Positions 1-64,000 of a stretch of DNA of 64,000 nucleotides are shown here, one piece after another. Each line of letters opens with the position of its first letter. Position 1 is the stretch's first letter. The stretch is from positions 160,001 to 224,000 of the forward strand of contig CAWAGQ010000005.1 in the NCBI GenBank assembly GCA_963781585.1, read 5' to 3'. This DNA is from an uncultured Gemmatimonadaceae bacterium (GTDB lineage: Bacteria; Gemmatimonadota; Gemmatimonadetes; Gemmatimonadales; Gemmatimonadaceae). A program made the position numbers and the translations under genes. The notes under the pieces are model-generated. The model was not told the DNA's origin, ran no database searches, and saw only the letters and a program-made list of their open reading frames with translations.

Positions 1-2
1 GG

Positions 3-692
3 ACCGGGGCGAGCATCCCGTTAGGCGCTGCCGGTGGCGGACGCGGAGGTGGCGGAGGTGGCGGCGGGGGCGCGGGACGCGGCGGTGGCCCGCCGGGCCC
101 GTACGTGGTACCGGGGAAGTACAGCGCGACACTTTCCACGCGCGTGCAAGGGGTGGAGAAGCAGATCGCCGGACCAGTGACGTTCAACGTCGTCGGTGAT
201 CCGGCGAACCCCGTGACCCTCGCGGACCAGCAGGCCCGGTGGGAGTTTCAGCACAAGGCGATGGCGCTGGGGCGCCAGGTGAACGGGGCGATCGATGTCG
301 CCAATCTGAACAACACGAAGCTCGACCAGATGCGCCGAGCCCTCGATGCCACACCGAACGCACCGAAGGGCCTGCGCGACCAGGTGGTGGCCTACGACAA
401 ACGGCTCTCGGCGATTCTGTTCGCGCTGCGTGGGGACGTGGTGCTTGGAGCACGGAGTGACCCCGATCCGATGTCGATCCAGCAGCGGGCCGGAGCGGCC
501 GGGGCGTTCGGTTCCTGGTTAGGCAGGCCGACCGGGGCGATGGAGGAGCAGTACGCGATCGCGTCGACGCTGTTCGGCTCGGAGCTGCCGAAGCTCAGGC
601 AACTCGTGGAGACCGACATCCCCGCCCTGGAGCGCGAGCTGGAGCGGATCGGAGCGCCCTACACCAGCGGGAGGCTGCCGGGCCCGCCGTAG
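3..692 (+). CDS. C-terminal part of a VPS10/BNR-repeat glycosyl hydrolase-like protein (5' partial)
   Basis: Frame is open from the window start. A GGRGGGG linker and 'GPYVVPGKYSATL' are followed by a helical tail ending 'IPALERELERIGAPYTSGRLP', typical of this family's C-terminus. Confidence 0.7.
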   Translation, partial: TGASIPLGAAGGGRGGGGGGGGGAGRGGGPPGPYVVPGKYSATLSTRVQGVEKQIAGPVTFNVVGDPANPVTLADQQARWEFQHKAMALGRQVNGAIDVANLNNTKLDQMRRALDATPNAPKGLRDQVVAYDKRLSAILFALRGDVVLGARSDPDPMSIQQRAGAAGAFGSWLGRPTGAMEEQYAIASTLFGSELPKLRQLVETDIPALERELERIGAPYTSGRLPGPP

Positions 693-851
693 GGCAGTTG
701 ACGGCCGCGCGGCGTCCGCGCGGCGTCCCTGGGGGTACGCCCGCATCAAGCAGCACGCGAGCGACCCGCCGTCTCGAATTCGCCGTCTTCACGCCGCGAA
801 GCGTCAGGCACGGCACGGAGACCAGGGCAGCCGGAAGCTGTGACGATGACG

Positions 852-3035
852 CTACTTCCTGAGACAGAACCCCACATCAAAGGTGTTGTGGTTGTGCGAG
901 CCCGATTGGCTGCCCACGATTGATCGATCCCAGACCCGCAACAGCACCACATATCCGCATGGTTGCATTCCCGTTGTATCGAGCTCCCACTCATCCCCAC
1001 CCGCGACAAACGTGGCCGTTTCGGTCGTGGCCGGCGTCGCGGTCGTCGGGGCATTTGGCGACATGCTCGACGGCAGCGTCGACAAGGTGAACCCGCCGAA
1101 ATGGGCATCCCGCGCGACGAAGTGGCCCTGGATGGTTGTCCCCTTGGTGAAGTCCTTGCAGTCGCCGCCACTGTCGATGTGAATCTCGCAGGTGACTGGC
1201 GGCGGTTCGTACGGCAGCACAGCGGGGCGACGACGGGGCGCCGTGTTGTCGAGCTGGATGCTGTGCCACGGCGTGGTTCCCACCACAATGCCACCTAACG
1301 TGGCCATCTCGAGTCGGATCTCGTGGAGGTCGTCGCCCGGCGGCGTCCAATGCGCGAGCACCTGGTCCATGTTCGCCAGGGTGCTCATGTACGCGGCGTA
1401 GCCGGTGAGCGGATCCGGGGTGATGTTCGAGCCCACGCCGAGCCAGTTCACCACATGGAACGTGCTCTTGACGACCTCTTCGGTCAGGGGGTTGCCGAAA
1501 TTGCGCGCCCACAGGCGGTACTTGAATCCCGGCACCGGCGGTCCCTGGACGATGATGCGTCCCCCGAACGGGCACTCGCGGTTCAGCAACCAGGGATCGG
1601 CAGGATCGCCACCGAACGCGAAGGTCGCCAGGGGCTTGGTCATGCCGTCGCCGAATACGTTGATGTCAGCCACGCCAATGCCGCCAATGATGCTGATCAC
1701 CGGCTGGTCGCCGGGCATCGCGGTGCCGGGCCGGATCTGCACATGGGCGTCGAGGCGATTGCCCCAGTGCGTCAGAGCATCCGGGTCGGTCGTCGAAGGC
1801 GGCGTATTCCACGAGAGGACAGCGCGGATGCGCGCGATCTTCGGCCCGCCCCCTCGCCCTCCGCACGGGCGCCGGATCGCACTCAGGTCCACCGGGAGGA
1901 TCGCGCTGTACGCGAGCCCACCGGGCGGGAGCGCGGCAATGTCGTGAACGTTGACGGTGACGGTGTTGAGGTAGGTCCATTCACACGTGTCGCCCCAGTC
2001 CGCCCAGAGGGCCACGTATTCCAGGCTTCCGTGGGTGCACAGGTCACCCGAGTAGCCGAGTGGTCTCCTGATCCGGAAGGTCGCGATCAGCCGCTCGAGG
2101 TTGTACTCGAGACCCAGGCACTCGAGTTCTTCGTACGACACATCGGCCTTCGTCTTCTCCAGCGCGTTCACCACGACAGAGAGATCCAGGCCGACCGCCT
2201 TCCACTGCTCGGCGGCCACCGACAGCGCGTCTTGATCCGCCGACTTCAGCAGGGGCTGCAGGTGCGCAAAACCGAACCGGTGCGGTTCCACCGCGACGGC
2301 CTTGGACTTTCCCTTCGTCTGGTACAGTTCGGCCAGACTGCTCAACGACATCGGAGGTGGGTCGGGCAACGGAATGGGGAACGGCTTCACCTCGGCGGCC
2401 AGCGCGGGAAGGGTCTTCAGCAGGTCGCTCGGAACCATCTCGACGACGTCACCGAACCACAGAGGCCGGGGCGTGATCTGGATGTGCTCGTCCAGCACGT
2501 TCCCCCAGATCGGCGGCCAGTTCGCATTCCCCGCCGGAGGGATCAGCTGCCAGGAGAGGATGGCGCGGACGTTCGGCAACACCGGATGCCGACAGTTCTG
2601 ACGCTCCGGATCGAGAGGCAGCGTGACAACGTACGTGAGCGGCTTGTCGGGATGCCGGGCGCAGTCGAGCGTGTTGGGAATGTCATGGGCGTTGAATGCC
2701 GCCAGTCCTGCGTCGGTCCAGCCGGTTCCGTAGTCTACGAAAAAGCGGACATACTCCGTGGATCCGGGCGTACACAGCGTGCCGTTGTAGCCACCCGGCC
2801 GCTTGATCTGGATCGTGGCCTCGAGCAGGTCGAGCGCCGGATTGAACCCGACGCAGCTCACCTGCTCGTAGGTCGTATTGCCGAGGATCTTCTTGACCGG
2901 CTCGAACTGGCTCTTCTCGAGGTTCCCGAAGTAGTTGGGGTTGGTGGCGAGGAGCTTTCGGAACTCCAGCCGTTCCCTGGGTGGAACGTGCAGACGCTCG
3001 CGTGTCGCAGCGCTTTTCACGGCTCTGGCAGGCAT
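852..3035 (-). CDS. Hypothetical 727-aa protein with an internally duplicated domain
   Basis: Long ORF; ATG at 3035 preceded by GGAGG/GGAG. Two related units: 'YEQVSCVG...GYNGTLC..GSTEYV...HDI...VRAILSW...WGN.LD.HIQI' and 'YEELECLG...GYSGDLC..GSLEYV...HDI...IRAVLSW...WGN.LD.HVQI'. Confidence 0.85.
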   Translation of the reverse strand: MPARAVKSAATRERLHVPPRERLEFRKLLATNPNYFGNLEKSQFEPVKKILGNTTYEQVSCVGFNPALDLLEATIQIKRPGGYNGTLCTPGSTEYVRFFVDYGTGWTDAGLAAFNAHDIPNTLDCARHPDKPLTYVVTLPLDPERQNCRHPVLPNVRAILSWQLIPPAGNANWPPIWGNVLDEHIQITPRPLWFGDVVEMVPSDLLKTLPALAAEVKPFPIPLPDPPPMSLSSLAELYQTKGKSKAVAVEPHRFGFAHLQPLLKSADQDALSVAAEQWKAVGLDLSVVVNALEKTKADVSYEELECLGLEYNLERLIATFRIRRPLGYSGDLCTHGSLEYVALWADWGDTCEWTYLNTVTVNVHDIAALPPGGLAYSAILPVDLSAIRRPCGGRGGGPKIARIRAVLSWNTPPSTTDPDALTHWGNRLDAHVQIRPGTAMPGDQPVISIIGGIGVADINVFGDGMTKPLATFAFGGDPADPWLLNRECPFGGRIIVQGPPVPGFKYRLWARNFGNPLTEEVVKSTFHVVNWLGVGSNITPDPLTGYAAYMSTLANMDQVLAHWTPPGDDLHEIRLEMATLGGIVVGTTPWHSIQLDNTAPRRRPAVLPYEPPPVTCEIHIDSGGDCKDFTKGTTIQGHFVARDAHFGGFTLSTLPSSMSPNAPTTATPATTETATFVAGGDEWELDTTGMQPCGYVVLLRVWDRSIVGSQSGSHNHNTFDVGFCLRK

Positions 3036-3361
3036 TCTCCGCACCTCCGCTTCGGGGACCTCACGCCGGCGGCGCCGTGGAGCACCTGCGGCGCATGACT
3101 CCACGCCAACCGCCTGCCTAACGTCCCAGCTTGACCCGCACCACGCCCACGTCGAATGGCGAACCACGCGATCGACGTGGCCTCACACGATGATCTGGCA
3201 GGCAACAGGGCGCCAGTTCGCTTCTGAAAGCGTCGTAACGGATTTGAAAGGTACGAACGCCGGAGACGCTCCCCCGCAGCTCGAGCTCGCTTGGGTGCGG
3301 TTACGCTGTCGCGCGAGCATGGCGTCAGCCGCGCCGGTGCGTGACGCGATGCGGGCGCGCG

Positions 3362-4216
3362 TCAGTCTCCGGCTATCACGCGCCCAGACGACTTCGCCGC
3401 GGCCGATCCCGAATCCAGGAGCGACAGCAGCACCGCCCCACGCGCGCCGTCACGTGCCAGCGTGCGCCGCACACGCGCCCGCTGCATCCGGAGCGCGCCC
3501 GCGCTGGCCACATCGAGCCGGCGCGCGATCTCCTCGCGGGAACGTATTCCCCGGCGCTCCAGCTCGAACGCGTGGTACTGTCGGCCGCACCGCATCAGAA
3601 CACCCGTGGTGGGCAGGCCGATCGTGTGCAGGTGATGATTGACGGTCTGAATGGTCACGCCGAACGAGCGCGCCAGTTCGCGCTCGAGTCCGCGGCGGTG
3701 TCCGTTGCGCAGGCAGTGCAGCGCCAGCGTGCGCTTCGCGCCAACCGGCAGTTCAGCGGCGACCAGATCCAGCTCACTTTCGGGAGGCGGGGCCAGCGTC
3801 CTGGCTCGCACGGTGGCCGCCAGGTCGCGAAAGTCCGACGTCTCAGCCAGCGTCATCAGGTCATCCGCCCCGGCAATGCTGAATTGCCGGAGCAATCGGT
3901 AGGCGCTCTCGGAGGGCGCTGTACAGATGTAGATGGCAGTGCGTGGGTTATGCGACCGGATCCACTCAACGAGGCGGATCGACGAGGTACCGTCGGCGGT
4001 GCGCGGCCCGAGTATCAACACCGGCACCGGGGCCAGCATCGTTCGGTCGCGCTGATGTTGCAATCGACTGACATCGAGCCGAAGAACGCGGTGCGCCTCG
4101 AGGGTCTTCTCGATGCCCGTGCACAGATCGCCACAGCCATCATCGATGATGACCTCGACTTGTCGGCGCAGCGCGGCGCCACCTTGAGGAACCCGCGACT
4201 TCGCGTAGTACAACAT
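3362..4216 (-). CDS. Transcriptional regulator with a degenerate receiver-like N-terminus and AraC-like HTH
   Basis: Receiver-like 'LVEWIRSHNPRTAIYIC...AGADD'. Two C-terminal HTH-like segments: 'LARSFGVTIQTVNHHL' and 'SREEIARRLDVASAGALR'. Confidence 0.65.
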   Translation of the reverse strand: MLYYAKSRVPQGGAALRRQVEVIIDDGCGDLCTGIEKTLEAHRVLRLDVSRLQHQRDRTMLAPVPVLILGPRTADGTSSIRLVEWIRSHNPRTAIYICTAPSESAYRLLRQFSIAGADDLMTLAETSDFRDLAATVRARTLAPPPESELDLVAAELPVGAKRTLALHCLRNGHRRGLERELARSFGVTIQTVNHHLHTIGLPTTGVLMRCGRQYHAFELERRGIRSREEIARRLDVASAGALRMQRARVRRTLARDGARGAVLLSLLDSGSAAAKSSGRVIAGD

Positions 4217-4359
4217 TGCTGCTCACGACAGTGGTTCGAAGGCTCGCGCCGCGCAGATCACCGCGGGGGGCGGTCCTGCTATTCAGCCCTTGCGAGGAAT
4301 CGACAAGGGGCCTCGGTGTCGAACGTTCCGGAAGTGATCAGGCTGCCGTTGTCGCTGTC

Positions 4360-4734
4360 CTACGCACTGACGATCGCGAGGATGTTCCCGTCCGGATCCT
4401 TGAACCACGCGGCCTTCATCGTGCCGGCCACGTGCACATCGCCACGGCGCGTCATCTCCGGCAGGTCGTAGTGTTCGAACGCGACACCCTTGTCCCTGAG
4501 GACCTGCACCTCCTTTTCCACGTCACCGACTTCCCAGGTCGCGGCAGTTGCCTTGTTCGTTCCGGCGAACTCGGACTGGTAGACCAGAATGTTCGAGTCC
4601 CCGCTCCGATACGACAGCACGCCGGGCTGCTCGCCACGCGCCCGACTCAGGCCGAGCTTTTCCTCATAGAATTTCCGGGCAACTTCGACATCCTTGACGG
4701 GGATGGTCGCGGTGACTGCTCGTTCTCCAAGCAT
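4360..4734 (-). CDS. VOC/glyoxalase/bleomycin-resistance family protein
   Basis: 'IPVKDVEVARKFYEEKLGL' and 'AWFKDPDGNIL'; GGGAGGA RBS before ATG 4734. Confidence 0.92.
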   Translation of the reverse strand: MLGERAVTATIPVKDVEVARKFYEEKLGLSRARGEQPGVLSYRSGDSNILVYQSEFAGTNKATAATWEVGDVEKEVQVLRDKGVAFEHYDLPEMTRRGDVHVAGTMKAAWFKDPDGNILAIVSA

Positions 4735-4910
4735 GCGTTCCTCCCTGGTGGTTCCGCGCGCCGGCTTCGTGCGCGCGTTCGTCAGTATAGCATCCACGGG
4801 ACCAATCGGCACATTCCCACCATGCGCGCTATCGCTGGCTCCGTCAGCTCCCTCGCGGCGGACCCAGCCTTGATCAACACTTGATCAACAATGGATACGC
4901 CGCCAGGACC

Positions 4911-5090
4911 GACAGCCCGAAGGCCGTGGAGTGGCGCACGAAGCTCAGCCCCGAACAGTACCACGTCAGGGCAACCCCGCCGACTCAATGCCCGGCTATT
5001 GACGAGCCCGTACCGGGCGCGCACATCATCTCGTGCCGAGCCGTTTGATCCGCGCTCCGGACTCCGCCGCTATGCGATCACCGGTTCGGT
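4911..5090 (+). pseudogene. msrB: Degraded msrB (methionine-R-sulfoxide reductase) remnant
   Basis: 4929-4967 translates EWRTKLSPEQYHV, matching the MsrB N-terminal 'EWR..LTPEQY.V' motif. Downstream fragments 'GAHI' and 'FDPRSGLRRYAI' (different frames) only weakly resemble the MsrB C-terminus. No intact ORF. Confidence 0.5.
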
Positions 5091-5147
5091 GGAAGGTCCG
5101 TGCAGCCCGTCGACGCCGTCTTCACTCACACACCGATCCTCGAAACG

Positions 5148-6914
5148 ATGAAGCGCATCCCGATTCGTTCGCTCGCGGTAGGCATCAGCGCCGTGTTCCT
5201 CGTGCGCTCTCCACTCGTCGCTCAGAACCCACGGCGCACCGCCACTCCCCGCTCGGCGGCTGCACCGGCGTTCTCGGTGGTGGAAGCCACCATCGCCGAC
5301 ATGCGCAGCGCGCTCGAGCAGAAACGGACCACGTCGCACGAGATCGTCGTGCAGTCGCTCACGCGGATCGCGCTCTACGAGGACCACTTGCACGCGGTGA
5401 TCACCGTGAACCCCAGGGCGCTCGCGATCGCCGATTCGCTGGACCGCTTGCGCGCGCAGGGACGGATCCTGGGACCGCTGCACGGCATCCCGGTGGCGCT
5501 CAAGGACAACATCCACACGACGGACATGCGCACCACCGGCGGTGCACTGGCCTTCGCCGACCTGGTGCCGCCTTACGAGGCCACGCTCACGAAGAACCTC
5601 GAGGCCGCCGGCGCCATCATCCTCGCCAAGACGCAATTGACCGAGCTCGCCAACTGGGTGGCGAGCGGCATGCCCGGGAACTACAACGCGCTCAACGGCT
5701 ACGGGATGAACCCCTGGGATCCGCGCCGCGATCCGCGTCCGAATTTCTTCGATGGGCGCCCGGTGCTGTCCACCGGCGGCTCGAGCTCGGGGGTGGGCAC
5801 GAACGTGAGCTTCTGGGCAGCCAATGTCGGGACCGAGACATCGGGTTCCATACTGAGTCCGTCGAATCAGAACATGCTCGTCGGCATCAAGCCCACGGTG
5901 GGCCGCGTGAGCCGTTACGGCGTCATTCCCATCACGGCCGACCAGGACACGCCGGGACCGATGGCCCGTACCGTCTCCGACGCCGCGATCATGCTCGGCG
6001 CCCTCGAAGGCGCCCAGCCGGACCCGAACGACCCGGCAACCACCAAGTGCCCGCCGCCCGCCGGCCGGGACTACACCAGATTTCTCAACGCCAGGGGGCT
6101 CCAGGGAGCACGCATCGGGATCCCCCGGGCATTCTTTTACGAGCGCACGCCGGTGCCGGGGAGCACCAACCCGCGCGGCGGGCTTTCCGACGCACAGCGC
6201 ACCATCATGGACGAGGCGATCGCCGCCCTGAAGGCGCAGGGCGCCGTCCTCGTCGATCCGGCCGACATCCCGAGCGTGATCGACACGAGCGCGGCCAGCA
6301 ACTTTCTCAACTGGAACCCGTGCAGCGGACTCGACGAGGCCAGGGGACTGGACGCCGACTGTTCGATCGCCTTCAAGTACGGGATGAAGCGCGATTTCAA
6401 TGCCTGGCTCAACTCGTTAGGCGATCGGGCGCCGGTCAGGACCCTGACCGAGTTGCGGGAATGGAACATCGCACATCAGCGGGCCGGGGCGATCAAGTAC
6501 GGTCAGGCGGAGCTCGACATCTCGGACGAGATGAACGTGCAGGCCGACCGCGAGCGGTACGAAGCCGACCGGCGCAAGGATGTTCTCCTGTCGGCAACCG
6601 GCGGGATCGACGCCGCCCTCAAGGCCAACCGGCTGGACGCGCTGCTGTTTCCCGGGGTGAGCAGTGCCAACATCGGGGCACGTCCGGGTTATCCCACCGT
6701 CACCGTGCCGTTCGGATTCGTGCCGGTGGGCACCGGCCCCGGAACCGGTCGTGGCGGCGGCGGTGCCGCGTTCCCGCCCGGGTTCGACCCAAAGCCGTCA
6801 CCGTTCAACGTGAGCTTCACCGGGACGGCGTGCAGCGAACCGAAGCTGATCGAGATCGCGTACGCGTTCGAGCAGGCGACGAAGAAGCGAAAAGCGCCGC
6901 CCGGGTTTCCGTGA
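5148..6914 (+). CDS. Secreted amidase (amidase signature family)
   Basis: Signal peptide; 'GPLHGIPVALKDN', 'GGSSSG' and 'GTETSGSILSPS' catalytic motifs. Confidence 0.95.
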   Translation: MKRIPIRSLAVGISAVFLVRSPLVAQNPRRTATPRSAAAPAFSVVEATIADMRSALEQKRTTSHEIVVQSLTRIALYEDHLHAVITVNPRALAIADSLDRLRAQGRILGPLHGIPVALKDNIHTTDMRTTGGALAFADLVPPYEATLTKNLEAAGAIILAKTQLTELANWVASGMPGNYNALNGYGMNPWDPRRDPRPNFFDGRPVLSTGGSSSGVGTNVSFWAANVGTETSGSILSPSNQNMLVGIKPTVGRVSRYGVIPITADQDTPGPMARTVSDAAIMLGALEGAQPDPNDPATTKCPPPAGRDYTRFLNARGLQGARIGIPRAFFYERTPVPGSTNPRGGLSDAQRTIMDEAIAALKAQGAVLVDPADIPSVIDTSAASNFLNWNPCSGLDEARGLDADCSIAFKYGMKRDFNAWLNSLGDRAPVRTLTELREWNIAHQRAGAIKYGQAELDISDEMNVQADRERYEADRRKDVLLSATGGIDAALKANRLDALLFPGVSSANIGARPGYPTVTVPFGFVPVGTGPGTGRGGGGAAFPPGFDPKPSPFNVSFTGTACSEPKLIEIAYAFEQATKKRKAPPGFP

Positions 6915-6931
6915 GGCTGTGAGTCCCCCTC

Positions 6932-7010
6932 GGCCCCGGCCATGGTGCGCGGCGCCTGTCGTGATACAGGCCCCGGCCATGGTGCGCGGCGCCTGTCGCG
7001 ATTCAGGCCC
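6932..7010. repeat. 37-bp tandem duplication (about 2.1 copies)
   Basis: ggccccggccatggtgcgcggcgcctgtcgtgataca (6932-6968) is followed directly by a copy with 2 mismatches (6969-7005), then ggccc. Confidence 0.9.
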
Positions 7011-7120
7011 GGGCGGCGGCGGCGCGCCGACTGCCGCAGAGGGGGCTCCGCCCGCTATGTTCCGCTGGCGGCGCGATGTACAGTAACCCGCGCCGTCCAA
7101 CACCAGGGGAGGAATCCCTC

Positions 7121-7288
7121 ATGTCGAAGAGACGAAAGCCGAACATCCCACAGTTTGGCAGATCGAAGGCGCCGGGTGGTCCCGTCAAGCCGGGACAGGC
7201 TATCGCTCCGCCCGGAACCAAGCCGCCCGTTCCTCAGGTCAAGCCTCACTCCAACCCCGTGAAATCGTCGGGTCACCGCGGCGCGTAG
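7121..7288 (+). CDS. Small basic Pro/Lys-rich protein (55 aa)
   Basis: Strong RBS GGGGAGGA upstream of ATG 7121; MSKRRKPNIPQFGR...SSGHRGA. Confidence 0.65.
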   Translation: MSKRRKPNIPQFGRSKAPGGPVKPGQAIAPPGTKPPVPQVKPHSNPVKSSGHRGA

Positions 7289-7425
7289 GGCCAGTCGCGC
7301 GTCGCGCGATGGCACAGGCAGGTGCTCACGGGCGAGAGGTGAGTGGCCGGTCGTGGGTGCGTGCCTTGGTCTCTTGCCGCAGATCTCGCACGACCAGCGG
7401 TGCAAGAACAGGGTGCCGGCGGCGG

Positions 7426-8097
7426 ATGTGGACGCTGGCCCTCCTTCTCGACCTTGGCTGCATCCATGCCGCGGCGCCCGGCGTGGCCGGCCTGAACGGG
7501 CACCGCCTGGCCCTGCTGCTCGATCCTTCCAGTCCCGAGTGGCGCAGGCCAGCGCCGGCGATCTCACACCTGCGGTTCGAGACGTCCAAGGGTGTCTTCG
7601 TGCTCGAACTGATTCGCGCGTGGGGGCCGGTCGGCGCCGATCGCCTCTACAACCTGGCGCGACTCGGCTACTACGACGACACGCGCTTCCACCGCGTCCG
7701 TGCACACTACATCGCGCAATTCGGACTGCACGGCAATCCCGCTGTGAACGCAGCGTGGAAGGATCAGTACCTCCCCGACGATCCGCCCAGGTCGGATAAC
7801 CGGCGCGGCACGTTTGCGTTCGCATACAAAGCGGAGCCCAACACCCGCAACACCCAGATCTACATCAACCTCGCCGACAATACCGGCAACGACGCGGAGC
7901 CTTTCACCGTCCTCGGCACGGTGATCGAAGGCATGGCGGTGGTCGACAGCCTGTACGCGGGGTACGGCGAGGATTCGGGCAGCGGGATGCGCCAGGGGCG
8001 ACAGGGGCCGCTCGCCCAGGGCGGAAACGCCTACATGGACCGGGAGTTCCCCTTGCTCGATCGCATCCTGCGCGTCACGGTGACCGCGGTGAGGTAG
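7426..8097 (+). CDS. Cyclophilin-type peptidyl-prolyl isomerase, probably exported
   Basis: 'FETSKGVFVLEL', 'YYDDTRFHRV...IAQFG', 'RGTFAFA', 'TQIYINL'. Start uncertain (7309 or 7426). Confidence 0.88.
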   Translation: MWTLALLLDLGCIHAAAPGVAGLNGHRLALLLDPSSPEWRRPAPAISHLRFETSKGVFVLELIRAWGPVGADRLYNLARLGYYDDTRFHRVRAHYIAQFGLHGNPAVNAAWKDQYLPDDPPRSDNRRGTFAFAYKAEPNTRNTQIYINLADNTGNDAEPFTVLGTVIEGMAVVDSLYAGYGEDSGSGMRQGRQGPLAQGGNAYMDREFPLLDRILRVTVTAVR

Positions 8098-9271
8098 CTC
8101 TTGTCACGCGCCGGAACACTTCCCCGAGCCAAGCCACGTGGCGCCCCACGTCATGACGTTCACGAACCTGCGCCGCACGCTCGTCAGGCACTCCTGCCGC
8201 CAGCTGCCGTCCGGCGGCGACCTCGGCGAGACAGCCCGCCAGCGCGCCGGTATCTCCATTCGGAAAGAGCAGCCCGGTCACGCCGTTCTCCACGCTCTCG
8301 GCCAGCCCTCCGGTCGCGCTCGCAATGACCGGCACGCCGCGGACGATCGCCTCGAGGGCAGTCAGGCCCAGGGGCTCGGCCCATCGCGACGGTGCGACCA
8401 GAGCCCAGGCGTCGGCCAGCTGCGACTCCACCTGCTCGAAGGGAAGCCAACCCGTGAATTCCACCCCGTCACCCAGTCCGAGCGCCGCAGCCAACCCCTC
8501 CAGCGATGGCCGGAGTGGTCCATCACCCACCACGCGCAGCCGTATTCCCTGCACCTGCGCGCTTGCGCGCGACACCGCGTGCAGCAGGGTTTCCACGCCT
8601 TTCTCGCGCGCCAGTCGTCCCGTGAACACGAACAGGGGATCCCGCGCGGGGGCGCGGCGGAAGGTCGCCGACGGAGGCGCGATCGGCATCGGCGACCAGC
8701 TCGACTCGATGCCGGCATCGGCCAGCGCGTGTTGCATCCACCCGCTGCAGGTGACCACGGCTGCCGCTCGGTGCACTTCATGGCGTATGCGCGCATAACG
8801 AGGGCGGTCGCGCAGCCAGTGGGCCAGGGGGAAGCATCCGCCACGCCAGCACACGAGGCCGGCCGGTGACGTGCAGAGCGAGTCGTCAGGCAGGAGCTTG
8901 AGTCCGTTCGGACAGATCGGTTTGTAGTACAGGATACTGAGCACCGTGGGCACGGCGCCGGTCGCGGCCACCACCGACGGCGACAGGTGCATCTCGAACA
9001 TGGTCACGTGCACCACATCGGGCCTGAAGTCGGCCACCGCGCGTCGCATCGCGCGCGCTGCCGCCGGATTCGCGATCTGCAGCACGCTCTGCAGCACCGG
9101 ACTGCGTGAGCCCGGGGCGACGTAGTCGGCCACCGTCGCGCCGCTCCCCACGCTGCTGGTGAGCAGGCGTACCTCGTCGCCGGCAGCCTCCAGCCCTCGC
9201 ATCAGGAGCGTCACGTACGTCTCCACCCCCCCACCTTCGCCGCCCCAGTCGGTCGCGAACAGAATCCGCAT
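8075..9271 (-). CDS. Glycosyltransferase family 4 (GT-B)
   Basis: 'MRILFATD..GGGVETY', 'FTGRLAREKG', 'EPLGLTALEA' (EX7E). Its ATG overlaps the upstream gene's stop. Confidence 0.93.
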   Translation of the reverse strand: MRILFATDWGGEGGGVETYVTLLMRGLEAAGDEVRLLTSSVGSGATVADYVAPGSRSPVLQSVLQIANPAAARAMRRAVADFRPDVVHVTMFEMHLSPSVVAATGAVPTVLSILYYKPICPNGLKLLPDDSLCTSPAGLVCWRGGCFPLAHWLRDRPRYARIRHEVHRAAAVVTCSGWMQHALADAGIESSWSPMPIAPPSATFRRAPARDPLFVFTGRLAREKGVETLLHAVSRASAQVQGIRLRVVGDGPLRPSLEGLAAALGLGDGVEFTGWLPFEQVESQLADAWALVAPSRWAEPLGLTALEAIVRGVPVIASATGGLAESVENGVTGLLFPNGDTGALAGCLAEVAAGRQLAAGVPDERAAQVRERHDVGRHVAWLGEVFRRVTRATSPRSP

Positions 9272-10254
9272 CAATCGACGCCGGCGGCGCGCTCGGCGGC
9301 TGCGACAATCTCCAGGCTGCGCAGCCCGTCCTCGAACGTCGGCACCTCGACGTCCTGACCACGAATCCGGCGCACGAAGGCGTGAAACGCGTACCGCCAC
9401 GAAGGCTCGGTGCGGGGACGAATCAGCGCGCGAGCGCGCCAGGCCAGAATCGGAAGCGTCAGCGTCCGGGCGCGCGGTCCCCGCAGAACAAGCGAACGCG
9501 CGTATCGATCCACCCGCAGCGCGCCGCGGTCGCCGATCAATTCGATCCAGTCGGCGCGATCGGCGCGAAGCGAGACGACCGACGACGCCACACAGCCACC
9601 GTCGAGGTGAAGGCGCACCGATGCCGAATCGTGTTCCGTGATCTCCGAGCGAATCACCGCCTCCGCCCGGCACACTTCCGCACCCACGAGCCAGCGGACC
9701 AGGTCGAAGTGATGCGATCCAAGATCGAGCAGCACGCCACCACCCTGGTCGCGCCGCGCCTTCCACTCGGGAACCGGCGCGGGCTCCGAGAACTCGGAGC
9801 GCGCGGTGTGTACCTCACCGATCACCCCACTCCGGATCAACTCGCGGGCGCGGGCAATCAGCGGCTGGAATCGCCAGTTGAATCCGATCATCGTCACGCT
9901 CTTCGCGGCTCGCGCGGCTGCTGCCACCTGTCGACCCTGATCCAGCGTGGACGCGATCGGTTTCTCGAGATACAGGTGATGTCCACGCTGGAGCGTCGCC
10001 ATCGCGATTCCGGCGTGGAGGCCGCTAGGCGCCGCCACCACCACTGCATCCACGTCGTCGCGAGCCAGGAGACTCTCGGCATCGGCCAGAGCCGCAGCTT
10101 GTGGCACCATCCGCCGCGCGCGGTCGCGTGCATCGGACTCCGGATCGGCGATTGCCGTGACCCGCACGCCCGGCATGCCGCGGAGGACACGGAGATGGAC
10201 CGCGGTGACGATCGCGCCGCAGCCGATCACACCGACACGCAGCCGCGGCTCCAT
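9271..10254 (-). CDS. Gfo/Idh/MocA family oxidoreductase
   Basis: 'VGVIGCG' Rossmann motif, 'LEKPIA', 'GGVLLDLGSHHFD'. Translationally coupled on both sides. Confidence 0.93.
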   Translation of the reverse strand: MEPRLRVGVIGCGAIVTAVHLRVLRGMPGVRVTAIADPESDARDRARRMVPQAAALADAESLLARDDVDAVVVAAPSGLHAGIAMATLQRGHHLYLEKPIASTLDQGRQVAAAARAAKSVTMIGFNWRFQPLIARARELIRSGVIGEVHTARSEFSEPAPVPEWKARRDQGGGVLLDLGSHHFDLVRWLVGAEVCRAEAVIRSEITEHDSASVRLHLDGGCVASSVVSLRADRADWIELIGDRGALRVDRYARSLVLRGPRARTLTLPILAWRARALIRPRTEPSWRYAFHAFVRRIRGQDVEVPTFEDGLRSLEIVAAAERAAGVD

Positions 10255-11186
10255 CAGATATACCGCGATCGGTGCACTTCGTATTCCGCGAGCTGCAGCG
10301 CCGTCTTGCCGCCGCCGGCCAGGTACCCCGTGGCCTCGCCAGCGGCCGTTACCATCGCGCTGAGAAGAATGAGCGCCAGTGTTCCCGCGGGCGCTTGCGA
10401 TTTCTGGTACGCCCACTGGACCGAACGCAGCGGCTTGCCGGCGATCAGGACGGCGGCGATGGGCGTGGCGAGGAAATACAGCAGCCGGCGCGACGCGGAC
10501 CATCCTCGCGAGCGGGCCGTTCCCCAGAATCGCCCCGTCAGAAAGCGTTCCGGCAGCCAGCCGCGGAAAGTTGCAACATTGAGGTGCGCCAGACGTGCCC
10601 CGGGCTCGATGAGAAAGCGCCCGCCGCGGTCGTGAAGGTACGCATCAAGCCCGCTGCCGTAGTCGAGCATCTCTGCCAGGCGCTCCCCGAGATCCACCAG
10701 TGCCTGACGGCGGAAGCATCCGTTGTAGGTGGCGACGGTCTCGATCTCGGTGCGGACCGCCGGATCGATCCAGTGCCGGTAGGTCAACATCAGCAGCGCC
10801 CAGCTCATCGCCTTTGTCGGATTGCCGTTTTCGATCACCGGCATGACCACGGCGTAGTCGCCGCCGGCGTGCGCGGCGAGCAGCGCCTGGAGACAATCGG
10901 GCGCCGGATAGGAGTGGGTCTCACCGATGAAGACCAGAGGACACGAGGCCGCGCGGACACCTGCGGCGCGCGCTGGAGAGAGCGGCATGATCGCATCAAC
11001 CTCGACCACCCGGACTGCGCCCATTCCCGCGGTCTCCCGCGGGTCGAGCTCCAACTCCGATTCCGACCGGCAGACGATGACGAGCTCGATGGCTGGAGAG
11101 ATCGTCTGCGCCCGCACCGCACGCACCACGTCGCGGATCGTGGCGAAGGTGTCGGTCACCACGACGTACGAGACCTCGAGGCTCAC
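10254..11186 (-). CDS. Glycosyltransferase family 2-like protein
   Basis: GT-A N-terminus 'VSYVVVT...IELVIV', 'RAAGVRAAS..LVFIGETH', and C-terminal hydrophobic helices. Confidence 0.85.
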   Translation of the reverse strand: MSLEVSYVVVTDTFATIRDVVRAVRAQTISPAIELVIVCRSESELELDPRETAGMGAVRVVEVDAIMPLSPARAAGVRAASCPLVFIGETHSYPAPDCLQALLAAHAGGDYAVVMPVIENGNPTKAMSWALLMLTYRHWIDPAVRTEIETVATYNGCFRRQALVDLGERLAEMLDYGSGLDAYLHDRGGRFLIEPGARLAHLNVATFRGWLPERFLTGRFWGTARSRGWSASRRLLYFLATPIAAVLIAGKPLRSVQWAYQKSQAPAGTLALILLSAMVTAAGEATGYLAGGGKTALQLAEYEVHRSRYI

Positions 11187-12112
11187 GCGTACCGCTCCTT
11201 ATGCAGCTCGTACTCGAGCATCCTCGCCTCGGCGTGGCCCTCTCCGGCCACGTATCCAGCCGCCTCGCCGATCGCCCAGAGGACGCTTCCGCCGGCCACG
11301 GCCACCAGCGTGCCCCTCGGGAGGCGGTTGTCGCTGCCGGCGAGCGTGACCGCCGGACGTGTCCTCGCGAAGCGGACCAGGGGAACGAGCGCCGACCCGC
11401 AGAAGTAGACCACTCTACGGGTGAGCGACCATTCCCGGCTTCGGTGCGACCCGAACAGCCGGCCGCCCCAATAGCGTTCGGCCGCCCACGCGATCCAGGG
11501 CGCGACATTCAGGTGCGCCACACGCGCGTTAGGCACGTGACAGAACCGCGCGCCCCGCGCGGCCAGCGCTGCATCCAGCGGCCCGCCCGGCTCCAGCATG
11601 TGCGCGAGCCCGTCGCCCGCGCTCAGCAGGACGTCGCGCTTCCAGCAGGCGTTGTAGGCCGGAGGCTCGGCAATCCGGCCCGCCGGACGCTCGGCGAGGA
11701 AGCGACCGTAATCCATGACCAGGCCACTCCAGCTGCGTGCGGTCCGCGGATTCCCGTTTGCCATGCCGGGCGCCACCGCGTCCCACGGGCCGTCGTGGGC
11801 CGCAAGCAGCTGCTCGGCCCACGAAGGCGCCGGGAACGCATGCGTCTCGCCGAGGACCACGACTGGCGCGCGCGCCGCGCGAACGCCCGCTGCCCGGGCC
11901 ACGCCCATCGGCACGAGCGGGCTCTCCACCACGGTAATGCCCGAAAGCGCATCTGCCGTGTCAGCCGGCACCTGGCAGTTCGTCGCCGACGGGCACACCG
12001 CCACCAGCTCGATCTCACGCGCCAGCGTCTGGGCGCACAGATGGCTCGTCACGCGACGGATGGTCGCGTAGTCGTCGGTGAGAATGACGATCGAGAGTCG
12101 GGGGGCAGGCAT
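11183..12112 (-). CDS. Glycosyltransferase family 2-like protein (paralog of the adjacent gene)
   Basis: 'LSIVILTD', 'RAAGVRAARAPVVVLGETH'. The ORF-track N-terminal extension is only the translated repeat. Confidence 0.85.
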   Translation of the reverse strand: MPAPRLSIVILTDDYATIRRVTSHLCAQTLAREIELVAVCPSATNCQVPADTADALSGITVVESPLVPMGVARAAGVRAARAPVVVLGETHAFPAPSWAEQLLAAHDGPWDAVAPGMANGNPRTARSWSGLVMDYGRFLAERPAGRIAEPPAYNACWKRDVLLSAGDGLAHMLEPGGPLDAALAARGARFCHVPNARVAHLNVAPWIAWAAERYWGGRLFGSHRSREWSLTRRVVYFCGSALVPLVRFARTRPAVTLAGSDNRLPRGTLVAVAGGSVLWAIGEAAGYVAGEGHAEARMLEYELHKERYA

Positions 12113-12123
12113 GGGCGAGAGGA

Positions 12124-12228
12124 GGGCAAAGGCCAAAGGCCAAAGGCCAAAGGCCAAAGGCCAAAGGCCAAAGGCCAAAGGCCAAAGGCCAAAGGCCAAA
12201 GGCCAAAGGCCAAAGGCCAAAGGCCAAA
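12124..12228. repeat. Heptamer tandem repeat (GGCCAAA)x14 plus one variant
   Basis: 14 perfect copies at 12131-12228, preceded by GGGCAAA. Confidence 0.98.
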
Positions 12229-12467
12229 GCAGGTCGGAAGATGTGCCAGACTATGGCATTGCCGCCACTTGGCTAGCTACGGAATGCCGCGAAAGGCCAG
12301 GCTTGACGTGCGCCATGGTCATCGCCGGCCCCGCCGGTCCCTTCGGAAACGCAAAGATCGTGCGCACCGTGCCTGACTCGCGGTAGCCGGGCGGTCAGGC
12401 GTCACCTGTTTGCCTTGGGAACTGACTGGGATCGCGCTCCGCACCCCCGACCACGACCTTCCAGGCC

Positions 12468-12872
12468 TTACAGCAGCAACAGGCCGCGCCTCACACCCGT
12501 CGCTACCGCCTCCGCCCGTGACGACACCTCGAGCTTCTCGAAGAGCATCTCCAGGTGCGTCTTCACCGTGTTCGCGGAGATGCCGAGTCGCGCTGCGATC
12601 TGCTTGTTCCCGAGTCCCTCGGCCAGGTAGCCGAGAATCTCGCGCTCCCGATTGGTCAGCACCGTTCCCACGATCGTGTCGGCGCGGGGACGCGCGGTCA
12701 CGAGCCGCTGATCATCGGGCGTGTGCGCCACGAGAACGACATCGGTCGTCTCTGGCACATCCTGCTCGGAGGCGACGGCGTCCACCACGTCAAAGGCGGT
12801 ATCGGCCCGAAGTGCGGCCGCCAGCTGCGCACGCAGCCTGTCGGACGAGGCGACGACCACGACCCGCGTCAC
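12468..12872 (-). CDS. LuxR-type HTH regulator with a truncated, degenerate receiver
   Basis: 'LTNREREILGYLAEGLGNKQIAARLGISANTVKTH'. Only 134 aa, with 'VVLVA' where the phospho-Asp is expected. Confidence 0.88.
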   Translation of the reverse strand: MTRVVVVASSDRLRAQLAAALRADTAFDVVDAVASEQDVPETTDVVLVAHTPDDQRLVTARPRADTIVGTVLTNREREILGYLAEGLGNKQIAARLGISANTVKTHLEMLFEKLEVSSRAEAVATGVRRGLLLL

Positions 12873-12887
12873 GGGCAGGCCCGCTCG

Positions 12888-13487
12888 TTATGCAGCCCGC
12901 CGTGACAGCGCGCGTTCCACGAACCGCCGCACCAGCCCGGCTGGAACGGCCACACCCAGGCCATTGACCACCATGCTGTTGACGCCCACCAGCCGCCCTT
13001 CGGCGTCCACCAGGGGGCCACCGGAGTTGCCCGGCGCCAGACGCACGTCGGCCACCACCCAGCGCGGTTCGTCGGTCCGTGGGTCTCGCGCGACCGCGTG
13101 CACCACGCCCATCGCGAGTGCATCGGGGATCCCGAGCGGATGTCCGTGGGCGAACACCAGCTCGCCCACCCGCAACGAGGCCGGGTCCCGGATCTCGAGC
13201 AGAGGCCCGGCCACCGACGGCGCCGCGAGCAGGGCAAGATCATGATCCGGATGGTACGCGAGCGCGGTGGCGTCGCGCCACGTGGTGCCGGCCCGCACCG
13301 CGAGGCGAGTCCAGCGCGGCACGCAGTGGGCATTCGTCACGACCAGGCCGGCGCCGCCCCAGATGATCCCCGTGCCGCTGCCGGTGTCGCCGCTTCGAAC
13401 CTCCGCCACCGCCTGCCGCAGGAGTTCGCTCAGCCCAACGAGGCCGGAACCCACCGCGCGTGCCGGACCTGCCGGAGACGGGATCAT
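12888..13487 (-). CDS. Trypsin-like S1C serine protease without PDZ
   Basis: 'VVTNAH', 'DLALL', 'GNSGGPL' triad motifs; no signal peptide. Confidence 0.9.
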   Translation of the reverse strand: MIPSPAGPARAVGSGLVGLSELLRQAVAEVRSGDTGSGTGIIWGGAGLVVTNAHCVPRWTRLAVRAGTTWRDATALAYHPDHDLALLAAPSVAGPLLEIRDPASLRVGELVFAHGHPLGIPDALAMGVVHAVARDPRTDEPRWVVADVRLAPGNSGGPLVDAEGRLVGVNSMVVNGLGVAVPAGLVRRFVERALSRRAA

Positions 13488-14434
13488 GTCCGCACCCCGC
13501 GGTCCACTGGCGCGATCGACAGCTGCTTCATCGCGCCCCCACGCAGCACCTTGAGCTCCACATCCGTCTCGGGCGTCACACCGGCGAGCACGTCGAGCAG
13601 GTCGGTGGGATGGCGCAAAACGTGTCCATTTGCCTCGAGCAGGGCATCGCCCACGAACAGCCCCCCGCGTTCGGCTGGAGATCCGTCGCCGACCGACAGG
13701 ATCAGCAGGGCGGTGTCGTTCGCGAGCTGATGCTGCCTGACGAGGGCTGACGGAAGCATCACGGGCTGGACCGCGACCCCGATGAACGGGCGCCGTACGT
13801 GCCCCCGCTCGAGGAGTTCGTCGATCACGCTATCGACGGCGACCGCCGGTAACGCCATGGGCATGCCGCGTCCCAGGGCGGAGTTGTCGATGCCGAGCCG
13901 CGCGCCGCCGGCATCCAACAACGGCCCGCCGGAGAATCCGTCGTAGATGGCGAGGTCGAGCCGTAGCACCTTGTCGATCCGGGCACCGCCGCCGCCACCC
14001 TGCCACGTCCGCCACCCTTCGCGAATGGCGCTGATGATGCCGAAGCTCGCCGTGACGTCGCGGCCCGGCCGGCCCGCGGCGATCACCAGCGCGCCCACCC
14101 GTGCGGTGTCATCGCCGGCCGCAGGCGCGGCCAGGGGCTTCGCGCTCCCCGTCGCGATGCGGAGTGCGATCAGGTCAGTCGCAGCGTCCCGGCCGATGAC
14201 CGTCGCCGCGGTGGACTCGCCATCGGGAAGCGTGATGGCGATGTCGTCATCCTTGCGAACCGTATGGCTCGCACTCACGATCACGCCGTCCCGCCAGACG
14301 ATCCCGCTGGAGGGAATGCGGCGGCGTGCATGGATGGCGACGATGGAGCTGGATGCACTCTGTACCGCGTCAGCCAGCTCAGTGGAGAGCTGGCTGAGCG
14401 TGCTCCCGGTCTTTCCGATCTTCGATGGTGTCAT
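13484..14434 (-). CDS. S1C serine protease with C-terminal PDZ domain
   Basis: 'IVSASH', 'TDLIAL', 'GFSGGPL'; PDZ 'FIGV...GSPAERGGL..GD'; no signal peptide. Confidence 0.9.
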   Translation of the reverse strand: MTPSKIGKTGSTLSQLSTELADAVQSASSSIVAIHARRRIPSSGIVWRDGVIVSASHTVRKDDDIAITLPDGESTAATVIGRDAATDLIALRIATGSAKPLAAPAAGDDTARVGALVIAAGRPGRDVTASFGIISAIREGWRTWQGGGGGARIDKVLRLDLAIYDGFSGGPLLDAGGARLGIDNSALGRGMPMALPAVAVDSVIDELLERGHVRRPFIGVAVQPVMLPSALVRQHQLANDTALLILSVGDGSPAERGGLFVGDALLEANGHVLRHPTDLLDVLAGVTPETDVELKVLRGGAMKQLSIAPVDRGVRT

Positions 14435-14512
14435 GTCTATCCCGCTGTGCAATCGGTGTGCATGCACTCAAGCACACTCGCGGCATCGACACCATCGGAT
14501 AAATGGGGGAGT

Positions 14513-14575
14513 AGAGGTCAGAGGCCAGAGGCCAGAGGTCAGAGGCCAGAGGTCAGAGGCCAGAGGTCAGAGGCA
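14513..14575. repeat. Heptamer tandem repeat (AGAGGYC)x9
   Basis: Mixed agaggtc/agaggcc units; the last is agaggca. Confidence 0.95.
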
Positions 14576-14739
14576 ACACGTATCCGGACAGCAGAGATGG
14601 TCCTCTGCGCGCGCTCGGAATCGGCGTGGCGGAGGCCCCGCGGCATTGCTGCGACCGGTTCATTCGCGGTCTCGTCAGGCAATGCGAGGCCGGCGGAGCT
14701 ACTCAACAGAGCGGCACCGCCGGCGTATCCGTTTTCAAT

Positions 14740-14769
14740 CCGCGCGGCCCGTGCAGCGGGCCGACGCGG
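14740..14769 (-). terminator. GC-rich hairpin after the DinB gene
   Basis: ccgcg-cggcccg / cgggccg-a-cgcgg inverted repeat just past the stop at 14784. The U tract is weak. Confidence 0.45.
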
Positions 14770-14783
14770 AATCCCGGATTCGA

Positions 14784-15308
14784 CTACGGCTTCTTCGCCG
14801 TTGGCGGGAGCTCGCCGTTCAGCCGCAGGTAGATTGCGGCCTGGCTGTAGTGGTCGGCCCAGTCGGCGGTGACCATCGTCATGACCGCCGCGCGCGACAT
14901 CGTCCTGCCGAACATCGGCAGCTCCTCGGCGAGTTTGGAGTCGTCCAGCTTCGACAGCGCCTGATCGCAGAACTGGAACGTCTCCTTCAACCGGGCCACG
15001 AGGACGTCCTTGCTGTCAGTCGGCGCGACCTTCGTGCGCGTCGGCGGCTTCATGCCCGTGAGCGTTCCGCAGAAGAGGTCGTTGCCTCCAGCCAGGTGTG
15101 CCACTACCTCGCCAAAGGTCATCTGGGCTTCGGTCGGTTTGAATCCGTACTTGTCGGCCGGCATGGTTTCGGCCGCCGCGACAAGCTTCTTCTCGTTTTG
15201 CATGGCGTCGTTGCGGAACGCCTGCGCTACGGGCGAGGATGGCTGGGCTAGGGTGAGCGAGGGGATGAGGGCCGTGGCGAGCACGGCGGTGTAGACGCGA
15301 ATGTGCAT
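14784..15308 (-). CDS. Secreted DinB family protein
   Basis: Signal peptide; 'AAETMPADKYGFKPT..MTFGEVVAH'; 'DHYSQAAIYLRLNG..PP'. Confidence 0.9.
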   Translation of the reverse strand: MHIRVYTAVLATALIPSLTLAQPSSPVAQAFRNDAMQNEKKLVAAAETMPADKYGFKPTEAQMTFGEVVAHLAGGNDLFCGTLTGMKPPTRTKVAPTDSKDVLVARLKETFQFCDQALSKLDDSKLAEELPMFGRTMSRAAVMTMVTADWADHYSQAAIYLRLNGELPPTAKKP

Positions 15309-15418
15309 GGGAGTGCTCGGGGTTAGTGATGCATGCATACTGTATTTGATTGGGCCCGGAGTCCAGACCGGCGTCGGCCGGCCAGTAGTGGGCGACCAGC
15401 GGAAATCAGGGTCTCAGG

Positions 15419-15493
15419 AAATTGGGGTTAGACTCGAATTTCCGACCTTACTGCAGAAAATTGGGGTCAGACTCGAATTTCCGAGCTTACTGC
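15419..15493. repeat. Two copies (39-bp period) of the REP-like element AAATTGGGGTYAGACTCGAATTTCCGA
   Basis: 15419-15454 and 15458-15493 differ at 2 positions. A third copy of the core lies at 45758. Confidence 0.85.
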
Positions 15494-17190
15494 TTGACTC
15501 GCATGAACGGCATGTCGCGCATCCGTGATGCGCCGACGTGCAGCGTTGTCACGCGTCCCGAGGCGTCGCGGGTGAACCAGATCACGCGCCCGCCACCCTG
15601 GCGCGGACCGAAGTGATCGCGATACAGGGGGCGCAGCGGCAGCTTCGTGTCGGGACGCTGTTCGATCTCGAGTCCCCCATCCACGACGGCGACGGTGAAC
15701 GTCGCGTCGGCCTCGTCACTATGCCAGATGCCGGCGAACTCGGGCAGCTGCGACGCCGTCGGCGTCCACGGCGTCTCCGCCACGTAGTGATCGTCGCCAT
15801 CAGGGCGGTAACGCGTTGCGCGGGCCGGCTGGCCGCCGACGGCGGGCTCAAATCGCCACCGGATCGGTCCCTGTGCGGCGACGAACTGACCGTCGCGGAG
15901 GGGATGCAGCGGGGCACCGGCGCGGAGCGACCCGCTTTCCATTGTGATCTGGATGGGCATGTGGGTGGCGACATCCTGCCACAGGCCCACCCACTTCTGA
16001 AGGTCCTGCGCCGGCAGCGACACGGTGTCGGGCGCCGGTGGTGCCGGCAACGGACCCGCGATTTCATCGACCAGTCGCATGGCGAGTTGTCCCGGATTCG
16101 GCGAGGGGGCGTTGCACATCACGGCGATCGACAGGGCGCGCCCCGGAAATCGGGTGAGAAACGTCGTGTATCCCGCGGTCGAGCCGCTGTGCGCTACCTG
16201 ACGCAGACCTTTGTAGGTCGTGACCGCCAGTCCCAGCGCGTAGGCGATCTGGCGTCCGTCGTTCAGCCGGCCCTGCCGCTCCAGCGAATCCACCAGCGCG
16301 CCGACGTTCTTGCCGCCCAGGCTGCGCGTGTCGAGCATGGCGTTCCACTTCAACCAGTCGCCCACCGTGGTGAGCAGACCGCCGTTGCCGTAGACGTTCA
16401 TGAACGGCATGTCGAGCTTCCACGCGCCCTGCCCGGCGCGCGTGTACGCCTGTGAACGTCCGGGGACCAGGGTCGTATAGTCCGTGCGCCATTGCGAGTG
16501 CGTCATGCCTAACGGCTTGAGGAACCGTTCGGCAGTGAATGCCGGCAGGCTCTGCTTCGAGACGCGTTCGACGATGGTTGACAGCAGCGTAAAGCCGCTG
16601 TTGGAGTACGAGTACTCGGCGCCGGGGGTGAAATCGAGCCCGCGCTGGTGCACGATCACGTCGAACGCCAGCGCCTGCGAGACCAGCCGGTCGCCACGCC
16701 CGTAGCCCGTGAGCGCGAGTACCGAGCCCCAGTCACGGATCCCGCTCGTGTGGTTGAGGAGATGACGGATGGTGAGCGGCGCGCCGTAGTCGGGAAGCTC
16801 GGGAATGTACTTCTTCACCGGATCGTCGAGCCGGAGCTTTCCCTCGAGCGCCAGGAGCACGATCGAAGCGGCCGTAAATTGCTTGGCCACCGATCCCGAC
16901 TCGAAGATCGTCTGCGGCGTGTTGGCGATGCCGAACTCGAGATCGGCCATCCCGAATGCCCGTTCATAGACCGGCCGATTGTCGTGCGCGATACCTACCG
17001 CGCACCCGGGGGCAGGCGCGGTCCCCGACGCCGAAGTGACCGCCGAGAGCACGTGATCGGCCCGAGCGGCGATCGTGGCGGAGTCGGGCATCTGCGACGT
17101 GGCCCGTCGCGACGGGATGCACGTGAACGTGATGGCCGCGACGGCCCCTATCGCGCGCGCGGTCCCTATTCTGTGTCTGGCAATTCGCAT
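15487..17190 (-). CDS. Serine hydrolase, beta-lactamase (class C/PBP) family, secreted
   Basis: SxxK 'GSVAKQF', YxN 'YSYSNSG', 'HSGSTAG', 'LLNHTSG'. Confidence 0.93.
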   Translation of the reverse strand: MRIARHRIGTARAIGAVAAITFTCIPSRRATSQMPDSATIAARADHVLSAVTSASGTAPAPGCAVGIAHDNRPVYERAFGMADLEFGIANTPQTIFESGSVAKQFTAASIVLLALEGKLRLDDPVKKYIPELPDYGAPLTIRHLLNHTSGIRDWGSVLALTGYGRGDRLVSQALAFDVIVHQRGLDFTPGAEYSYSNSGFTLLSTIVERVSKQSLPAFTAERFLKPLGMTHSQWRTDYTTLVPGRSQAYTRAGQGAWKLDMPFMNVYGNGGLLTTVGDWLKWNAMLDTRSLGGKNVGALVDSLERQGRLNDGRQIAYALGLAVTTYKGLRQVAHSGSTAGYTTFLTRFPGRALSIAVMCNAPSPNPGQLAMRLVDEIAGPLPAPPAPDTVSLPAQDLQKWVGLWQDVATHMPIQITMESGSLRAGAPLHPLRDGQFVAAQGPIRWRFEPAVGGQPARATRYRPDGDDHYVAETPWTPTASQLPEFAGIWHSDEADATFTVAVVDGGLEIEQRPDTKLPLRPLYRDHFGPRQGGGRVIWFTRDASGRVTTLHVGASRMRDMPFMRVKQ

Positions 17191-17773
17191 TTCACTCCCG
17201 TCGGTCCGTTCGGGGAAGTCAGAGGTGGCTCATTCAGATCCGGGACAGCCGTTCTCGCCTCGCAGTGGGCACGCCCATGCCGGCGTTCCGAGGCGACCCC
17301 AGCACTGACGCACTCGGAACTTAGGTGCCCGGCGCAACGGCGAAAGGAGGCGGCCCCCGGTACGAGCGTTCCGCGCGCGCCCGTGCCACGGAGCCCCGAC
17401 GCCAAGCCGCGATTCCAGCCGCGCAGGTGGTAGCCTGGCTCCGCGGCCCCTGACGTCGTGCGCGTTAGGCGAGCCGCCGCGTCCCATTGCCACGCCCGAG
17501 ACGCCCGAGCCTGCATGAATTTCGTGCAACCGGGCCCAGGGACATCCGGCTCCGCTGAGGCCGCGTAATCGCAGGCGACACGGGCACCTTCGCTCACGGG
17601 GCTGGCACGAATACCCGCTTGCCACGGCTCAGTGAAGACCGGGGATCATCCGGGTACTAGTTCCTGCGAGACACGGTGGTCACGCCGGCAGCCTGGCGGA
17701 CTTGTCATTGAGGGTTCGCTTCGCCCTGCGCGAAGCACCGGTCCCGAATTCCGACGCAAATCACGGAGGCACT

Positions 17774-18544
17774 ATGTGGCGATACCGATGCATGGGCACG
17801 ACGGCCTCGCTTCTCTTTGCCGGCATGCTGCTGGGCGCTGATGCGCAGCCGGCAGTGGCCCAGAATGGCAACAGCCGGCCGCTCTTCGAATGGAGTGGAC
17901 GGGTGGATCGCGAGGTCCAGCTCACGATGCGGGGACGCAACGTGTGGACACGGGCCTACGGTCAGATGGATCAACCCCTGCCGGGTCCGGACATCATGAC
18001 CGCGCTTCCGCAGAATGATGGCGTCGTCCGGGTTCTGCTCGAGCACGGACTGGGCGAGGTCCAGGTGGTCCAGCAACCCACCAGCGAGAACGACTACACG
18101 GCCATTGTCCGCATCCGTGACCGCAGCAACAGTGGGGAGCCCAACCGGATAACGGTGTCGTGGCTCCCGTACGCGTCGAGCGGTGGCGAGGTGGTCGAAC
18201 GGAGTGACGTCGCGGCGCCGCGCGGCCGGTACGCCGGTGAGCGTACGGTGCTGCACTGGACGGGGCGGGTGGACGACGCGATCGAGATCCGTATCCGCGG
18301 GCAGCAGCTGGATTACCGCACGCTGAGCGGTGACGAGCCGGAGGACATCCACTCCAACCTGGCGCCATACGGGCTGCCGATGGACTACGCCAATGTCCGC
18401 ATCCATCAGCTGGAAGGTCGCGGCACCGTGACCCTGGTCCAGCAGCCCAATGCGGAAAACAACTTCATGGCCGTCTTGCGGATCTACGATCCGCAACCCC
18501 GTACCGGCTTCTACGACTTCGACCTGACGGTCCCGAACCGGTAA
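17774..18544 (+). CDS. Secreted hypothetical protein with two repeated beta-domains
   Basis: GGAGG RBS and signal peptide. The unit 'W.GRVD...I..RG...G.G.V..VQQP..EN.....RI.D' occurs twice. Confidence 0.85.
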   Translation: MWRYRCMGTTASLLFAGMLLGADAQPAVAQNGNSRPLFEWSGRVDREVQLTMRGRNVWTRAYGQMDQPLPGPDIMTALPQNDGVVRVLLEHGLGEVQVVQQPTSENDYTAIVRIRDRSNSGEPNRITVSWLPYASSGGEVVERSDVAAPRGRYAGERTVLHWTGRVDDAIEIRIRGQQLDYRTLSGDEPEDIHSNLAPYGLPMDYANVRIHQLEGRGTVTLVQQPNAENNFMAVLRIYDPQPRTGFYDFDLTVPNR

Positions 18545-18806
18545 CGGGTGGGTGCTCGACTCGCGCAGGTTGAGAGGGCCTGCGTGACCGAGCGAACACG
18601 CGCCGTCGGAGAGCGATCTCCGGCGGCGCGTGCTATCCCGGCCGGTCGTGTTCCCCGCTTCACCGGCGCCGGGGCTTCAGGCTCTTCCACCCGAACCATG
18701 CGGGCGTCGGATCGCATTTCGCAGCCAGGTACTGTCTCCAAGGGGACGGTGACGAGTCGACGTGGCCCGGCTTGACGTGGTGCTCAGGGCGAGCGATAGC
18801 TACCAT

Positions 18807-19380
18807 ATGGCTTCTCGACGCAATTTCCTCGCTGCCGTCACGGCCAGTCTCTGCGCCGCCTGTGCCCCGGCGTCACGCACCGCGCTGCGCGTTGCAGCCA
18901 CAGCGTACGACGCCACCGTCACCACCGATCTGAATCGCCTGCGCGCGGCCACTGACAAGTTTCACTCACTCGACTCCGCCGTCGCCGCCGGGTATGTGCG
19001 CGACGTGCCGGCGTGCCTTGTGCACGAGCATCACGGTGCGATGGGTTACCACCACACCAACGCCGCGTACATGGACGCCAGGGTCGATATCGAGCGTCCG
19101 GAGATTCTGCTGTACGAACGCATGCCCGACGGTGCCTATCGCCTGAACGGCGTGGAGTTCATCGTCCCCTATCGGGCGTGGTCACGCGACTCCGTGGCTC
19201 CGGTTATCATGGGACAGCGCCTCAAGTACGAGGACAACCTCAAACTCTGGTATCTCCACGTGTGGGCGTGGCAGACCAATCCCGACGGCCTGTTCGCCGA
19301 CTTCCACCCGGACGTGCAGTGCCCGGACAGCGCCCGCAAGGTATTCATGCCGTACATGCAGCCGCCGCAGCTGCCCCTAA
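18807..19380 (+). CDS. Tat-signal lipoprotein of the 'MGYH...PEILLY...LHVWAW..NPDGLFADF' hypothetical family (stop shifted by an extra C)
   Basis: SRRNFL Tat motif and lipobox-like 'CAAC'. Removing one C from CCCC at 19374-19377 puts TAA 19378-19380 in frame; as written, the ORF runs antisense to 19886. Confidence 0.8.
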
Positions 19381-20042
19381 AGCAGGTTCTCGCGCACCGC
19401 CCGCGCCACCGCCCCGCTGCGGTTGTTCACGTGCAGCTTGGCGTAGATGTTGCGCACGTGACCGTCGATGGTGTGCGGGCTCAGGCGCAGCTCCCCGGCG
19501 ATGTCGTTCTTGGTGAGCCCGTCCACCAGCCGCTGGAGGATCTGGCGTTCGCGGTCGGAGAGGCCGTAGTCGGTCTGCGGCGTGGCCATGCGCGCGAACA
19601 TCTCGAGCACCCGGCGCGCGATCTGCGCGTCCATCGCCGCGCCGCCATCAAGCACTTTCTCGATCCCGCCCATGATCTCGTCCCGGGGCGACGATTTGAG
19701 CAGGTACCCGGACGCGCCCGCGCACACGGCCTCGAAGATCTTCTCGTTGCTCTGGTGCACGGTGAGCATGACCACCGGGATCGACGGATTGGTCTTCCGG
19801 ATGGATCGAACGCAGTCGGTCCCGCTCATGCCGGGCAGGGCCAGATCCATGAGAATGAGGCGGGGCAGTTCCTTCCCGTCGCCTAACGCATCGAGCGCGG
19901 ACTCGGCATCGGCGAACAGCTCGGTGCAGGTGAACCGGTCACTCTGGTCGAGCAGCTCGCCCAGGGTGCGCCGATACATCGCGCTGTCCTCCACCACCCA
20001 GATGGGCGCCCGATGATTCGCAGTGCGACCGGCCCCGCTCAT
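19377..20042 (-). CDS. NarL/LuxR family response regulator
   Basis: 'VVED', 'LMDLALPG', 'GASGYLLK', HTH 'LSDRERQIL...LSPHTIDGHVRNIY'. Confidence 0.95.
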   Translation of the reverse strand: MSGAGRTANHRAPIWVVEDSAMYRRTLGELLDQSDRFTCTELFADAESALDALGDGKELPRLILMDLALPGMSGTDCVRSIRKTNPSIPVVMLTVHQSNEKIFEAVCAGASGYLLKSSPRDEIMGGIEKVLDGGAAMDAQIARRVLEMFARMATPQTDYGLSDRERQILQRLVDGLTKNDIAGELRLSPHTIDGHVRNIYAKLHVNNRSGAVARAVRENLL

Positions 20043-20085
20043 GTCGCCCAAGGTAGACACCGGGCCTGACGCGCGCACGACGCGT

Positions 20086-23058
20086 TCACGTCGTCTTCAC
20101 CGTGACCCGCGCCGTCGTCCCCCCGCCCGGCTGGCTGGTCAGTTCCAGATTCCCGCCCAGCCGGGCGGCTCGCTCCCGCACGCTCTTCAGCCCTGTCCCG
20201 CGACGGGAACCGTTCGGACTGAATCCCACGCCATTGTCGGACACCGTCACCTCGATCCCCCGCCCGCGGGGCGCCACCGCGATGTGCACTTCGGTCGCCT
20301 GGGCGTGCCTGACGACGTTGTGCAGGAGCTCCTTGTACAACAGCAGGAGGTCGCGGCGATCCGCCATGCCGACGTGCTCCGGGAGCGCGCCCACCGCCGG
20401 CGCGTCGAACGTCACCCGGATGTCCCGCAGCAGTCCGGTAGCGACGTCCTTCATTCGGGTCACGACGTCATCGAGCCGGTCGGCATCCGGATCGATCGCC
20501 CACACGATGTCGCGCAGGTCGTCCACCATCTCGCGCGCCGACTGGCCGATCCGCTGGAGCTGCACGCGTTCGGGCCCGGCCGCCGAGCCGCCGCGATCCC
20601 GGGAATCGGACAACAGAGCGATGCTGCTCAGGCCCGCGCCGATCTCGTCATGCAGATCGCGGGAAATGCGGAGCCGGAGCCGTTCGGTCGCCACTGCCTG
20701 ACGCAGACGAACCCGGTGCGCCCCCCACAACAACACGGCGAACAGCAGGAGGATCAGGCCACGAAACCACGCCGTGCGCCAGACCGGCGGCACCACCTGA
20801 AGCCGAATTGCGCCGCCTGGCGTGCTCCACCCTCCGTCCGCGCCACCCGCCACCTGTACCTGGAACGTGTACGTTCCGGGCGAAGGCGTGGAGTAGGTCA
20901 CGATGTGGTCGCTGGATTCGATCCACACGTCGCTCAGTCCTTCCAGCCGGTAGCGGTAGCGCGGCGCCGGTCCGGCCGCGAAGGTCAGGGCGGCAAAGTC
21001 GATCGTGAACGCGCGGTCGCCCGGTGCGAGTCGCAGTGGCGAGGCGGCGGCGATCGGCACGTCGGTGATCGCCTGCTGCGCGACCGTGCGCAGGCGCGTG
21101 AAGACGATCGGCGGTGCATCGGGGCCGCCGGTCGCGGCCTCCGGACGGAATCGCGTCAATCCCTCGACCCCGCCGAACACCATCTCGCCGTCCCGCAGCC
21201 GCAGCGCGGCCCGCCGATTGAACTCGCCGCTCAGCACCCCGTCCTGCCGGCGATAGCGACGCGCCTCTCCCGTCGCAGGCGAGTAGTGCACCAGTCCCTG
21301 CGACGTGCCTAACCAGAGCCGGCCGGCGCCATCGTCCTGCACGGAGAAGACGGTCGTGTTCCGAAGTTCGGGGACATCGATCGGCGCGAATCCGCGGCGC
21401 GCCGGGTCCCATCGCTGGAGCCCGTTGTGACTGGCCAGCCACAGCACGCCGTGCGCGTCGCGACGGATATCATAGATGCGCGCAGTCTCGGACGCGACCG
21501 CCTCAACGCGTTCCAGTGCGCCGATCACCCGGCCGCGCGCCACCCGCGCGCGAAACAGCGCGCCGCCGCCGATCCAGAGCGACCCCGAATCGGGATCCGC
21601 GTAGACCGAAACGAGCTTCGCCGACGCCGGCACCGGCGGCCCGGTTGCGCCGCTCGCGGGATCGAAGCTCACCACATCGGACTCGGATACGAGCCAGAAC
21701 CACCCGTCCTGATCCCGCGCAATCCCGAACGCGCCATGAGCCAGAGGGAAGCACGAGAAGCGACCTCCACGGAACATGCACAGCCCGTCGTTGGTCGCGA
21801 CCCACAGGCGCCCAGCGCGATCCTCCTCGAGCCCCCACACCTCATCGGACAGGAGGCTTGTCGACACCCCCTCTTCATGGCGGAATGTCTCCACGCGGCG
21901 TCCATCGGCACTGACGCGCGACACCCCACCCCGCAGGGTTCCGATCCACAGGCTGCCGTCGTCCGGCTCGGCGAGCGCGGTCACGAAATCGCTCGCCAGG
22001 GCGAGCGACGGGCTCGAGCGATGCGACTGCCAGACGAAGGCCGGCGTGCGCGGATCGAGTCGGAGCGCTCCCGACGCCAACGTCGCGAGCCAGATGCCAC
22101 CTTCGCGATCGACCGCGATATCCTGCGCCAGCAGACCGGTACCGAAAATCTCGGGAGAATCCCAGCGCTCGATGACCCGTCCAAGCGCATCGACGCGGGA
22201 GAGCGCGCCATCGGTGGGGACCAGCACCGCGTCCGAATCGCCGAGCGCCAGCGTCCTGACCGTCTGGCTGCGAAATGCCTCAACGCTGCGGAATCGATCA
22301 CGACCCGGTTCGAGCACCTCCACGCCGGCCTCGCCGGCAACCCAGATCGCGCCCGCCCGGTCCTCCAGCATCGCGCGTGGCGTGACGATCGAGGCCAGTG
22401 CATACCGCCTGAGCCCGCCCGTGGAGGGATCCACGCGCACCACGCGGCCCATCGGCCGTCCGCCGCCGGCCAGCCAGACCGCGCCCGCGCGGCTGGTGGC
22501 GAGTACGCCGAAAGTGGCCAACGAACTGTCCGCGGCGACCGCGCGGAGGCGCGGCGCCCCGCCACCCGATTCGATGTCTCGCAACGTGTCGCCGTCAATC
22601 AGCCACAGCCGGCCCTCCGAGTCCGGGGCCCACGCGTCGCCCGGCCGGAGTGGGGTCCCGTGCGGGGCGACAAGAACGAACCGGAGCGATCCGGCGTCGC
22701 GCCTGAACAGCGCTCCCGCGGCCTGCACCCAGAGCGTCCCGCGGGGATCGAGGCGCAAGCCGTCAATCAGTCCGCTGAGCTCCTCCGGTGCGCCCGGATC
22801 GAGCGACGAATATCGGACGAAAGAATAGCCGTCGAATCGCTGCAGACCGCGGTCGCCCCCCAGCCAGATGAAGCCCGCCGCATCCTGCACCACCGCCGTC
22901 AGCAGGTTCTGGGAGAGGCCGTCGTCCACCGTGAAGTGGTCCGCGTGCGGCAGGTGCGGCTGCGCACCGAGCGTCGCTGCCGTGCCGGGCGCCGCAGCCG
23001 TGAACCACGTGAGCAGCAGCGCACGACGCTGTGTGAGGCAACGCGCGAACGGTCGCAT
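20086..23058 (-). CDS. Sensor histidine kinase with beta-propeller (Reg_prop) repeats, Y_Y_Y domain and HisKA_3/HATPase
   Basis: 'DDGLSQN...QDAAGFIW', repeated 'D..G.LW' units, 'YRYRLEG', a TM helix, 'RDLHDEIG', 'DNGVGF', 'GTGL'. Confidence 0.93.
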   Translation of the reverse strand: MRPFARCLTQRRALLLTWFTAAAPGTAATLGAQPHLPHADHFTVDDGLSQNLLTAVVQDAAGFIWLGGDRGLQRFDGYSFVRYSSLDPGAPEELSGLIDGLRLDPRGTLWVQAAGALFRRDAGSLRFVLVAPHGTPLRPGDAWAPDSEGRLWLIDGDTLRDIESGGGAPRLRAVAADSSLATFGVLATSRAGAVWLAGGGRPMGRVVRVDPSTGGLRRYALASIVTPRAMLEDRAGAIWVAGEAGVEVLEPGRDRFRSVEAFRSQTVRTLALGDSDAVLVPTDGALSRVDALGRVIERWDSPEIFGTGLLAQDIAVDREGGIWLATLASGALRLDPRTPAFVWQSHRSSPSLALASDFVTALAEPDDGSLWIGTLRGGVSRVSADGRRVETFRHEEGVSTSLLSDEVWGLEEDRAGRLWVATNDGLCMFRGGRFSCFPLAHGAFGIARDQDGWFWLVSESDVVSFDPASGATGPPVPASAKLVSVYADPDSGSLWIGGGALFRARVARGRVIGALERVEAVASETARIYDIRRDAHGVLWLASHNGLQRWDPARRGFAPIDVPELRNTTVFSVQDDGAGRLWLGTSQGLVHYSPATGEARRYRRQDGVLSGEFNRRAALRLRDGEMVFGGVEGLTRFRPEAATGGPDAPPIVFTRLRTVAQQAITDVPIAAASPLRLAPGDRAFTIDFAALTFAAGPAPRYRYRLEGLSDVWIESSDHIVTYSTPSPGTYTFQVQVAGGADGGWSTPGGAIRLQVVPPVWRTAWFRGLILLLFAVLLWGAHRVRLRQAVATERLRLRISRDLHDEIGAGLSSIALLSDSRDRGGSAAGPERVQLQRIGQSAREMVDDLRDIVWAIDPDADRLDDVVTRMKDVATGLLRDIRVTFDAPAVGALPEHVGMADRRDLLLLYKELLHNVVRHAQATEVHIAVAPRGRGIEVTVSDNGVGFSPNGSRRGTGLKSVRERAARLGGNLELTSQPGGGTTARVTVKTT

Positions 23059-23281
23059 GATGGGCCCGGGCGAAGATGACCGCCGCATCATCCCCCGGCA
23101 AGCATGCCGGCATATCGTCCGGCTGCGGCATCCGAGCAACACCTGCACCGGTCCTCAGCAACGTGAACGCGTCATGCGCCCCGTTCCGGACGCCCACACC
23201 TTAGGCAGACGTGCGACGAGCGGGGAACGAAGGCTCCGGTCGTCGTGGCCGATTTCGTCCGCCCGATGAGGAAAGCGTACC

Positions 23282-25504
23282 ATGACAGCCAGTCGATCCG
23301 TTTCCGTAACGCGATGTCTCCTGCTTGGCCTGGTGGTGGCCGACGGATGCGGCGGGGACAGCGGCGGGCCAGCAGCGCCGGCGACCGTCGCCACCGTGGC
23401 CGTGTCACCGCCCTCGGCGACCCTGCTGCCGGACGACACGCTGCGCCTGACCGCGAGCGCCCTGGATTCCCACGGATCGGCCGTCAGCGGGAAGAATCCG
23501 ACCTGGTCGTCGAGCGCCACGGCTGTGGCGACGGTTTCGTCGTCAGGCACCGTGACGGCCCTCGCGCCCGGAGTGACCTCGATCCGCGCGACCGTCGATG
23601 GCAAGAGCGGCAGTGCGACGATCACGGTGAATGACCCCGGCCCGCGGATTGTCCTGGACGCCGCTTCGGCATCGGAAACCATCGGGTCGGCGGGCGGGTC
23701 CGTGAGCGTCACGTCGGCCGACGGCGTGCACTACACGCTCACCGTTCCACCGGGCGCGCTGCTCACCTCGCAGCAGATCACCATGACGCCCGTTGCGAGC
23801 GTCCGGAAGCTGGGGCTCAGCGGCGGTCTGGTGGGGGGCGTGGACTTTCAGCCCACCGGACTGCACTTCGCGAAGGCGGCGCAGCTGCGCATCGAGATCC
23901 GGCAGCGTCCGGCGGCGGGACTCCGGCTGGTCGGGTTGACCTTCGAGGGAGACGCGAACCCTCCCGATCTCTCACCCGCGGCCGATAGCGGCACGGTCGC
24001 GCTGTTGCCGATCGCCCATTTCAGCGTTGGGGTCGCCGGCTTCGGCACGACCGCTGACGTCCGGGCGATCGCCGCCGGAGCCGGTGCGGTTCCGACGTCA
24101 TCGAGCAAGTTCTACATCGACTCTCTGCTCGTGCTCTCGGGCGACTCGACGACCAGCCAGCAAGCGTACACCGATGTTCTGCGCACATGGTTCACCAACG
24201 TCGTGCTCCCACTCTTCCAGAACGCAACCACCGACGCGCAGCTCGTCCTCGCACTGAGCGAGCTCCACTGGTGGGAAACCGACACGCCGCTCGCACTCGG
24301 AATCACCCCTCCCACGCCGGCTACGTATCCTAACGAATTCGCGCAGCTCCAACCCATCGTTGCCGCGAAGATCGGAGACGCGATCGACGGGAACAACACG
24401 GTCTGTCGCGACAACCAGAGCTTCTCGGCGCTGGCCAACGTCCTCTTCTGGGCCGACCGGGCCGCCGACCTCGGCGTCGCCACCCCCGCTTTCAACCTGG
24501 ATTGGGCATCGATTCGCGCGGGCCTGTGCGTCGACATCGTCCTCGTGGCCGACACCCTGCCCGATCCGCTCGTGGTCGGTACGCCGTACAGCCTGGTCAC
24601 CGTGTTCGGCGTGCAGTTCCTGCAGAACGGCACGCCACAGGACGCCGCGTTCGCGATGTCGCTCCCAACGACGTCCAACGTGCTCGACATCGCGAACCCA
24701 ACCGGCAACACCAACCTGCAGGGGCTCTATACGACCGTGGTCACGCCCCTTGCCGCCGGCGATGCCTCCATCGTGCCCACCGCCTGCCTCATCATGCCGG
24801 GGACCATAACGCCGACCAGCATCTGCGGGTCCCAGCAGCTGACCCACACGTCGGTCGACGAGCTGAAACTTCCGGGGACATTGCCCGACGGCAAGCTCGG
24901 TGTCCCCTACTCGGCGGCGCTCTTTCCCACCGGCGGCAATGGCACCTACGCCTTCAGTCTCGCCTCGGGCCAGCTTCCGCCCGGTGTCAACATTTCGCCG
25001 TCCGGAGTGTTCTCGGGAACGCCGACGCTGCTTGGGCCCTTCCTCTTCACCGTGCGCGTCACGAGCGGTGGCCAGACCATTGAGAAGAGCTTCGCGATCA
25101 CCATCGACTCCCCACCGCCAGCTCCGCTGCACGCGGGCGCCTGGGAGAAGGACTCGCATATCTGGCTCGTGCATTGCTGCGGTGTCGTGGTCCCGCAGAA
25201 CCGGGGCATCCGGCTGGAGATCTATTTCCCCGGTGACGGCACCACGCATCTCCGGGCTTTCCAGCCGCCGGTGAGCCCCGGTGACACTCCAGCCTGGGAC
25301 GTGGAGATCACGTCGACCAACGGCACGGATTTCACTGGAGCGAGCGCTTCCATCCCCGCGCCATTCGTCTGGGAGGGGGCGAGCCTGACGGTGCAGGGGA
25401 CGGAGCTGAGCAACGGCACACTGTCGATATCGTGGACGCTCACGATCCCCGGTGTGGGATTCGCCGAGGGCAGCCCGTCGCCGGACATCATTCCGCCGGG
25501 GTAG
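23282..25504 (+). CDS. Probable lipoprotein with Big_2 and putative Ig (He_PIG) domains
   Basis: Signal ending 'GCGG'; Big_2 'TWSSSATAVATVSSSGTVTA'; He_PIG-like 'GQLPPGVNISPSGVFSGTPT'. Confidence 0.85.
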   Translation: MTASRSVSVTRCLLLGLVVADGCGGDSGGPAAPATVATVAVSPPSATLLPDDTLRLTASALDSHGSAVSGKNPTWSSSATAVATVSSSGTVTALAPGVTSIRATVDGKSGSATITVNDPGPRIVLDAASASETIGSAGGSVSVTSADGVHYTLTVPPGALLTSQQITMTPVASVRKLGLSGGLVGGVDFQPTGLHFAKAAQLRIEIRQRPAAGLRLVGLTFEGDANPPDLSPAADSGTVALLPIAHFSVGVAGFGTTADVRAIAAGAGAVPTSSSKFYIDSLLVLSGDSTTSQQAYTDVLRTWFTNVVLPLFQNATTDAQLVLALSELHWWETDTPLALGITPPTPATYPNEFAQLQPIVAAKIGDAIDGNNTVCRDNQSFSALANVLFWADRAADLGVATPAFNLDWASIRAGLCVDIVLVADTLPDPLVVGTPYSLVTVFGVQFLQNGTPQDAAFAMSLPTTSNVLDIANPTGNTNLQGLYTTVVTPLAAGDASIVPTACLIMPGTITPTSICGSQQLTHTSVDELKLPGTLPDGKLGVPYSAALFPTGGNGTYAFSLASGQLPPGVNISPSGVFSGTPTLLGPFLFTVRVTSGGQTIEKSFAITIDSPPPAPLHAGAWEKDSHIWLVHCCGVVVPQNRGIRLEIYFPGDGTTHLRAFQPPVSPGDTPAWDVEITSTNGTDFTGASASIPAPFVWEGASLTVQGTELSNGTLSISWTLTIPGVGFAEGSPSPDIIPPG

Positions 25505-25674
25505 ACGTCGGCCCGGACTTGCAGCGGACGGCCTGCAATCGAACCAGCACGATCCGAGTGCTGTTCGCTGCGAGCAGCGGACTGCCAGCTTAACTTGTTC
25601 GCTGAAAGCTGATCGACCGTCCGTCCCGGGACGCGTCACACCATGTTCCCCTCGGCCTCGGCGAACACGCCGCA

Positions 25675-28600
25675 TTGCGACTCACTGGCACCGACCTCGT
25701 CCTCTCGGCAACCGATCTCTCCAACTTCCTCGGCTGCCGCCATCGCACCGCGCTCGACATGGCGGCGGCGATGGGAGATCGGAAGCGCCCCTACCGCCAT
25801 GATCCGCTCCTCGACCTCCTGCGCCGGCTCGGTGACGAGCACGAGACCGCGCATCTCCGATCACTCGAGGACGACGGCCTGCCGGTCGTCCAGCTCGCCG
25901 GGGTCCAGGATCGCGACGACCGGATGGCCCGGACGCTCGACGCGATGCACGCCGGTGCGCCGGTCATCGCCCAGGGCGCGTTAGGCGACGGCCGGTGGTT
26001 CGGCTACGCGGACATTCTCCGGCGGGTGGAACGTCGCAGCGACTTTGGCGAGTGGTCGTACGAGGTCGCGGACACCAAGCTGGCGCGCGACACCCGCGCC
26101 GGGACGATTCTGCAGCTCGGCCTCTACTCGGAGATGCTGGCGGCTATCCAGGGATCTCGCCCCGAGTACTTCCACGTCATCACGCCGGACCCGCTCACGC
26201 CGGTCCATTCGTTTCGCGTCGACGACTTCGCTGCCTACTTCCGCCTCGTCCGCCGCCAGATGACCGATGCTGTCGCCGATGAGTACCCGGCGATACTCGC
26301 CGCCAACTACCCCGATCCCGTCGAGCACTGCGAGGTGTGCCCGTGGGATCCGGAGTGCCGGGAAAAGCGTCGCGCCGACGATCATCTCTCGCTCGTAGCC
26401 GGGATCACGCGACTGCAACGGCGGGAACTGGAGGGCAGGAGCGTCTCCACGCTCACGCAGCTCGCCGGGTTGCCGGTGCCGCTCCCGTTCAGGCCGCGTC
26501 GTGGATCGGTGGAGACGTACCACCGCGTACGCGAGCAGGCGAGGGTGCAGCTCGACTCGCGCGGACGGACGCCGCCACTGCACGAACTGCGCGAGGTCAC
26601 GATCGGAGAAGGGCTGTGCCGTCTGCCCGAGCCGTCGCCGCGCGATCTGTTTCTCGACCTCGAAGGCGACCACTTCGCGATCAGCGGCGAATCCGACACT
26701 GGGCCAGATCAACAGCGCGGACGCGAGTACCTCTTCGGTCTGGTCCGTGCCGGCGCCGATGGGAACCCGGACTACCTCAGCTGGTGGGCGTTCGACGAGC
26801 GCGAGGAGCGTGCGGCGTTCGAAGAGGTCATTGACCTGATCATGGAGGCCTTGCGCGACGACCCGTCGATGCACGTTTACCACTACGCGCCCTACGAGCC
26901 ATCGGCGTTCAAGCGCTTGATGGGTCGTTATGCGACGCGCGGGGAGGAACTGGACCGTCTGCTGCGCGGTGGCCGCTTCGTCGATCTCTATGCCGTCGTG
27001 CGACAGGCAATGTGGGCCGGCGTGGAGAGCTACTCCATCAAGCGACTGGAGCCGCTCTACGGTTTCACCCGCGACGTCGACCTCGGCCGCGCCAACGAGA
27101 GCCTTGCGGTGATGGAGCAGGCGCTGTGGCTCGGGCGAGCGACCGATCTCCCTCGTGAGGTGCGCGACGTGGTGGAGGGATACAATCGCGACGACTGCAT
27201 CTCGACGCTTCGCCTTCGCGACTGGCTGGAGCGCGTGCGGGAGGAAGCAGTCGCCGGCGGCGCGGACGTGCCGCGTCCGGTGCCTCCGGCCGATCAGGCG
27301 AGCGCACAGGTCGCCGAGCGCGATGCGCGGGTAACCGAGCTGCGCGCGCGACTGCTCGCGGATGTGCCGGAGACGCCGAGCGAGCTCACGGGCGAGCACC
27401 GTGCGCGCTACATCCTGGCGTACCTGCTCGACTGGCATCGGCGCGAGGACAAGGCGACCTGGTGGGAGTACTTTCGCCTGCGTGATCTGGCGGAAGAGGA
27501 TCTGTTCGACGAGCCGCAGGCCGTGGCCGGGATGCGATTCGTGGAGCGGGTCGAGGTTGTGCGGCGCAAGAAGGGCGGACGGCCGACCGGCTCGGTAATC
27601 GATCGGTACGAGTTTCCGTCACAGGAAATGGAGATACGGCGGGGAGCGGAACTCCATCTGCTGACCGAAGATGCTGGGAGCGCGGCTGAGGACGATGAGG
27701 CCGGCAGTCCGGCTCCGCAGCACCAGGTTTGGCGGGGTCGTCAGAACCGATCGGGCCGCGCGCACGATCGACGTGAAGAAGGGCCCCAAACGGGCGGAGG
27801 ATCATCCATCGGCGGTCTTCGCGCACATGCATATCCCACCCAGGGTACTCGAGGACGCGATCTTCCGCGTTGGCGAGAGCGTCGACGCGGACGGTCGCGT
27901 CGACGCCGGACTGCCATCAGCCGCCCGCGATCTCCTGCTGGCACGCGCCCCGCGAGTCCATACCGGCACTTTCGCGCCACGCGACGGCGAGTCCGTCACC
28001 GACTACGCCGTCCGACTCGTGGGCGATCTCGACCACACGGTGTTGGCCATTCAGGGCCCGCCGGGTTCGGGCAAGACGTACACGGGCGCCCGGATGATCT
28101 GCGCGCTGGTGAAGCAGGGGAAGAAGGTCGGCGTCACGGCGAACAGCCACAAGGTGATTCGCAACCTGCTCGATGCGGTGGCGCACGAGGCGGAGAGGCA
28201 GCGCGAGACGGTGCGGCTCGCGCACAAGGTGCGCGATGGCGACGACGAGGATGACGATGACATCGCCCGCGGGCACGCGACGGTGGTACGCGAGACGAGC
28301 GACAATGGCGAAGCGCGTGGCCTGCTCCAGTCTGGGGAGGCGGACGTGCTCGGCGGCACCGCCTGGCTCTGGGCACCCGAAGACTTCGCGGGGGCGGTGG
28401 AGGTGCTGTTCGTCGATGAGGCCGCACAGATGTCGTTGGCCAACGCCGTCGCGGCCTCGGGCGCCGCGAACAGCCTCGTCCTGCTCGGTGATCCCCAGCA
28501 GCTGGCGCAGCCGATCAAGGGCAGTCATCCCGATGGCGCCGGCGTCTCGGCCCTCGAACACATGCTGGGCGGGCACAAGACCATGCCGCCGGATCGCGGC

Positions 28601-29239
28601 CTCTTCCTGCCGATTACCTGGCGGCTTGCACCGGATATCTGCGCGTTCACGTCCGAGCTGTTCTATGAATCACGCCTGGAGTCCAAGCCCGGACTGGAGC
28701 AACAGCGGCTCATGGGCGCGACCGCGTTCGAGGGCGCGGGCCTCTGGCTGGCGGAGGTGGATCACGACGGCAACCGCAACTCCTCGCAGGAGGAAATCGA
28801 CATCGTCGCTGATCTCGTGCGGCGCCTGACGTCGCCCGGCGTGCAATGGGTGAACGAGAAGGGCGAGGCCGCACAACTGAAAGGCGAGAACATCCTGGTG
28901 GTGGCGCCGTACAACGCACAGGTAAGTCGCCTCGCCGAGCAGCTCGCGGGTACCGGTGCGCGGGTCGGGACCGTGGACAGGTTCCAGGGGCAAGAGGCTC
29001 CGGTCGTCATCTATTCGATGGCCACGTCGCGACCTGAGGATGCCCCACGCGGGATGGAGTTTCTCTACAGCCTCAACCGGCTCAACGTGGCGACGTCACG
29101 GGCGCGGTGCGCGGCCATCCTCGTGGCGAGTCCCCGGTTGTTCGAGCCGGAGTGCGGGACTCCGCGCCAGATGAAGCTGGCGAATGCGCTATGCCGGTTC
29201 CGGGAGCTAGCGCGGCAGGTGCAGGAAGCCGCGACATGA
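25675..29239 (+). CDS. TM0106-family RecB-like nuclease / RNase H-like / DNA2-NAM7 SF1 helicase (one +1 frameshift near 27715)
   Basis: 'GYADILRR...YEVADTK' (PD-D/ExK), 'FLDLEG', 'YSIK.LE', 'YNRDDC'. In the +1 frame: 'QGPPGSGKT', 'DEAAQ', 'GDPQQL', 'TVDRFQGQE', 'NRLNVATSRA'. Confidence 0.92.
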
Positions 29240-29367
29240 TTCGATGGGCCCTTTCCGCCGTCCTGGTTGTGCTCATGATGCTCGCCGCAACGACGATGGC
29301 GCGTGGAGATGGCATAACTGGACGCCCGCGATCGCCGGCCGCCATCAACAGTTGGCCTTCGTCACAG

Positions 29368-31083
29368 CTATGGGTCGTGGGACCGGCCACCGGAGTTGCG
29401 CGACTGGTCCTGTTCGCCAACGCCGAGCGGCAGTTGCACCTCCACCCGCGTCCCCCTTCCCTCGCCACTCTCGATGTGCAGGAATCCGCCGTGCGCGACC
29501 GCAATCTGCCGCGCGATCGGGAGCCCCAGTCCCGTTCCCTCTTCTCTGGTTGAATAGAACGGATCGAGCACGCGATCGATCTGGTCGAGCGGTATGCCAT
29601 GACCGGTGTCCGCGACGACTACGTGGACGAACGACTCGTCCCGATCCACGGTGACCTGTGTTGATCCGCCAGCCGACAACGCCTGGGCGGAATTCAGGAA
29701 CAGGTTCAGGAACAGCTGCTCGAGCGCCAAGGCATCACCACGCACGATCACCGGCGCATCACCCGGGGCGCAATACAGGGCAGTGTCCCGCTCGGCAAAA
29801 GTGCACTCTGCGCCCCGCGCGGCGGCGAGCAGCACGTCGCGGAGATCGAGACGGCGTCGCGTTACTCTTCCTCCACGCGCGAGCCGTAACGAACTCGTCA
29901 CCGCACCGTCCAGCCGCCGCACCGAGGTGAGCGCGCGCTCGATCAACGCTCTGCTCTCGGTGTTGTCGCGCAGCTTCTCGTCCGCACGCTGCAGGTCCAC
30001 CCGAATCGAGGTCAGCGCATTGCGTACCTCATGCGACAGCGACGCCGCGTACTCCCCCACCGCCGCCAGCGCCTGACGCTGCGACAGGTCGCCCAGCGTC
30101 CGCCGCAGGCTCTCGGTCATGCGGTTGAATGCGCCGGCCACACGCCGCACTTCGGTGCTTCCCCGCGCCTCGACTCGGCCTTCCAGCTCGCCACCTGCCA
30201 CCGCATCCGCCGCGTCCGCCAGATTCTCGAGCGACGACGTGAGGCGCGTTGCCAGCCATGCCGTGAGCAGAATCGCCATCAGCGACGCGACCGCGACACT
30301 CATCACCCCGACGCGGGCCGCCGACTGAAATGGTGTCACATACCGCTCGCGCGGCCCGGCAACCACCAGATCGAGCGCCGGCTCCGCCATCACCTGCCGC
30401 ACCGCGATCCAGTCCTGGCCCGCGGCCGTGAATCGCTCGTGCCGGGTCAGCGAATCCGTGAACTCCGACGGCAGCAACCCGGATCCGGTACGACGGTCCA
30501 CCAGCTGCACCACCCCGCCGTTAGGCAGTCGCAGGGCCGTATCGGCCGGCAGGATGGCGCGCACCTGCACCAGCGCCGTCATTTCGCCGAGGGTGACGTG
30601 TTCGGACGATACCACCGGCAGACGCACCTGCATGCCCGCGGGCGCCACACCCGCACCGCTACGGCGCGAGGCATCCGCGGAATCTCCCGGTGTGGCATGC
30701 TGCAGCGTGAACACGACGTGTCCCGCAAGGTCGCGATACTCGGCCAGCGGAATGCCTGCGGACAAGGTAGCGAACAGCCGGCTGAGATACTGCGAGTCCG
30801 CCGTGGCCGGCGCGCCACCGCCTGCTGCGCTCAGGAGCCGCTGCGCCACCACGTTGCTCGCCAGGAGCCCAAGATCGGCGCGCCGGTACCCCCAGCGATC
30901 CTCGATCGCCGCCGCGATCCTCGCCCGTGATTCCTCCAGCTCCGAGCGCAGCAGCGATTCGCCCGCCCGCGAAATCGAGCTGGTCACAAAGAACCCGATC
31001 AGCGCGAGCGGCACCACCGCGGCCCCAAGCACGACCAGGATCACACGACCCCGGAGCGACCCGAACATCGCGCGCGGCGGCAT
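29368..31083 (-). CDS. HAMP-domain sensor histidine kinase
   Basis: Two TMs, HAMP, 'SHEVRNAL', 'DTGHGI', 'PFYST', 'GTGLGL'. Alternative start at 31143. Confidence 0.93.
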   Translation of the reverse strand: MPPRAMFGSLRGRVILVVLGAAVVPLALIGFFVTSSISRAGESLLRSELEESRARIAAAIEDRWGYRRADLGLLASNVVAQRLLSAAGGGAPATADSQYLSRLFATLSAGIPLAEYRDLAGHVVFTLQHATPGDSADASRRSGAGVAPAGMQVRLPVVSSEHVTLGEMTALVQVRAILPADTALRLPNGGVVQLVDRRTGSGLLPSEFTDSLTRHERFTAAGQDWIAVRQVMAEPALDLVVAGPRERYVTPFQSAARVGVMSVAVASLMAILLTAWLATRLTSSLENLADAADAVAGGELEGRVEARGSTEVRRVAGAFNRMTESLRRTLGDLSQRQALAAVGEYAASLSHEVRNALTSIRVDLQRADEKLRDNTESRALIERALTSVRRLDGAVTSSLRLARGGRVTRRRLDLRDVLLAAARGAECTFAERDTALYCAPGDAPVIVRGDALALEQLFLNLFLNSAQALSAGGSTQVTVDRDESFVHVVVADTGHGIPLDQIDRVLDPFYSTREEGTGLGLPIARQIAVAHGGFLHIESGEGRGTRVEVQLPLGVGEQDQSRNSGGRSHDP

Positions 31084-31154
31084 GACGGCCCCGCCACCGG
31101 TCCCTCCTCCTCCGGCGTCAGGCACGCCGCCTGGTCTCGTCATGACCCGGATGG

Positions 31155-32480
31155 CTATTCGAGGTCGTACTTCTCGAGAAGCCGGTTGAGCCGCGGACGC
31201 GACACGCCGAGCAGCTCGGCGGCTCGGGCCTTGTGCCCGCCCGTCGCCTCCATCACGCGTCGCACGTGCTCGCGCTCCACCTCGTTCAGCGCCGCGATCG
31301 GCGCCGCCTGCGCCTTGCGCGGCGACGCCATGCTCAGATGCTCGGGCCGGATTACTCCCCCGGACGCCACCACCACCGCGCGCGCCAGGCAGTTCTCCAG
31401 CTCCCGCACGTTGCCGGGCCAGTCGTACTCCATCAGCCGCGCGAGTGCCTCCCGCGACAGCACGGCCGGTGCCGCTGCCGACGCCGCGCTCAGCCGCCGG
31501 ATGAGCTCCTCGGCGAGCTGCGGAATGTCGGTCCGCCGCTCGCGGAGTGGCGGCAACGCGATCTCCACGACCCGCAGTCGGTAATACAGGTCCTCGCGGA
31601 ACGTGCCCTCGTCGAGCATCGCTTCCAGATCGCGATGAGTGGCTGCGATCACGCGCGCGTCGGTGCGCTCGCTCTTCTCCGCGCCTAACGGCTCGAACTC
31701 ATGGTCCTGGATGACCCGCAGCAACTTGGTCTGGAAGTCCGGCGAGGTATCCCCGATCTCGTCCAGGAAAATCGTGCCGCGGCCGGCCAGGGCGAACCGC
31801 CCCTTGCGCGCGTTCACCGCCCCGGTGAACGCGCCGCGGGTGTGACCGAACAGCTCCGACTCCAGCAGCGCGGTGGGAAGCGCGGTGCAATTCACCGGAA
31901 CGAACGGTTCGGCCGCCGCCGCCGAGTTGGCGTGGATGGCACGGGCGACCAGCTCCTTGCCGGTGCCGCTTTCGCCGCGAATCAGCACGGTGGCGCGCGT
32001 CGCTGCGGCCTGCCCGATCAGCTTGAACACCGCGATCATCTGGGGATCGTGCCCGGCAAGATCACCCAGCGCGAGCGAGCCCTCGGCGCGCACCGGGGCA
32101 CCGGCGCGCGTGCGCCGGTCCTCGAATACCCGGTCCATCACCCGCCGCAGCTGATGCAGGTCGAGCGGCTTGACGAGAAACTCGACTGCTCCTTCGCGCA
32201 TCGCCGACACCACCGTCGGCATGTCGTCATATGCCGTCATCAGGATCACGTCCACCGACGGTGCCCGTTCCCGCAGGAGGCGCAGGAACGAGACGCCGTC
32301 CAGGTGCGGCATCCGGACGTCGGAGAGGATGACGTCCGGCATTGCGGTCCCCAGCATCGTCAGGGCACCATGCGCACCCTCGGCGGTGCTGACGAGCGTG
32401 GACCCATTGTCGGCCAGCGCTTCGGCGAGCGAAGCGCGGATCGTTGCGTCATCGTCGACGATCAGAATGCGGCGCGGCAT
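31155..32480 (-). CDS. Sigma-54-dependent response regulator (NtrC/AtoC family)
   Basis: Receiver 'IVDDD...SDVRMP', 'GESGTGKE', 'GAFTGA', 'FLDEIG', 'WPGNVREL', Fis-type HTH. Confidence 0.96.
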   Translation of the reverse strand: MPRRILIVDDDATIRASLAEALADNGSTLVSTAEGAHGALTMLGTAMPDVILSDVRMPHLDGVSFLRLLRERAPSVDVILMTAYDDMPTVVSAMREGAVEFLVKPLDLHQLRRVMDRVFEDRRTRAGAPVRAEGSLALGDLAGHDPQMIAVFKLIGQAAATRATVLIRGESGTGKELVARAIHANSAAAAEPFVPVNCTALPTALLESELFGHTRGAFTGAVNARKGRFALAGRGTIFLDEIGDTSPDFQTKLLRVIQDHEFEPLGAEKSERTDARVIAATHRDLEAMLDEGTFREDLYYRLRVVEIALPPLRERRTDIPQLAEELIRRLSAASAAAPAVLSREALARLMEYDWPGNVRELENCLARAVVVASGGVIRPEHLSMASPRKAQAAPIAALNEVEREHVRRVMEATGGHKARAAELLGVSRPRLNRLLEKYDLE

Positions 32481-32492
32481 GGGCCCGTTGAA

Positions 32493-34331
32493 CTACGGTT
32501 TCGAAGCCTGACGCTTGAGGGGACTGAGATCGAGCTCGAAGATCGTGGAATTGGTGGGCCGCTGCGCCGTGTAGAGCACCGTGCGGCCATCTGGAGACAC
32601 TTCCATGTGGTCACCGGAAACCACGCCGGGCAGGGAAGCGATCTCCCGGGGTGCATCACCATTCAATGGTACCGAGAAAAGGCGCAGCGTCTTGTCGCCG
32701 GCATGGCGCCCGATCATGAGGACGTGACGGCCATCGGGATGAAACGGACCGAAGGGCTCTCCCGAGTTGACCGCTTCGAATGGGAGATCGACCGTGCGGA
32801 CGGAGTCGCCGCCTGCCGTCATCACCTGGATTCTGCCGCGGCGACCTTCACCGGCCGACAGCAGGAAAAGCAGGCGTGCGCCGTCCAGCGACGGGTGACC
32901 GGCAACAAGCGGCAGCGACACCGGCAGACGGGTGGTTGCGCCGCTTTCGACGTTGAAGACGTACTCGCCCTCGGCGGTGCCGAATTCCAGGAGCCCGTCC
33001 GTCATGAAGAACCCTCGCTTCGTCATCTGTGCGGGCAGCTCGCGCAAGGGGTGCTCGGCACCGTCCAGCGTGACCTCGAACACCGTGCGAATGCCGCCTT
33101 CGAACGCTCGCCAGAATCGAACGGCCTTCGAGTCGCGACGCCAGTGGATGGCGCCGAGCATCGCCGAGCCGGCGCTCAGAACGCGCGCTCGCCCTGTCGC
33201 GGCCTCCAGCAGGCCCAGTGCAGTGCGCCCGTCGGCCCACGTGACGATCCATCGCGAATCTGGTGACCAGCGCAACCGCGGCGAGCCTGGCGCGAACGGC
33301 AGCGCATATGTGCGAGGAACGGTGCCATCGGCATTCATCACGGTGATTGTGAACCGATCGCCGATTCGCGTCTCCACCGCAAGCTTGTGGCCATCCGGCG
33401 AGTAGTACGGTGTGCGCGAATCGGCGTCACCGGGAAGCAGTTTCCTGACGTTGCCAGTCGCCAGGTCGACCGCGACGACGGAGGTTGGCGTGGTGCCGGC
33501 AACCGCGAAGCGCCGCATTCGGCCTTGCACGGGATCGATTCTCGACCACGACCCGGGCTGGAGCGCGAACTGGCCGGTCTCTCCACTGGGACCCCGATAG
33601 CTCATGCGGCCTACCGCCTGATCACCTCGGACGGCATGATAGAACGTGAATTCGCCATCGTAGCTCGCACGCTGGCCCACCACGGCCGGGACCGACAAGA
33701 GCGTCTCGGGTTTCCCACCCTCGATCGACACGCGCTCCACGACTGAACCGGTCTTTGCCGTCGCGGGCAGGTGCGTATACAGATGCTTCCCGTCGGCGGT
33801 CCAGTCCACGTACGAGAGACTCAGCTCGTAGTGCGCGACGACCCGTTCCGGGCCTCCACTCGCGGGGACGATCGCCAAGTCATGGCTCTGTGACGCCGTA
33901 CCAACCACAAAGGCGATCATCTTCCCATCCGGGGAGAATCGCGGCTCATGCCCGGGGCTCACGCTCACCCGCTGCGCCGTTCCCCGCGCGGCGCCGGTCG
34001 CGGGATCCACCGGCAGCGTCCAGATGTGTGATGCGGTACCGTCTTCATTCTCACGGTCGAAGACGATGCGGTCGCCCTGGTACGAGACCGAGAAATCGTC
34101 GAATTCGCCGCGCGCCACGAAGGACGCTCGTTTGGCCGCGACGTTGAAGGCATACAACGTATCGTTGGTCACATAATACACCGCGCGCCCGTTAGGCATC
34201 GGCGCGAAGTCCCAGACTTCGACGCCGGGTAGCGAGGCAACCTCGCGCAGCACAGGCTTCTGCGCGCCTGCGGCGAGGGGGATCATGGCGCACACAAGCA
34301 TGATGGTGCGATTCACGGCTCGGGGCTTCAT
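32493..34331 (-). CDS. Secreted TolB-like / PD40 beta-propeller protein
   Basis: Signal peptide; repeated 'SPDG' motifs (FSPDGK, YSPDGH, WSPDSR, VSPDGR). Confidence 0.85.
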   Translation of the reverse strand: MKPRAVNRTIMLVCAMIPLAAGAQKPVLREVASLPGVEVWDFAPMPNGRAVYYVTNDTLYAFNVAAKRASFVARGEFDDFSVSYQGDRIVFDRENEDGTASHIWTLPVDPATGAARGTAQRVSVSPGHEPRFSPDGKMIAFVVGTASQSHDLAIVPASGGPERVVAHYELSLSYVDWTADGKHLYTHLPATAKTGSVVERVSIEGGKPETLLSVPAVVGQRASYDGEFTFYHAVRGDQAVGRMSYRGPSGETGQFALQPGSWSRIDPVQGRMRRFAVAGTTPTSVVAVDLATGNVRKLLPGDADSRTPYYSPDGHKLAVETRIGDRFTITVMNADGTVPRTYALPFAPGSPRLRWSPDSRWIVTWADGRTALGLLEAATGRARVLSAGSAMLGAIHWRRDSKAVRFWRAFEGGIRTVFEVTLDGAEHPLRELPAQMTKRGFFMTDGLLEFGTAEGEYVFNVESGATTRLPVSLPLVAGHPSLDGARLLFLLSAGEGRRGRIQVMTAGGDSVRTVDLPFEAVNSGEPFGPFHPDGRHVLMIGRHAGDKTLRLFSVPLNGDAPREIASLPGVVSGDHMEVSPDGRTVLYTAQRPTNSTIFELDLSPLKRQASKP

Positions 34332-34553
34332 GGGGGCTGCCTCCGGGGAGGGAATGAGCGCCCGGGGTTGGGCGCGTCGCTCCCTTCTCCCAGTCACGCC
34401 GCGTACCACCGTGGCGGCGCCACGTAACTTGCGGCCGGCACGTGTGTTGGAGAATACCGCGCCCGTTCGGCGCAGTGGGCTGGCGTCACGGTCCGTGTCG
34501 TTCGCCCGCGCCGGTCGTTACGCAGCCATCACGGGCGAGTGCGCGCCCTGCGG

Positions 34554-36641
34554 CTACTGGATCACCCGCGTCGGCACCGTCCGATTCGTGAACGTCCCGT
34601 CCCCCACGAACCCCTGTTCGTTGTCCCCCCAACAGTAGATTGCACCCGCCGTCGTCAGGCCGCACACCCCGATCGCGCCGGCCTGGATACTCGCCCACGT
34701 GCTCCCCGGCGGAGCCGCCAGCGGAGTGGGAACGTTAGTGTTCGGGCCACCGCCGTTCCCCAGTTGGCCGTAGGAATTCTGGCCCCAGCAGTACCCCTGT
34801 CCACCGCTCACGCCGCAGCCGACGAACACCCCGGCCGATATCATGCTCCATCCCACGACACCGGTCACCTGGACGGGCACGATGCTCACACCACCAGGTG
34901 CACTCCCGTCGCCCAACTGCCCGAACAGATCGCTCCCCCAGCAGTACGCCACCATTCCCGACGTGAGTCCGCACATCGTCCCGAATATCGACGTCAGGCT
35001 CGCGAACTGCAGCGGCGCCACGCCCGTCCCCTGCGTCTTCACGACAGCAAGCGAGCCGGTCTGCGTGCCGTCGCCCAGCATCCCGCCGGAGTTGTCGCCC
35101 CAGCAGTACACCGCACGCGTGGTGTTCACGATCCCGCAGGTCGCGAGCTCACTCGCTTCGACCGCGACGAACAACAGCGGCGCCACGCCGCTCCCCACCA
35201 CTTTCGTCGGAGTGCTGCGATCGGTGGTCGTGCCGTCGCCGAGTTGCCCGAAATCGTTACGCCCCCAGCAGTAGATCGCCTGATCGGTCGCCAGTCCACA
35301 GGTGTGATCGCCTCCCGCGCTGATCCGCGTGATCACCAGCCCGCCCGGCCCGGTCCCCGGCACCTTCGTCGGATTCGCCACGACCTGCGCGCCCGGCACC
35401 CCGGTCTCTCCGTTGAAGTTTGCGCCCCAGCAGTACACCGAGCCGTCGTTCACACGGCCGCACCCGTGCGCCTTTCCCAGATCCACCTGGATGTAGCGCT
35501 CCGTCTCGTTCATCATGTACGGCGCGGTTTCCACGTTCGCCGCCGCCGATGACCCGAGCTGGCCGTTGTAGTTCGGTCCCCAGCAGTACCACGCGTGTAC
35601 CGAGCGACCGCACGCGAACGCGATGCCAAACGTGTTGCTGCCGCCCGTAGCCACCGCATCGAACGTGGCGTGCGCGTCGAACGCCGCACTCTCGGCGTTC
35701 ACCGTCCCGGAGGTCGCCTTGAGCGTGTACCCCGGTCCCGGGTGACGCACCTTCACGTTGGTGAACGTGGCAACTCCATCGGGCAGCAGGGCCGTCGAGT
35801 TGATGTCGGCATCGAGCGTCCGTCCGTCTGCGAACGCATGTCCGATGCTCACGCTGACCGTGGCGCCGCCGACGGGATTGTCGTACGCGTCGAGCGCCTT
35901 GACCTTCACGTCAGGCATCGGATCGAGCACCTCCACGTCCACCGGCTGCGTCACCCAGGACAGATGCGCCACCGGACCGGCCACGATGTCGAACGCCTGG
36001 CTCGTCGCGTCCAGCAGCCCCGATGACGTTGCGGCCAGCGTATAGCCCGTGGCGGCCTTCGTCATCGACAATCCGGAAAACGTCGCCACGCCGCCCACGG
36101 CTTGCTGCATGGAAGTCCCACCGAGCGTGGCGCCGCCGGGATTGGCGCCGAGTGCCAGCGTCACCGTCGCGGTCGACGATGTCACCAGCACGTCCTGTGC
36201 ATCGCGCACCTCGACCTTGATCGCCGGCGCGATGTTTTGTCCTGCCGCCGTGGCCGATGGCTGTACTGAGAAGACGAGATGCGTGCCATTCAGCTGCACG
36301 GTGATCTGCGCCGAGCCGTTCTTGTTGTCGGCGGTTGCGGTGATGGTGGCCGTCCCCTCAGTGACCGCCGTGACCAGCCCGCCTGACGAGACCGTCGCCA
36401 CGCCCGTGGCTGAGGAACTCCACGAAAACACCTTGCCGGTCAAAACCGCGCCCTGCGCGTTCTTCGCCAGGGCGCCCAACTGCTGCGTGCCGCCGATCGT
36501 GGTGATCGTCGCCTGCGAGGGCGAGACGTCGACCGTGGCCACGGCATTGGCGTCGGGACCGGAGCCGCCGTCGCCATGCGAACACGCGGCGGCACAGAGC
36601 ACGAGGCTCGTTACGACAACCCGACTGGCGGACCGGATCAT
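34554..36641 (-). CDS. Lipoprotein with Big_2 domain and RCC1 repeats
   Basis: GGAG RBS, 'LCAAAC' lipobox, Big_2, and about seven 'YCWG.N..GQLG' RCC1/BLIP-II repeats. Confidence 0.9.
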   Translation of the reverse strand: MIRSASRVVVTSLVLCAAACSHGDGGSGPDANAVATVDVSPSQATITTIGGTQQLGALAKNAQGAVLTGKVFSWSSSATGVATVSSGGLVTAVTEGTATITATADNKNGSAQITVQLNGTHLVFSVQPSATAAGQNIAPAIKVEVRDAQDVLVTSSTATVTLALGANPGGATLGGTSMQQAVGGVATFSGLSMTKAATGYTLAATSSGLLDATSQAFDIVAGPVAHLSWVTQPVDVEVLDPMPDVKVKALDAYDNPVGGATVSVSIGHAFADGRTLDADINSTALLPDGVATFTNVKVRHPGPGYTLKATSGTVNAESAAFDAHATFDAVATGGSNTFGIAFACGRSVHAWYCWGPNYNGQLGSSAAANVETAPYMMNETERYIQVDLGKAHGCGRVNDGSVYCWGANFNGETGVPGAQVVANPTKVPGTGPGGLVITRISAGGDHTCGLATDQAIYCWGRNDFGQLGDGTTTDRSTPTKVVGSGVAPLLFVAVEASELATCGIVNTTRAVYCWGDNSGGMLGDGTQTGSLAVVKTQGTGVAPLQFASLTSIFGTMCGLTSGMVAYCWGSDLFGQLGDGSAPGGVSIVPVQVTGVVGWSMISAGVFVGCGVSGGQGYCWGQNSYGQLGNGGGPNTNVPTPLAAPPGSTWASIQAGAIGVCGLTTAGAIYCWGDNEQGFVGDGTFTNRTVPTRVIQ

Positions 36642-36746
36642 GGCACCCTCTCCTTTCGCGATATCGCGTCCAAGGTGGTTGAGCCCACGCCAATGATCAG
36701 TGTGCCCGGTCACCACCGGAGGTCCGGACACGGGCTGGTTCCTCCG

Positions 36747-36795
36747 CGCCGGCGAGGTGCCGGCAACGCCGGCAAGGTGCCGGTAACGCCGGCGA
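36747..36795. repeat. 20-bp direct repeat (about 2.5 copies) in a divergent intergenic region
   Basis: cgccggcgaggtgccggcaa / cgccggcaaggtgccggtaa / cgccggcga. Confidence 0.75.
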
Positions 36796-36985
36796 CATAT
36801 GTCACGAAGGTGCGCCGCGACATTCGGATATGATACCTCACCGACCCGCGATTCCCTGGTCGCCTGCAGCCTGAGGGGGCGAAACTGAGAATGACAAACA
36901 GGTATCGGGCCGTCCCCCGCGGCTTGTACTTCTCCGACGGCCGGTGCCATGTTGGTGTCGTCTTCCACACCCGAAGGAGCGGAAC

Positions 36986-39900
36986 GTGTTGAAACTCCCC
37001 CTGGCGCACCGTTCAGCCGGTCGCCCGTTCGCCTGGCCGGTGCTCGCACTCCTGGCCGCACTCCCGATCCTCCTCCCGCTGGCCTCCACGCCCGCCCAGG
37101 GCGGCGCGACCGCCGGTGCGCAGACCGCGCCGCTCACCGCCTCCAACGGCAAGAAGATCCTGACGGTCAACGACTACGCCCGGTGGCGCAACATCGAGGG
37201 CGCCCAGATCTCCGGCGACGGCAACTGGGTGGCCTACGTCCTCCGCTTGACCAATACGCTGCCTAACGACTCGAAGCCGGTGCTCCACGTCCTCAACCTC
37301 GCCTCCAACCAGGACGTGGCGATCACCAACGCGAGCAACCCGACGATCTCGCCGGACGCCCGGTGGATCGTCTACCAGGTGGATTCCATGCCGCCGCGAG
37401 GCGGACGCGGCGGACGCGGCGGTGCTCCCGGCGGGAATCCGCCCGGTGACACCACCGGCGTCACGCCCCCCACCGCACCGGCGCCCGCTCCCTCGCCCAC
37501 CCCCGGGGCACCGCCCGCCCAGGGCCGGGCCGGCGGCGCGGCCGGCCCCCAGCCCATCCACCGCATGGAGCTGCGTGAGCTCTCCACCGGCCGCACCCAG
37601 CGATGGCAGGACATGCAGTCCGCGATCTTTTCTGCGGCGTCCACCCACCTGCTGCTGCGTCGCCGCCCGGGAGGACCCACCGGCGGCCGCGGCGGACGCC
37701 CCGGCGGACCGGGCGGTCCGCCTAACGCCGGCGGCGGCGCGGGCAATGAAACCAACACCCCGGCCGGCACCGATGCCGTGCTGCACAACCTCACCACCGG
37801 ACGCAGCCAGTTTCTGGGCAGCGTGGGGGATGCTGCCTTCAATAGAAAAGGCGACCTGCTCGCCTACACGGTCGATGCCGCCGTCCGGGACGGCAACGGC
37901 GTCTTCGTGGTCGATCTCCACACCGGCGCCACCTTTCCGCTCGACAATGACGACCGGACCTACAACCATCTGGCGTGGAGCGACGACGGCTCGGGCCTGG
38001 CCGTGCTCAAGGGCAAGGCAGCCGACAAGATGCGTGAACGGCAGAACGTGCTGATGGTCTTCCCCGACCTCCGCAGCTCGTTAGGTGAACCGGAGCTGGC
38101 TCCGGCCATTCTCGACCCGGCGGCCGCACCCGACTTCCCGAAAGGATGGGTGGTGAGCGACCGCGCTCCGCTCTCCTGGAGCGAAGACAACAAGCGCGTC
38201 TTCTTCGGCGCCATGCCCGAGACGCCGGCCCAGGATACCACCCGGCGCCGCAGTACCGACTCCATCCCCGACGTGGACGTGTGGCGCACCCAGGACGAAC
38301 GCATCCAGTCGGTGCAGATGATCCGCGCCAACGCCGACCGGAATCTCACGTTCCGGCAGGCGTTCGACGTCGCCGCCGCGAAGTTCGTCGCGCTGTCCGA
38401 CTCCACCATGCGTGACCTCGAGGTCGCGCCCGACGGCCGCTGGGCGGTGGGCCGCGATCCGCGCCCCTATCATCTCCGACTACAAAGCCCCCGCAGCCGA
38501 CATCTATCGGGTGAATACATCGACCGGCGAGCGCACACTGATGCTCAAGGACCAGCTCACCGGACAGCACATCTTCGGGATCTCGCCCGACGGAAAGCAG
38601 TTCCTCTACTGGAAGGACGACAAGTTCCAGGCCTACGATCTCGACGCGGGGACATCGAGAACACTGGGAACCGGCGCACCGAGCTTCGTCGACGCGGACT
38701 ACGACCATCCGGGCCCCAGGCCATCCTATGGCCTCGAGGGCTACGCCAGCGACGGCAGCGGCGTCGTGGTCGCACACAAGTATGACCTCTGGCTCCTCCC
38801 CCTCGACGGCGCCGCGCCGGCACGGAATCTGACCAACGGCGTCGGCAGTCGCGGCGAGATCCGGTTCCGCTACGTCCGCACCGAACCGATCGACTCGATG
38901 GCCCCCCGGCGTGTCCGCACCGGTGACGAGATCGACCTGTCGAAACCGGTCACCCTCTCCGCGTACGGCGAGTACACCAAGAAGGCCGGCTTCTATCAGC
39001 TCGCCAACGGCCAGCTGAAGGAGATCGTCTACGACGACGCGGCCTTCAGCACGCCGAACCGCGCCACCCACGCCGACAAGTTCCTGTTCACCCGGCAGAC
39101 GTTCGTCGAATTCCCCGACCTCCGCGTCTCGGGGCCGGACTTCAAGGACGCCAAGAAGATCACCGACGCCAATCCCCAGCAGGCCGAATACAACTGGGGG
39201 CACCGCATCCTGTTCGACTTCAGGAACAAGGACGGCCGCCGGCTCCAGGGCATTCTCGCACTGCCTGACGACTACAAGCCGGGCGAGAAGCGCCCGATGA
39301 TCGTCAACTTCTACGAGAAGAACTCGCAGAACCTCCACCGCTACTCCGCGCCGTCGTTCCTCGCCAGCATGGGTTCGTCGCCGATCGAGGCGGTGAGCCG
39401 CGGGTATATCACGATGCTCCCCGACGTCTACTTCCACACCGGCATGTCCCACAGCGACATGCTCGATTGCGTCGAGGCCGCGACCCGGAAAGTGATCGAG
39501 ATGGGCTACGTCGATCCGAAGCACATCGGCATCAACGGCCACAGTTATGGTGGAGAGGGCGTGGCGTTCATCGGGACCCGTTCGCGCCTGTTCGCCGCGG
39601 TCGGCATGGGCGCCGGCGTGACCGACCTGTTCACCGACTTCAGCCAGAGCTGGGGATGGTCGTACCAGGTCACCGGCGGGAGCGGCGCCAACGGCAACCA
39701 GTACTATCTCTATGGCCAGGGACGGTGGGGCGTGTCGCCGTGGGACAAGCCCGAGCTGTTCCACTTCGAATCCGCCCTCACCCACGTCCGCGAGGTCACC
39801 GCGCCGTTCCTCATCATGCACGGCACCGCCGACCCCACCGTGTCGTTCAGCGAAGGGATGAATTTCTACAACGCCCTCCGCTACAACGGCAAGAACGCCA

Positions 39901-40076
39901 TCCTGCTCGCCTACCCCGGCGAGGGACACGGACTCCGCGGACTGGCGAACCGGAGAGATCTCACTATCCGGTTCTTCCAGTTCTTCGACCACTACCTCAA
40001 GGGCGCGCCCGCTCCGAAGTGGATGACCGACGAGATGCCGTTCCTCAGGAAGGACATGACGAAGGACCCCGGCTAG
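36986..40076 (+). CDS. Secreted S9 family peptidase (prolyl oligopeptidase-like; +1 frameshift near 38470)
   Basis: AGGAG RBS and GTG start; beta-propeller N-half; after the shift 'GHSYGG', 'HGTAD', 'EGHG'. Removing one base gives 'RDPRPYISDYKAP'. Confidence 0.92.
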
Positions 40077-40145
40077 CCGAAGATACCGGGGCATGATCGC
40101 GGAGCGAGTTGCTCGCCCCACTCGCTCCGCTGTCCGGGAGGCTCC

Positions 40146-43100
40146 ATGACCGGTACGACCGCCGTCCCGCGAAGCAACTGGGTCACCCGAAGCGCCGATG
40201 CGTTGCGCCGGCGCTTCGATGCCCTCCAGCTCAAGCCGGTGGTCACGGTCGGATTGCTCGGCGCGATCGCCGGCGGAGCGGCCTGGCTCACACAGCGCCA
40301 GGCGCGCGGCTCCTGCGACGCGCTCCCCTTCTCGTTCATCGACTTCGAGCTCACGTTCTCCCGGCAGTCCTTCCTTGCCCTGCTGCACTCGGCCAGGCCG
40401 TGCGGCACCGGCGCCGTGAACAGCCTGGTCTCGTCCGATCTCCTGTTCGCGCTCACCTACGCGTTGTTCCTGAGCGCGCTGTATCTCTGGGGCGAACGCT
40501 TCCTCCGGCGCTCACCCAATAACGAGCCACTCGGCACTCCCCTCTCGTTCTCGTCCTCGGCGCTCGTCATCCTTCCGTTCGTCATCGCGCTGCTGGACGG
40601 AGTCGCCGAAAACATCCCGCTGTGGGTCGCCGCCCAGCCGCTGGATTCGTCGGGCGCGACGCAGTGGCTGGTGGAGCTCGGCTCGATCGGCGCCGCGCTC
40701 AAGTGGACTGGTCTCGGCATCTTCGGCCTGGGATTCATCGGGATCCTCGCACGCGGCGCACGCGGTCGCGTTCTCTGGCGGCTCCGCTACAGCGTGATCG
40801 CCGTCGCCGCCGGCGCCCTGGCGCTGCTCGCCGTGTCGCAGGGGCAGGACATGCTGCAGCGGCTCGTCGAGGGACTCCACCCGCTCCCCCGGGTGCTGTT
40901 TGCCGTCGCCAGCCTGACGCTGACGGCCATCGTGGTCTGGTACAGCGCCCGGGTGATCACCCTTGTTCGGCTGGCGCGCGAGTCCGGGACGGATGCCCCG
41001 CATCGGGACGCCGCGGCGCGCGCCATCGATCCCTGGGAGCGCTTCTTCGAGCGGTACCTCCCGCGCATTCTGGGCGTGGCGGTCCTCGTGCTGGCCGGTG
41101 CGGCGTTTGCCAGAGCGGCACTCGCGCCGGTCCAGTTCGTTGTCGCGGCGGTGGTCTCGTACTTCGTGCCGACTGGAATCCACCTCGCGCAGCGCCGGCG
41201 CGCCGCCCGGTATTCCCCGCCGGAGGCGGTCGCGGTCGCGCCGGCTGCTCCCGGCGGGGCCGCTCGGGGCGTCGGATCGGTGCACCGCCACGGACCGGAG
41301 ACGCCGGACGACGACCCCGATCGCGGTCAGGATACGGCGGCCATGCTGCGAAGCCGTGCGCGGATCGCGCTCGCCGGCGCCGCGTTAGGCATCATCGTCG
41401 TCTGGCCAAGTCGAGTGTGGCCGTGGACCTGGCGCTACGAAGCGGTCGATCTCCTCATGCTGCGCCTCGGTGCGTGGTTCGCGCTCGTCGCCAGCTGGCT
41501 GCTGTACTACCTGATTACCTATCGGCGCGCGCTCATGGCCCGATACCTCCCCCGTGCCCGCCCGCGCGAGGAACTGGAGCGCCAGCTGGTCACCGGCTAC
41601 GCCGCGGATCACCTGCCGCCCGTCGTGAAGCGGGTCGCCGCGACCGCTGTAGTCGTGAGCCTCCTCATCCTGCTGATCACGACCTGGCGCGCGGTGCCGC
41701 TCGGCCGCGCGCTGGGCCCGCTCCCGGTGGTGGCCTTCGCGGTCGCCAACGCCGTGTTCATTGGCAGCCTGATCGCATACCTCGCCCGCAAGCATCGCCT
41801 CCCCCTGGTTTCGATGCTGCTCGCGCTGGCGGCGCTGTTCAGCCGATGGAACGACAATCACGACATGCGCCGGATCGCCGGGAGCGCGCCACCCGACACG
41901 GTGCATCGCTCGGGCCACCTGCGCGCCCGCTTCGACGCGTGGCTGCGCGCCCGCGCCGCCGAAGACCCGGGCCGAGACACCATCCCCGTGATCCTGGTGG
42001 CGGCGGCCGGCGGCGGACTCCGGGCCGCCTACTGGACCGCGCTCACCCTGGCGACCCTGCAGGATCGCGATTCCGGCAACGGCTTCGCCCGCCACGTCTT
42101 TGCCATCTCCTCCGTCTCCGGCGGGAGCGTCGGTGGTGCCCTGTTCACCGCGCTGGTCCACGACCGGAGCGAGAGCGCGGAGAATCTGTGTGTGACCGGC
42201 GACAGTCTCCCCCGCCGAATGATCCGCCCGGGACGAGGGCGAGCGCGGCGCGTCGGTCCCATGGTGCGGTGCGTGCATCGCTTCATGAACGACGACTTCC
42301 TCTCGCCGGTGCTGCTCAAGACTGCCGCGCCCGACTTCGTGCAGGGATTCCTGCCTTTCCCCATCGGAGCGTTCGATCGCGCGACCGCCCTGGAGCAATC
42401 GTGGGAGCAATCCTACGAGCAGATGACGCGACATCCGACCTTCGGCCAGGGCTACCTGTCGCTCTACACGCGCGACAGTACCGAGACGCCGTTGCTGCTC
42501 CTCAATACCACGCACGTGCAGACCGGACGGCGCTACGTGACCGCGCCGTTCGTCGACGACGGGGTGTTTCTCGATGCGCGCAGCGTGCACCAGGCGCTCG
42601 GCGCGGACCTCCCGCTCTCCACGGCGGTCCACAACAGCGCGCGGTTTCCCTTCGTGAGCCCGGCCGGACGCATCGAACGGCGCGACGGGCAGAGCTATGG
42701 ATCGCTGGTGGACGGCGGGTATTTCGAGAACTCCGGGCTGACCACCCTCGGCGACGTCAGGCGCGAGGTAGACTCGCTGCTGCAGCAGCACCGAAACGCG
42801 GACGGTGATCTGCTGGCGGCAGCCGCGATGCGCGCACGGGTCGTCGTCCTCTATCTCTGCAACGATCCGCTCGCCTGCCGGCGCGACCTCGCAGCCGACA
42901 CGTCCCTTTCCACCGATCGGAGCATAGCGGCCGAATGGCTCTCCCCGTTGCTGACGCTCCTCAACACGCGAGATGCACGCGGAACGCTCGCCCGGGCGCA
43001 GACAGAGCATGCACGCGGCGAGGATTTCTTCCAGATCAACGTCTGCGACAGTATTCCACTGGCGCGCGAACCGGCCTCACCCACCGAGACGGAGCGGCTG

Positions 43101-43289
43101 AAGGTTGGACACACTCGGGTGGTGAATCCGCCGCTTGGCTGGCTCCTGTCGCGCATGGCGCGCGACTGGATGGATTCCTCGCTCGCCCCGGGCGCGATGC
43201 AGGACACCGCGAGGTCCCCTGTGCTGAGCTGCCGGCGGCGCAACGCGAATGAGCTCGAGACGCTGCTGGCGTTGCTGAGCCGGAGGTAG
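40146..43289 (+). CDS. Multi-pass membrane protein with patatin-like phospholipase domain
   Basis: Many TM segments, then 'AAAGGGLRAAYW', 'SSVSGGS', 'SARFP', 'DGGYFENSG'. Confidence 0.85.
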   Translation: MTGTTAVPRSNWVTRSADALRRRFDALQLKPVVTVGLLGAIAGGAAWLTQRQARGSCDALPFSFIDFELTFSRQSFLALLHSARPCGTGAVNSLVSSDLLFALTYALFLSALYLWGERFLRRSPNNEPLGTPLSFSSSALVILPFVIALLDGVAENIPLWVAAQPLDSSGATQWLVELGSIGAALKWTGLGIFGLGFIGILARGARGRVLWRLRYSVIAVAAGALALLAVSQGQDMLQRLVEGLHPLPRVLFAVASLTLTAIVVWYSARVITLVRLARESGTDAPHRDAAARAIDPWERFFERYLPRILGVAVLVLAGAAFARAALAPVQFVVAAVVSYFVPTGIHLAQRRRAARYSPPEAVAVAPAAPGGAARGVGSVHRHGPETPDDDPDRGQDTAAMLRSRARIALAGAALGIIVVWPSRVWPWTWRYEAVDLLMLRLGAWFALVASWLLYYLITYRRALMARYLPRARPREELERQLVTGYAADHLPPVVKRVAATAVVVSLLILLITTWRAVPLGRALGPLPVVAFAVANAVFIGSLIAYLARKHRLPLVSMLLALAALFSRWNDNHDMRRIAGSAPPDTVHRSGHLRARFDAWLRARAAEDPGRDTIPVILVAAAGGGLRAAYWTALTLATLQDRDSGNGFARHVFAISSVSGGSVGGALFTALVHDRSESAENLCVTGDSLPRRMIRPGRGRARRVGPMVRCVHRFMNDDFLSPVLLKTAAPDFVQGFLPFPIGAFDRATALEQSWEQSYEQMTRHPTFGQGYLSLYTRDSTETPLLLLNTTHVQTGRRYVTAPFVDDGVFLDARSVHQALGADLPLSTAVHNSARFPFVSPAGRIERRDGQSYGSLVDGGYFENSGLTTLGDVRREVDSLLQQHRNADGDLLAAAAMRARVVVLYLCNDPLACRRDLAADTSLSTDRSIAAEWLSPLLTLLNTRDARGTLARAQTEHARGEDFFQINVCDSIPLAREPASPTETERLKVGHTRVVNPPLGWLLSRMARDWMDSSLAPGAMQDTARSPVLSCRRRNANELETLLALLSRR

Positions 43290-43320
43290 AGTGGCTGCCC
43301 GGAAGATCATTCCCTGCGTC

Positions 43321-43743
43321 ATGCATCGCGCCCGCGGCCTCACCCTGATCGAACTGCTCATCGTTCTCGCCGTCATGTCGCTTCTGGCCGCGATCGCCTT
43401 CGGGTCGTATCGCAACGCCAAGTCGAAGGCGTACATGGCGACCATGGAGGCGGACCTCAACCGCCTGCGCACCGCCGAAGAGAGCTGGTTCATCGAGAAC
43501 CACGCCTACTCGATGAGCACCACCGCGCTCGGCTTCACGCCGTCGGCGGGGATCAGTATCGTCCTGGCCAGTTCCAATCCGGCCATGGGATACGCCGCCA
43601 TCGCCACGGTAACCGCGTTCGGCGGAGGCCAGTGCGGATTGTTTGTCGGTGAAGAAGCGGTGACCTCCACATCCGGCACGACCGTCTGCACTCAGGAGAA
43701 CACGGGGTCGCAAGCCGCTGGTGCATCGGGAACGAAGAAGTGA
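43321..43743 (+). CDS. Type IV pilin-like protein
   Basis: Prepilin cleavage/methylation motif 'RGLTLIELLIVLAV' and a C-terminal Cys pair. Confidence 0.9.
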   Translation: MHRARGLTLIELLIVLAVMSLLAAIAFGSYRNAKSKAYMATMEADLNRLRTAEESWFIENHAYSMSTTALGFTPSAGISIVLASSNPAMGYAAIATVTAFGGGQCGLFVGEEAVTSTSGTTVCTQENTGSQAAGASGTKK

Positions 43744-44051
43744 CCCGGATGCCGAATCCGCTGGACCCCCTCGACGGCAGTCCTGACAGCACGCTCGACC
43801 TCCACGGATTCGGCGCCACCGAGGCTGCGGCCGCGTTCGAGCAGTTCCTCTCGCGGGAAGCGCGCCGCGAGCCGGGCGCGCTCCTCCATGTCATCACCGG
43901 AAAGGGCCGTAACTCGCCCAACGGCCCGGTGCTGCAACGCGTCATCCGGCGCATTATCCTCGGCGACCACACTCGCCGCATCGTCGCCTGGGGCCGCGAC
44001 GATGACGAAGGGGGGTTCCTGGTGCGCCTCAGCCGCGGCCGGGCACGTTGA
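43740..44051 (+). CDS. Smr/MutS2 C-terminal domain protein
   Basis: 'TLDLHG', 'VITGKGRNS', 'GGFLV'. Confidence 0.9.
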   Translation: MTRMPNPLDPLDGSPDSTLDLHGFGATEAAAAFEQFLSREARREPGALLHVITGKGRNSPNGPVLQRVIRRIILGDHTRRIVAWGRDDDEGGFLVRLSRGRAR

Positions 44052-45759
44052 AAAGCGCGATTGGTATCGTCGCGCACCTCACGATCCTGGCCGCGGCGCT
44101 GATCGGGGGCGCGTGTACGCAGTCGCAAGCGGGACCAGATCTCATCTTGCACCACGCCGCGGTGCACACCATGGACCCGCGCCAGCCGTTTGCCGAGGCG
44201 GTCGCGGTTACCGGCGGGCGCATCACGTTCGTCGGCTCCGACAGCGACGCCCTGAAGCTGGTGTCGCGCAACACACGGGTCATCGACGCGGGCGGTCGCC
44301 TGCTGCTTCCGGGATTCATCGACACCCACGTCCATCCGGTGGAGGGGGGGCTGAGGCTGGGCGAGTGCGATCTGCACGACATCATGACGCGCGACTCGCT
44401 CTTCCGCGCGATCGTGGAATGCGCCCGGCGAAATCCCACGGCCGCCTGGGTGCGGGGCGGCGGATTCGAGCTCCCTCTGTTCCCAGACGGGAATCCGTCG
44501 CGCCTGCTGCTCGACTCGCTCGTGCCTGACCGCCCGGCGTTTCTCACGTCGACCGACGAGCACAATGCCTGGGCGAACTCGCGCGCGTTGGCGGTTTCCG
44601 GCGTCACGCGCGACGCGAAGGATCCGCCCCACGGACGCATCGAGCGCGACGCGGCCGGGAATCCGTCGGGTACGCTGCGTGAAGCCGCTCAGGATCTGGT
44701 CGCGAGCCATCTGCCCGCATACGCCGATGCGGATCACGACGCGGCGCTCGAGCGGGCGATGGCACTGGCCAATCGCTTCGGCATCACCACCTGGCACGAG
44801 GCCAACGCCGACGAGGCGATCGTTCGCGCTTATCATCGGGCCGACTCGCTGGGCACGCTCACGGTTCGGACGGTCGTGGCCCTTCATGTCGATCCCGATC
44901 GCGGCACCGCACAGATCCCCATCCTCGATTCACTGCGGCGCCGGTACGGAACGTCTCTCGTGCAGGTGACGGCGGCCAAGATCTTCGTCGATGGTGTCAT
45001 CGAGGGACACACCGCCGTGGTGCTCCAGCCCTATCTCGACCGGCCCGGCTTTCGCGGTCAGCTCAAGGTGTCGCCCGGCCGAGCTCGACACGCTCGTGCA
45101 CGCGCTCGATTCCGCCGGGATTCAAGGTGCACGTGCACGCCATCGGCGACCGGGCCATCCGCACCACGCTCGACGCATTCGAGAAACAGCACGCCATCGA
45201 CGGCGGCGCCGGGCCACGCCACATCATCGCCCATCTCCAGCTCTTCGATCCCGCGGACATTCCCCGACTCGCCAGGCTCGGTGTTGCGGCCTCATTCCAG
45301 CCGCTCTGGGCATTTCGCGACACGTACATGAGGGATCTCACCGAGCCGCGTCTCGGGCCGCGACGTTCGCGCTGGCAGTATCCCATCGCCAGCGTCGTGC
45401 GGACCGGTGCAATCGTCGCTGGGGGGAGTGACTGGCCGGTCACGTCGATGGATCCGCTCCAGGCGATCCAGGTGGCGGTGACGCGCCAGCGTCCGACCGA
45501 TTCGACGGACGCGCCGTTCTATCCCGAGGAACGCGTCGACGTGCCGACGGCGATCGGCATGTACACCAGCGCAGCGGCGATGGCAGTCGATCAGGACTCA
45601 CTCACCGGCACGATTGCCGTGGGCAAGGCCGCCGATCTCATCGTGCTGTCGGACGACCTGTTCGCGGAGTCCGTGTACCGCATCGCCAGTACCCACGTGA
45701 TCCTGACGCTGATGAGTGGTCGCGAGGTCTTTCGCGATTCCGTGCTGTTCCGCCCGTAA
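44048..45759 (+). CDS. YtcJ-like amidohydrolase (two +1 frameshifts, near 45075 and 45118)
   Basis: 'PGFIDTHVH', 'KIFVDG', 'HAIGDRA', 'GSDWP', 'GKAADL'. Removing one C and one G from homopolymers restores 'LKVSPAELDTLVHALDSAGFKVHVHAIGD'. Confidence 0.9.
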
Positions 45760-45781
45760 TTGGGGTCAGACTCGAATTTCC
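45758..45781. repeat. Third copy of the REP-like element AATTGGGGTCAGACTCGAATTTCC
   Basis: Identical to the core of the copy at 15459-15482; overlaps the amidohydrolase stop codon. Confidence 0.85.
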
Positions 45782-45986
45782 CAGCGCGCCGGCAAACGCT
45801 GCTCGATTCTGCGAGAGCCGCCCGCGAGTTCGTCGCCCACGTCGCGGCAGGGCGAGTGCGAGGATTCGGTGCCATTCACGCGGGTGACCAGCCGACGCTG
45901 CGGCGCACCTCGTGCGGGTGTGGTTCCACCCGGGTGTCTGTAGCATTGAGCAACCGGGGATCCGTACACTGCAACCGAGAGGACAC

Positions 45987-47504
45987 ATGCGACCATCCGG
46001 GGTGAGTCAGGTCGCGGCCAGATGGCCGAGCTTCAGGTTACGCGCGTTCGCCGCCGCGACCGTCCTGCTCGTGGCCGCCGCATCGGCGTCAGGCGCGCAG
46101 CTCATTACGCCGAAGACGGTGCCAGTCCGTCAGGCGCAGCAGTTCGAGATCTTCCCGTCCGATCGGGCGGGGATGGCCGGAGTATCGATCGCGCTCGACG
46201 ACACGGTGCTCGATCCGTTCGCAAATCCCGCAAAGACCGTCCGCGTCCCGGGAGGCCTCGTCCAGATCTCGCCGTTCGTTCACTCAGTGAGTCTCGCGGG
46301 TGGAGGTGGGCGCACCATTCCGGTGAGCGCGTTCGCCTCGTCAGGCGGGTGGTCCGGCGCCGCCCTGGTCTCGCTCCAGGAGCTCGACCGGCCCACGCGG
46401 AGCACCGGCGCCCCGCTCAGCGAGCAGCACGGCACCAACGAGTACCTGGCCGGTACCCTGGCGCTCCGGCTCTCTCCTGGATTCTCCGTCGGCCTCGGCG
46501 TCCACTGGGCCGACCTGAGCGCGGTCGACGGCGTCGACAAGCTGTACAGCGGGAGCGACAGCCTGCGCGAGGCGGGTCACCAGCTCGACCTGCGCCTTGG
46601 TCTGCTCAGGCAGTGGGGCGTTGGACGGTCGTTCGAGCTGCTGGTGCTCCGAAACACCTATGACATGCGCCACGATGTGCACTACCCGGCCCTCTATCGG
46701 TACACGCCGTGCTGCCCGGGGCCGCCCCCCGAGATCTTCCCGGAGCACGAAGAGCACAACGCGGACCGTACCAATACGTGGGGCGTGCACACGGCATACT
46801 CGCAGCCGGTGGGCGCTCATGGCTGGCGTGTGGGCTGGCTGGCCACCATGAACAAGCTCACCCATCCCCGCATCCCCAACTATACGCTGGTCAGCCTTCC
46901 CCGCGATCCGGGGTTCACCAACGCCTTCAATGCCGGCGCCGGGATCGCCCGCCTCTCCGGCGGAACCACGTTAGGCATCGATGTCGTGCTCGAGCCGATG
47001 TGGAGTCACACCTGGGCAACCGCCGCGCACGACACCATGACCGCGGTGGACGGCATCATTCACGCCGGAGCACGCACCGTCGATAATCACTTCCGGTTCG
47101 CGAACACGCACCTGCGGGTGGGGTTCGGCCAGGACATCCCCATCACCGCGGATTCCGCGACCACGCTCGGCCTCCAGGCCGGCCTCGGCCTCTACTCCAT
47201 CAAATACCGGCTCAACCAACAGAACTACGTGTCGTACGTCTCGCGAACCCAGGATGAGAACTGGATCGAGTGGACGCCCACCCTCGGCGCTCGCCTGCGC
47301 AGCCGGAATGTGGAGGTGGCCTACACCTTCAGCATGACATGCGGGCCGGATTGCAGCCGAAACCACGAGCCCGTGTTCTACCCGCCCCCGGTGCCGCTCG
47401 AGGGGGACGGGGGCGGTGTCATCGCGGCGCCTAACGCACCGCTCACCTTCGACGGCGGGCGCGCAACCATGCATCGGATCACCGTGTCTTTCCGGATGCG
47501 CTGA
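45987..47504 (+). CDS. Secreted hypothetical protein, probable outer-membrane beta-barrel
   Basis: GAGGA RBS, signal peptide, many alternating amphipathic beta segments, C-terminal 'HRITVSFRMR'. Confidence 0.75.
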   Translation: MRPSGVSQVAARWPSFRLRAFAAATVLLVAAASASGAQLITPKTVPVRQAQQFEIFPSDRAGMAGVSIALDDTVLDPFANPAKTVRVPGGLVQISPFVHSVSLAGGGGRTIPVSAFASSGGWSGAALVSLQELDRPTRSTGAPLSEQHGTNEYLAGTLALRLSPGFSVGLGVHWADLSAVDGVDKLYSGSDSLREAGHQLDLRLGLLRQWGVGRSFELLVLRNTYDMRHDVHYPALYRYTPCCPGPPPEIFPEHEEHNADRTNTWGVHTAYSQPVGAHGWRVGWLATMNKLTHPRIPNYTLVSLPRDPGFTNAFNAGAGIARLSGGTTLGIDVVLEPMWSHTWATAAHDTMTAVDGIIHAGARTVDNHFRFANTHLRVGFGQDIPITADSATTLGLQAGLGLYSIKYRLNQQNYVSYVSRTQDENWIEWTPTLGARLRSRNVEVAYTFSMTCGPDCSRNHEPVFYPPPVPLEGDGGGVIAAPNAPLTFDGGRATMHRITVSFRMR

Positions 47505-47611
47505 CGGTCGCAGGGCGGAGAGGATTGGGGGCAGTCCCGGAAGGCGAACGACGACGCATCCCCCGAGGCAGAGCCGGGAAGAACGATGAGGCGCGGGAGC
47601 GAACGACTCGG

Positions 47612-49753
47612 TTACCTCCCCGCTTTCCCTCCAATCGTCGCCTGGGTCTCGAGCCGGATCGGCAACCGCCGCACGCGCGTTCCCGTCAACCGGAAGATCG
47701 CGTTCGCCACCGCCGGACCGATCTGCGGCACCCCGGGCTCACCGGCTCCCCCGGGCTCTTCCTCGCTATCGACAAGGAAGATGTCGTATTCCGGCGCCTC
47801 GGTGATCCGCACCATCCGGTAGTCGTTGAAGTTCCCCTGCTTCACGCGGCCGTTCTCGATCGTGATCTCGCCATACAGCGCCGCCGTGAGACCGCCAATG
47901 ATTGCCCCCATCAGCTGCGCTTCGACTATCCCCGGGTGCATGACGCGGCCACAGTCGGCCACGCACCACACCTTGTGTACGCGCACCCGATTGTTCTGCA
48001 CCGACACCTCGGCCACCTCGGCCACATACGACCCATCCAGCTCGGCGATCGCCAGCCCGCGTGCCCGGCCGGCCGGCGCCGGGGTCTTCCATGCCGAGCG
48101 CTGCGCCGCCACCTCCAGCACGTGTTTCATCCGCGGCGCGCCCGACAGCAGTTCGAGCCGCACATCGAGCGGGTCGCGATTGGCCGCGTGGGCCAGCTCG
48201 TCCATGAAACTCTCGATGAAGAACGCGTTCTGCGACGGACCCACCGACCGCCAGTAGCCCACCGGCACCGCGATGTCGGGCTTGCTGTAGTCCACGTGGA
48301 GATTGGGAATGGCGTATGGCGTATTGGAGATGGCGTCCACCGCCGGGCCGTCCACGCCCCCGCGTCCGCCGGAAATCGGCGGCGTGGCAACGCGCGCGCG
48401 CAGCGCGACCACCTTCCCCTGTGCGTCCAGCCCACCCTGGAATTCCACGTGGGCCGCCGGCCGGTACTGGTCGTGCTGCATGTCCTCCTCGCGTGTCCAC
48501 AGCACCTGCACCGGCGCGCCGATCTTCTTCGACGTCTCGACCGCGTCCTCGACGAAATCGGTGCGCGAGCGCCGCCCCCAGCCACAGCCCAGGTACGGCA
48601 CGTGCACCGTCACTTTGTCGATCGGCAGACCGGTGATCTGCGCTGCCGCGCTCTGGGTCCCCTGCGGGTTCTGCGTCGGCGCCCAGATCTCGCAGCGGTC
48701 GGCGCGCACGTCGGCCGTACAGTTCATCGGCTCCATCGTCGCATGGGCGAGATACGGCGCCTGATACGTGGCGTCGATGCGATGCGCCGCGCCCGACAGC
48801 GCGGAGTCGACGTTTCCTTCACTCCGCGCCTGCGTCCCGGGTTGCCGAACGAGCTGAGCGAGGTTGCTGAAGATCTCGTCGCTGTTCATCGCGAAGCCGC
48901 CGCTCTGCCACTGCACGCTCAGTGCGCGTGCTCCCTTGATCGCCGCCCAGGTGTTCTCGGCCACCACCGCCACACCCTGCGAGACCTGGACGACCTGCTT
49001 CACGCCGGGCACCGCGCGCGTCTTCGTGTCGTCGAACGAGCGGACCGAATCACCGAACACCGGGGGATGCACCACGGTGGCGAACAGCATGCCGGGAACG
49101 CGCGCGTCGATCCCGTAGGCGGCACGCCCGGAGACCTTCTCCTTCGTGTCGACCAGCGGGATCCGCTTGCCGATCAGCTTGAACTCTTTCGGATCCTTGA
49201 GCTGCGGCTGTGACGGTACCGCCATGGCCGATGCGGCGTCGGCCACCTCGCCGTATCCCACCGACCGTTTCGAGGCATCGTGGTACACCCGGCCGGCCTC
49301 GGTCCGACAGGCGGACGCGCTCACGCCCCATTTCGCGGCCGCCGCGGCCACCAGCATCTGACGGGCAGTCGCGCCGGCCTGCCGCAGCGCCATCCATGCG
49401 TTCCCGCGCACACTGGAGCTCCCCACCGTCATCATGCGGCCGTATTTCCGCGGGTCCGCATCCGCCTGCACGATGCGCACCTTGCTCCAGTCCGCGTCGA
49501 GCTCCTCGGCCACGATCATCGGCATGGCAGTCCGGACGCCCTGTCCCATGTCGGAGCGCCCGGACCAGATCGTCACTGACCCGTCGGTGTCGACCCGCAC
49601 GAAGGCGTTAGGCTGAAGCGGCGCCGCGGTGCGCGTACTGCGTTCCGGCCGTCGCGCCACATCGGGGAAATAGACGCCGAGGAACAGACCGCCACCGGCG
49701 ACCGCGCCGAGCTTCAGGAAATCGCGGCGGTCGAGCTTGGAGATCGTGGTCAT
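47612..49753 (-). CDS. iorB: Molybdopterin-binding subunit, isoquinoline 1-oxidoreductase beta / xanthine dehydrogenase family
   Basis: Tat 'RRDFLK', 'DMGQG', 'HATMEPMN', 'W.REED', 'GAGEPG'. Confidence 0.92.
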   Translation of the reverse strand: MTTISKLDRRDFLKLGAVAGGGLFLGVYFPDVARRPERSTRTAAPLQPNAFVRVDTDGSVTIWSGRSDMGQGVRTAMPMIVAEELDADWSKVRIVQADADPRKYGRMMTVGSSSVRGNAWMALRQAGATARQMLVAAAAAKWGVSASACRTEAGRVYHDASKRSVGYGEVADAASAMAVPSQPQLKDPKEFKLIGKRIPLVDTKEKVSGRAAYGIDARVPGMLFATVVHPPVFGDSVRSFDDTKTRAVPGVKQVVQVSQGVAVVAENTWAAIKGARALSVQWQSGGFAMNSDEIFSNLAQLVRQPGTQARSEGNVDSALSGAAHRIDATYQAPYLAHATMEPMNCTADVRADRCEIWAPTQNPQGTQSAAAQITGLPIDKVTVHVPYLGCGWGRRSRTDFVEDAVETSKKIGAPVQVLWTREEDMQHDQYRPAAHVEFQGGLDAQGKVVALRARVATPPISGGRGGVDGPAVDAISNTPYAIPNLHVDYSKPDIAVPVGYWRSVGPSQNAFFIESFMDELAHAANRDPLDVRLELLSGAPRMKHVLEVAAQRSAWKTPAPAGRARGLAIAELDGSYVAEVAEVSVQNNRVRVHKVWCVADCGRVMHPGIVEAQLMGAIIGGLTAALYGEITIENGRVKQGNFNDYRMVRITEAPEYDIFLVDSEEEPGGAGEPGVPQIGPAVANAIFRLTGTRVRRLPIRLETQATIGGKAGR

Positions 49754-49756
49754 CGC

Positions 49757-50215
49757 TTAGCCCTCCCGCACGGCGCGATGGATCGCGCGCCGGATCCGAT
49801 CGTAGGTTCCGCAGCGACAGATGTTGCCTGACATGGCGCGATCGATGTCGGCATCGGTCGGACTCCTGTTCGCGGCGAGGAGCGCCGCGGCCGACATGAT
49901 CTGTCCCGACTGGCAGTAGCCGCACTGCGGGACCTCCTCGGCGATCCAGGCCTTCTGGACCGCGTGCGTCACGTCGGGCGACAGCCCTTCTATTGTAGTG
50001 ATCGCGCGATCACCGACGTCGGACACCGGCGTGCGGCAGGAATGCACCGCCTTGCCCTCGAGGTGGACGGTGCAGGCGCCGCACTGCCCGATGCCGCAGC
50101 CGTACTTGGTGCCGGTGAGGCCGGCGGCGTCGCGGAGGACCCAGAGCAATGGCGTATCGGGCTCGACATTGAGCTGCCGGGAGCGTCCGTTGATGCGCAG
50201 GGTGATCGCTGCCAT
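49757..50215 (-). CDS. iorA: (2Fe-2S)-binding small subunit
   Basis: '[16 protein letters not shown]', 'QCGYCQSG', 'NICRCGTY'. Confidence 0.95.
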
Positions 50216-50366
50216 GTGTCTCTCCGTTTGAGACGGGATCAGATCTCCACGCTACATCGAGAGCGGCGCGAGGTCCAGAGTTTCGAGGCGCTTGGGGCGC
50301 AGCACCACGCGGCGAGCCCTGCGAAGCGCGCAACTGCGCGCTCCTCGACGGCCGCCTGCCGGCGCA

Positions 50367-50780
50367 TCAGGGGCGCAGCACGAATGCGCGGACGTGTCTC
50401 GGACGCACAGTGCCAAAGTGCCGTCGATCGGTCGTGAGCAGTTCGCGCGACTCCAGCCGTTCGGCAGTGGCCACGATCACGGCAGCGACGAATCCGATGG
50501 GGAAATCCGCGTACTGACGCATGACGTCGGCCGCGCGATTCACATCCTCCATCTCCAGATCCTCGAGCACGAATTCGCCCTCGGCCACGGATCGCACGAA
50601 GGCCTCTTCCGCGATGGGACCGATGCGCGTCTCCAGGAGATAGGCGACCTCCGGCAGGACGACGACAGGTACCACGACCGAAGCCCCGTGGTCCGCCCAC
50701 CAATTCAGCGTCCGCTCGTGCCACGCGTCGCTCCTGTCGGCGAGCGCGTAGAGGGCCCCCGAGTCCGCGATGATGGTCAC
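50367..50780 (-). CDS. vapC: PIN-domain toxin (VapC)
   Basis: 'IIADSG', 'VLPEV', 'LLTTDRRHF'. The third acidic site appears replaced ('GFVAA' rather than 'VDA'). Confidence 0.9.
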   Translation of the reverse strand: MTIIADSGALYALADRSDAWHERTLNWWADHGASVVVPVVVLPEVAYLLETRIGPIAEEAFVRSVAEGEFVLEDLEMEDVNRAADVMRQYADFPIGFVAAVIVATAERLESRELLTTDRRHFGTVRPRHVRAFVLRP

Positions 50781-50786
50781 CGCCTG

Positions 50787-51017
50787 CTACGCGTGCGGAT
50801 CACGCCAGAGGAGCTCGTCGACGCGGGCCGATGTATCGTGCTCGCCGCTCGCGAAACGTCCGGCTATCGACGGCAGCGTGCCGGAGCCGCCGGGCCGCGC
50901 AACGTACTGGGCGAGCGCCTCGCGCACGAGGTGCGCAAAGCTCGTCCCGCGTCGTGCGGCCAGACGCTGCAGGCGGCGCCGAAGTTTGTCGTCAAGGAAG
51001 ATGGTCGTGCGCCTCAT
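50787..51017 (-). CDS. RHH/CopG-family antitoxin (VapB-like)
   Basis: 'MRRTTIFLDD...AARRGTSFAHLVREAL'; lies directly upstream of the PIN gene. Confidence 0.88.
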   Translation of the reverse strand: MRRTTIFLDDKLRRRLQRLAARRGTSFAHLVREALAQYVARPGGSGTLPSIAGRFASGEHDTSARVDELLWRDPHA

Positions 51018-51019
51018 GT

Positions 51020-51052
51020 CATATATATTACATACAGTATATGCTACGTCAA
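51020..51052 (-). promoter_or_regulatory. Sigma-70-type promoter of vapBC with overlapping inverted-repeat operator
   Basis: Minus strand TTGACG (51052-51047), N16, TAATAT (51030-51025), then 7 nt to the ATG. CATATA/TATATG inverted repeat at 51020-51025 and 51038-51043. Confidence 0.7.
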
Positions 51053-51183
51053 TGGACGCTCTGTGGGCAGGGACGAGCAATACCTCGGAGCGCTTCGCGA
51101 CTGGTCAGGCGCCTCTGACTGACGCGCGCTCCTGTGACCAGCGGCCCGCCGCCGCTGGCAAAGCACGGGACCCGGCGACCCGC

Positions 51184-52632
51184 TCAGCTGATCGGCTTCT
51201 TGTCCCCCGTCACGCTCCGAACCAGCCGGTACATGAACTCCAGGCTCTCGTAGAACGCCCGCACTGGAATGTGCTCGTTCATCCCGTGGGCATTCGTTTC
51301 ACCGTAGAACTGTCCCGCCACCCCGTACGTCGCGATTCCGCCCAGGCGGAGCGATACCCCATCGGTCGCTCCTGTGCTCATCGTCGGAATCACCGGCACA
51401 CCGGGCCACAGCTCGTTCGTGATCCGCTCGATCTGCGCCATCAGCGCCGGCGTCAGCGGCGACGGCGGCGAGTTGCGCGCCGAGCCGCGCGCCGTGACGT
51501 GCACGCCTGTATCAGCCACCACTCTTTCGAGCACGCCCTTCACGGACTCCGCGGTCTCGTCAGGCAGCACGCGGCAGTTGATCGTCGCCCGCGCCCGCTG
51601 CGGCAGCGCGTTGCTGGCGTGCCCGCCCTCCAGCATCGTCGCGACACACGTCGTACGCAGCTGCGAGTTGTACCTGGGGTCCGCGGACAGCGTCGCCGCC
51701 GCCATGGCGTCGCCCGGATTCGCGACAATGGCCGTCATCGCCGCCGCCATCCCCGGATCCTCGGACTTGAGCGTCGGCGCCAGACGCGTGAAGTACGCGC
51801 GCGTGACGTCGTTGAGATGCACCGGAAAGATCGACGGCGTCACCTTCACCAGCGCCGCCGCCAGCTCGGTGATGGCGTTGTCGGGACGCGGCACCGAGCT
51901 GTGCCCGCCCGGATTGAACGACTCCAGATAGAACGTCTGGACCTTTTTCTCGCTCGCCTGCACGTCGTGCGATACCTTCACCGTGTCGCGCAGCCGCCCG
52001 CCGCCCCCCTCGTTGAACGCGAATTCGGCGTCGATGAGGTCGCGGTGCTCGCGCATCAGCCATCCTGCCCCGTTCGCCCCCCCGCCTTCCTCGTCCGTCG
52101 TCGCCGCCATGATGATGTCGCGGTCCGGCGAATACCCCTCGGCCTTGAGCCGCATCAGGATCGTGAGATCGATCGCCGCGTCGTCCTTGTTGTCCGATAC
52201 GCCGCGTCCGTAGAACGTCCCGTCCTTCTCGATGAACTGGAACGGCGGCAGCGTCCAGTCGGCCGGTTTGGCTTCCACCACGTCGATGTGCGAGAGCAGC
52301 AGAATCGGCTTCTTCCCCGTGTTTCTGCCGTGCAGTCGCGCCACGATGTTGCCCTTTCGCGGGGCGTTCGACAGCACAACGACGTCGGAGTCCGGAAACC
52401 CCGCCGCCTTGAGCCGAGCCGCCATCGCCTCCGCCACCTTCAGCGTCGAGCCGTCGCTGTCCTCGGAATTGATCTCGATCAGTTCCTTGAAGACGTCGCG
52501 CGCGACCGAGTCCCAGTGGGCGGTGGTGCCCGCCTGAGCGTGCAGCGAAAGGGGAGCGCCTGCGAGGGCTATGACAGTGAGTATCGCGGTCAGACGCGCG
52601 AGCAACAGCGGGCAGAGCATCGAGGGACGCAT
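51184..52632 (-). CDS. Secreted M20/M25/M40 metallopeptidase
   Basis: 'SHIDVV', 'GRGVSDNK', 'DEEG', 'GGHSS', 'GATD', 'AHGMNE'. Confidence 0.93.
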   Translation of the reverse strand: MRPSMLCPLLLARLTAILTVIALAGAPLSLHAQAGTTAHWDSVARDVFKELIEINSEDSDGSTLKVAEAMAARLKAAGFPDSDVVVLSNAPRKGNIVARLHGRNTGKKPILLLSHIDVVEAKPADWTLPPFQFIEKDGTFYGRGVSDNKDDAAIDLTILMRLKAEGYSPDRDIIMAATTDEEGGGANGAGWLMREHRDLIDAEFAFNEGGGGRLRDTVKVSHDVQASEKKVQTFYLESFNPGGHSSVPRPDNAITELAAALVKVTPSIFPVHLNDVTRAYFTRLAPTLKSEDPGMAAAMTAIVANPGDAMAAATLSADPRYNSQLRTTCVATMLEGGHASNALPQRARATINCRVLPDETAESVKGVLERVVADTGVHVTARGSARNSPPSPLTPALMAQIERITNELWPGVPVIPTMSTGATDGVSLRLGGIATYGVAGQFYGETNAHGMNEHIPVRAFYESLEFMYRLVRSVTGDKKPIS

Positions 52633-52705
52633 GGGTGTGGTCGCGAAGGAAGTTGGTGGCAGGATCGTGCGCTGTCGGTCATACCGTGTCAACGGTTCCG
52701 GCCTC

Positions 52706-52778
52706 GACCTCTGGCCTCTGACCTCCTTTGGCGTTTGGCCTTTGGCCTTTGGCCTCTGGTATCTGGCCTCTGACGTCT
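52706..52778. repeat. Degenerate heptamer array (GGCCTTT/GGCCTCT/GACCTCT)
   Basis: About 10 units; a reverse-complement mosaic of the 12131 and 14513 units. Confidence 0.85.
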
Positions 52779-52862
52779 CTCCGCCCCCTCTAGCGCACCG
52801 GCCACCAAACGCATTGACTAGAGCAGGCCGAACGTTTCCAAGACACCCCCGCGCTTCTCCCC

Positions 52863-53792
52863 ATGGATCCCAATTCGGGCAACTCCCTCGCCAAGCTCCT
52901 CCTCCTCGTCGCGCTGGGAGGGTTCACCCTCTACTACCTGGTGATCTTCGTCCGGGCGATCGCGAAGAAGCGGCACGAAGCGGCCGGCGAGAGCAACACC
53001 CCGACTCCCATCGGGCTCGGGACAGGATTCATCACCAATTTCTTCGATACGCTCGGGATCGGCTCGTACGCCCCCACCACCTCCATCTTCCGCTTTCTCA
53101 AGATGGTGCCTGACGAGTGGATCCCCGGTACGCTCACCATCGGGCACACCCTTCCAACGATCGCCGAAGCCTACATCTTCACCCGGATCGTCCCCGTGGA
53201 TCCCACCACGCTGATGGCCATGATCGGGGCCTCGATTCTGGGCGCCTGGCTTGGCGCCGGCGTGGTCTCGAAATGGCCGCGGCGGATGGTTCAGCTCGGA
53301 ATGGGTTTCTGCCTGCTGGCGGCCGCCGGCTTGATGGCGGCCTATGCGCTTCGTGGGCAGCCCGTGGGAGGACAGGCAATCGGGGTCACCGGGGTTTTGC
53401 TTGGCGTCGCAATCGCCGGCAATTTCGTCCTCGGCGCCCTCATGACCATCGGCATCGGACTCTACGCGCCCTGCATGATCCTGATCAGCCTCGTCGGCAT
53501 GAATGTGAAAGCGGCCTTCCCGATCATGATGTGCTCCTGCGCGTTCCTGATGCCGGTGGCCAGCGCGCGCTTTGCCCGCACCGGAGCCTTCCACCTCAAG
53601 ACCGCACTCGGCCTGGCAATTGGCGGCGTCCCGGCGGTCCTGATCGCCGCTTTCATCGTGAAGTCGCTGCCCCTCAATGCGGTGCAGTGGCTGGTCGTCG
53701 TGGTCGTGCTGTACACGTCCTGGTCGCTGTTGCGAGCGGCGCGGCGCGAGCGCGCCACGGGGTCGGCGCCTGCGACCGAGACCGCGATGTAG
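52863..53792 (+). CDS. Sulfite exporter TauE/SafE family permease
   Basis: Multi-TM; 'NFFDTLGIGS.APTT', 'GIGLYAP', 'AFPIMM'. Confidence 0.88.
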   Translation: MDPNSGNSLAKLLLLVALGGFTLYYLVIFVRAIAKKRHEAAGESNTPTPIGLGTGFITNFFDTLGIGSYAPTTSIFRFLKMVPDEWIPGTLTIGHTLPTIAEAYIFTRIVPVDPTTLMAMIGASILGAWLGAGVVSKWPRRMVQLGMGFCLLAAAGLMAAYALRGQPVGGQAIGVTGVLLGVAIAGNFVLGALMTIGIGLYAPCMILISLVGMNVKAAFPIMMCSCAFLMPVASARFARTGAFHLKTALGLAIGGVPAVLIAAFIVKSLPLNAVQWLVVVVVLYTSWSLLRAARRERATGSAPATETAM

Positions 53793-54000
53793 CGTTGATC
53801 AATCGGCCGGTCTGTCGTCACGTACCGGCCACGGCTGTCGCCCTCGCCGGCGGTCATACCTGCCAGTAGTGCAGTACGGGTATGCAATCCTCGACCAGGT
53901 GCGTCGGAGACAGCCCGCGCCGGTTGTTGACGAACGCTCCGGGCGGAGCTATGTAAATAGGCCATTCGCATTACCCAACCTCGTACATAGGAGCTGCACC

Positions 54001-54462
54001 ATGCGCCGTTTCGCTCTCCTCACTTCTGCCGCGCTTCTCGTAGCCTGCGCGAAGTCGGAGCAGCAGCCCGCTGCCGATTCCGGCATGGCGGCCGCGATGA
54101 TGCCGGCATCGATTTCCGTCGCTGACGTCGCCGGTACCTGGGACGTGAAGGGACTCAATGAAGCGGGCGACAGCACGCTCGCGACGTACGTCCTGACGGC
54201 CACCGCTGACACAACGTCGTGGATGGCGAAATTCCCCGATCGCGACGCGATCCCGGTGAAGATCATGTCCGTGAGCGGGGACAGCATCGTCACGTCGATG
54301 GGACCGTACGAGAGCGTACTCCGCAAGGGTGTGATGGTCACCACGAATGCCGTGATGCGGCTGCAGGATGGGAAGCTGGTGGGAACCTTCGATGCGCACT
54401 ACACCACCACCGGCCCCGATTCCGTGCTCCACGGGAAGGTTGACGCGACAAAGCAACCCTGA
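54001..54462 (+). CDS. Hypothetical lipoprotein
   Basis: AGGAG RBS; 'MRRFALLTSAALLVAC' lipobox. Confidence 0.85.
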   Translation: MRRFALLTSAALLVACAKSEQQPAADSGMAAAMMPASISVADVAGTWDVKGLNEAGDSTLATYVLTATADTTSWMAKFPDRDAIPVKIMSVSGDSIVTSMGPYESVLRKGVMVTTNAVMRLQDGKLVGTFDAHYTTTGPDSVLHGKVDATKQP

Positions 54463-54507
54463 CGAGTGACAGGGGCCGGCGAACACCGGTCCTGATCGCG
54501 GTGACCC

Positions 54508-54534
54508 CGGGGAGCGAGTCAGACTCGCTCCCCG
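54508..54534. terminator. Perfect inverted repeat, probable terminator
   Basis: CGGGGAGCGAGTC-A-GACTCGCTCCCCG (13-bp arms) downstream of the lipoprotein gene. Confidence 0.7.
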
Positions 54535-54548
54535 TTCGCGTTGGCGGG

Positions 54549-54629
54549 TCAGTGCCGCAGCGCCACCAGCGGATCGACCCGCATCGCGCGACGCGCGGGC
54601 ACCCAGCTCGCTACCAGCGACACGACGAG
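54549..54629 (-). pseudogene. C-terminal remnant of a MacB/FtsX (ADOP-type) ABC permease
   Basis: Translates LVVSLVASWVPARRAMRVDPLVALRH*, the family's C-terminal signature. The frame upstream shows no similarity and hits a stop near 54745. Confidence 0.8.
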
Positions 54630-54732
54630 CTGTGCCGCGTCAGGTTGCGCCACCCACTGGCAAGACGTGCGAACAGCGGCACGCGCCGACTTCCTACAGG
54701 CACGTTCGTATAGAATGTCATGAGCCAGCCAT

Positions 54733-54802
54733 TGGCCTGTGAGCTATGGCCTGTGAGCTATGGTCCATGGCCTGTGGTCTTTGACCTATGGCCCATGGCC
54801 TT
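54733..54802. repeat. Degenerate heptamer array (TGGCCTG/TGAGCTA etc.) x10
   Basis: Ten contiguous 7-mers starting TGG or TGA. Confidence 0.8.
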
Positions 54803-54859
54803 CTCCCTATAGCTTGTCATGGGTACCCGAGCCTGCCGCACCGAACCTGCTGCACCGCC

Positions 54860-55993
54860 ATGCCGACATTTCCGTCCGTTCGTCTCGCCCATGGCCGCGT
54901 CGTCGCGGCCATCGCCGTTTTCGTTACCACTGCCTGCACCGGAAACACGAACGACCGCGCGGGGGCAGTCTCCGATTATCGCGGCGTCGCCCTGAGCGCC
55001 CCGCTCAGCAAACCGTCCTTTACGCTCACCGACTTCAACGGGCATCCGTACGACTTCGTGCGCGAAACTCAGGGCAAGGTGGCGCTGCTGTTCTTTGGCT
55101 ACACCCACTGCCCCGACGTCTGCCCACTGCATATGGCGAACATCGCGGCCGTGATGAAGCAGATGCCCTGGGAGGAGCGCGGAGTCATCCAGTTGGTCTT
55201 CGTGACCACCGATCCGGACCGCGACACGCCACAGCGCCTCAAGGAATGGCTCGGGAACTTCGATCCGTCGTTTGTGGGACTCACCGGCACGAAGGACGAG
55301 CTCAGGAAGGTGCAGCTGATGCTTGGCGTCGCCCCCGCGCAGCGTGAGGACGCCCCCGGCGACAGCGCCGACTACTTCGTGGGACACGCGGCGCAGGTGT
55401 TCGCTTTCGCGCGCGATGGATACGGCTACCTGGAGTATCCCTTCGGCATCCGCCAGGAGGATTGGGCGAACGACCTCCCGAAGCTGGCACGCGACTCGAC
55501 GGGCGCAACCATCCGCCGGGAGCTGGCGGCGGCCGCCCGTGCGAACCGGGTCGCCGTGGCACCTCCACCCGGAGTGGCGCCCGAGGTGAAGATGGGCGGC
55601 ATGGTCGTGACCCAGGCGGTGATTCCCGAACCGGCGGCCCAGAGCGAAGCGGCGCTCTACCTCACCATCAGGAACGACACGCCCCAGGAGGACACGCTCG
55701 TCGCCGTGGCCACCGAGGTGGCGATGCGTGCCGAACTGCACGAGTCGATGCAGACCGGGTCCATGGAGAAGATGGTGCCGCTCACCATGATTCCCATTCC
55801 GGCCCACACCGAAACGCGGTTGGTACCCGGTGCGCGCCATGTGATGCTGATGTCGCTGCGCCAGAAGCTCGCTGCCGGCGACTCGGCCACGCTGTATCTG
55901 TCCTTTGCGCGCGCCGGTTCCGTGGAGGCGCGCGCCCACGTCGTGAAATACGCCGACCTGGAAGCCGCGCTGGCCGAGCATCGCCCCCGCTGA
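54860..55993 (+). CDS. SCO1/SenC fused to a PCu(A)C copper chaperone (lipoprotein)
   Basis: 'FFGYTHCPDVCP' with a downstream His, then PCuAC 'ELHESM...M...PG..HVML'. Confidence 0.9.
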   Translation: MPTFPSVRLAHGRVVAAIAVFVTTACTGNTNDRAGAVSDYRGVALSAPLSKPSFTLTDFNGHPYDFVRETQGKVALLFFGYTHCPDVCPLHMANIAAVMKQMPWEERGVIQLVFVTTDPDRDTPQRLKEWLGNFDPSFVGLTGTKDELRKVQLMLGVAPAQREDAPGDSADYFVGHAAQVFAFARDGYGYLEYPFGIRQEDWANDLPKLARDSTGATIRRELAAAARANRVAVAPPPGVAPEVKMGGMVVTQAVIPEPAAQSEAALYLTIRNDTPQEDTLVAVATEVAMRAELHESMQTGSMEKMVPLTMIPIPAHTETRLVPGARHVMLMSLRQKLAAGDSATLYLSFARAGSVEARAHVVKYADLEAALAEHRPR

Positions 55994-56793
55994 TGCAGTG
56001 GTGGTGCAGCGCGTCCAACCTGCCGTGGTCGTGGACCTGGCGTCCCTACCCGGGCGTCTGGCTGTTCATCGGGCTCGTCTTCATCCTCGTCTGGTTGTGG
56101 AACAGGACCGCCGCAGACCGATCGGGACAGCGCCCGCCGCCCTTGCACCCCTTCTTCCTGCTCGGACTGGTGCTGCTCTGGATCGCGCTCGACTGGCCAC
56201 TCGGCACGTTAGGCGCGGGCTATCTCGCCAGTGCGCACATGCTGCAGTTCCTGCTCATGTGTCTGGTCGCGCCGCCGCTGCTCCTGCGCGGCCTCTCCCA
56301 CGATGCCCTCGCGATCCTCGACCGGGAATCCCGCTTCGCGAGGGCGTTCTGCCGCCTGACAGCGCCCGGTCGTTCGTTGATCCTGTTCAATGCGGTGGTG
56401 CTCGTGACCCACCTGCCACCGGTCGTCGACACCCTGATGCGGACCCAGTTCGGCTCGCTCGCCATCGACCTCGTCTGGATCGCCGCCGGGCTGCTCTTCT
56501 GGTGGCCGGTCATTCTCGATTCGCCGGCCCACCCGCGGTTCTCGCCGCCGCTCAAGATCGGCTATCTGGTCGTCGGCATGATGTTCAGCCCCATCATGTT
56601 CGGTCTGGTCGGCTTCCTCGTCTACAGCGACCACCCGCTGTACGGCATCTTCGAGCTGGCGCCTCCGTTCCCCGGCATCACCTCGCACGATGATCATCAG
56701 CTCGCCGGGGTCATGATGAGCGTGGGCGGCGCCGTGATCGCGTTCACCGCCATCAGCGTGATCTTCTTCAAGTGGAGCAAGGCCGAGGCGTAG
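55993..56793 (+). CDS. ctaG: Cytochrome c oxidase assembly factor (Caa3_CtaG family)
   Basis: TGATG coupling; 'SAHMLQ...VAPPLLL', 'LFWWP', 'DHQLAG.MM'. Confidence 0.85.
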   Translation: MQWWCSASNLPWSWTWRPYPGVWLFIGLVFILVWLWNRTAADRSGQRPPPLHPFFLLGLVLLWIALDWPLGTLGAGYLASAHMLQFLLMCLVAPPLLLRGLSHDALAILDRESRFARAFCRLTAPGRSLILFNAVVLVTHLPPVVDTLMRTQFGSLAIDLVWIAAGLLFWWPVILDSPAHPRFSPPLKIGYLVVGMMFSPIMFGLVGFLVYSDHPLYGIFELAPPFPGITSHDDHQLAGVMMSVGGAVIAFTAISVIFFKWSKAEA

Positions 56794-56797
56794 CCGG

Positions 56798-58423
56798 TCA
56801 GCGCTCCTTCCCCGTCCGCCATTGCTCGAGCGCCTTCACCCGGGATTCGAGCGCGGCAAGGCGGTGCCCGGTCACCTGTACCGGCGCCGCGGGCGTGGCG
56901 CCCGCAACCGCTCGCCCCGTCCCGCCGTGTGCGCTTCCCACTCCGCGCGCCGACACCCGGATGAACGCCCGGCCGATCGGCCCCAGCCACACCAGCCGGA
57001 ACAGGCGCTCGCCGATCGGCATGCGGAACGGACCGCGTACCAGGAGCAGGAAGCTGACGCCAAGGAGGCTCAGTCCCGACGCCGCCATCACGAAGCGACC
57101 TAACGACGCCCCCCCCACCGCTCCCGGATCGCCGCTCCGGTTGACGCTGGCGCCCGTGCCCAGCGAGATCCGCACGTTCAGTGAGGCCCGGATGAGCACG
57201 AATGCCACCGGGAGCAACAGCACCGCGATCACGACCGTTCTGCGCCGCCGGCGTCTGGTGTCGGGATCGGCCCGCAGCTGCTGCCGGAGATTCTCGCGTT
57301 CGTCGACCACGGCGTGCAGCCCCCTGGACACATCGGCGGGCCGAAACCCCAGCACCGCCAGCCGGCGGGCGGCAGACGACACCAGCAGCGCCCGGGTCAT
57401 GGCAATCACGAACAGAATGATCGTCGGAAGGAGGGCGTAGGTCGCTCCGACCTCCTTGCGAAGGGTCCGAAGGGTGAGCCAGCTGGTGAGCGCCAGAAAC
57501 ACCAGCACCAGGCCGAGCGTCCCCGCTTCCTGTGCGAACAGCCGGATGGGAACCGGGATCTCGGCCGCCGCCAGCTGGGCGACGTCGATCGCCTCGACCA
57601 GTGCCTCGGCCGAGGCGAACCGGTCGTCGGGCCTTTTCGCCACGCAGCGGTCGATCGCCTCGCCTAACGCTTCCGGGAGATCCGGTCGGAGCGTCCGCGC
57701 GGGGGGCGGCATCTCGGTGAGCTGCCTGACGAGAATCTGCTGCGTCGAGTCTCCGGTGATCGCCGGACGACCGGTGAGCGCGTACAGCGCCACCAGGCCG
57801 AGCGAATAGAGGTCGCTCCGCCCGTCCACCGTGTCTCCCGACGCCTGCTCCGGGCTCATGTACTCGGGCGTGCCGACCACTTCGCCCACCCGCGTCATCC
57901 CCTGCGTGCCGACCGGGGCGGTGATGGGCCGCGAGATGCCGAAGTCCATGAGTTGGGCACGGCCGGTGGCACGCTCGAGCATCACGTTGTCGGGCTTGAT
58001 GTCGCGATGCACCACACCCCGGCCGTTCGCGTACGCCAGCGCGTAGCCGATGTCCTGCAGCAGGCGCACGATCCCGCGCACGTCGAGGGGCCCGGCGCGC
58101 CGCATGCGCTCCGCCAGACTCTCCCCCTCCACGTACCCCATCGCGAATGCCAGCAGTCCGTCACGCTCCTCGACCGCGTGCACCGGAACGATGTTGGGAT
58201 GCGAGAACGACGCCGCCGTCCGCGTCTCCCGCAGGAAGCGCTCCCTCAGGGTGGCATCGCCCGCGAACTCGGGTGGAAGCACCTTCAGCGCGACCGGCCG
58301 ATCCAGCCGCAGGTCGCGGGCGAGATACACCGCGCCCATGCCGCCGCGACCGAGCTCGCGCTCGATCTCGTAGCGGTCGCCGAGTCGCCTGCGAATCTCG
58401 TCGAGGGAAGTCTGGTCGGTCAC
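56798..58423 (-). CDS. Membrane-anchored Ser/Thr protein kinase (Hanks type)
   Basis: 'GRGGMG.VY', 'VALK', 'HRDIKPDN', 'DFG', 'GTPEYMSPE', and C-terminal TMs. Confidence 0.95.
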   Translation of the reverse strand: MTDQTSLDEIRRRLGDRYEIERELGRGGMGAVYLARDLRLDRPVALKVLPPEFAGDATLRERFLRETRTAASFSHPNIVPVHAVEERDGLLAFAMGYVEGESLAERMRRAGPLDVRGIVRLLQDIGYALAYANGRGVVHRDIKPDNVMLERATGRAQLMDFGISRPITAPVGTQGMTRVGEVVGTPEYMSPEQASGDTVDGRSDLYSLGLVALYALTGRPAITGDSTQQILVRQLTEMPPPARTLRPDLPEALGEAIDRCVAKRPDDRFASAEALVEAIDVAQLAAAEIPVPIRLFAQEAGTLGLVLVFLALTSWLTLRTLRKEVGATYALLPTIILFVIAMTRALLVSSAARRLAVLGFRPADVSRGLHAVVDERENLRQQLRADPDTRRRRRRTVVIAVLLLPVAFVLIRASLNVRISLGTGASVNRSGDPGAVGGASLGRFVMAASGLSLLGVSFLLLVRGPFRMPIGERLFRLVWLGPIGRAFIRVSARGVGSAHGGTGRAVAGATPAAPVQVTGHRLAALESRVKALEQWRTGKER

Positions 58424-58618
58424 CGGGCTGGGCTGCGCTCGCGGCGAAGATGCGGCCGGCGGCGGGCTTTCGCTATGTTTCCGCGCCGCGGACCGTCACC
58501 GGACAGCACGGGCCCCTGCTGACCCATTGCTGCTTCCGACTCCACAGATCCGGTGGGCTGCAAGCACTCGAAGCCGATGGGCACCGGCACGATTCTCGAG
58601 CACGGGTGAGGTACCACG

Positions 58619-59149
58619 ATGGCACGGATTGAACCGCTCCGCTGCGAGAGTGCACCGCCGGAGGCGCGCGCGGCGTGCGATGAGCACGAGCGACGCTATG
58701 GACGCATGACGAACATGAAGCGCACCCTGCTTCACTCGCTGCCTGCGTTTCATGCACTCATGGAATGGTATCCGCTTCGCGACACCGTGCGGCCATTCCT
58801 CGGCGAACGGGCCACAACCATCTTCGCGCACGCCATTTCCACCGAGGTGGACTGTCTCATCTGCTCCACCTTCTTCCGCCGAATCCTCATCGATGCCGGC
58901 GAGGATCCCGATGCGTTGATCTTCGACGACCGCGAGGAATTGCTCGTCGCCTTCGGCCGCCAGATGGCGAAGAACGCGAAAGGGGTGTCAGACGACCTCT
59001 ACGCCCGGCTGGCTTCGCGGTTCTCCCCGCAGGAGATCGTCGCCCTGACCGCGTTCGGCTGTATCATGCTCGCCACCAACCTGTTCAATGATGCGCTGCG
59101 CGTCGATCTCGATGGTTATCTGGAACCCTACCGGCGCACCGGAACCTGA
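58619..59149 (+). CDS. AhpD/carboxymuconolactone decarboxylase-like protein
   Basis: CxxC 'CLIC'; 'VSDDLYARLASRFSPQEIVALT'. Confidence 0.8.
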   Translation: MARIEPLRCESAPPEARAACDEHERRYGRMTNMKRTLLHSLPAFHALMEWYPLRDTVRPFLGERATTIFAHAISTEVDCLICSTFFRRILIDAGEDPDALIFDDREELLVAFGRQMAKNAKGVSDDLYARLASRFSPQEIVALTAFGCIMLATNLFNDALRVDLDGYLEPYRRTGT

Positions 59150-59196
59150 TTGATCGCGCCGCCATCTCACAGGACGGAATGCCAGGGAGTCACACG

Positions 59197-60000
59197 ATGG
59201 CAGAATTCACCGGACGAGTGGCCTTCATCACCGGCGCGGCCCACGGACAGGGTCGTGCGACGGCGCTCGCGCTCGCGGCCGCAGGGGCGCACATCGCCGC
59301 CTATGACGTCGCACGTCCGCTGGAGTATCCCGGGTATCCGCTCGCCTCGTCCGATGATCTCGCTTCCCTCGCGAGCGCGTGCGCGGAACTGGGCTCCACG
59401 TGCCTGACCTTCGCCGGTGACGTGCGTGACGATGCCGCGATCACCGCGGCGGTGTCGGCCACCGTCGATCGTCTGGGACGCATCGACATTCTGTTCAACA
59501 ACGCCGGAATCTGCGCGTACGGTCTCGCCCACGAGCTTTCCGAGGAAGCCTGGGACAGCATGATCGACATCAACCTCAAGGGAAGCTGGCTCGTTGCGCG
59601 GCGCGTGATTCCGGTGATGATCGCCCAGCGCGCGGGCGTGATCATCAACAACGCGTCGATCGCCAGCTTTCGCGGGATGAACCGGCTCAGCCACTATGCC
59701 GCGTCGAAGTGGGGGCTCACCGGCCTCACCAAATCGTGGGCCATCGAGCTCGCGCCGTACAACATCCGCGTCAACTCGGTGCACCCCACCGGCGTGAACA
59801 CCCCCATGAACGATGGACTCGCGATGCTCGAGGGAACCACGCCACGCGAAGTCGCCGAGCGATCGGCTGGCAACCTGTTGCCCGTACCATGGATCGAACC
59901 GGAAGACGTGGCCAATGCGGTGCTCTTTCTCGCCTCGGATCGCGCTCGCTATGTCACCGGTGCGCAGTTCGTCATCGACGCAGGTGTGCTCACGCGTTGA
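59197..60000 (+). CDS. SDR oxidoreductase, mycofactocin-coupled-like subfamily
   Basis: 'ITGAAHGQG', insertion 'DVARPLEYPGYPLASSDDL', 'NNAG', 'YAASK', 'HPTGVNTPM'. Confidence 0.88.
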   Translation: MAEFTGRVAFITGAAHGQGRATALALAAAGAHIAAYDVARPLEYPGYPLASSDDLASLASACAELGSTCLTFAGDVRDDAAITAAVSATVDRLGRIDILFNNAGICAYGLAHELSEEAWDSMIDINLKGSWLVARRVIPVMIAQRAGVIINNASIASFRGMNRLSHYAASKWGLTGLTKSWAIELAPYNIRVNSVHPTGVNTPMNDGLAMLEGTTPREVAERSAGNLLPVPWIEPEDVANAVLFLASDRARYVTGAQFVIDAGVLTR

Positions 60001-60748
60001 TCGCGCTCCTGATCACCTCGTCAGCGTAGTCGATCCCCCGCGGGGTGCGCGATCCGTGCCAGGAAAGCAGCTCGCCGTCAACGATCCGGAACCGGTCGCG
60101 CCGAAGGCCAGTCATTGAAGCGAGTTCCTCCACGTGTCGCTCGGTGAAGGGAAAGGGCTCGGTGGACAGCAGCACCAGATCCGGATCGGCCCCCGCGATC
60201 TCGGACGGGTCCACCGTCGGATAGCGGTCATCGCGCGCCCCGAACGCGTTCACGCCGCCGGAAAGCTGAAGCAGCGAGCTCACGAACGTATCCGAGCTCA
60301 CCGACATCCAGGGCTTCCGCCAGATGAGATAGACGAACCGCGCGGGCGCCCGATCGCTGGCGGCGTCGCGCACGCGTTGGGCCCGGGTCTCGATGTCGTG
60401 CGCGATCACCTCGCCCGCGTCCGAGCGACCCACCGCGGCGGCGATCGATCGCACCATCGCTGCGGTCTCGGCCGGAGTGCGCGGCAGGGACGAGTGCACG
60501 TGAATTCCGGCGCGTTCCAGCGCTCGCGCATCCTCGACCCGATTCTCTTCCGCGTTCATGAACACCAGATCGGGTACCAGCTCGATGATACGTTCGATCT
60601 TCGGGTTCTTCGTTCCGCCCACTTTTTCAACCTGACCGACGCGATCGGCCGGATGAACGCAGAATTTCGTGCGCCCCACCACGTGGTCGCCGACGCCCAG
60701 GTCGAACAGGAGCTCGGTCAGGGAAGGACAGAGGGAAACGAGGCGCAT
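59990..60748 (-). CDS. Helical-backbone metal receptor / BtuF-like cobalamin-binding protein (no signal peptide)
   Basis: 'MRLVSLCPSLTELL', 'GRTKFC.HP', 'GGTKNP', 'EPFPF', 'VDGELLSW'. Confidence 0.88.
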   Translation of the reverse strand: MRLVSLCPSLTELLFDLGVGDHVVGRTKFCVHPADRVGQVEKVGGTKNPKIERIIELVPDLVFMNAEENRVEDARALERAGIHVHSSLPRTPAETAAMVRSIAAAVGRSDAGEVIAHDIETRAQRVRDAASDRAPARFVYLIWRKPWMSVSSDTFVSSLLQLSGGVNAFGARDDRYPTVDPSEIAGADPDLVLLSTEPFPFTERHVEELASMTGLRRDRFRIVDGELLSWHGSRTPRGIDYADEVIRSAINA

Positions 60749-60786
60749 CAGGGAGCGAGAGCAAGCCCGTGAGCGAGCGACACGAA

Positions 60787-61365
60787 CTACTTCAGCTTGA
60801 GCCGATCCAACTCCGCATTCACCACATCGGGATTGAACCGCACCTGCGGATGACGCTCAGCGACGCCCTCCAGTTCCGCAAGTTCTCCCCGGACAGTGCC
60901 CCCGGCATCCAAACCGTCGCCGCTGCGCCACTCCTCGTACGCCCAAGGACCTCCCACGTCGACCGGCGGCGTGCTTCCTTCACCGCTCACGCAGAGGGGC
61001 GTGCGTGCCGCATCGTCTGGTGGGAGCAGTCGCTCCAGCCGCACCATCAGGTGCCACACGTGACCGTTCCCATACTCGAATTCGAGCTCGGAACCCGCGT
61101 CCGGCAGTAGCTGGCGGAGTCGCACCTGGATCCCGAGCTCGCGCCACTCCCCGCGGGCTCCCTTCCCCTGATAGCGGAGCGCACCAACCGTGAACGCGTA
61201 CGGGCGCCCGGCGGTCCACCCCATCGCCACGGCGAACACCCGCGCGACCCGCTCGAGCGTGGCGCCCGACGACACCCGTAGACGCCGCCAAACTGCCGGC
61301 TCCACGTCGCTTAGCCTGATTGTCAGTTCGTGAATTCGGGGAGGCGATCGCCTGGTTGCGCGCAT
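60787..61365 (-). CDS. pRiA4b ORF-3 family protein
   Basis: 'LSDVEPAVWRRL.V...TL', 'AMGW', 'FEYG..HVW', 'PP.DVGG...Y'. Confidence 0.85.
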   Translation of the reverse strand: MRATRRSPPRIHELTIRLSDVEPAVWRRLRVSSGATLERVARVFAVAMGWTAGRPYAFTVGALRYQGKGARGEWRELGIQVRLRQLLPDAGSELEFEYGNGHVWHLMVRLERLLPPDDAARTPLCVSGEGSTPPVDVGGPWAYEEWRSGDGLDAGGTVRGELAELEGVAERHPQVRFNPDVVNAELDRLKLK

Positions 61366-61534
61366 GCTGACTCCGATCCGTGGAGTGTCGTGGCACACCG
61401 CCCTGCCGATGGAGGCGCGGCCGCTGCCGTCCCGACGCAACGTTGAAGGTGAGGCATCGCGACCTGCCTCATCCTTGCACAGAATGCTCCAACACCTTTC
61501 CTACACATTACTGATAACGTACCCTCTGCATACG

Positions 61535-63313
61535 ATGTCTTCACGTCCGGTACGACATGGTCTCGTGGCGGTGCTGGGGATCGCGGTACTTGCTCCTCCG
61601 GCCGTACTGCCCGCCCAGGTGCTCGATGTTCGTCCGGTGGCGCCTCCGGCGACCGCCCCATCCCTGGGTGCGCTGCAGAACGCCCAGGAAGACTTCGAGT
61701 TCTACCGTCGGCAGCATCTCCCGTCATGGCACAGCTGGCGCGCACCGCAGAACACCTGTGACGTGCGAATCGGTCGATTCTGTTACTGGTACGATGAGTC
61801 CGAGCCTGATCCGCCGCCCGAACCTCGCTCCATCAGCGACGCGCGGACCCGCCTGATTCTCCGACTCGACTCGGCGGATCGCGCCTTCCCCAACGACCGG
61901 TGGATCTCGGGACAGCTCGTTCGCTATCTGACCGAGTCGGAGCGATTCGACGAAGCCGTGGCCGTGGCGCGCTCGTGCACCCTGCGGGAATGGTGGTGCA
62001 GCGCCCTGCAAGGTTTCGCCTTGCACGTCGCGGGACGCTACGCCGCTGCGGACACTGCATTCACGGTCGCCCTTGCTCGCATGGGATCGCGCGAGAGCTG
62101 CGACTTTCGCGACATGAAGCTTCTGCTCGACGACGCCATGCTCCGGCAGTACGGCGATTCGTCCTGCACCGCTCGCCTCGCGCTGGAGCGGCGCCTCTGG
62201 TGGCTCGCCAGGCCGATGCTGTCGTCGCCAGGGAACGACGCCCGCACGGAATACTACGCCCGCGAGATGATGGCCTTCTTCGTCACCGACGCACCGTCGA
62301 CGTATCAGTCGGACTACACGGATGACGAGCGGGAGATGCTGCTGCGCTATGGCTGGCCCACTGCCTGGAGCCGACGAGGGGATTCAGGAGGCGCCTGGGG
62401 ACCGATGCAGGTATCCGTTGTCGGACACGAGCCCATGCCGGCGCATCCCTACATTCCCGCGGAACGGGTGCTCGACAATCCCGCCGCGAGCGATTCCGAG
62501 GAATGGCGCAGCAAGGGCATTCCGCCGGTGCCGGCTCGCTACGCGCCGGCGTACGCCAGACGGCTTCTGCCCCTCAGACATCAGGAGGCCCTTTTCAGAC
62601 GCGGGGACTCGGCGCTGGTCGTCGTGGCGTGGTCCGTTGCCGCAGACTCGGCGCTCTCCGCGGCAGCCAGAATTCCGGGGCAGCTGAGTGCCTCCCTCGT
62701 CCTGACCAAAGGCGATCCCGCCGACGCCACCATCGTGCACGCCGAGCATCCGACTGATCGCGGTGTGCTCACCGCCACGACGGCGTGGGGATCCATGCTG
62801 ATGAGCACCGAGGTCGCCGCCACGACGCGAAAGACGCTGGCGCGGGCGCGCTACGGTGTCCGGGGAAGCGATCAGCTCAACTCGCGCGTGCAGATCTCCG
62901 ACCTGCTCCTCTTCGAGCCATATGATGGCATGCCGAACCGGCTCGACGATGCACTCCCGCACATGCTCTCATCCCGCCGCGTCCCCCAGGGCGGGCGCGT
63001 GGGCGTCTACTGGGAGGCCTACAACACCAGCCCGGCGGGTGAACAGATCGCGGTGTCCATCACCGTGGCTCCCCAGGACGCATCCGGCGGATGGCTCCGG
63101 CGTGGACTCATCGCCCTGCGCCTCGTCCGCGAGGCAAAGCCGGTCACGGTCGGCATTCAGGACGTGTCGGCCAGAGGCACGTCCCTGTCACCGCGATCGG
63201 TGGTGGTCGATCTCTCGACGCTGGGACCAGGCTCCTACCTCATGGAACTCGAGCTGGATGCCGGCGGTGGGAATGTCGTCCGGGCAGAGAAGGCCATCAC
63301 GGTGGAGAAGTAA
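61535..63313 (+). CDS. Secreted hypothetical protein, GWxTD-like
   Basis: Signal peptide. 'LWWLARP...NDARTEYYAR...DEREMLLRYGWP' resembles the GWxTD domain core. Confidence 0.7.
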   Translation: MSSRPVRHGLVAVLGIAVLAPPAVLPAQVLDVRPVAPPATAPSLGALQNAQEDFEFYRRQHLPSWHSWRAPQNTCDVRIGRFCYWYDESEPDPPPEPRSISDARTRLILRLDSADRAFPNDRWISGQLVRYLTESERFDEAVAVARSCTLREWWCSALQGFALHVAGRYAAADTAFTVALARMGSRESCDFRDMKLLLDDAMLRQYGDSSCTARLALERRLWWLARPMLSSPGNDARTEYYAREMMAFFVTDAPSTYQSDYTDDEREMLLRYGWPTAWSRRGDSGGAWGPMQVSVVGHEPMPAHPYIPAERVLDNPAASDSEEWRSKGIPPVPARYAPAYARRLLPLRHQEALFRRGDSALVVVAWSVAADSALSAAARIPGQLSASLVLTKGDPADATIVHAEHPTDRGVLTATTAWGSMLMSTEVAATTRKTLARARYGVRGSDQLNSRVQISDLLLFEPYDGMPNRLDDALPHMLSSRRVPQGGRVGVYWEAYNTSPAGEQIAVSITVAPQDASGGWLRRGLIALRLVREAKPVTVGIQDVSARGTSLSPRSVVVDLSTLGPGSYLMELELDAGGGNVVRAEKAITVEK

Positions 63314-63464
63314 AGCGGCCGAAGCCGATGCTCGGCGCGAGCGACTCGGATGCGGCCCGCGAGCGCACCGACCAGCAAATCGCTATGCTTTACGCGCTCG
63401 CGTCTGCTGTTCGTTGAGCTCGTGTGGTTCCTCCTGGCCCTCGGCCCTTCCCCCTTTCTCCACC

Positions 63465-64000
63465 ATGCCGCGCTCGCCTTTCCTCAGATCCATCGTCATC
63501 GGTGCACTCGTGACCGCTACGGTCTCGCCCGTGTTCGCACAGAACGGCGGGATGCCCTTCGAGTTCGACTCCACGACCATTGCCTCGTTCCGATGGCGTA
63601 ACGTCGGGCCGGCGAACACACTGGGTCGAATCTCCGACGTGACCGGGCTTCCCTCGCCCTCCAAGACGTTTTTCGCCGCGGCTGCGGGAGGAGGGATCTG
63701 GAAGTCGACCAGCAACGGCGTCACCTGGCGACCGGTCTTCGATACCCAGCGCGTGGTGGCGATGGGCATGCTCGCGATCGCGCCGAGTGACACCATGCAG
63801 GTGTGGGCCGGCACCGGCGAGCCGAACTCCCGGAACACGATCTCACCCGGAGGCGGGGTCTACAAGTCGATGGACGGCGGCATCACCTGGAAACTGATGG
63901 GGCTCGAGCGGACCCAGGCCATCGGCCGCATCGTGGTCCATCCCACCAACCCGGACATCGTCTACGTCGCCGCGTTAGGCGCGCCGTGGAGCGCCAGTCC
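63465..64000 (+). CDS. VPS10/BNR-repeat glycosyl hydrolase-like protein (3' partial)
   Basis: Signal peptide, 'WRNVGPA..GRISD', 'GGIWKS..NG.TW', 'GTGE.N.RN', 'GVYKS.DGG.TW'. Confidence 0.9.
   Translation, partial: MPRSPFLRSIVIGALVTATVSPVFAQNGGMPFEFDSTTIASFRWRNVGPANTLGRISDVTGLPSPSKTFFAAAAGGGIWKSTSNGVTWRPVFDTQRVVAMGMLAIAPSDTMQVWAGTGEPNSRNTISPGGGVYKSMDGGITWKLMGLERTQAIGRIVVHPTNPDIVYVAALGAPWSAS

Follow-up and report, generated by a model that had tools for sequence, protein, structure and literature searches.

A non-palindromic DNA word, CGTYAGGCR, abundant on both strands of an uncultured Gemmatimonadaceae genome and probably confined to a narrow lineage

Introduction

Some bacteria recognise their own DNA by dispersed "self tags", and the uptake sequences DUS and USS are common to whole families, as dialects. 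A passage in PMC2397512 puts DUS at ~2,000 copies, or 1% of neisserial genomes, and locates them in permissive regions. HIP1, which according to PMC13756078 enhances transformation, is a precedent for a hyper-abundant octamer with a proposed transformation role. Here, a word resembling such self tags is described from an uncultured Gemmatimonadaceae genome, of which one continuous stretch of 64,000 nucleotides (the window) was analysed.

Results

The first-pass annotation of the window had listed 20 exact copies of the octamer CGTTAGGC, and all were recovered where it had placed them (12 on the plus and 8 on the minus strand), as were all six of its one-mismatch copies (Table 1). Its zero-order estimate of 2-3 copies was also correct, the window having a GC content of 67.4%. 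Under an order-2 Markov model CGTTAGGC was the first-ranked 8-mer in the window by z-score (observed 20, expected 0.43), and in 100 dinucleotide shuffles it averaged 0.93 copies and never exceeded 4. As annotated, 18 of the 20 copies lie in genes, the exceptions being 3116 (~80 nt upstream of a likely ATG) and 17463 (intergenic), while 63973 is genic. The codon-shuffled nulls that had been proposed were run on 43 genes (55.4 kb in total) mapped by hand; the map's own count of 18 copies includes 3116, judged non-coding, and omits 63973, and 1000 shuffles each gave a mean of 0.68 and a maximum of 4 for synonymous shuffling, and 0.48 and 3 for shuffling of codon order.

CGTTAGGC is only the T-form, one half of a degenerate unit. 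The unit is given as CGTYAGGC(R) because CGTCAGGC, the C-form, was enriched as well, with 28 copies in the window against 4.3 expected from the loci of 17 relatives (297 kb), and 25 within genes against 4.3-4.7 expected (maximum 12 in 300 shuffles). The octamer first proposed as the signal was thus enriched and yet not the whole unit, position 4 being Y. CGTYAGGCR occurred 41 times in the window against 4.33 expected (maximum 10 in 100 shuffles) and 36 times within genes against 2.3-3.1 expected. Copies of GTYAGGC numbered 60 (0.94 per kb), and the density of the word was ~1 per 1.1-1.6 kb, alike on both strands.

Among the 24 one-off neighbours of CGTCAGGC, clear enrichment was seen for CGTTAGGC alone, and position 4 as A or G gave none (1 vs 0.4 and 2 vs 3.0, respectively). 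The ninth base was A or G in 52/60 copies, and CGTCAGGCA was found 15 times against 0.6 expected. Past the ninth base the flanks showed no conservation except for a GC3 periodicity, which belongs to the genes around the copies. The sole inverted pair, 12371/12393, folded no better than shuffles (z = 0.25).

GTYAGGC showed no strand skew in the window (31 plus, 29 minus, p = 0.90), which lies in one replichore and has a negative GC skew throughout. Relative to the genes, 32 copies were sense and 20 antisense (p = 0.13). Non-coding copies made up 8/60 where ~13% of the DNA is non-coding, so that coding and non-coding DNA were matched proportionally. Regular spacing, raised as a check, was seen when the T-form was taken alone (20 copies, CV 0.58, P = 0.0095) and was lost with all 60 copies (CV 0.86, P = 0.15).

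Table 1. Location and reading of the word and its variants in the window
Form	Position	Strand	Context
T-form CGTTAGGCg	19..26	+	CCG-TTA-GGC in ORF 3-692+
GGTTAGGCa (position 1 G)	517..524	+	TGG-TTA-GGC in ORF 3-692+
C-form CGTCAGGCa	802..809	+	non-coding
CGTTAGGT (position 8 T)	1293..1300	-	ACG-TTA-GGT in gene 852-3038-
T-form CGTTAGGCa	3116..3123	-	non-coding, upstream of gene 852-3038-
T-form	6415..6422	+	TCG-TTA-GGC in amidase gene 5100-6914+
GGTCAGGCg (position 1 G)	6501..6508	+	xGT-CAG-GCx in amidase gene 5100-6914+
C-form CGTCAGGCa	8182..8189	+	GTC-AGG-C in ORF 8138-8869+
AGTCAGGCc (position 1 A)	8360..8367	+	xGT-CAG-GCx in ORF 8138-8869+
C-form CGTCAGGCa	8884..8891	+	non-coding, 15 nt after ORF 8138-8869+
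C-form CGTCAGGCa	10702..10709	-	CGT-CAG-GCx in ORF 10254-11186-
T-form	11527..11534	+	antisense CCT-AAC in ORF 11183-12220-
AGTCAGGCa (position 1 A)	12371..12378	-	non-coding; inverted partner of 12393
GGTCAGGCg (position 1 G)	12393..12400	+	non-coding; inverted partner of 12371
C-form CGTCAGGCa	13735..13742	-	GTC-AGG-C in trypsin/PDZ protease gene 13484-14467-
C-form CGTCAGGCa	14673..14680	+	non-coding
T-form	16507..16514	-	CCG-TTA-GGC in beta-lactamase-family gene 15487-17190-
T-form	17463..17470	+	non-coding, gap 17230-17635
T-form	19881..19888	-	GCG-TTA-GGC in LuxR-type response regulator 19377-20078-
C-form CGTCAGGCc	20064..20071	-	xCG-TCA-GGC in LuxR-type response regulator 19377-20078-
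C-form CGTCAGGCa	20307..20314	-	GTC-AGG-C in histidine kinase 20086-23148-
C-form CGTCAGGCa	20696..20703	-	CGT-CAG-GCx in histidine kinase 20086-23148-
GGTTAGGCa (position 1 G)	21307..21314	-	TGG-TTA-GGC in histidine kinase 20086-23148-
GGTCAGGCg (position 1 G)	23445..23452	-	antisense xGC-CTG-ACx in 23282-25504+
C-form CGTCAGGCa	23541..23548	+	xCG-TCA-GGC in 23282-25504+
CGTTAGGA (position 8 A)	24328..24335	-	antisense TAT-CCT-AAC-GAA in 23282-25504+
C-form CGTCAGGCt	25383..25390	-	antisense xGC-CTG-ACG in 23282-25504+
T-form	25979..25986	+	GCG-TTA-GGC in ORF 25675-27672+ (RNase_H_2 family)
C-form CGTCAGGCg	28824..28831	-	antisense xGC-CTG-ACG in helicase gene 27671-29239+
C-form CGTCAGGCg	30071..30078	-	CGT-CAG-GCx in histidine kinase 29368-31143-
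T-form	30519..30526	+	antisense CCT-AAC in histidine kinase 29368-31143-
C-form CGTCAGGCa	31116..31123	+	antisense CCT-GAC in histidine kinase 29368-31143-
T-form	31683..31690	-	CCG-TTA-GGC in sigma-54 activator 31155-32480-
C-form CGTCAGGCt	32506..32513	-	CGT-CAG-GCx close to 3' end, PD40 protein gene 32493-34409-
T-form	34190..34197	+	antisense CCT-AAC in PD40 protein gene 32493-34409-
C-form CGTCAGGCc	34653..34660	+	antisense xGC-CTG-ACG in 34554-37061-
C-form CGTCAGGCt	34992..34999	+	antisense xGC-CTG-ACG in 34554-37061-
C-form CGTCAGGCa	35909..35916	+	antisense CCT-GAC in 34554-37061-
C-form CGTCAGGCg	36381..36388	-	xCG-TCA-GGC in 34554-37061-
T-form	37261..37268	-	antisense CTG-CCT-AAC-GAC (L-P-N-D), S9 peptidase N-terminal part; Asn derived
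T-form	37720..37727	-	antisense CCG-CCT-AAC-GCC (P-P-N-A), Gly/Pro-rich linker, gene of 37261 site
CGTTAGGT (position 8 T)	38079..38086	+	TCG-TTA-GGT in 37076-38410+
C-form CGTCAGGCa	39263..39270	-	antisense CCT-GAC in S9 peptidase 38412-40076+
C-form CGTCAGGCt	40912..40919	-	antisense xGC-CTG-ACG in 40146-43289+
T-form	41383..41390	+	GCG-TTA-GGC (A-L-G, also P0002, P0003), 1047-aa protein 40146-43289+
C-form CGTCAGGCg	42755..42762	+	GTC-AGG-C in 40146-43289+
GGTCAGGCa (position 1 G)	44524..44531	-	GTC-AGG-C in 43553-44887-
C-form CGTCAGGCg	46087..46094	+	xCG-TCA-GGC in 45912-47504+
C-form CGTCAGGCg	46128..46135	+	CGT-CAG-GCx in 45912-47504+
C-form CGTCAGGCg	46339..46346	+	xCG-TCA-GGC in 45912-47504+
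T-form	46969..46976	+	ACG-TTA-GGC in 45912-47504+
T-form	47429..47436	-	antisense CCT-AAC in 45912-47504+
T-form CGTTAGGCt	49606..49613	+	antisense CCT-AAC in molybdopterin oxidoreductase 47612-49753-
TGTCAGGCa (position 1 T)	49826..49833	-	xTG-TCA-GGC in 49757-50215-
GGTCAGGCg (position 1 G)	51103..51110	+	edge of ORF 50790-51104-; counted non-coding
C-form CGTCAGGCa	51558..51565	+	antisense CCT-GAC in M20 peptidase 51184-52692-
C-form CGTCAGGCa	53108..53115	-	antisense CCT-GAC in TauE gene 52863-53792+
T-form	56207..56214	+	ACG-TTA-GGC in CtaG gene 56002-56793+
TGTCAGGCg (position 1 T)	56354..56361	-	antisense xGC-CTG-ACA in CtaG gene 56002-56793+
CGTTAGGT (position 8 T)	57098..57105	-	TCG-TTA-GGT in protein kinase 56798-58423-
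T-form	57662..57669	-	GCG-TTA-GGC in protein kinase 56798-58423-
C-form CGTCAGGCa	57724..57731	-	GTC-AGG-C in protein kinase 56798-58423-
GGTCAGGCa (position 1 G)	59402..59409	-	antisense xGC-CTG-ACC in SDR gene 59179-60000+
T-form	63973..63980	+	GCG-TTA-GGC (…VYVAALGAPW…) in 3'-open propeller-type gene

All 18 coding copies of CGTTAGGC were read as NCG-TTA-GGC or CCT-AAC (11 sense, 7 antisense), as had been noticed, and positions 2, 5 and 8 fell at wobble sites in 20/20 coding copies of GTTAGGC. The constant frame is no property of the signal, and the C-form was spread over all five stop-free frames (sense 6/6/7, antisense 5/8). The T-form was seen only where position 4 falls on one of the first two bases of a codon (TTA for Leu, AAC for Asn). 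Position 4 is C in the wobble place (GTC-AGG, CTG-ACG) because of GC3 pressure, and in the CGT-CAG frame because T would make a TAG stop; the phase-lock of CGTTAGGC therefore arises from codon constraints that resolve Y.

The proposed count of TTA codons within the motif gave 10/22 in exact CGTTAGGC, which also held 7/8 CCT-AAC codon pairs (43-gene map). The word as a whole contained 13/23 TTA, 12/74 CCT, 6/61 TCA and 6/94 AGG codons, and was present at 7/12 compatible x-P-N-[GAVDE] and 11/53 [SPTA]-L-G positions. Excess of the encoded peptides in the proteome was weak (PN, 20.2 vs 14.6 per 10,000 residues; [SPTA]LG, 27.8 vs 22.3). Since enrichment survived codon-preserving nulls and extended to both strands, unrelated genes and non-coding DNA, with rare codons (TTA, TCA, AGG, CCT) being forced, these data support the earlier view that a DNA-level signal is kept and that the proteins are not the cause.

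The first-pass annotation had supposed this signal to be lineage-wide, and that part of its proposal failed: enrichment was found in 0/28 high-GC related loci (0-0.40 per kb; 12-22 kb available each), which include Gemmatimonadaceae whose marker protein shows 73-80% amino-acid identity. CGTTAGGC had no copy in the loci of 17 GC-matched relatives (297 kb) and was the first-ranked 8-mer against them. No word of comparable strength was detected in the relatives' loci, the best being CCCTGGA in one locus (L025; 21 vs 4.6). It is concluded, with a probability of about 0.9, that this genome carries a sharply defined non-palindromic word, 5'-C-G-T-Y-A-G-G-C-R-3', confined to a narrow Gemmatimonadaceae lineage.

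Two sites, both in variable loop or linker regions, were informative on amino-acid replacement. At 37261, Pro-Asn occurred in 0/14 best-aligned related loci, which had P-A, P-V, P-S, P-T, Q-A and others instead; at 37720 it occurred in 1/14 (L009, CCG-AAC). Of the closest relative only proteins are known, and its P0132 (90-95% identical) carries Pro-Asn at 37261 and 37720 alike. The Pro-Asn shared by the window and its closest relative is derived.

Discussion

Abundance, sharpness, strand symmetry, frame logic, lineage restriction and the derived amino acids at two sites are regarded as established. The earlier suggestion of an uptake sequence remains the best analogue, as a tentative reading that may well prove wrong: by analogy with DUS and USS, the word could serve in uptake or self-recognition and owe its spread to molecular drive. 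A sequence-specific DNA receptor would prefer word-bearing fragments, most plausibly in natural transformation, and alleles gaining the word by chance would be transmitted more often, which would constitute the drive. Copies would then build up wherever the encoded protein tolerates the word, with rare codons and some replaced amino acids as the cost. The receptor protein, transformation and the drive itself are all inferred.

Several observations count against an uptake tag. Among 46 ORFs scanned in the window, none was recognised as a competence gene or as encoding a DNA receptor or a methyltransferase, and a search of the literature found neither competence nor uptake sequences described for Gemmatimonadota. 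Unlike the family-wide dialects of DUS and USS, the word is not enriched in the related loci, nor do these, at 12-22 kb each, show a comparably strong word of their own. The copies lack the terminator-forming inverted pairs of Neisseria and the AT-rich flank of the Haemophilus USS, and the loss of even spacing with all 60 copies and the weak proteome excess weigh in the same direction.

Three other readings compete with an uptake tag: an architectural site of the HIP1 kind, a recombination signal without polarity, and a repair ratchet. Polarity of the Chi or KOPS type is absent (31:29 in a window from one replichore), in agreement with the first-pass annotation. The resemblance of GTTAGGC to the integron core GTTRRRY, also raised there, was rejected, as the sites are kilobases from one another within conserved ORFs and lack a partner inverse core, and no integrase was recognised among the 46 ORFs scanned. 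Returning to the uptake-type analogue, the 37261 and 37720 sites occupy a variable loop or linker much as DUS occupy permissive regions, and the density of the word in the window matches that of DUS.

Abundance and definition of the word

The 20 copies of the octamer CGTTAGGC reported by the first-pass annotation were recovered at the same coordinates and on the same strands (12 plus, 8 minus). The window has a GC content of 67.4%, and 100 dinucleotide-preserving shuffles of it yielded a mean of 0.93 copies and a maximum of 4. Under an order-2 Markov model CGTTAGGC was the most exceptional 8-mer of the window (20 observed, 0.43 expected), and the next unrelated words in this ranking all came from a heptamer tandem array. 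The excess was maintained against codon-preserving nulls, with 18 copies in genes against means of 0.68 after shuffling of synonymous codons and 0.48 after shuffling of codon order (maxima 4 and 3 respectively, 1000 shuffles each); this count relates to 43 genes (55.4 kb), includes the copy at 3116 and omits the copy at 63973. The gene map was built by hand from long open reading frames (ORFs) with GC1 above GC2 and a high-GC3 signature, and is not the output of a gene caller. A Pfam match was obtained for 32 of the 46 ORFs scanned.

All six one-mismatch copies listed in the first-pass annotation were present, and every mismatch fell at position 1 or position 8. Expected counts for each one-off neighbour of the octamer were taken from 17 related loci matched in GC content (297 kb), and a single neighbour was outstanding: CGTCAGGC, with 28 copies where 4.3 were expected. 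When the k-mers of the whole window were scanned differentially, GTCAGGC (38 against 9.4), GTCAGGCA (19 against 1.4) and CGTCAGGC (28 against 4.4) emerged. In genes CGTCAGGC was counted 25 times, codon-preserving shuffles giving 4.3-4.7 (maximum 12 of 300). Position 4 of the word showed no enrichment of A or G, and no other one-off neighbour of the form with C at this position (the C-form, as opposed to the T-form CGTTAGGC) was clearly enriched.

The core GTYAGGC occurs 60 times in the window, a density of 0.94 per kb. Of these copies, 48 have C at position 1 and 52 have a purine (A or G) at position 9, and the flanks carried no further signal except the GC3 periodicity of the surrounding genes. 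The unit is CGTYAGGCR, of which CGTTAGGC is the AT-containing, low-background half. This nine-letter word was found 41 times in the whole window against 4.33 in shuffles (maximum 10 of 100), and 36 times in genes against 2.3-3.1 in codon-preserving shuffles. Every 6-mer and 7-mer sub-word was enriched, for example GTTAGGC (22 against 0.5), CGTTAGG (24 against 0.5) and TTAGGC (23 against 1.2). Hyper-abundance beyond composition and codon usage, at about one copy per kb, is a mark of uptake sequences and is present in the window. For sequence scanning, the lesson is that in a high-GC genome the AT-containing form is the visible tip of a degenerate word.

Reading frames occupied by the word

The first-pass annotation had placed 18 of the 20 octamer copies in genes, read either as NCG-TTA-GGC or as CCT-AAC. 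Both statements held after the DNA had been read at 3116, 17463 and 63973, the last of these copies lying within a real gene fragment (…VHPTNPDIVYVAALGAPW…); the 18 coding copies comprise 11 read as NCG-TTA-GGC and seven read as CCT-AAC on the other strand. On the 43-gene map the exact octamer contains 10 of the 22 TTA codons and 7 of the 8 CCT-AAC pairs. Word positions 2, 5 and 8 are third codon positions in every one of the 20 coding copies of GTTAGGC, irrespective of the coding strand. The word is present at 11 of 53 [SPTA]-L-G positions and at 7 of 12 x-P-N-[GAVDE] positions, at none of 30 [SGRC]-L-T positions and at effectively none of 34 V-R positions, where the sole match was the non-coding copy at 3116, caught by an over-extended ORF. 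A frame bias arising from peptide availability or from codon rarity was rejected, as neither accounts for GTT-AGG and CTA-ACG never being used.

The C-form, GTCAGGC, occupies all five stop-free frames.

Placement of the C-form (GTCAGGC) in the window
Frame	Copies
xCG-TCA-GGC	6
GTC-AGG-C	6
xGT-CAG-GCx	7
CCT-GAC, antisense	5
xGC-CTG-ACx, antisense	8
Non-coding	6

Position 4 is C when it falls at the wobble base (GTC not GTT, CTG not CTA), owing to the GC3 preference of the genome, and can only be C where a T would make TAG. When position 4 falls at the first or second codon base the protein sets whether it is T or C, giving Leu (TTA) or Ser (TCA) in one reading and Asn (AAC) or Asp (GAC) in the other. 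The phase-lock of the T-form is therefore a consequence of word degeneracy and GC3 pressure, and is no property of the signal itself. Derivation of the T-form from the C-form by deamination was also rejected: the T-form is absent (0 of 14) where the C-to-T change is synonymous (GTC to GTT, CTG to CTA), the situation in which it would be expected to be commonest. None of the 52 coding copies of GTYAGGC has a stop-frame placement. The word accommodates 13 of 23 TTA, 12 of 74 CCT, 6 of 61 TCA and 6 of 94 AGG codons, and the peptides that it encodes are L-G, S-G, V-R, R-Q-A, P-N, P-D and L-T.

Distribution in the window

Copies of GTYAGGC are divided almost equally between the strands (31 plus, 29 minus; P = 0.90), and the 22 copies of GTTAGGC are divided 13:9. 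The window lies within one replichore, since GC skew is negative along its whole length. The view of the first-pass annotation that the octamer is not strongly strand-skewed, unlike Chi and KOPS, was borne out within this replichore, for the 12:8 of the exact T-form as for the full set; in the window both orientations are about equally frequent and without replication polarity, as in uptake sequences. With respect to genes, 32 copies are sense, 20 antisense and eight non-coding, and non-coding DNA makes up ∼13% of the window. The sites are 22 nt to several kb apart, within conserved ORFs.

Spacing of the 20 T-form copies was over-regular (CV 0.58, P = 0.0095); this was absent in the full set of 60 (CV 0.86, P = 0.15) and likewise in sets of 48 or 38 copies, and spacing was dropped as evidence because the regularity vanishes with the full set. 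The orientation of the 20 T-form copies, and of these only, alternates above expectation (15 runs against 10.6, z about 2.1). The first T-form copy lies 18 nt from one end of the window and the last 20 nt from the other, a placement with a chance, roughly estimated, of ∼4e-5 for 20 sites or ∼3e-4 for 60.

The sole close inverted pair of copies folded as a hairpin no better than shuffled sequences (folding z = 0.25). Neither a terminator nor a promoter was detected at the non-coding copy at 17463, and in the window there was no match to an Rfam family and no tRNA gene was detected.

Coordinates of word copies and other features in the window
Feature	Position	Strand	Remark
First T-form copy	19-26		
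T-form copy	3116		∼80 nt upstream of likely ATG, non-coding
Inverted pair of copies	12371/12393		22 nt apart, in spacer
T-form copy	17463		intergenic
Site compared with relatives	37261		CTG-CCT-AAC-GAC (L-P-N-D)
Site compared with relatives	37720		Gly/Pro-rich linker
Site compared with relatives	41383		A-L-G
Last T-form copy	63973-63980		
Tandem array	12123-12229		GGCC-containing, spacer adjoining gene start
Tandem array	14513-14574		GGCC-containing, spacer adjoining gene start
Tandem array	52700-52772		GGCC-containing, spacer adjoining gene start
Tandem array	54733-54801		GGCC-containing, spacer adjoining gene start
RNase_H_2-superfamily ORF	25675-28254	+	overlaps the SF1 helicase ORF in another frame
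SF1 helicase ORF	27671-29239	+	AAA_11/AAA_12
S9 peptidase gene	37076-40076		split over two overlapping frames
S9 peptidase, one frame	36944-38785		
S9 peptidase, other frame	38412-40076		used for the scan of genomes
1047-aa protein	40146-43289	+	

The word in related genomes

Relatives were found by one scan of a genome collection with the S9 peptidase gene, and 12-22 kb of DNA was available per related locus; the genome of the window itself was not recovered. The closest matches were metagenome-assembled genomes (MAGs) of Gemmatimonadaceae or Gemmatimonadales with 73-80% amino-acid identity, followed by other Gemmatimonadota, Acidobacteriota and Bacteroidota. The octamer was absent from 78 of 80 related loci, with a single copy in each of the other two (L020 and L068), and GTTAGG[CT] was found five times in the 443 kb of related loci with a GC content of at least 0.60, against 25 times in the 64-kb window. 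The word was enriched in none of the 28 high-GC related loci, which include Gemmatimonadaceae at 73-80% identity, and no clear dialect of it was seen in these related genera. The lineage-wide signal proposed in the first-pass annotation was therefore not borne out, the word being neither phylum-wide nor family-wide. The word appears young, since it is missing from relatives at 73-80% marker-protein identity.

Three sites were compared one by one with the relatives, only one neighbouring gene being syntenic in the loci fetched. At 37261, Pro-Asn was found in none of the 14 best-aligned related loci, which have P-A, P-V, P-S, P-T, Q-A, T-T and others; given the CTG-CCC-GCC-GAC seen there in relatives, the word needed a synonymous change of the Pro codon and a change of Ala to Asn. 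At 37720, Pro-Asn was found in one of 14 loci (L009, as CCG-AAC). A closer relative, seen as protein only, is P0132, whose identity is 90% over one half of the gene and 95% over the other; its 42.8-kb contig encodes P0002 as well. P0132 has Pro-Asn at both sites. The A-L-G encoded at 41383 is common to P0002 and P0003, two public relatives of the protein at that site (78-79% identical). Residues encoded by the motif were thus kept in the proteins of the closest relatives at three of three sites, a comparison made at the protein level. The 1047-aa protein of the window is present in a public collection letter for letter. A proteome-wide excess of P-N and [SPTA]-L-G was in the expected direction, but weak. 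On our reading of these comparisons the word would be natural, and it would have arisen before the split from the closest relative (P0132) but after that from the genomes at ∼80% identity; it also appears to have cost amino-acid changes at permissive positions.

The relatives were also inspected for words of their own. A first pass gave only tandem or REP-like repeats (L003, L007 and L015) and a Tyr-Tyr codon word (L024). A differential pass gave a weak excess of CGGGGTC in L018 (20 against 9.7) and a moderate one of CCCTGGA in L025 (1-18641), where 21 dispersed copies (nine plus, 12 minus) compare with a mean of 4.56 and a maximum of 14 of 200 under a dinucleotide-shuffle null only. CCCTGGA, which contains CCWGG, may be the abundant word of this Gemmatimonadota MAG. 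In L024 (1-19060) there are 12 copies of AGGGAGT(C), where the other loci predict 0.7. Their strand bias is 10:2, and this looks like a polar word of the KOPS/AIMS type rather than a symmetric one. At 12-22 kb per locus, no relative's word was comparable to CGTYAGGCR.

Proposed interpretation as a self-DNA tag

Gene-embedded hyper-abundant words are well studied in few clades, these being the DUS of Neisseriaceae, the USS of Pasteurellaceae and HIP1 of cyanobacteria, and their origin is disputed between molecular drive, selection and repair bias. We tentatively suggest, with a probability of about 0.35, that CGTYAGGCR tags DNA for recognition as self and has spread by drive, natural transformation being the most plausible route. 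This reading is favoured because the feature set of the word matches DUS and USS best among the known systems: it is a sharp asymmetric 9-mer, highly enriched, at about one per kb and strand-symmetric, indifferent to coding and non-coding DNA, using every open frame, accepting rare codons and lying in variable protein segments. Copies would spread by drive through preferential recognition of self DNA. DUS (GCCGTCTGAA) and USS are likewise short non-palindromic words of 9-10 bp occurring about once per kb in nearly equal orientations; the majority of their copies are intragenic and placed where proteins tolerate them, with rare codons and amino-acid changes accepted, and their core is sharp with weaker edge positions. 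The build-up of DUES has been described as occurring through mutation and uptake bias (PMC1939737), and biases of frame and orientation within genes have been described for uptake sequences (PMC2346458). DUS and USS extend, as dialects, across whole families (PMC3630211), whereas the word reported here is not common to related genera. It also differs in having one degenerate internal position (Y), and shows neither the terminator-forming inverted pairs of Neisseria nor the AT-rich extended flank of Haemophilus.

The Pfam scan of the 46 ORFs in the window gave no family of the transformation machinery or of a sequence-specific receptor, an example being, for DUS, the ComP minor pilin. Searches of one literature library returned no report of competence for Gemmatimonadota, no paper pairing 'uptake sequence' with Gemmatimon- and a ComEC survey without mention of Gemmatimon-, and when the sequence string itself was searched the best-ranked matches were only primers or unrelated. 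We know of no competence described in Gemmatimonadota, a phylum of soil and freshwater, and an equally dense word there would widen the phenomenon.

A broader reading, speculative and on present data unlikely, is that Gemmatimonadota carry a fast-evolving positive self-marking, in which each narrow lineage would have its own 7-9-bp word, genome-wide at about one per kb, and a specificity protein reading it. The word here would be CGTYAGGCR, with CCCTGGA of L025 as a weaker candidate, and the specificity protein would change as quickly as restriction-modification specificities. The tag in the window would then be a young one, carried by relatives at about 90-95% protein identity but not by those at about 80%. 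If this were true, it could be dated and reconstructed how an uptake or self-recognition sequence arises and spreads; to our knowledge, this has so far been out of reach for DUS, USS and HIP1. Since the word appears young, a few close genomes could reveal gain by point mutation as opposed to recombination, conservation and a co-occurring gene.

Alternative explanations

The word could possibly be the binding site of an abundant chromosomal protein with a role in nucleoid or chromosome architecture, kept by selection on density and distribution, a role put forward for HIP1 by Xu, Lawrence and Durand (PMC5861425). HIP1 (GCGATCGC) and the HIP1-like octamers of cyanobacteria are likewise embedded in genes and not explained by peptide or RNA function; HIP1 is described as 15- to 300-fold over-represented, one-off variants matter there too, certain cyanobacterial genomes have a different replacement octamer (PMC5861425), and its function is debated between chromosome architecture and transformation (PMC5861425; PMC13756078). 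The word reported here is hyper-abundant and sharply defined, and HIP1 shows that octamers can be replaced between lineages. The residues kept in the closest relatives would fit conservation of such sites, although conservation was judged at the protein level and at three sites only. The more even than random spacing of the T-form copies points the same way but is not shared by the full sets (60 or 48 copies). The site of a structural protein would be expected in related genera, which are without the word, and no candidate protein lies within the window. HIP1 itself is palindromic, contains known methylation sites and is phylum-wide, whereas CGTYAGGC differs from its own reverse complement, has no known methylase and has been seen in one narrow lineage only. 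It is improbable that the word is a by-product of a recently acquired sequence-specific repair or modification system, for example a methyltransferase with a Vsr-like very-short-patch ratchet, and so reflects mutational bias with no signal. The narrow and patchy distribution resembles that of restriction-modification specificities, and the Y and R degeneracy is typical of their recognition sites. A repair ratchet was put forward by Elhai for HIP1 (as cited in PMC5861425). A ratchet acting on a single position was rejected: it would be unable to write the word, given that all 7-mer and 6-mer sub-words are enriched, and copies needed several changes, including GC-to-AT changes against the genome bias and replacements such as GCC to AAC.

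Still less probable is a signal for recombination or DNA-end processing acting in both orientations, whether Chi-like via RecBCD or AddAB or for self-protection from a nuclease. The word is a non-palindromic 8-9-mer and the most exceptional of the window, and Chi sequences vary between lineages; Chi, KOPS and the architecture-imparting octamers are also non-palindromic and over-represented, and the known ones are read by DNA-processing motors. Known Chi sites, however, have a density and fold enrichment below those of the word, which is far more enriched (about 10-fold to well over 20-fold). The word shows no polarity under a uniformly negative GC skew, whereas for Chi and KOPS/AIMS words a strong strand bias relative to replication is described (PMC5861425; PMC3384302). 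An unnatural origin, as an assembly artefact or by synonymous recoding, could be suspected from the outermost T-form copies lying so close to the window ends, but is scarcely credible: frame-blind placement would meet stop frames, which the coding copies never do, the C-form is enriched too and in all five open frames, and one-off copies retain the same rare codons. The derived Pro-Asn at both tested sites in an independent public protein of the closer relative, and the exact public match of the 1047-aa protein, also argue against it. Hardly any weight is given to a cause at the level of protein or translation (a peptide motif or special use of TTA, a rare and potentially regulatory codon in high-GC bacteria) or to a mobile element or integron attC site. 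The use of five frames, both strands, eight non-coding places and seven peptide readings contradicts all of these, and the lack of any Rfam match argues against an RNA-level reading. Flanks without similarity count against a mobile element, and a dispersed repeat of the REP or MITE type was rejected, as 52 of the 60 copies are in genes and their flanks are unrelated. GTTAGGC does fit the integron core GTTRRRY, as the first-pass annotation remarked, but the sites lie in conserved ORFs, no integrase was found among the 46 ORFs, and a core paired with an inverse core (RYYYAAC) 50-150 bp apart near an integrase was not found, the lone 22-nt pair lying in a spacer.

Other features of the window

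Four GGCC-containing tandem arrays were observed in spacers. The heptamer units are AGGCCAA (15.3 copies, 99% matches), AGAGGCC (8.9 copies) and its reverse complement GGCCTCT (10.1 copies), with a period of 7 that is not a multiple of 3, and a further spacer array has 14/21-nt units of TGGCCTRTGA. These arrays could be spacing or phase-variable elements. Spacer tandem arrays were also seen in the related loci L003 (21-nt units) and L007 (36-nt units).

The S9 peptidase orthologue is unsplit in relatives, as a 1004-aa ORF in L003 and the 1029-aa protein P0132. Alignment points to a one-base frameshift near 38470 in the window, which would be either a pseudogene or an assembly error; a protein matching the version in the window, at either full or half length, was absent from the protein collection.

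No Pfam family matched the 1047-aa protein at 1e-5, and 5.8 billion proteins included only 10 relatives of it. Among the invariant columns of a nine-sequence alignment are GGG (622-624), a Ser-rich block (S655, S658-G659-G660-S661 and G663) and D856-G857, and one distant relative carries PF01734 (patatin). The protein probably belongs to a family of patatin-like lipases that are membrane-anchored and confined to this lineage. The overlapping RNase_H_2-superfamily and SF1 helicase ORFs may represent a nuclease-helicase module of two genes, or else a further frameshift.
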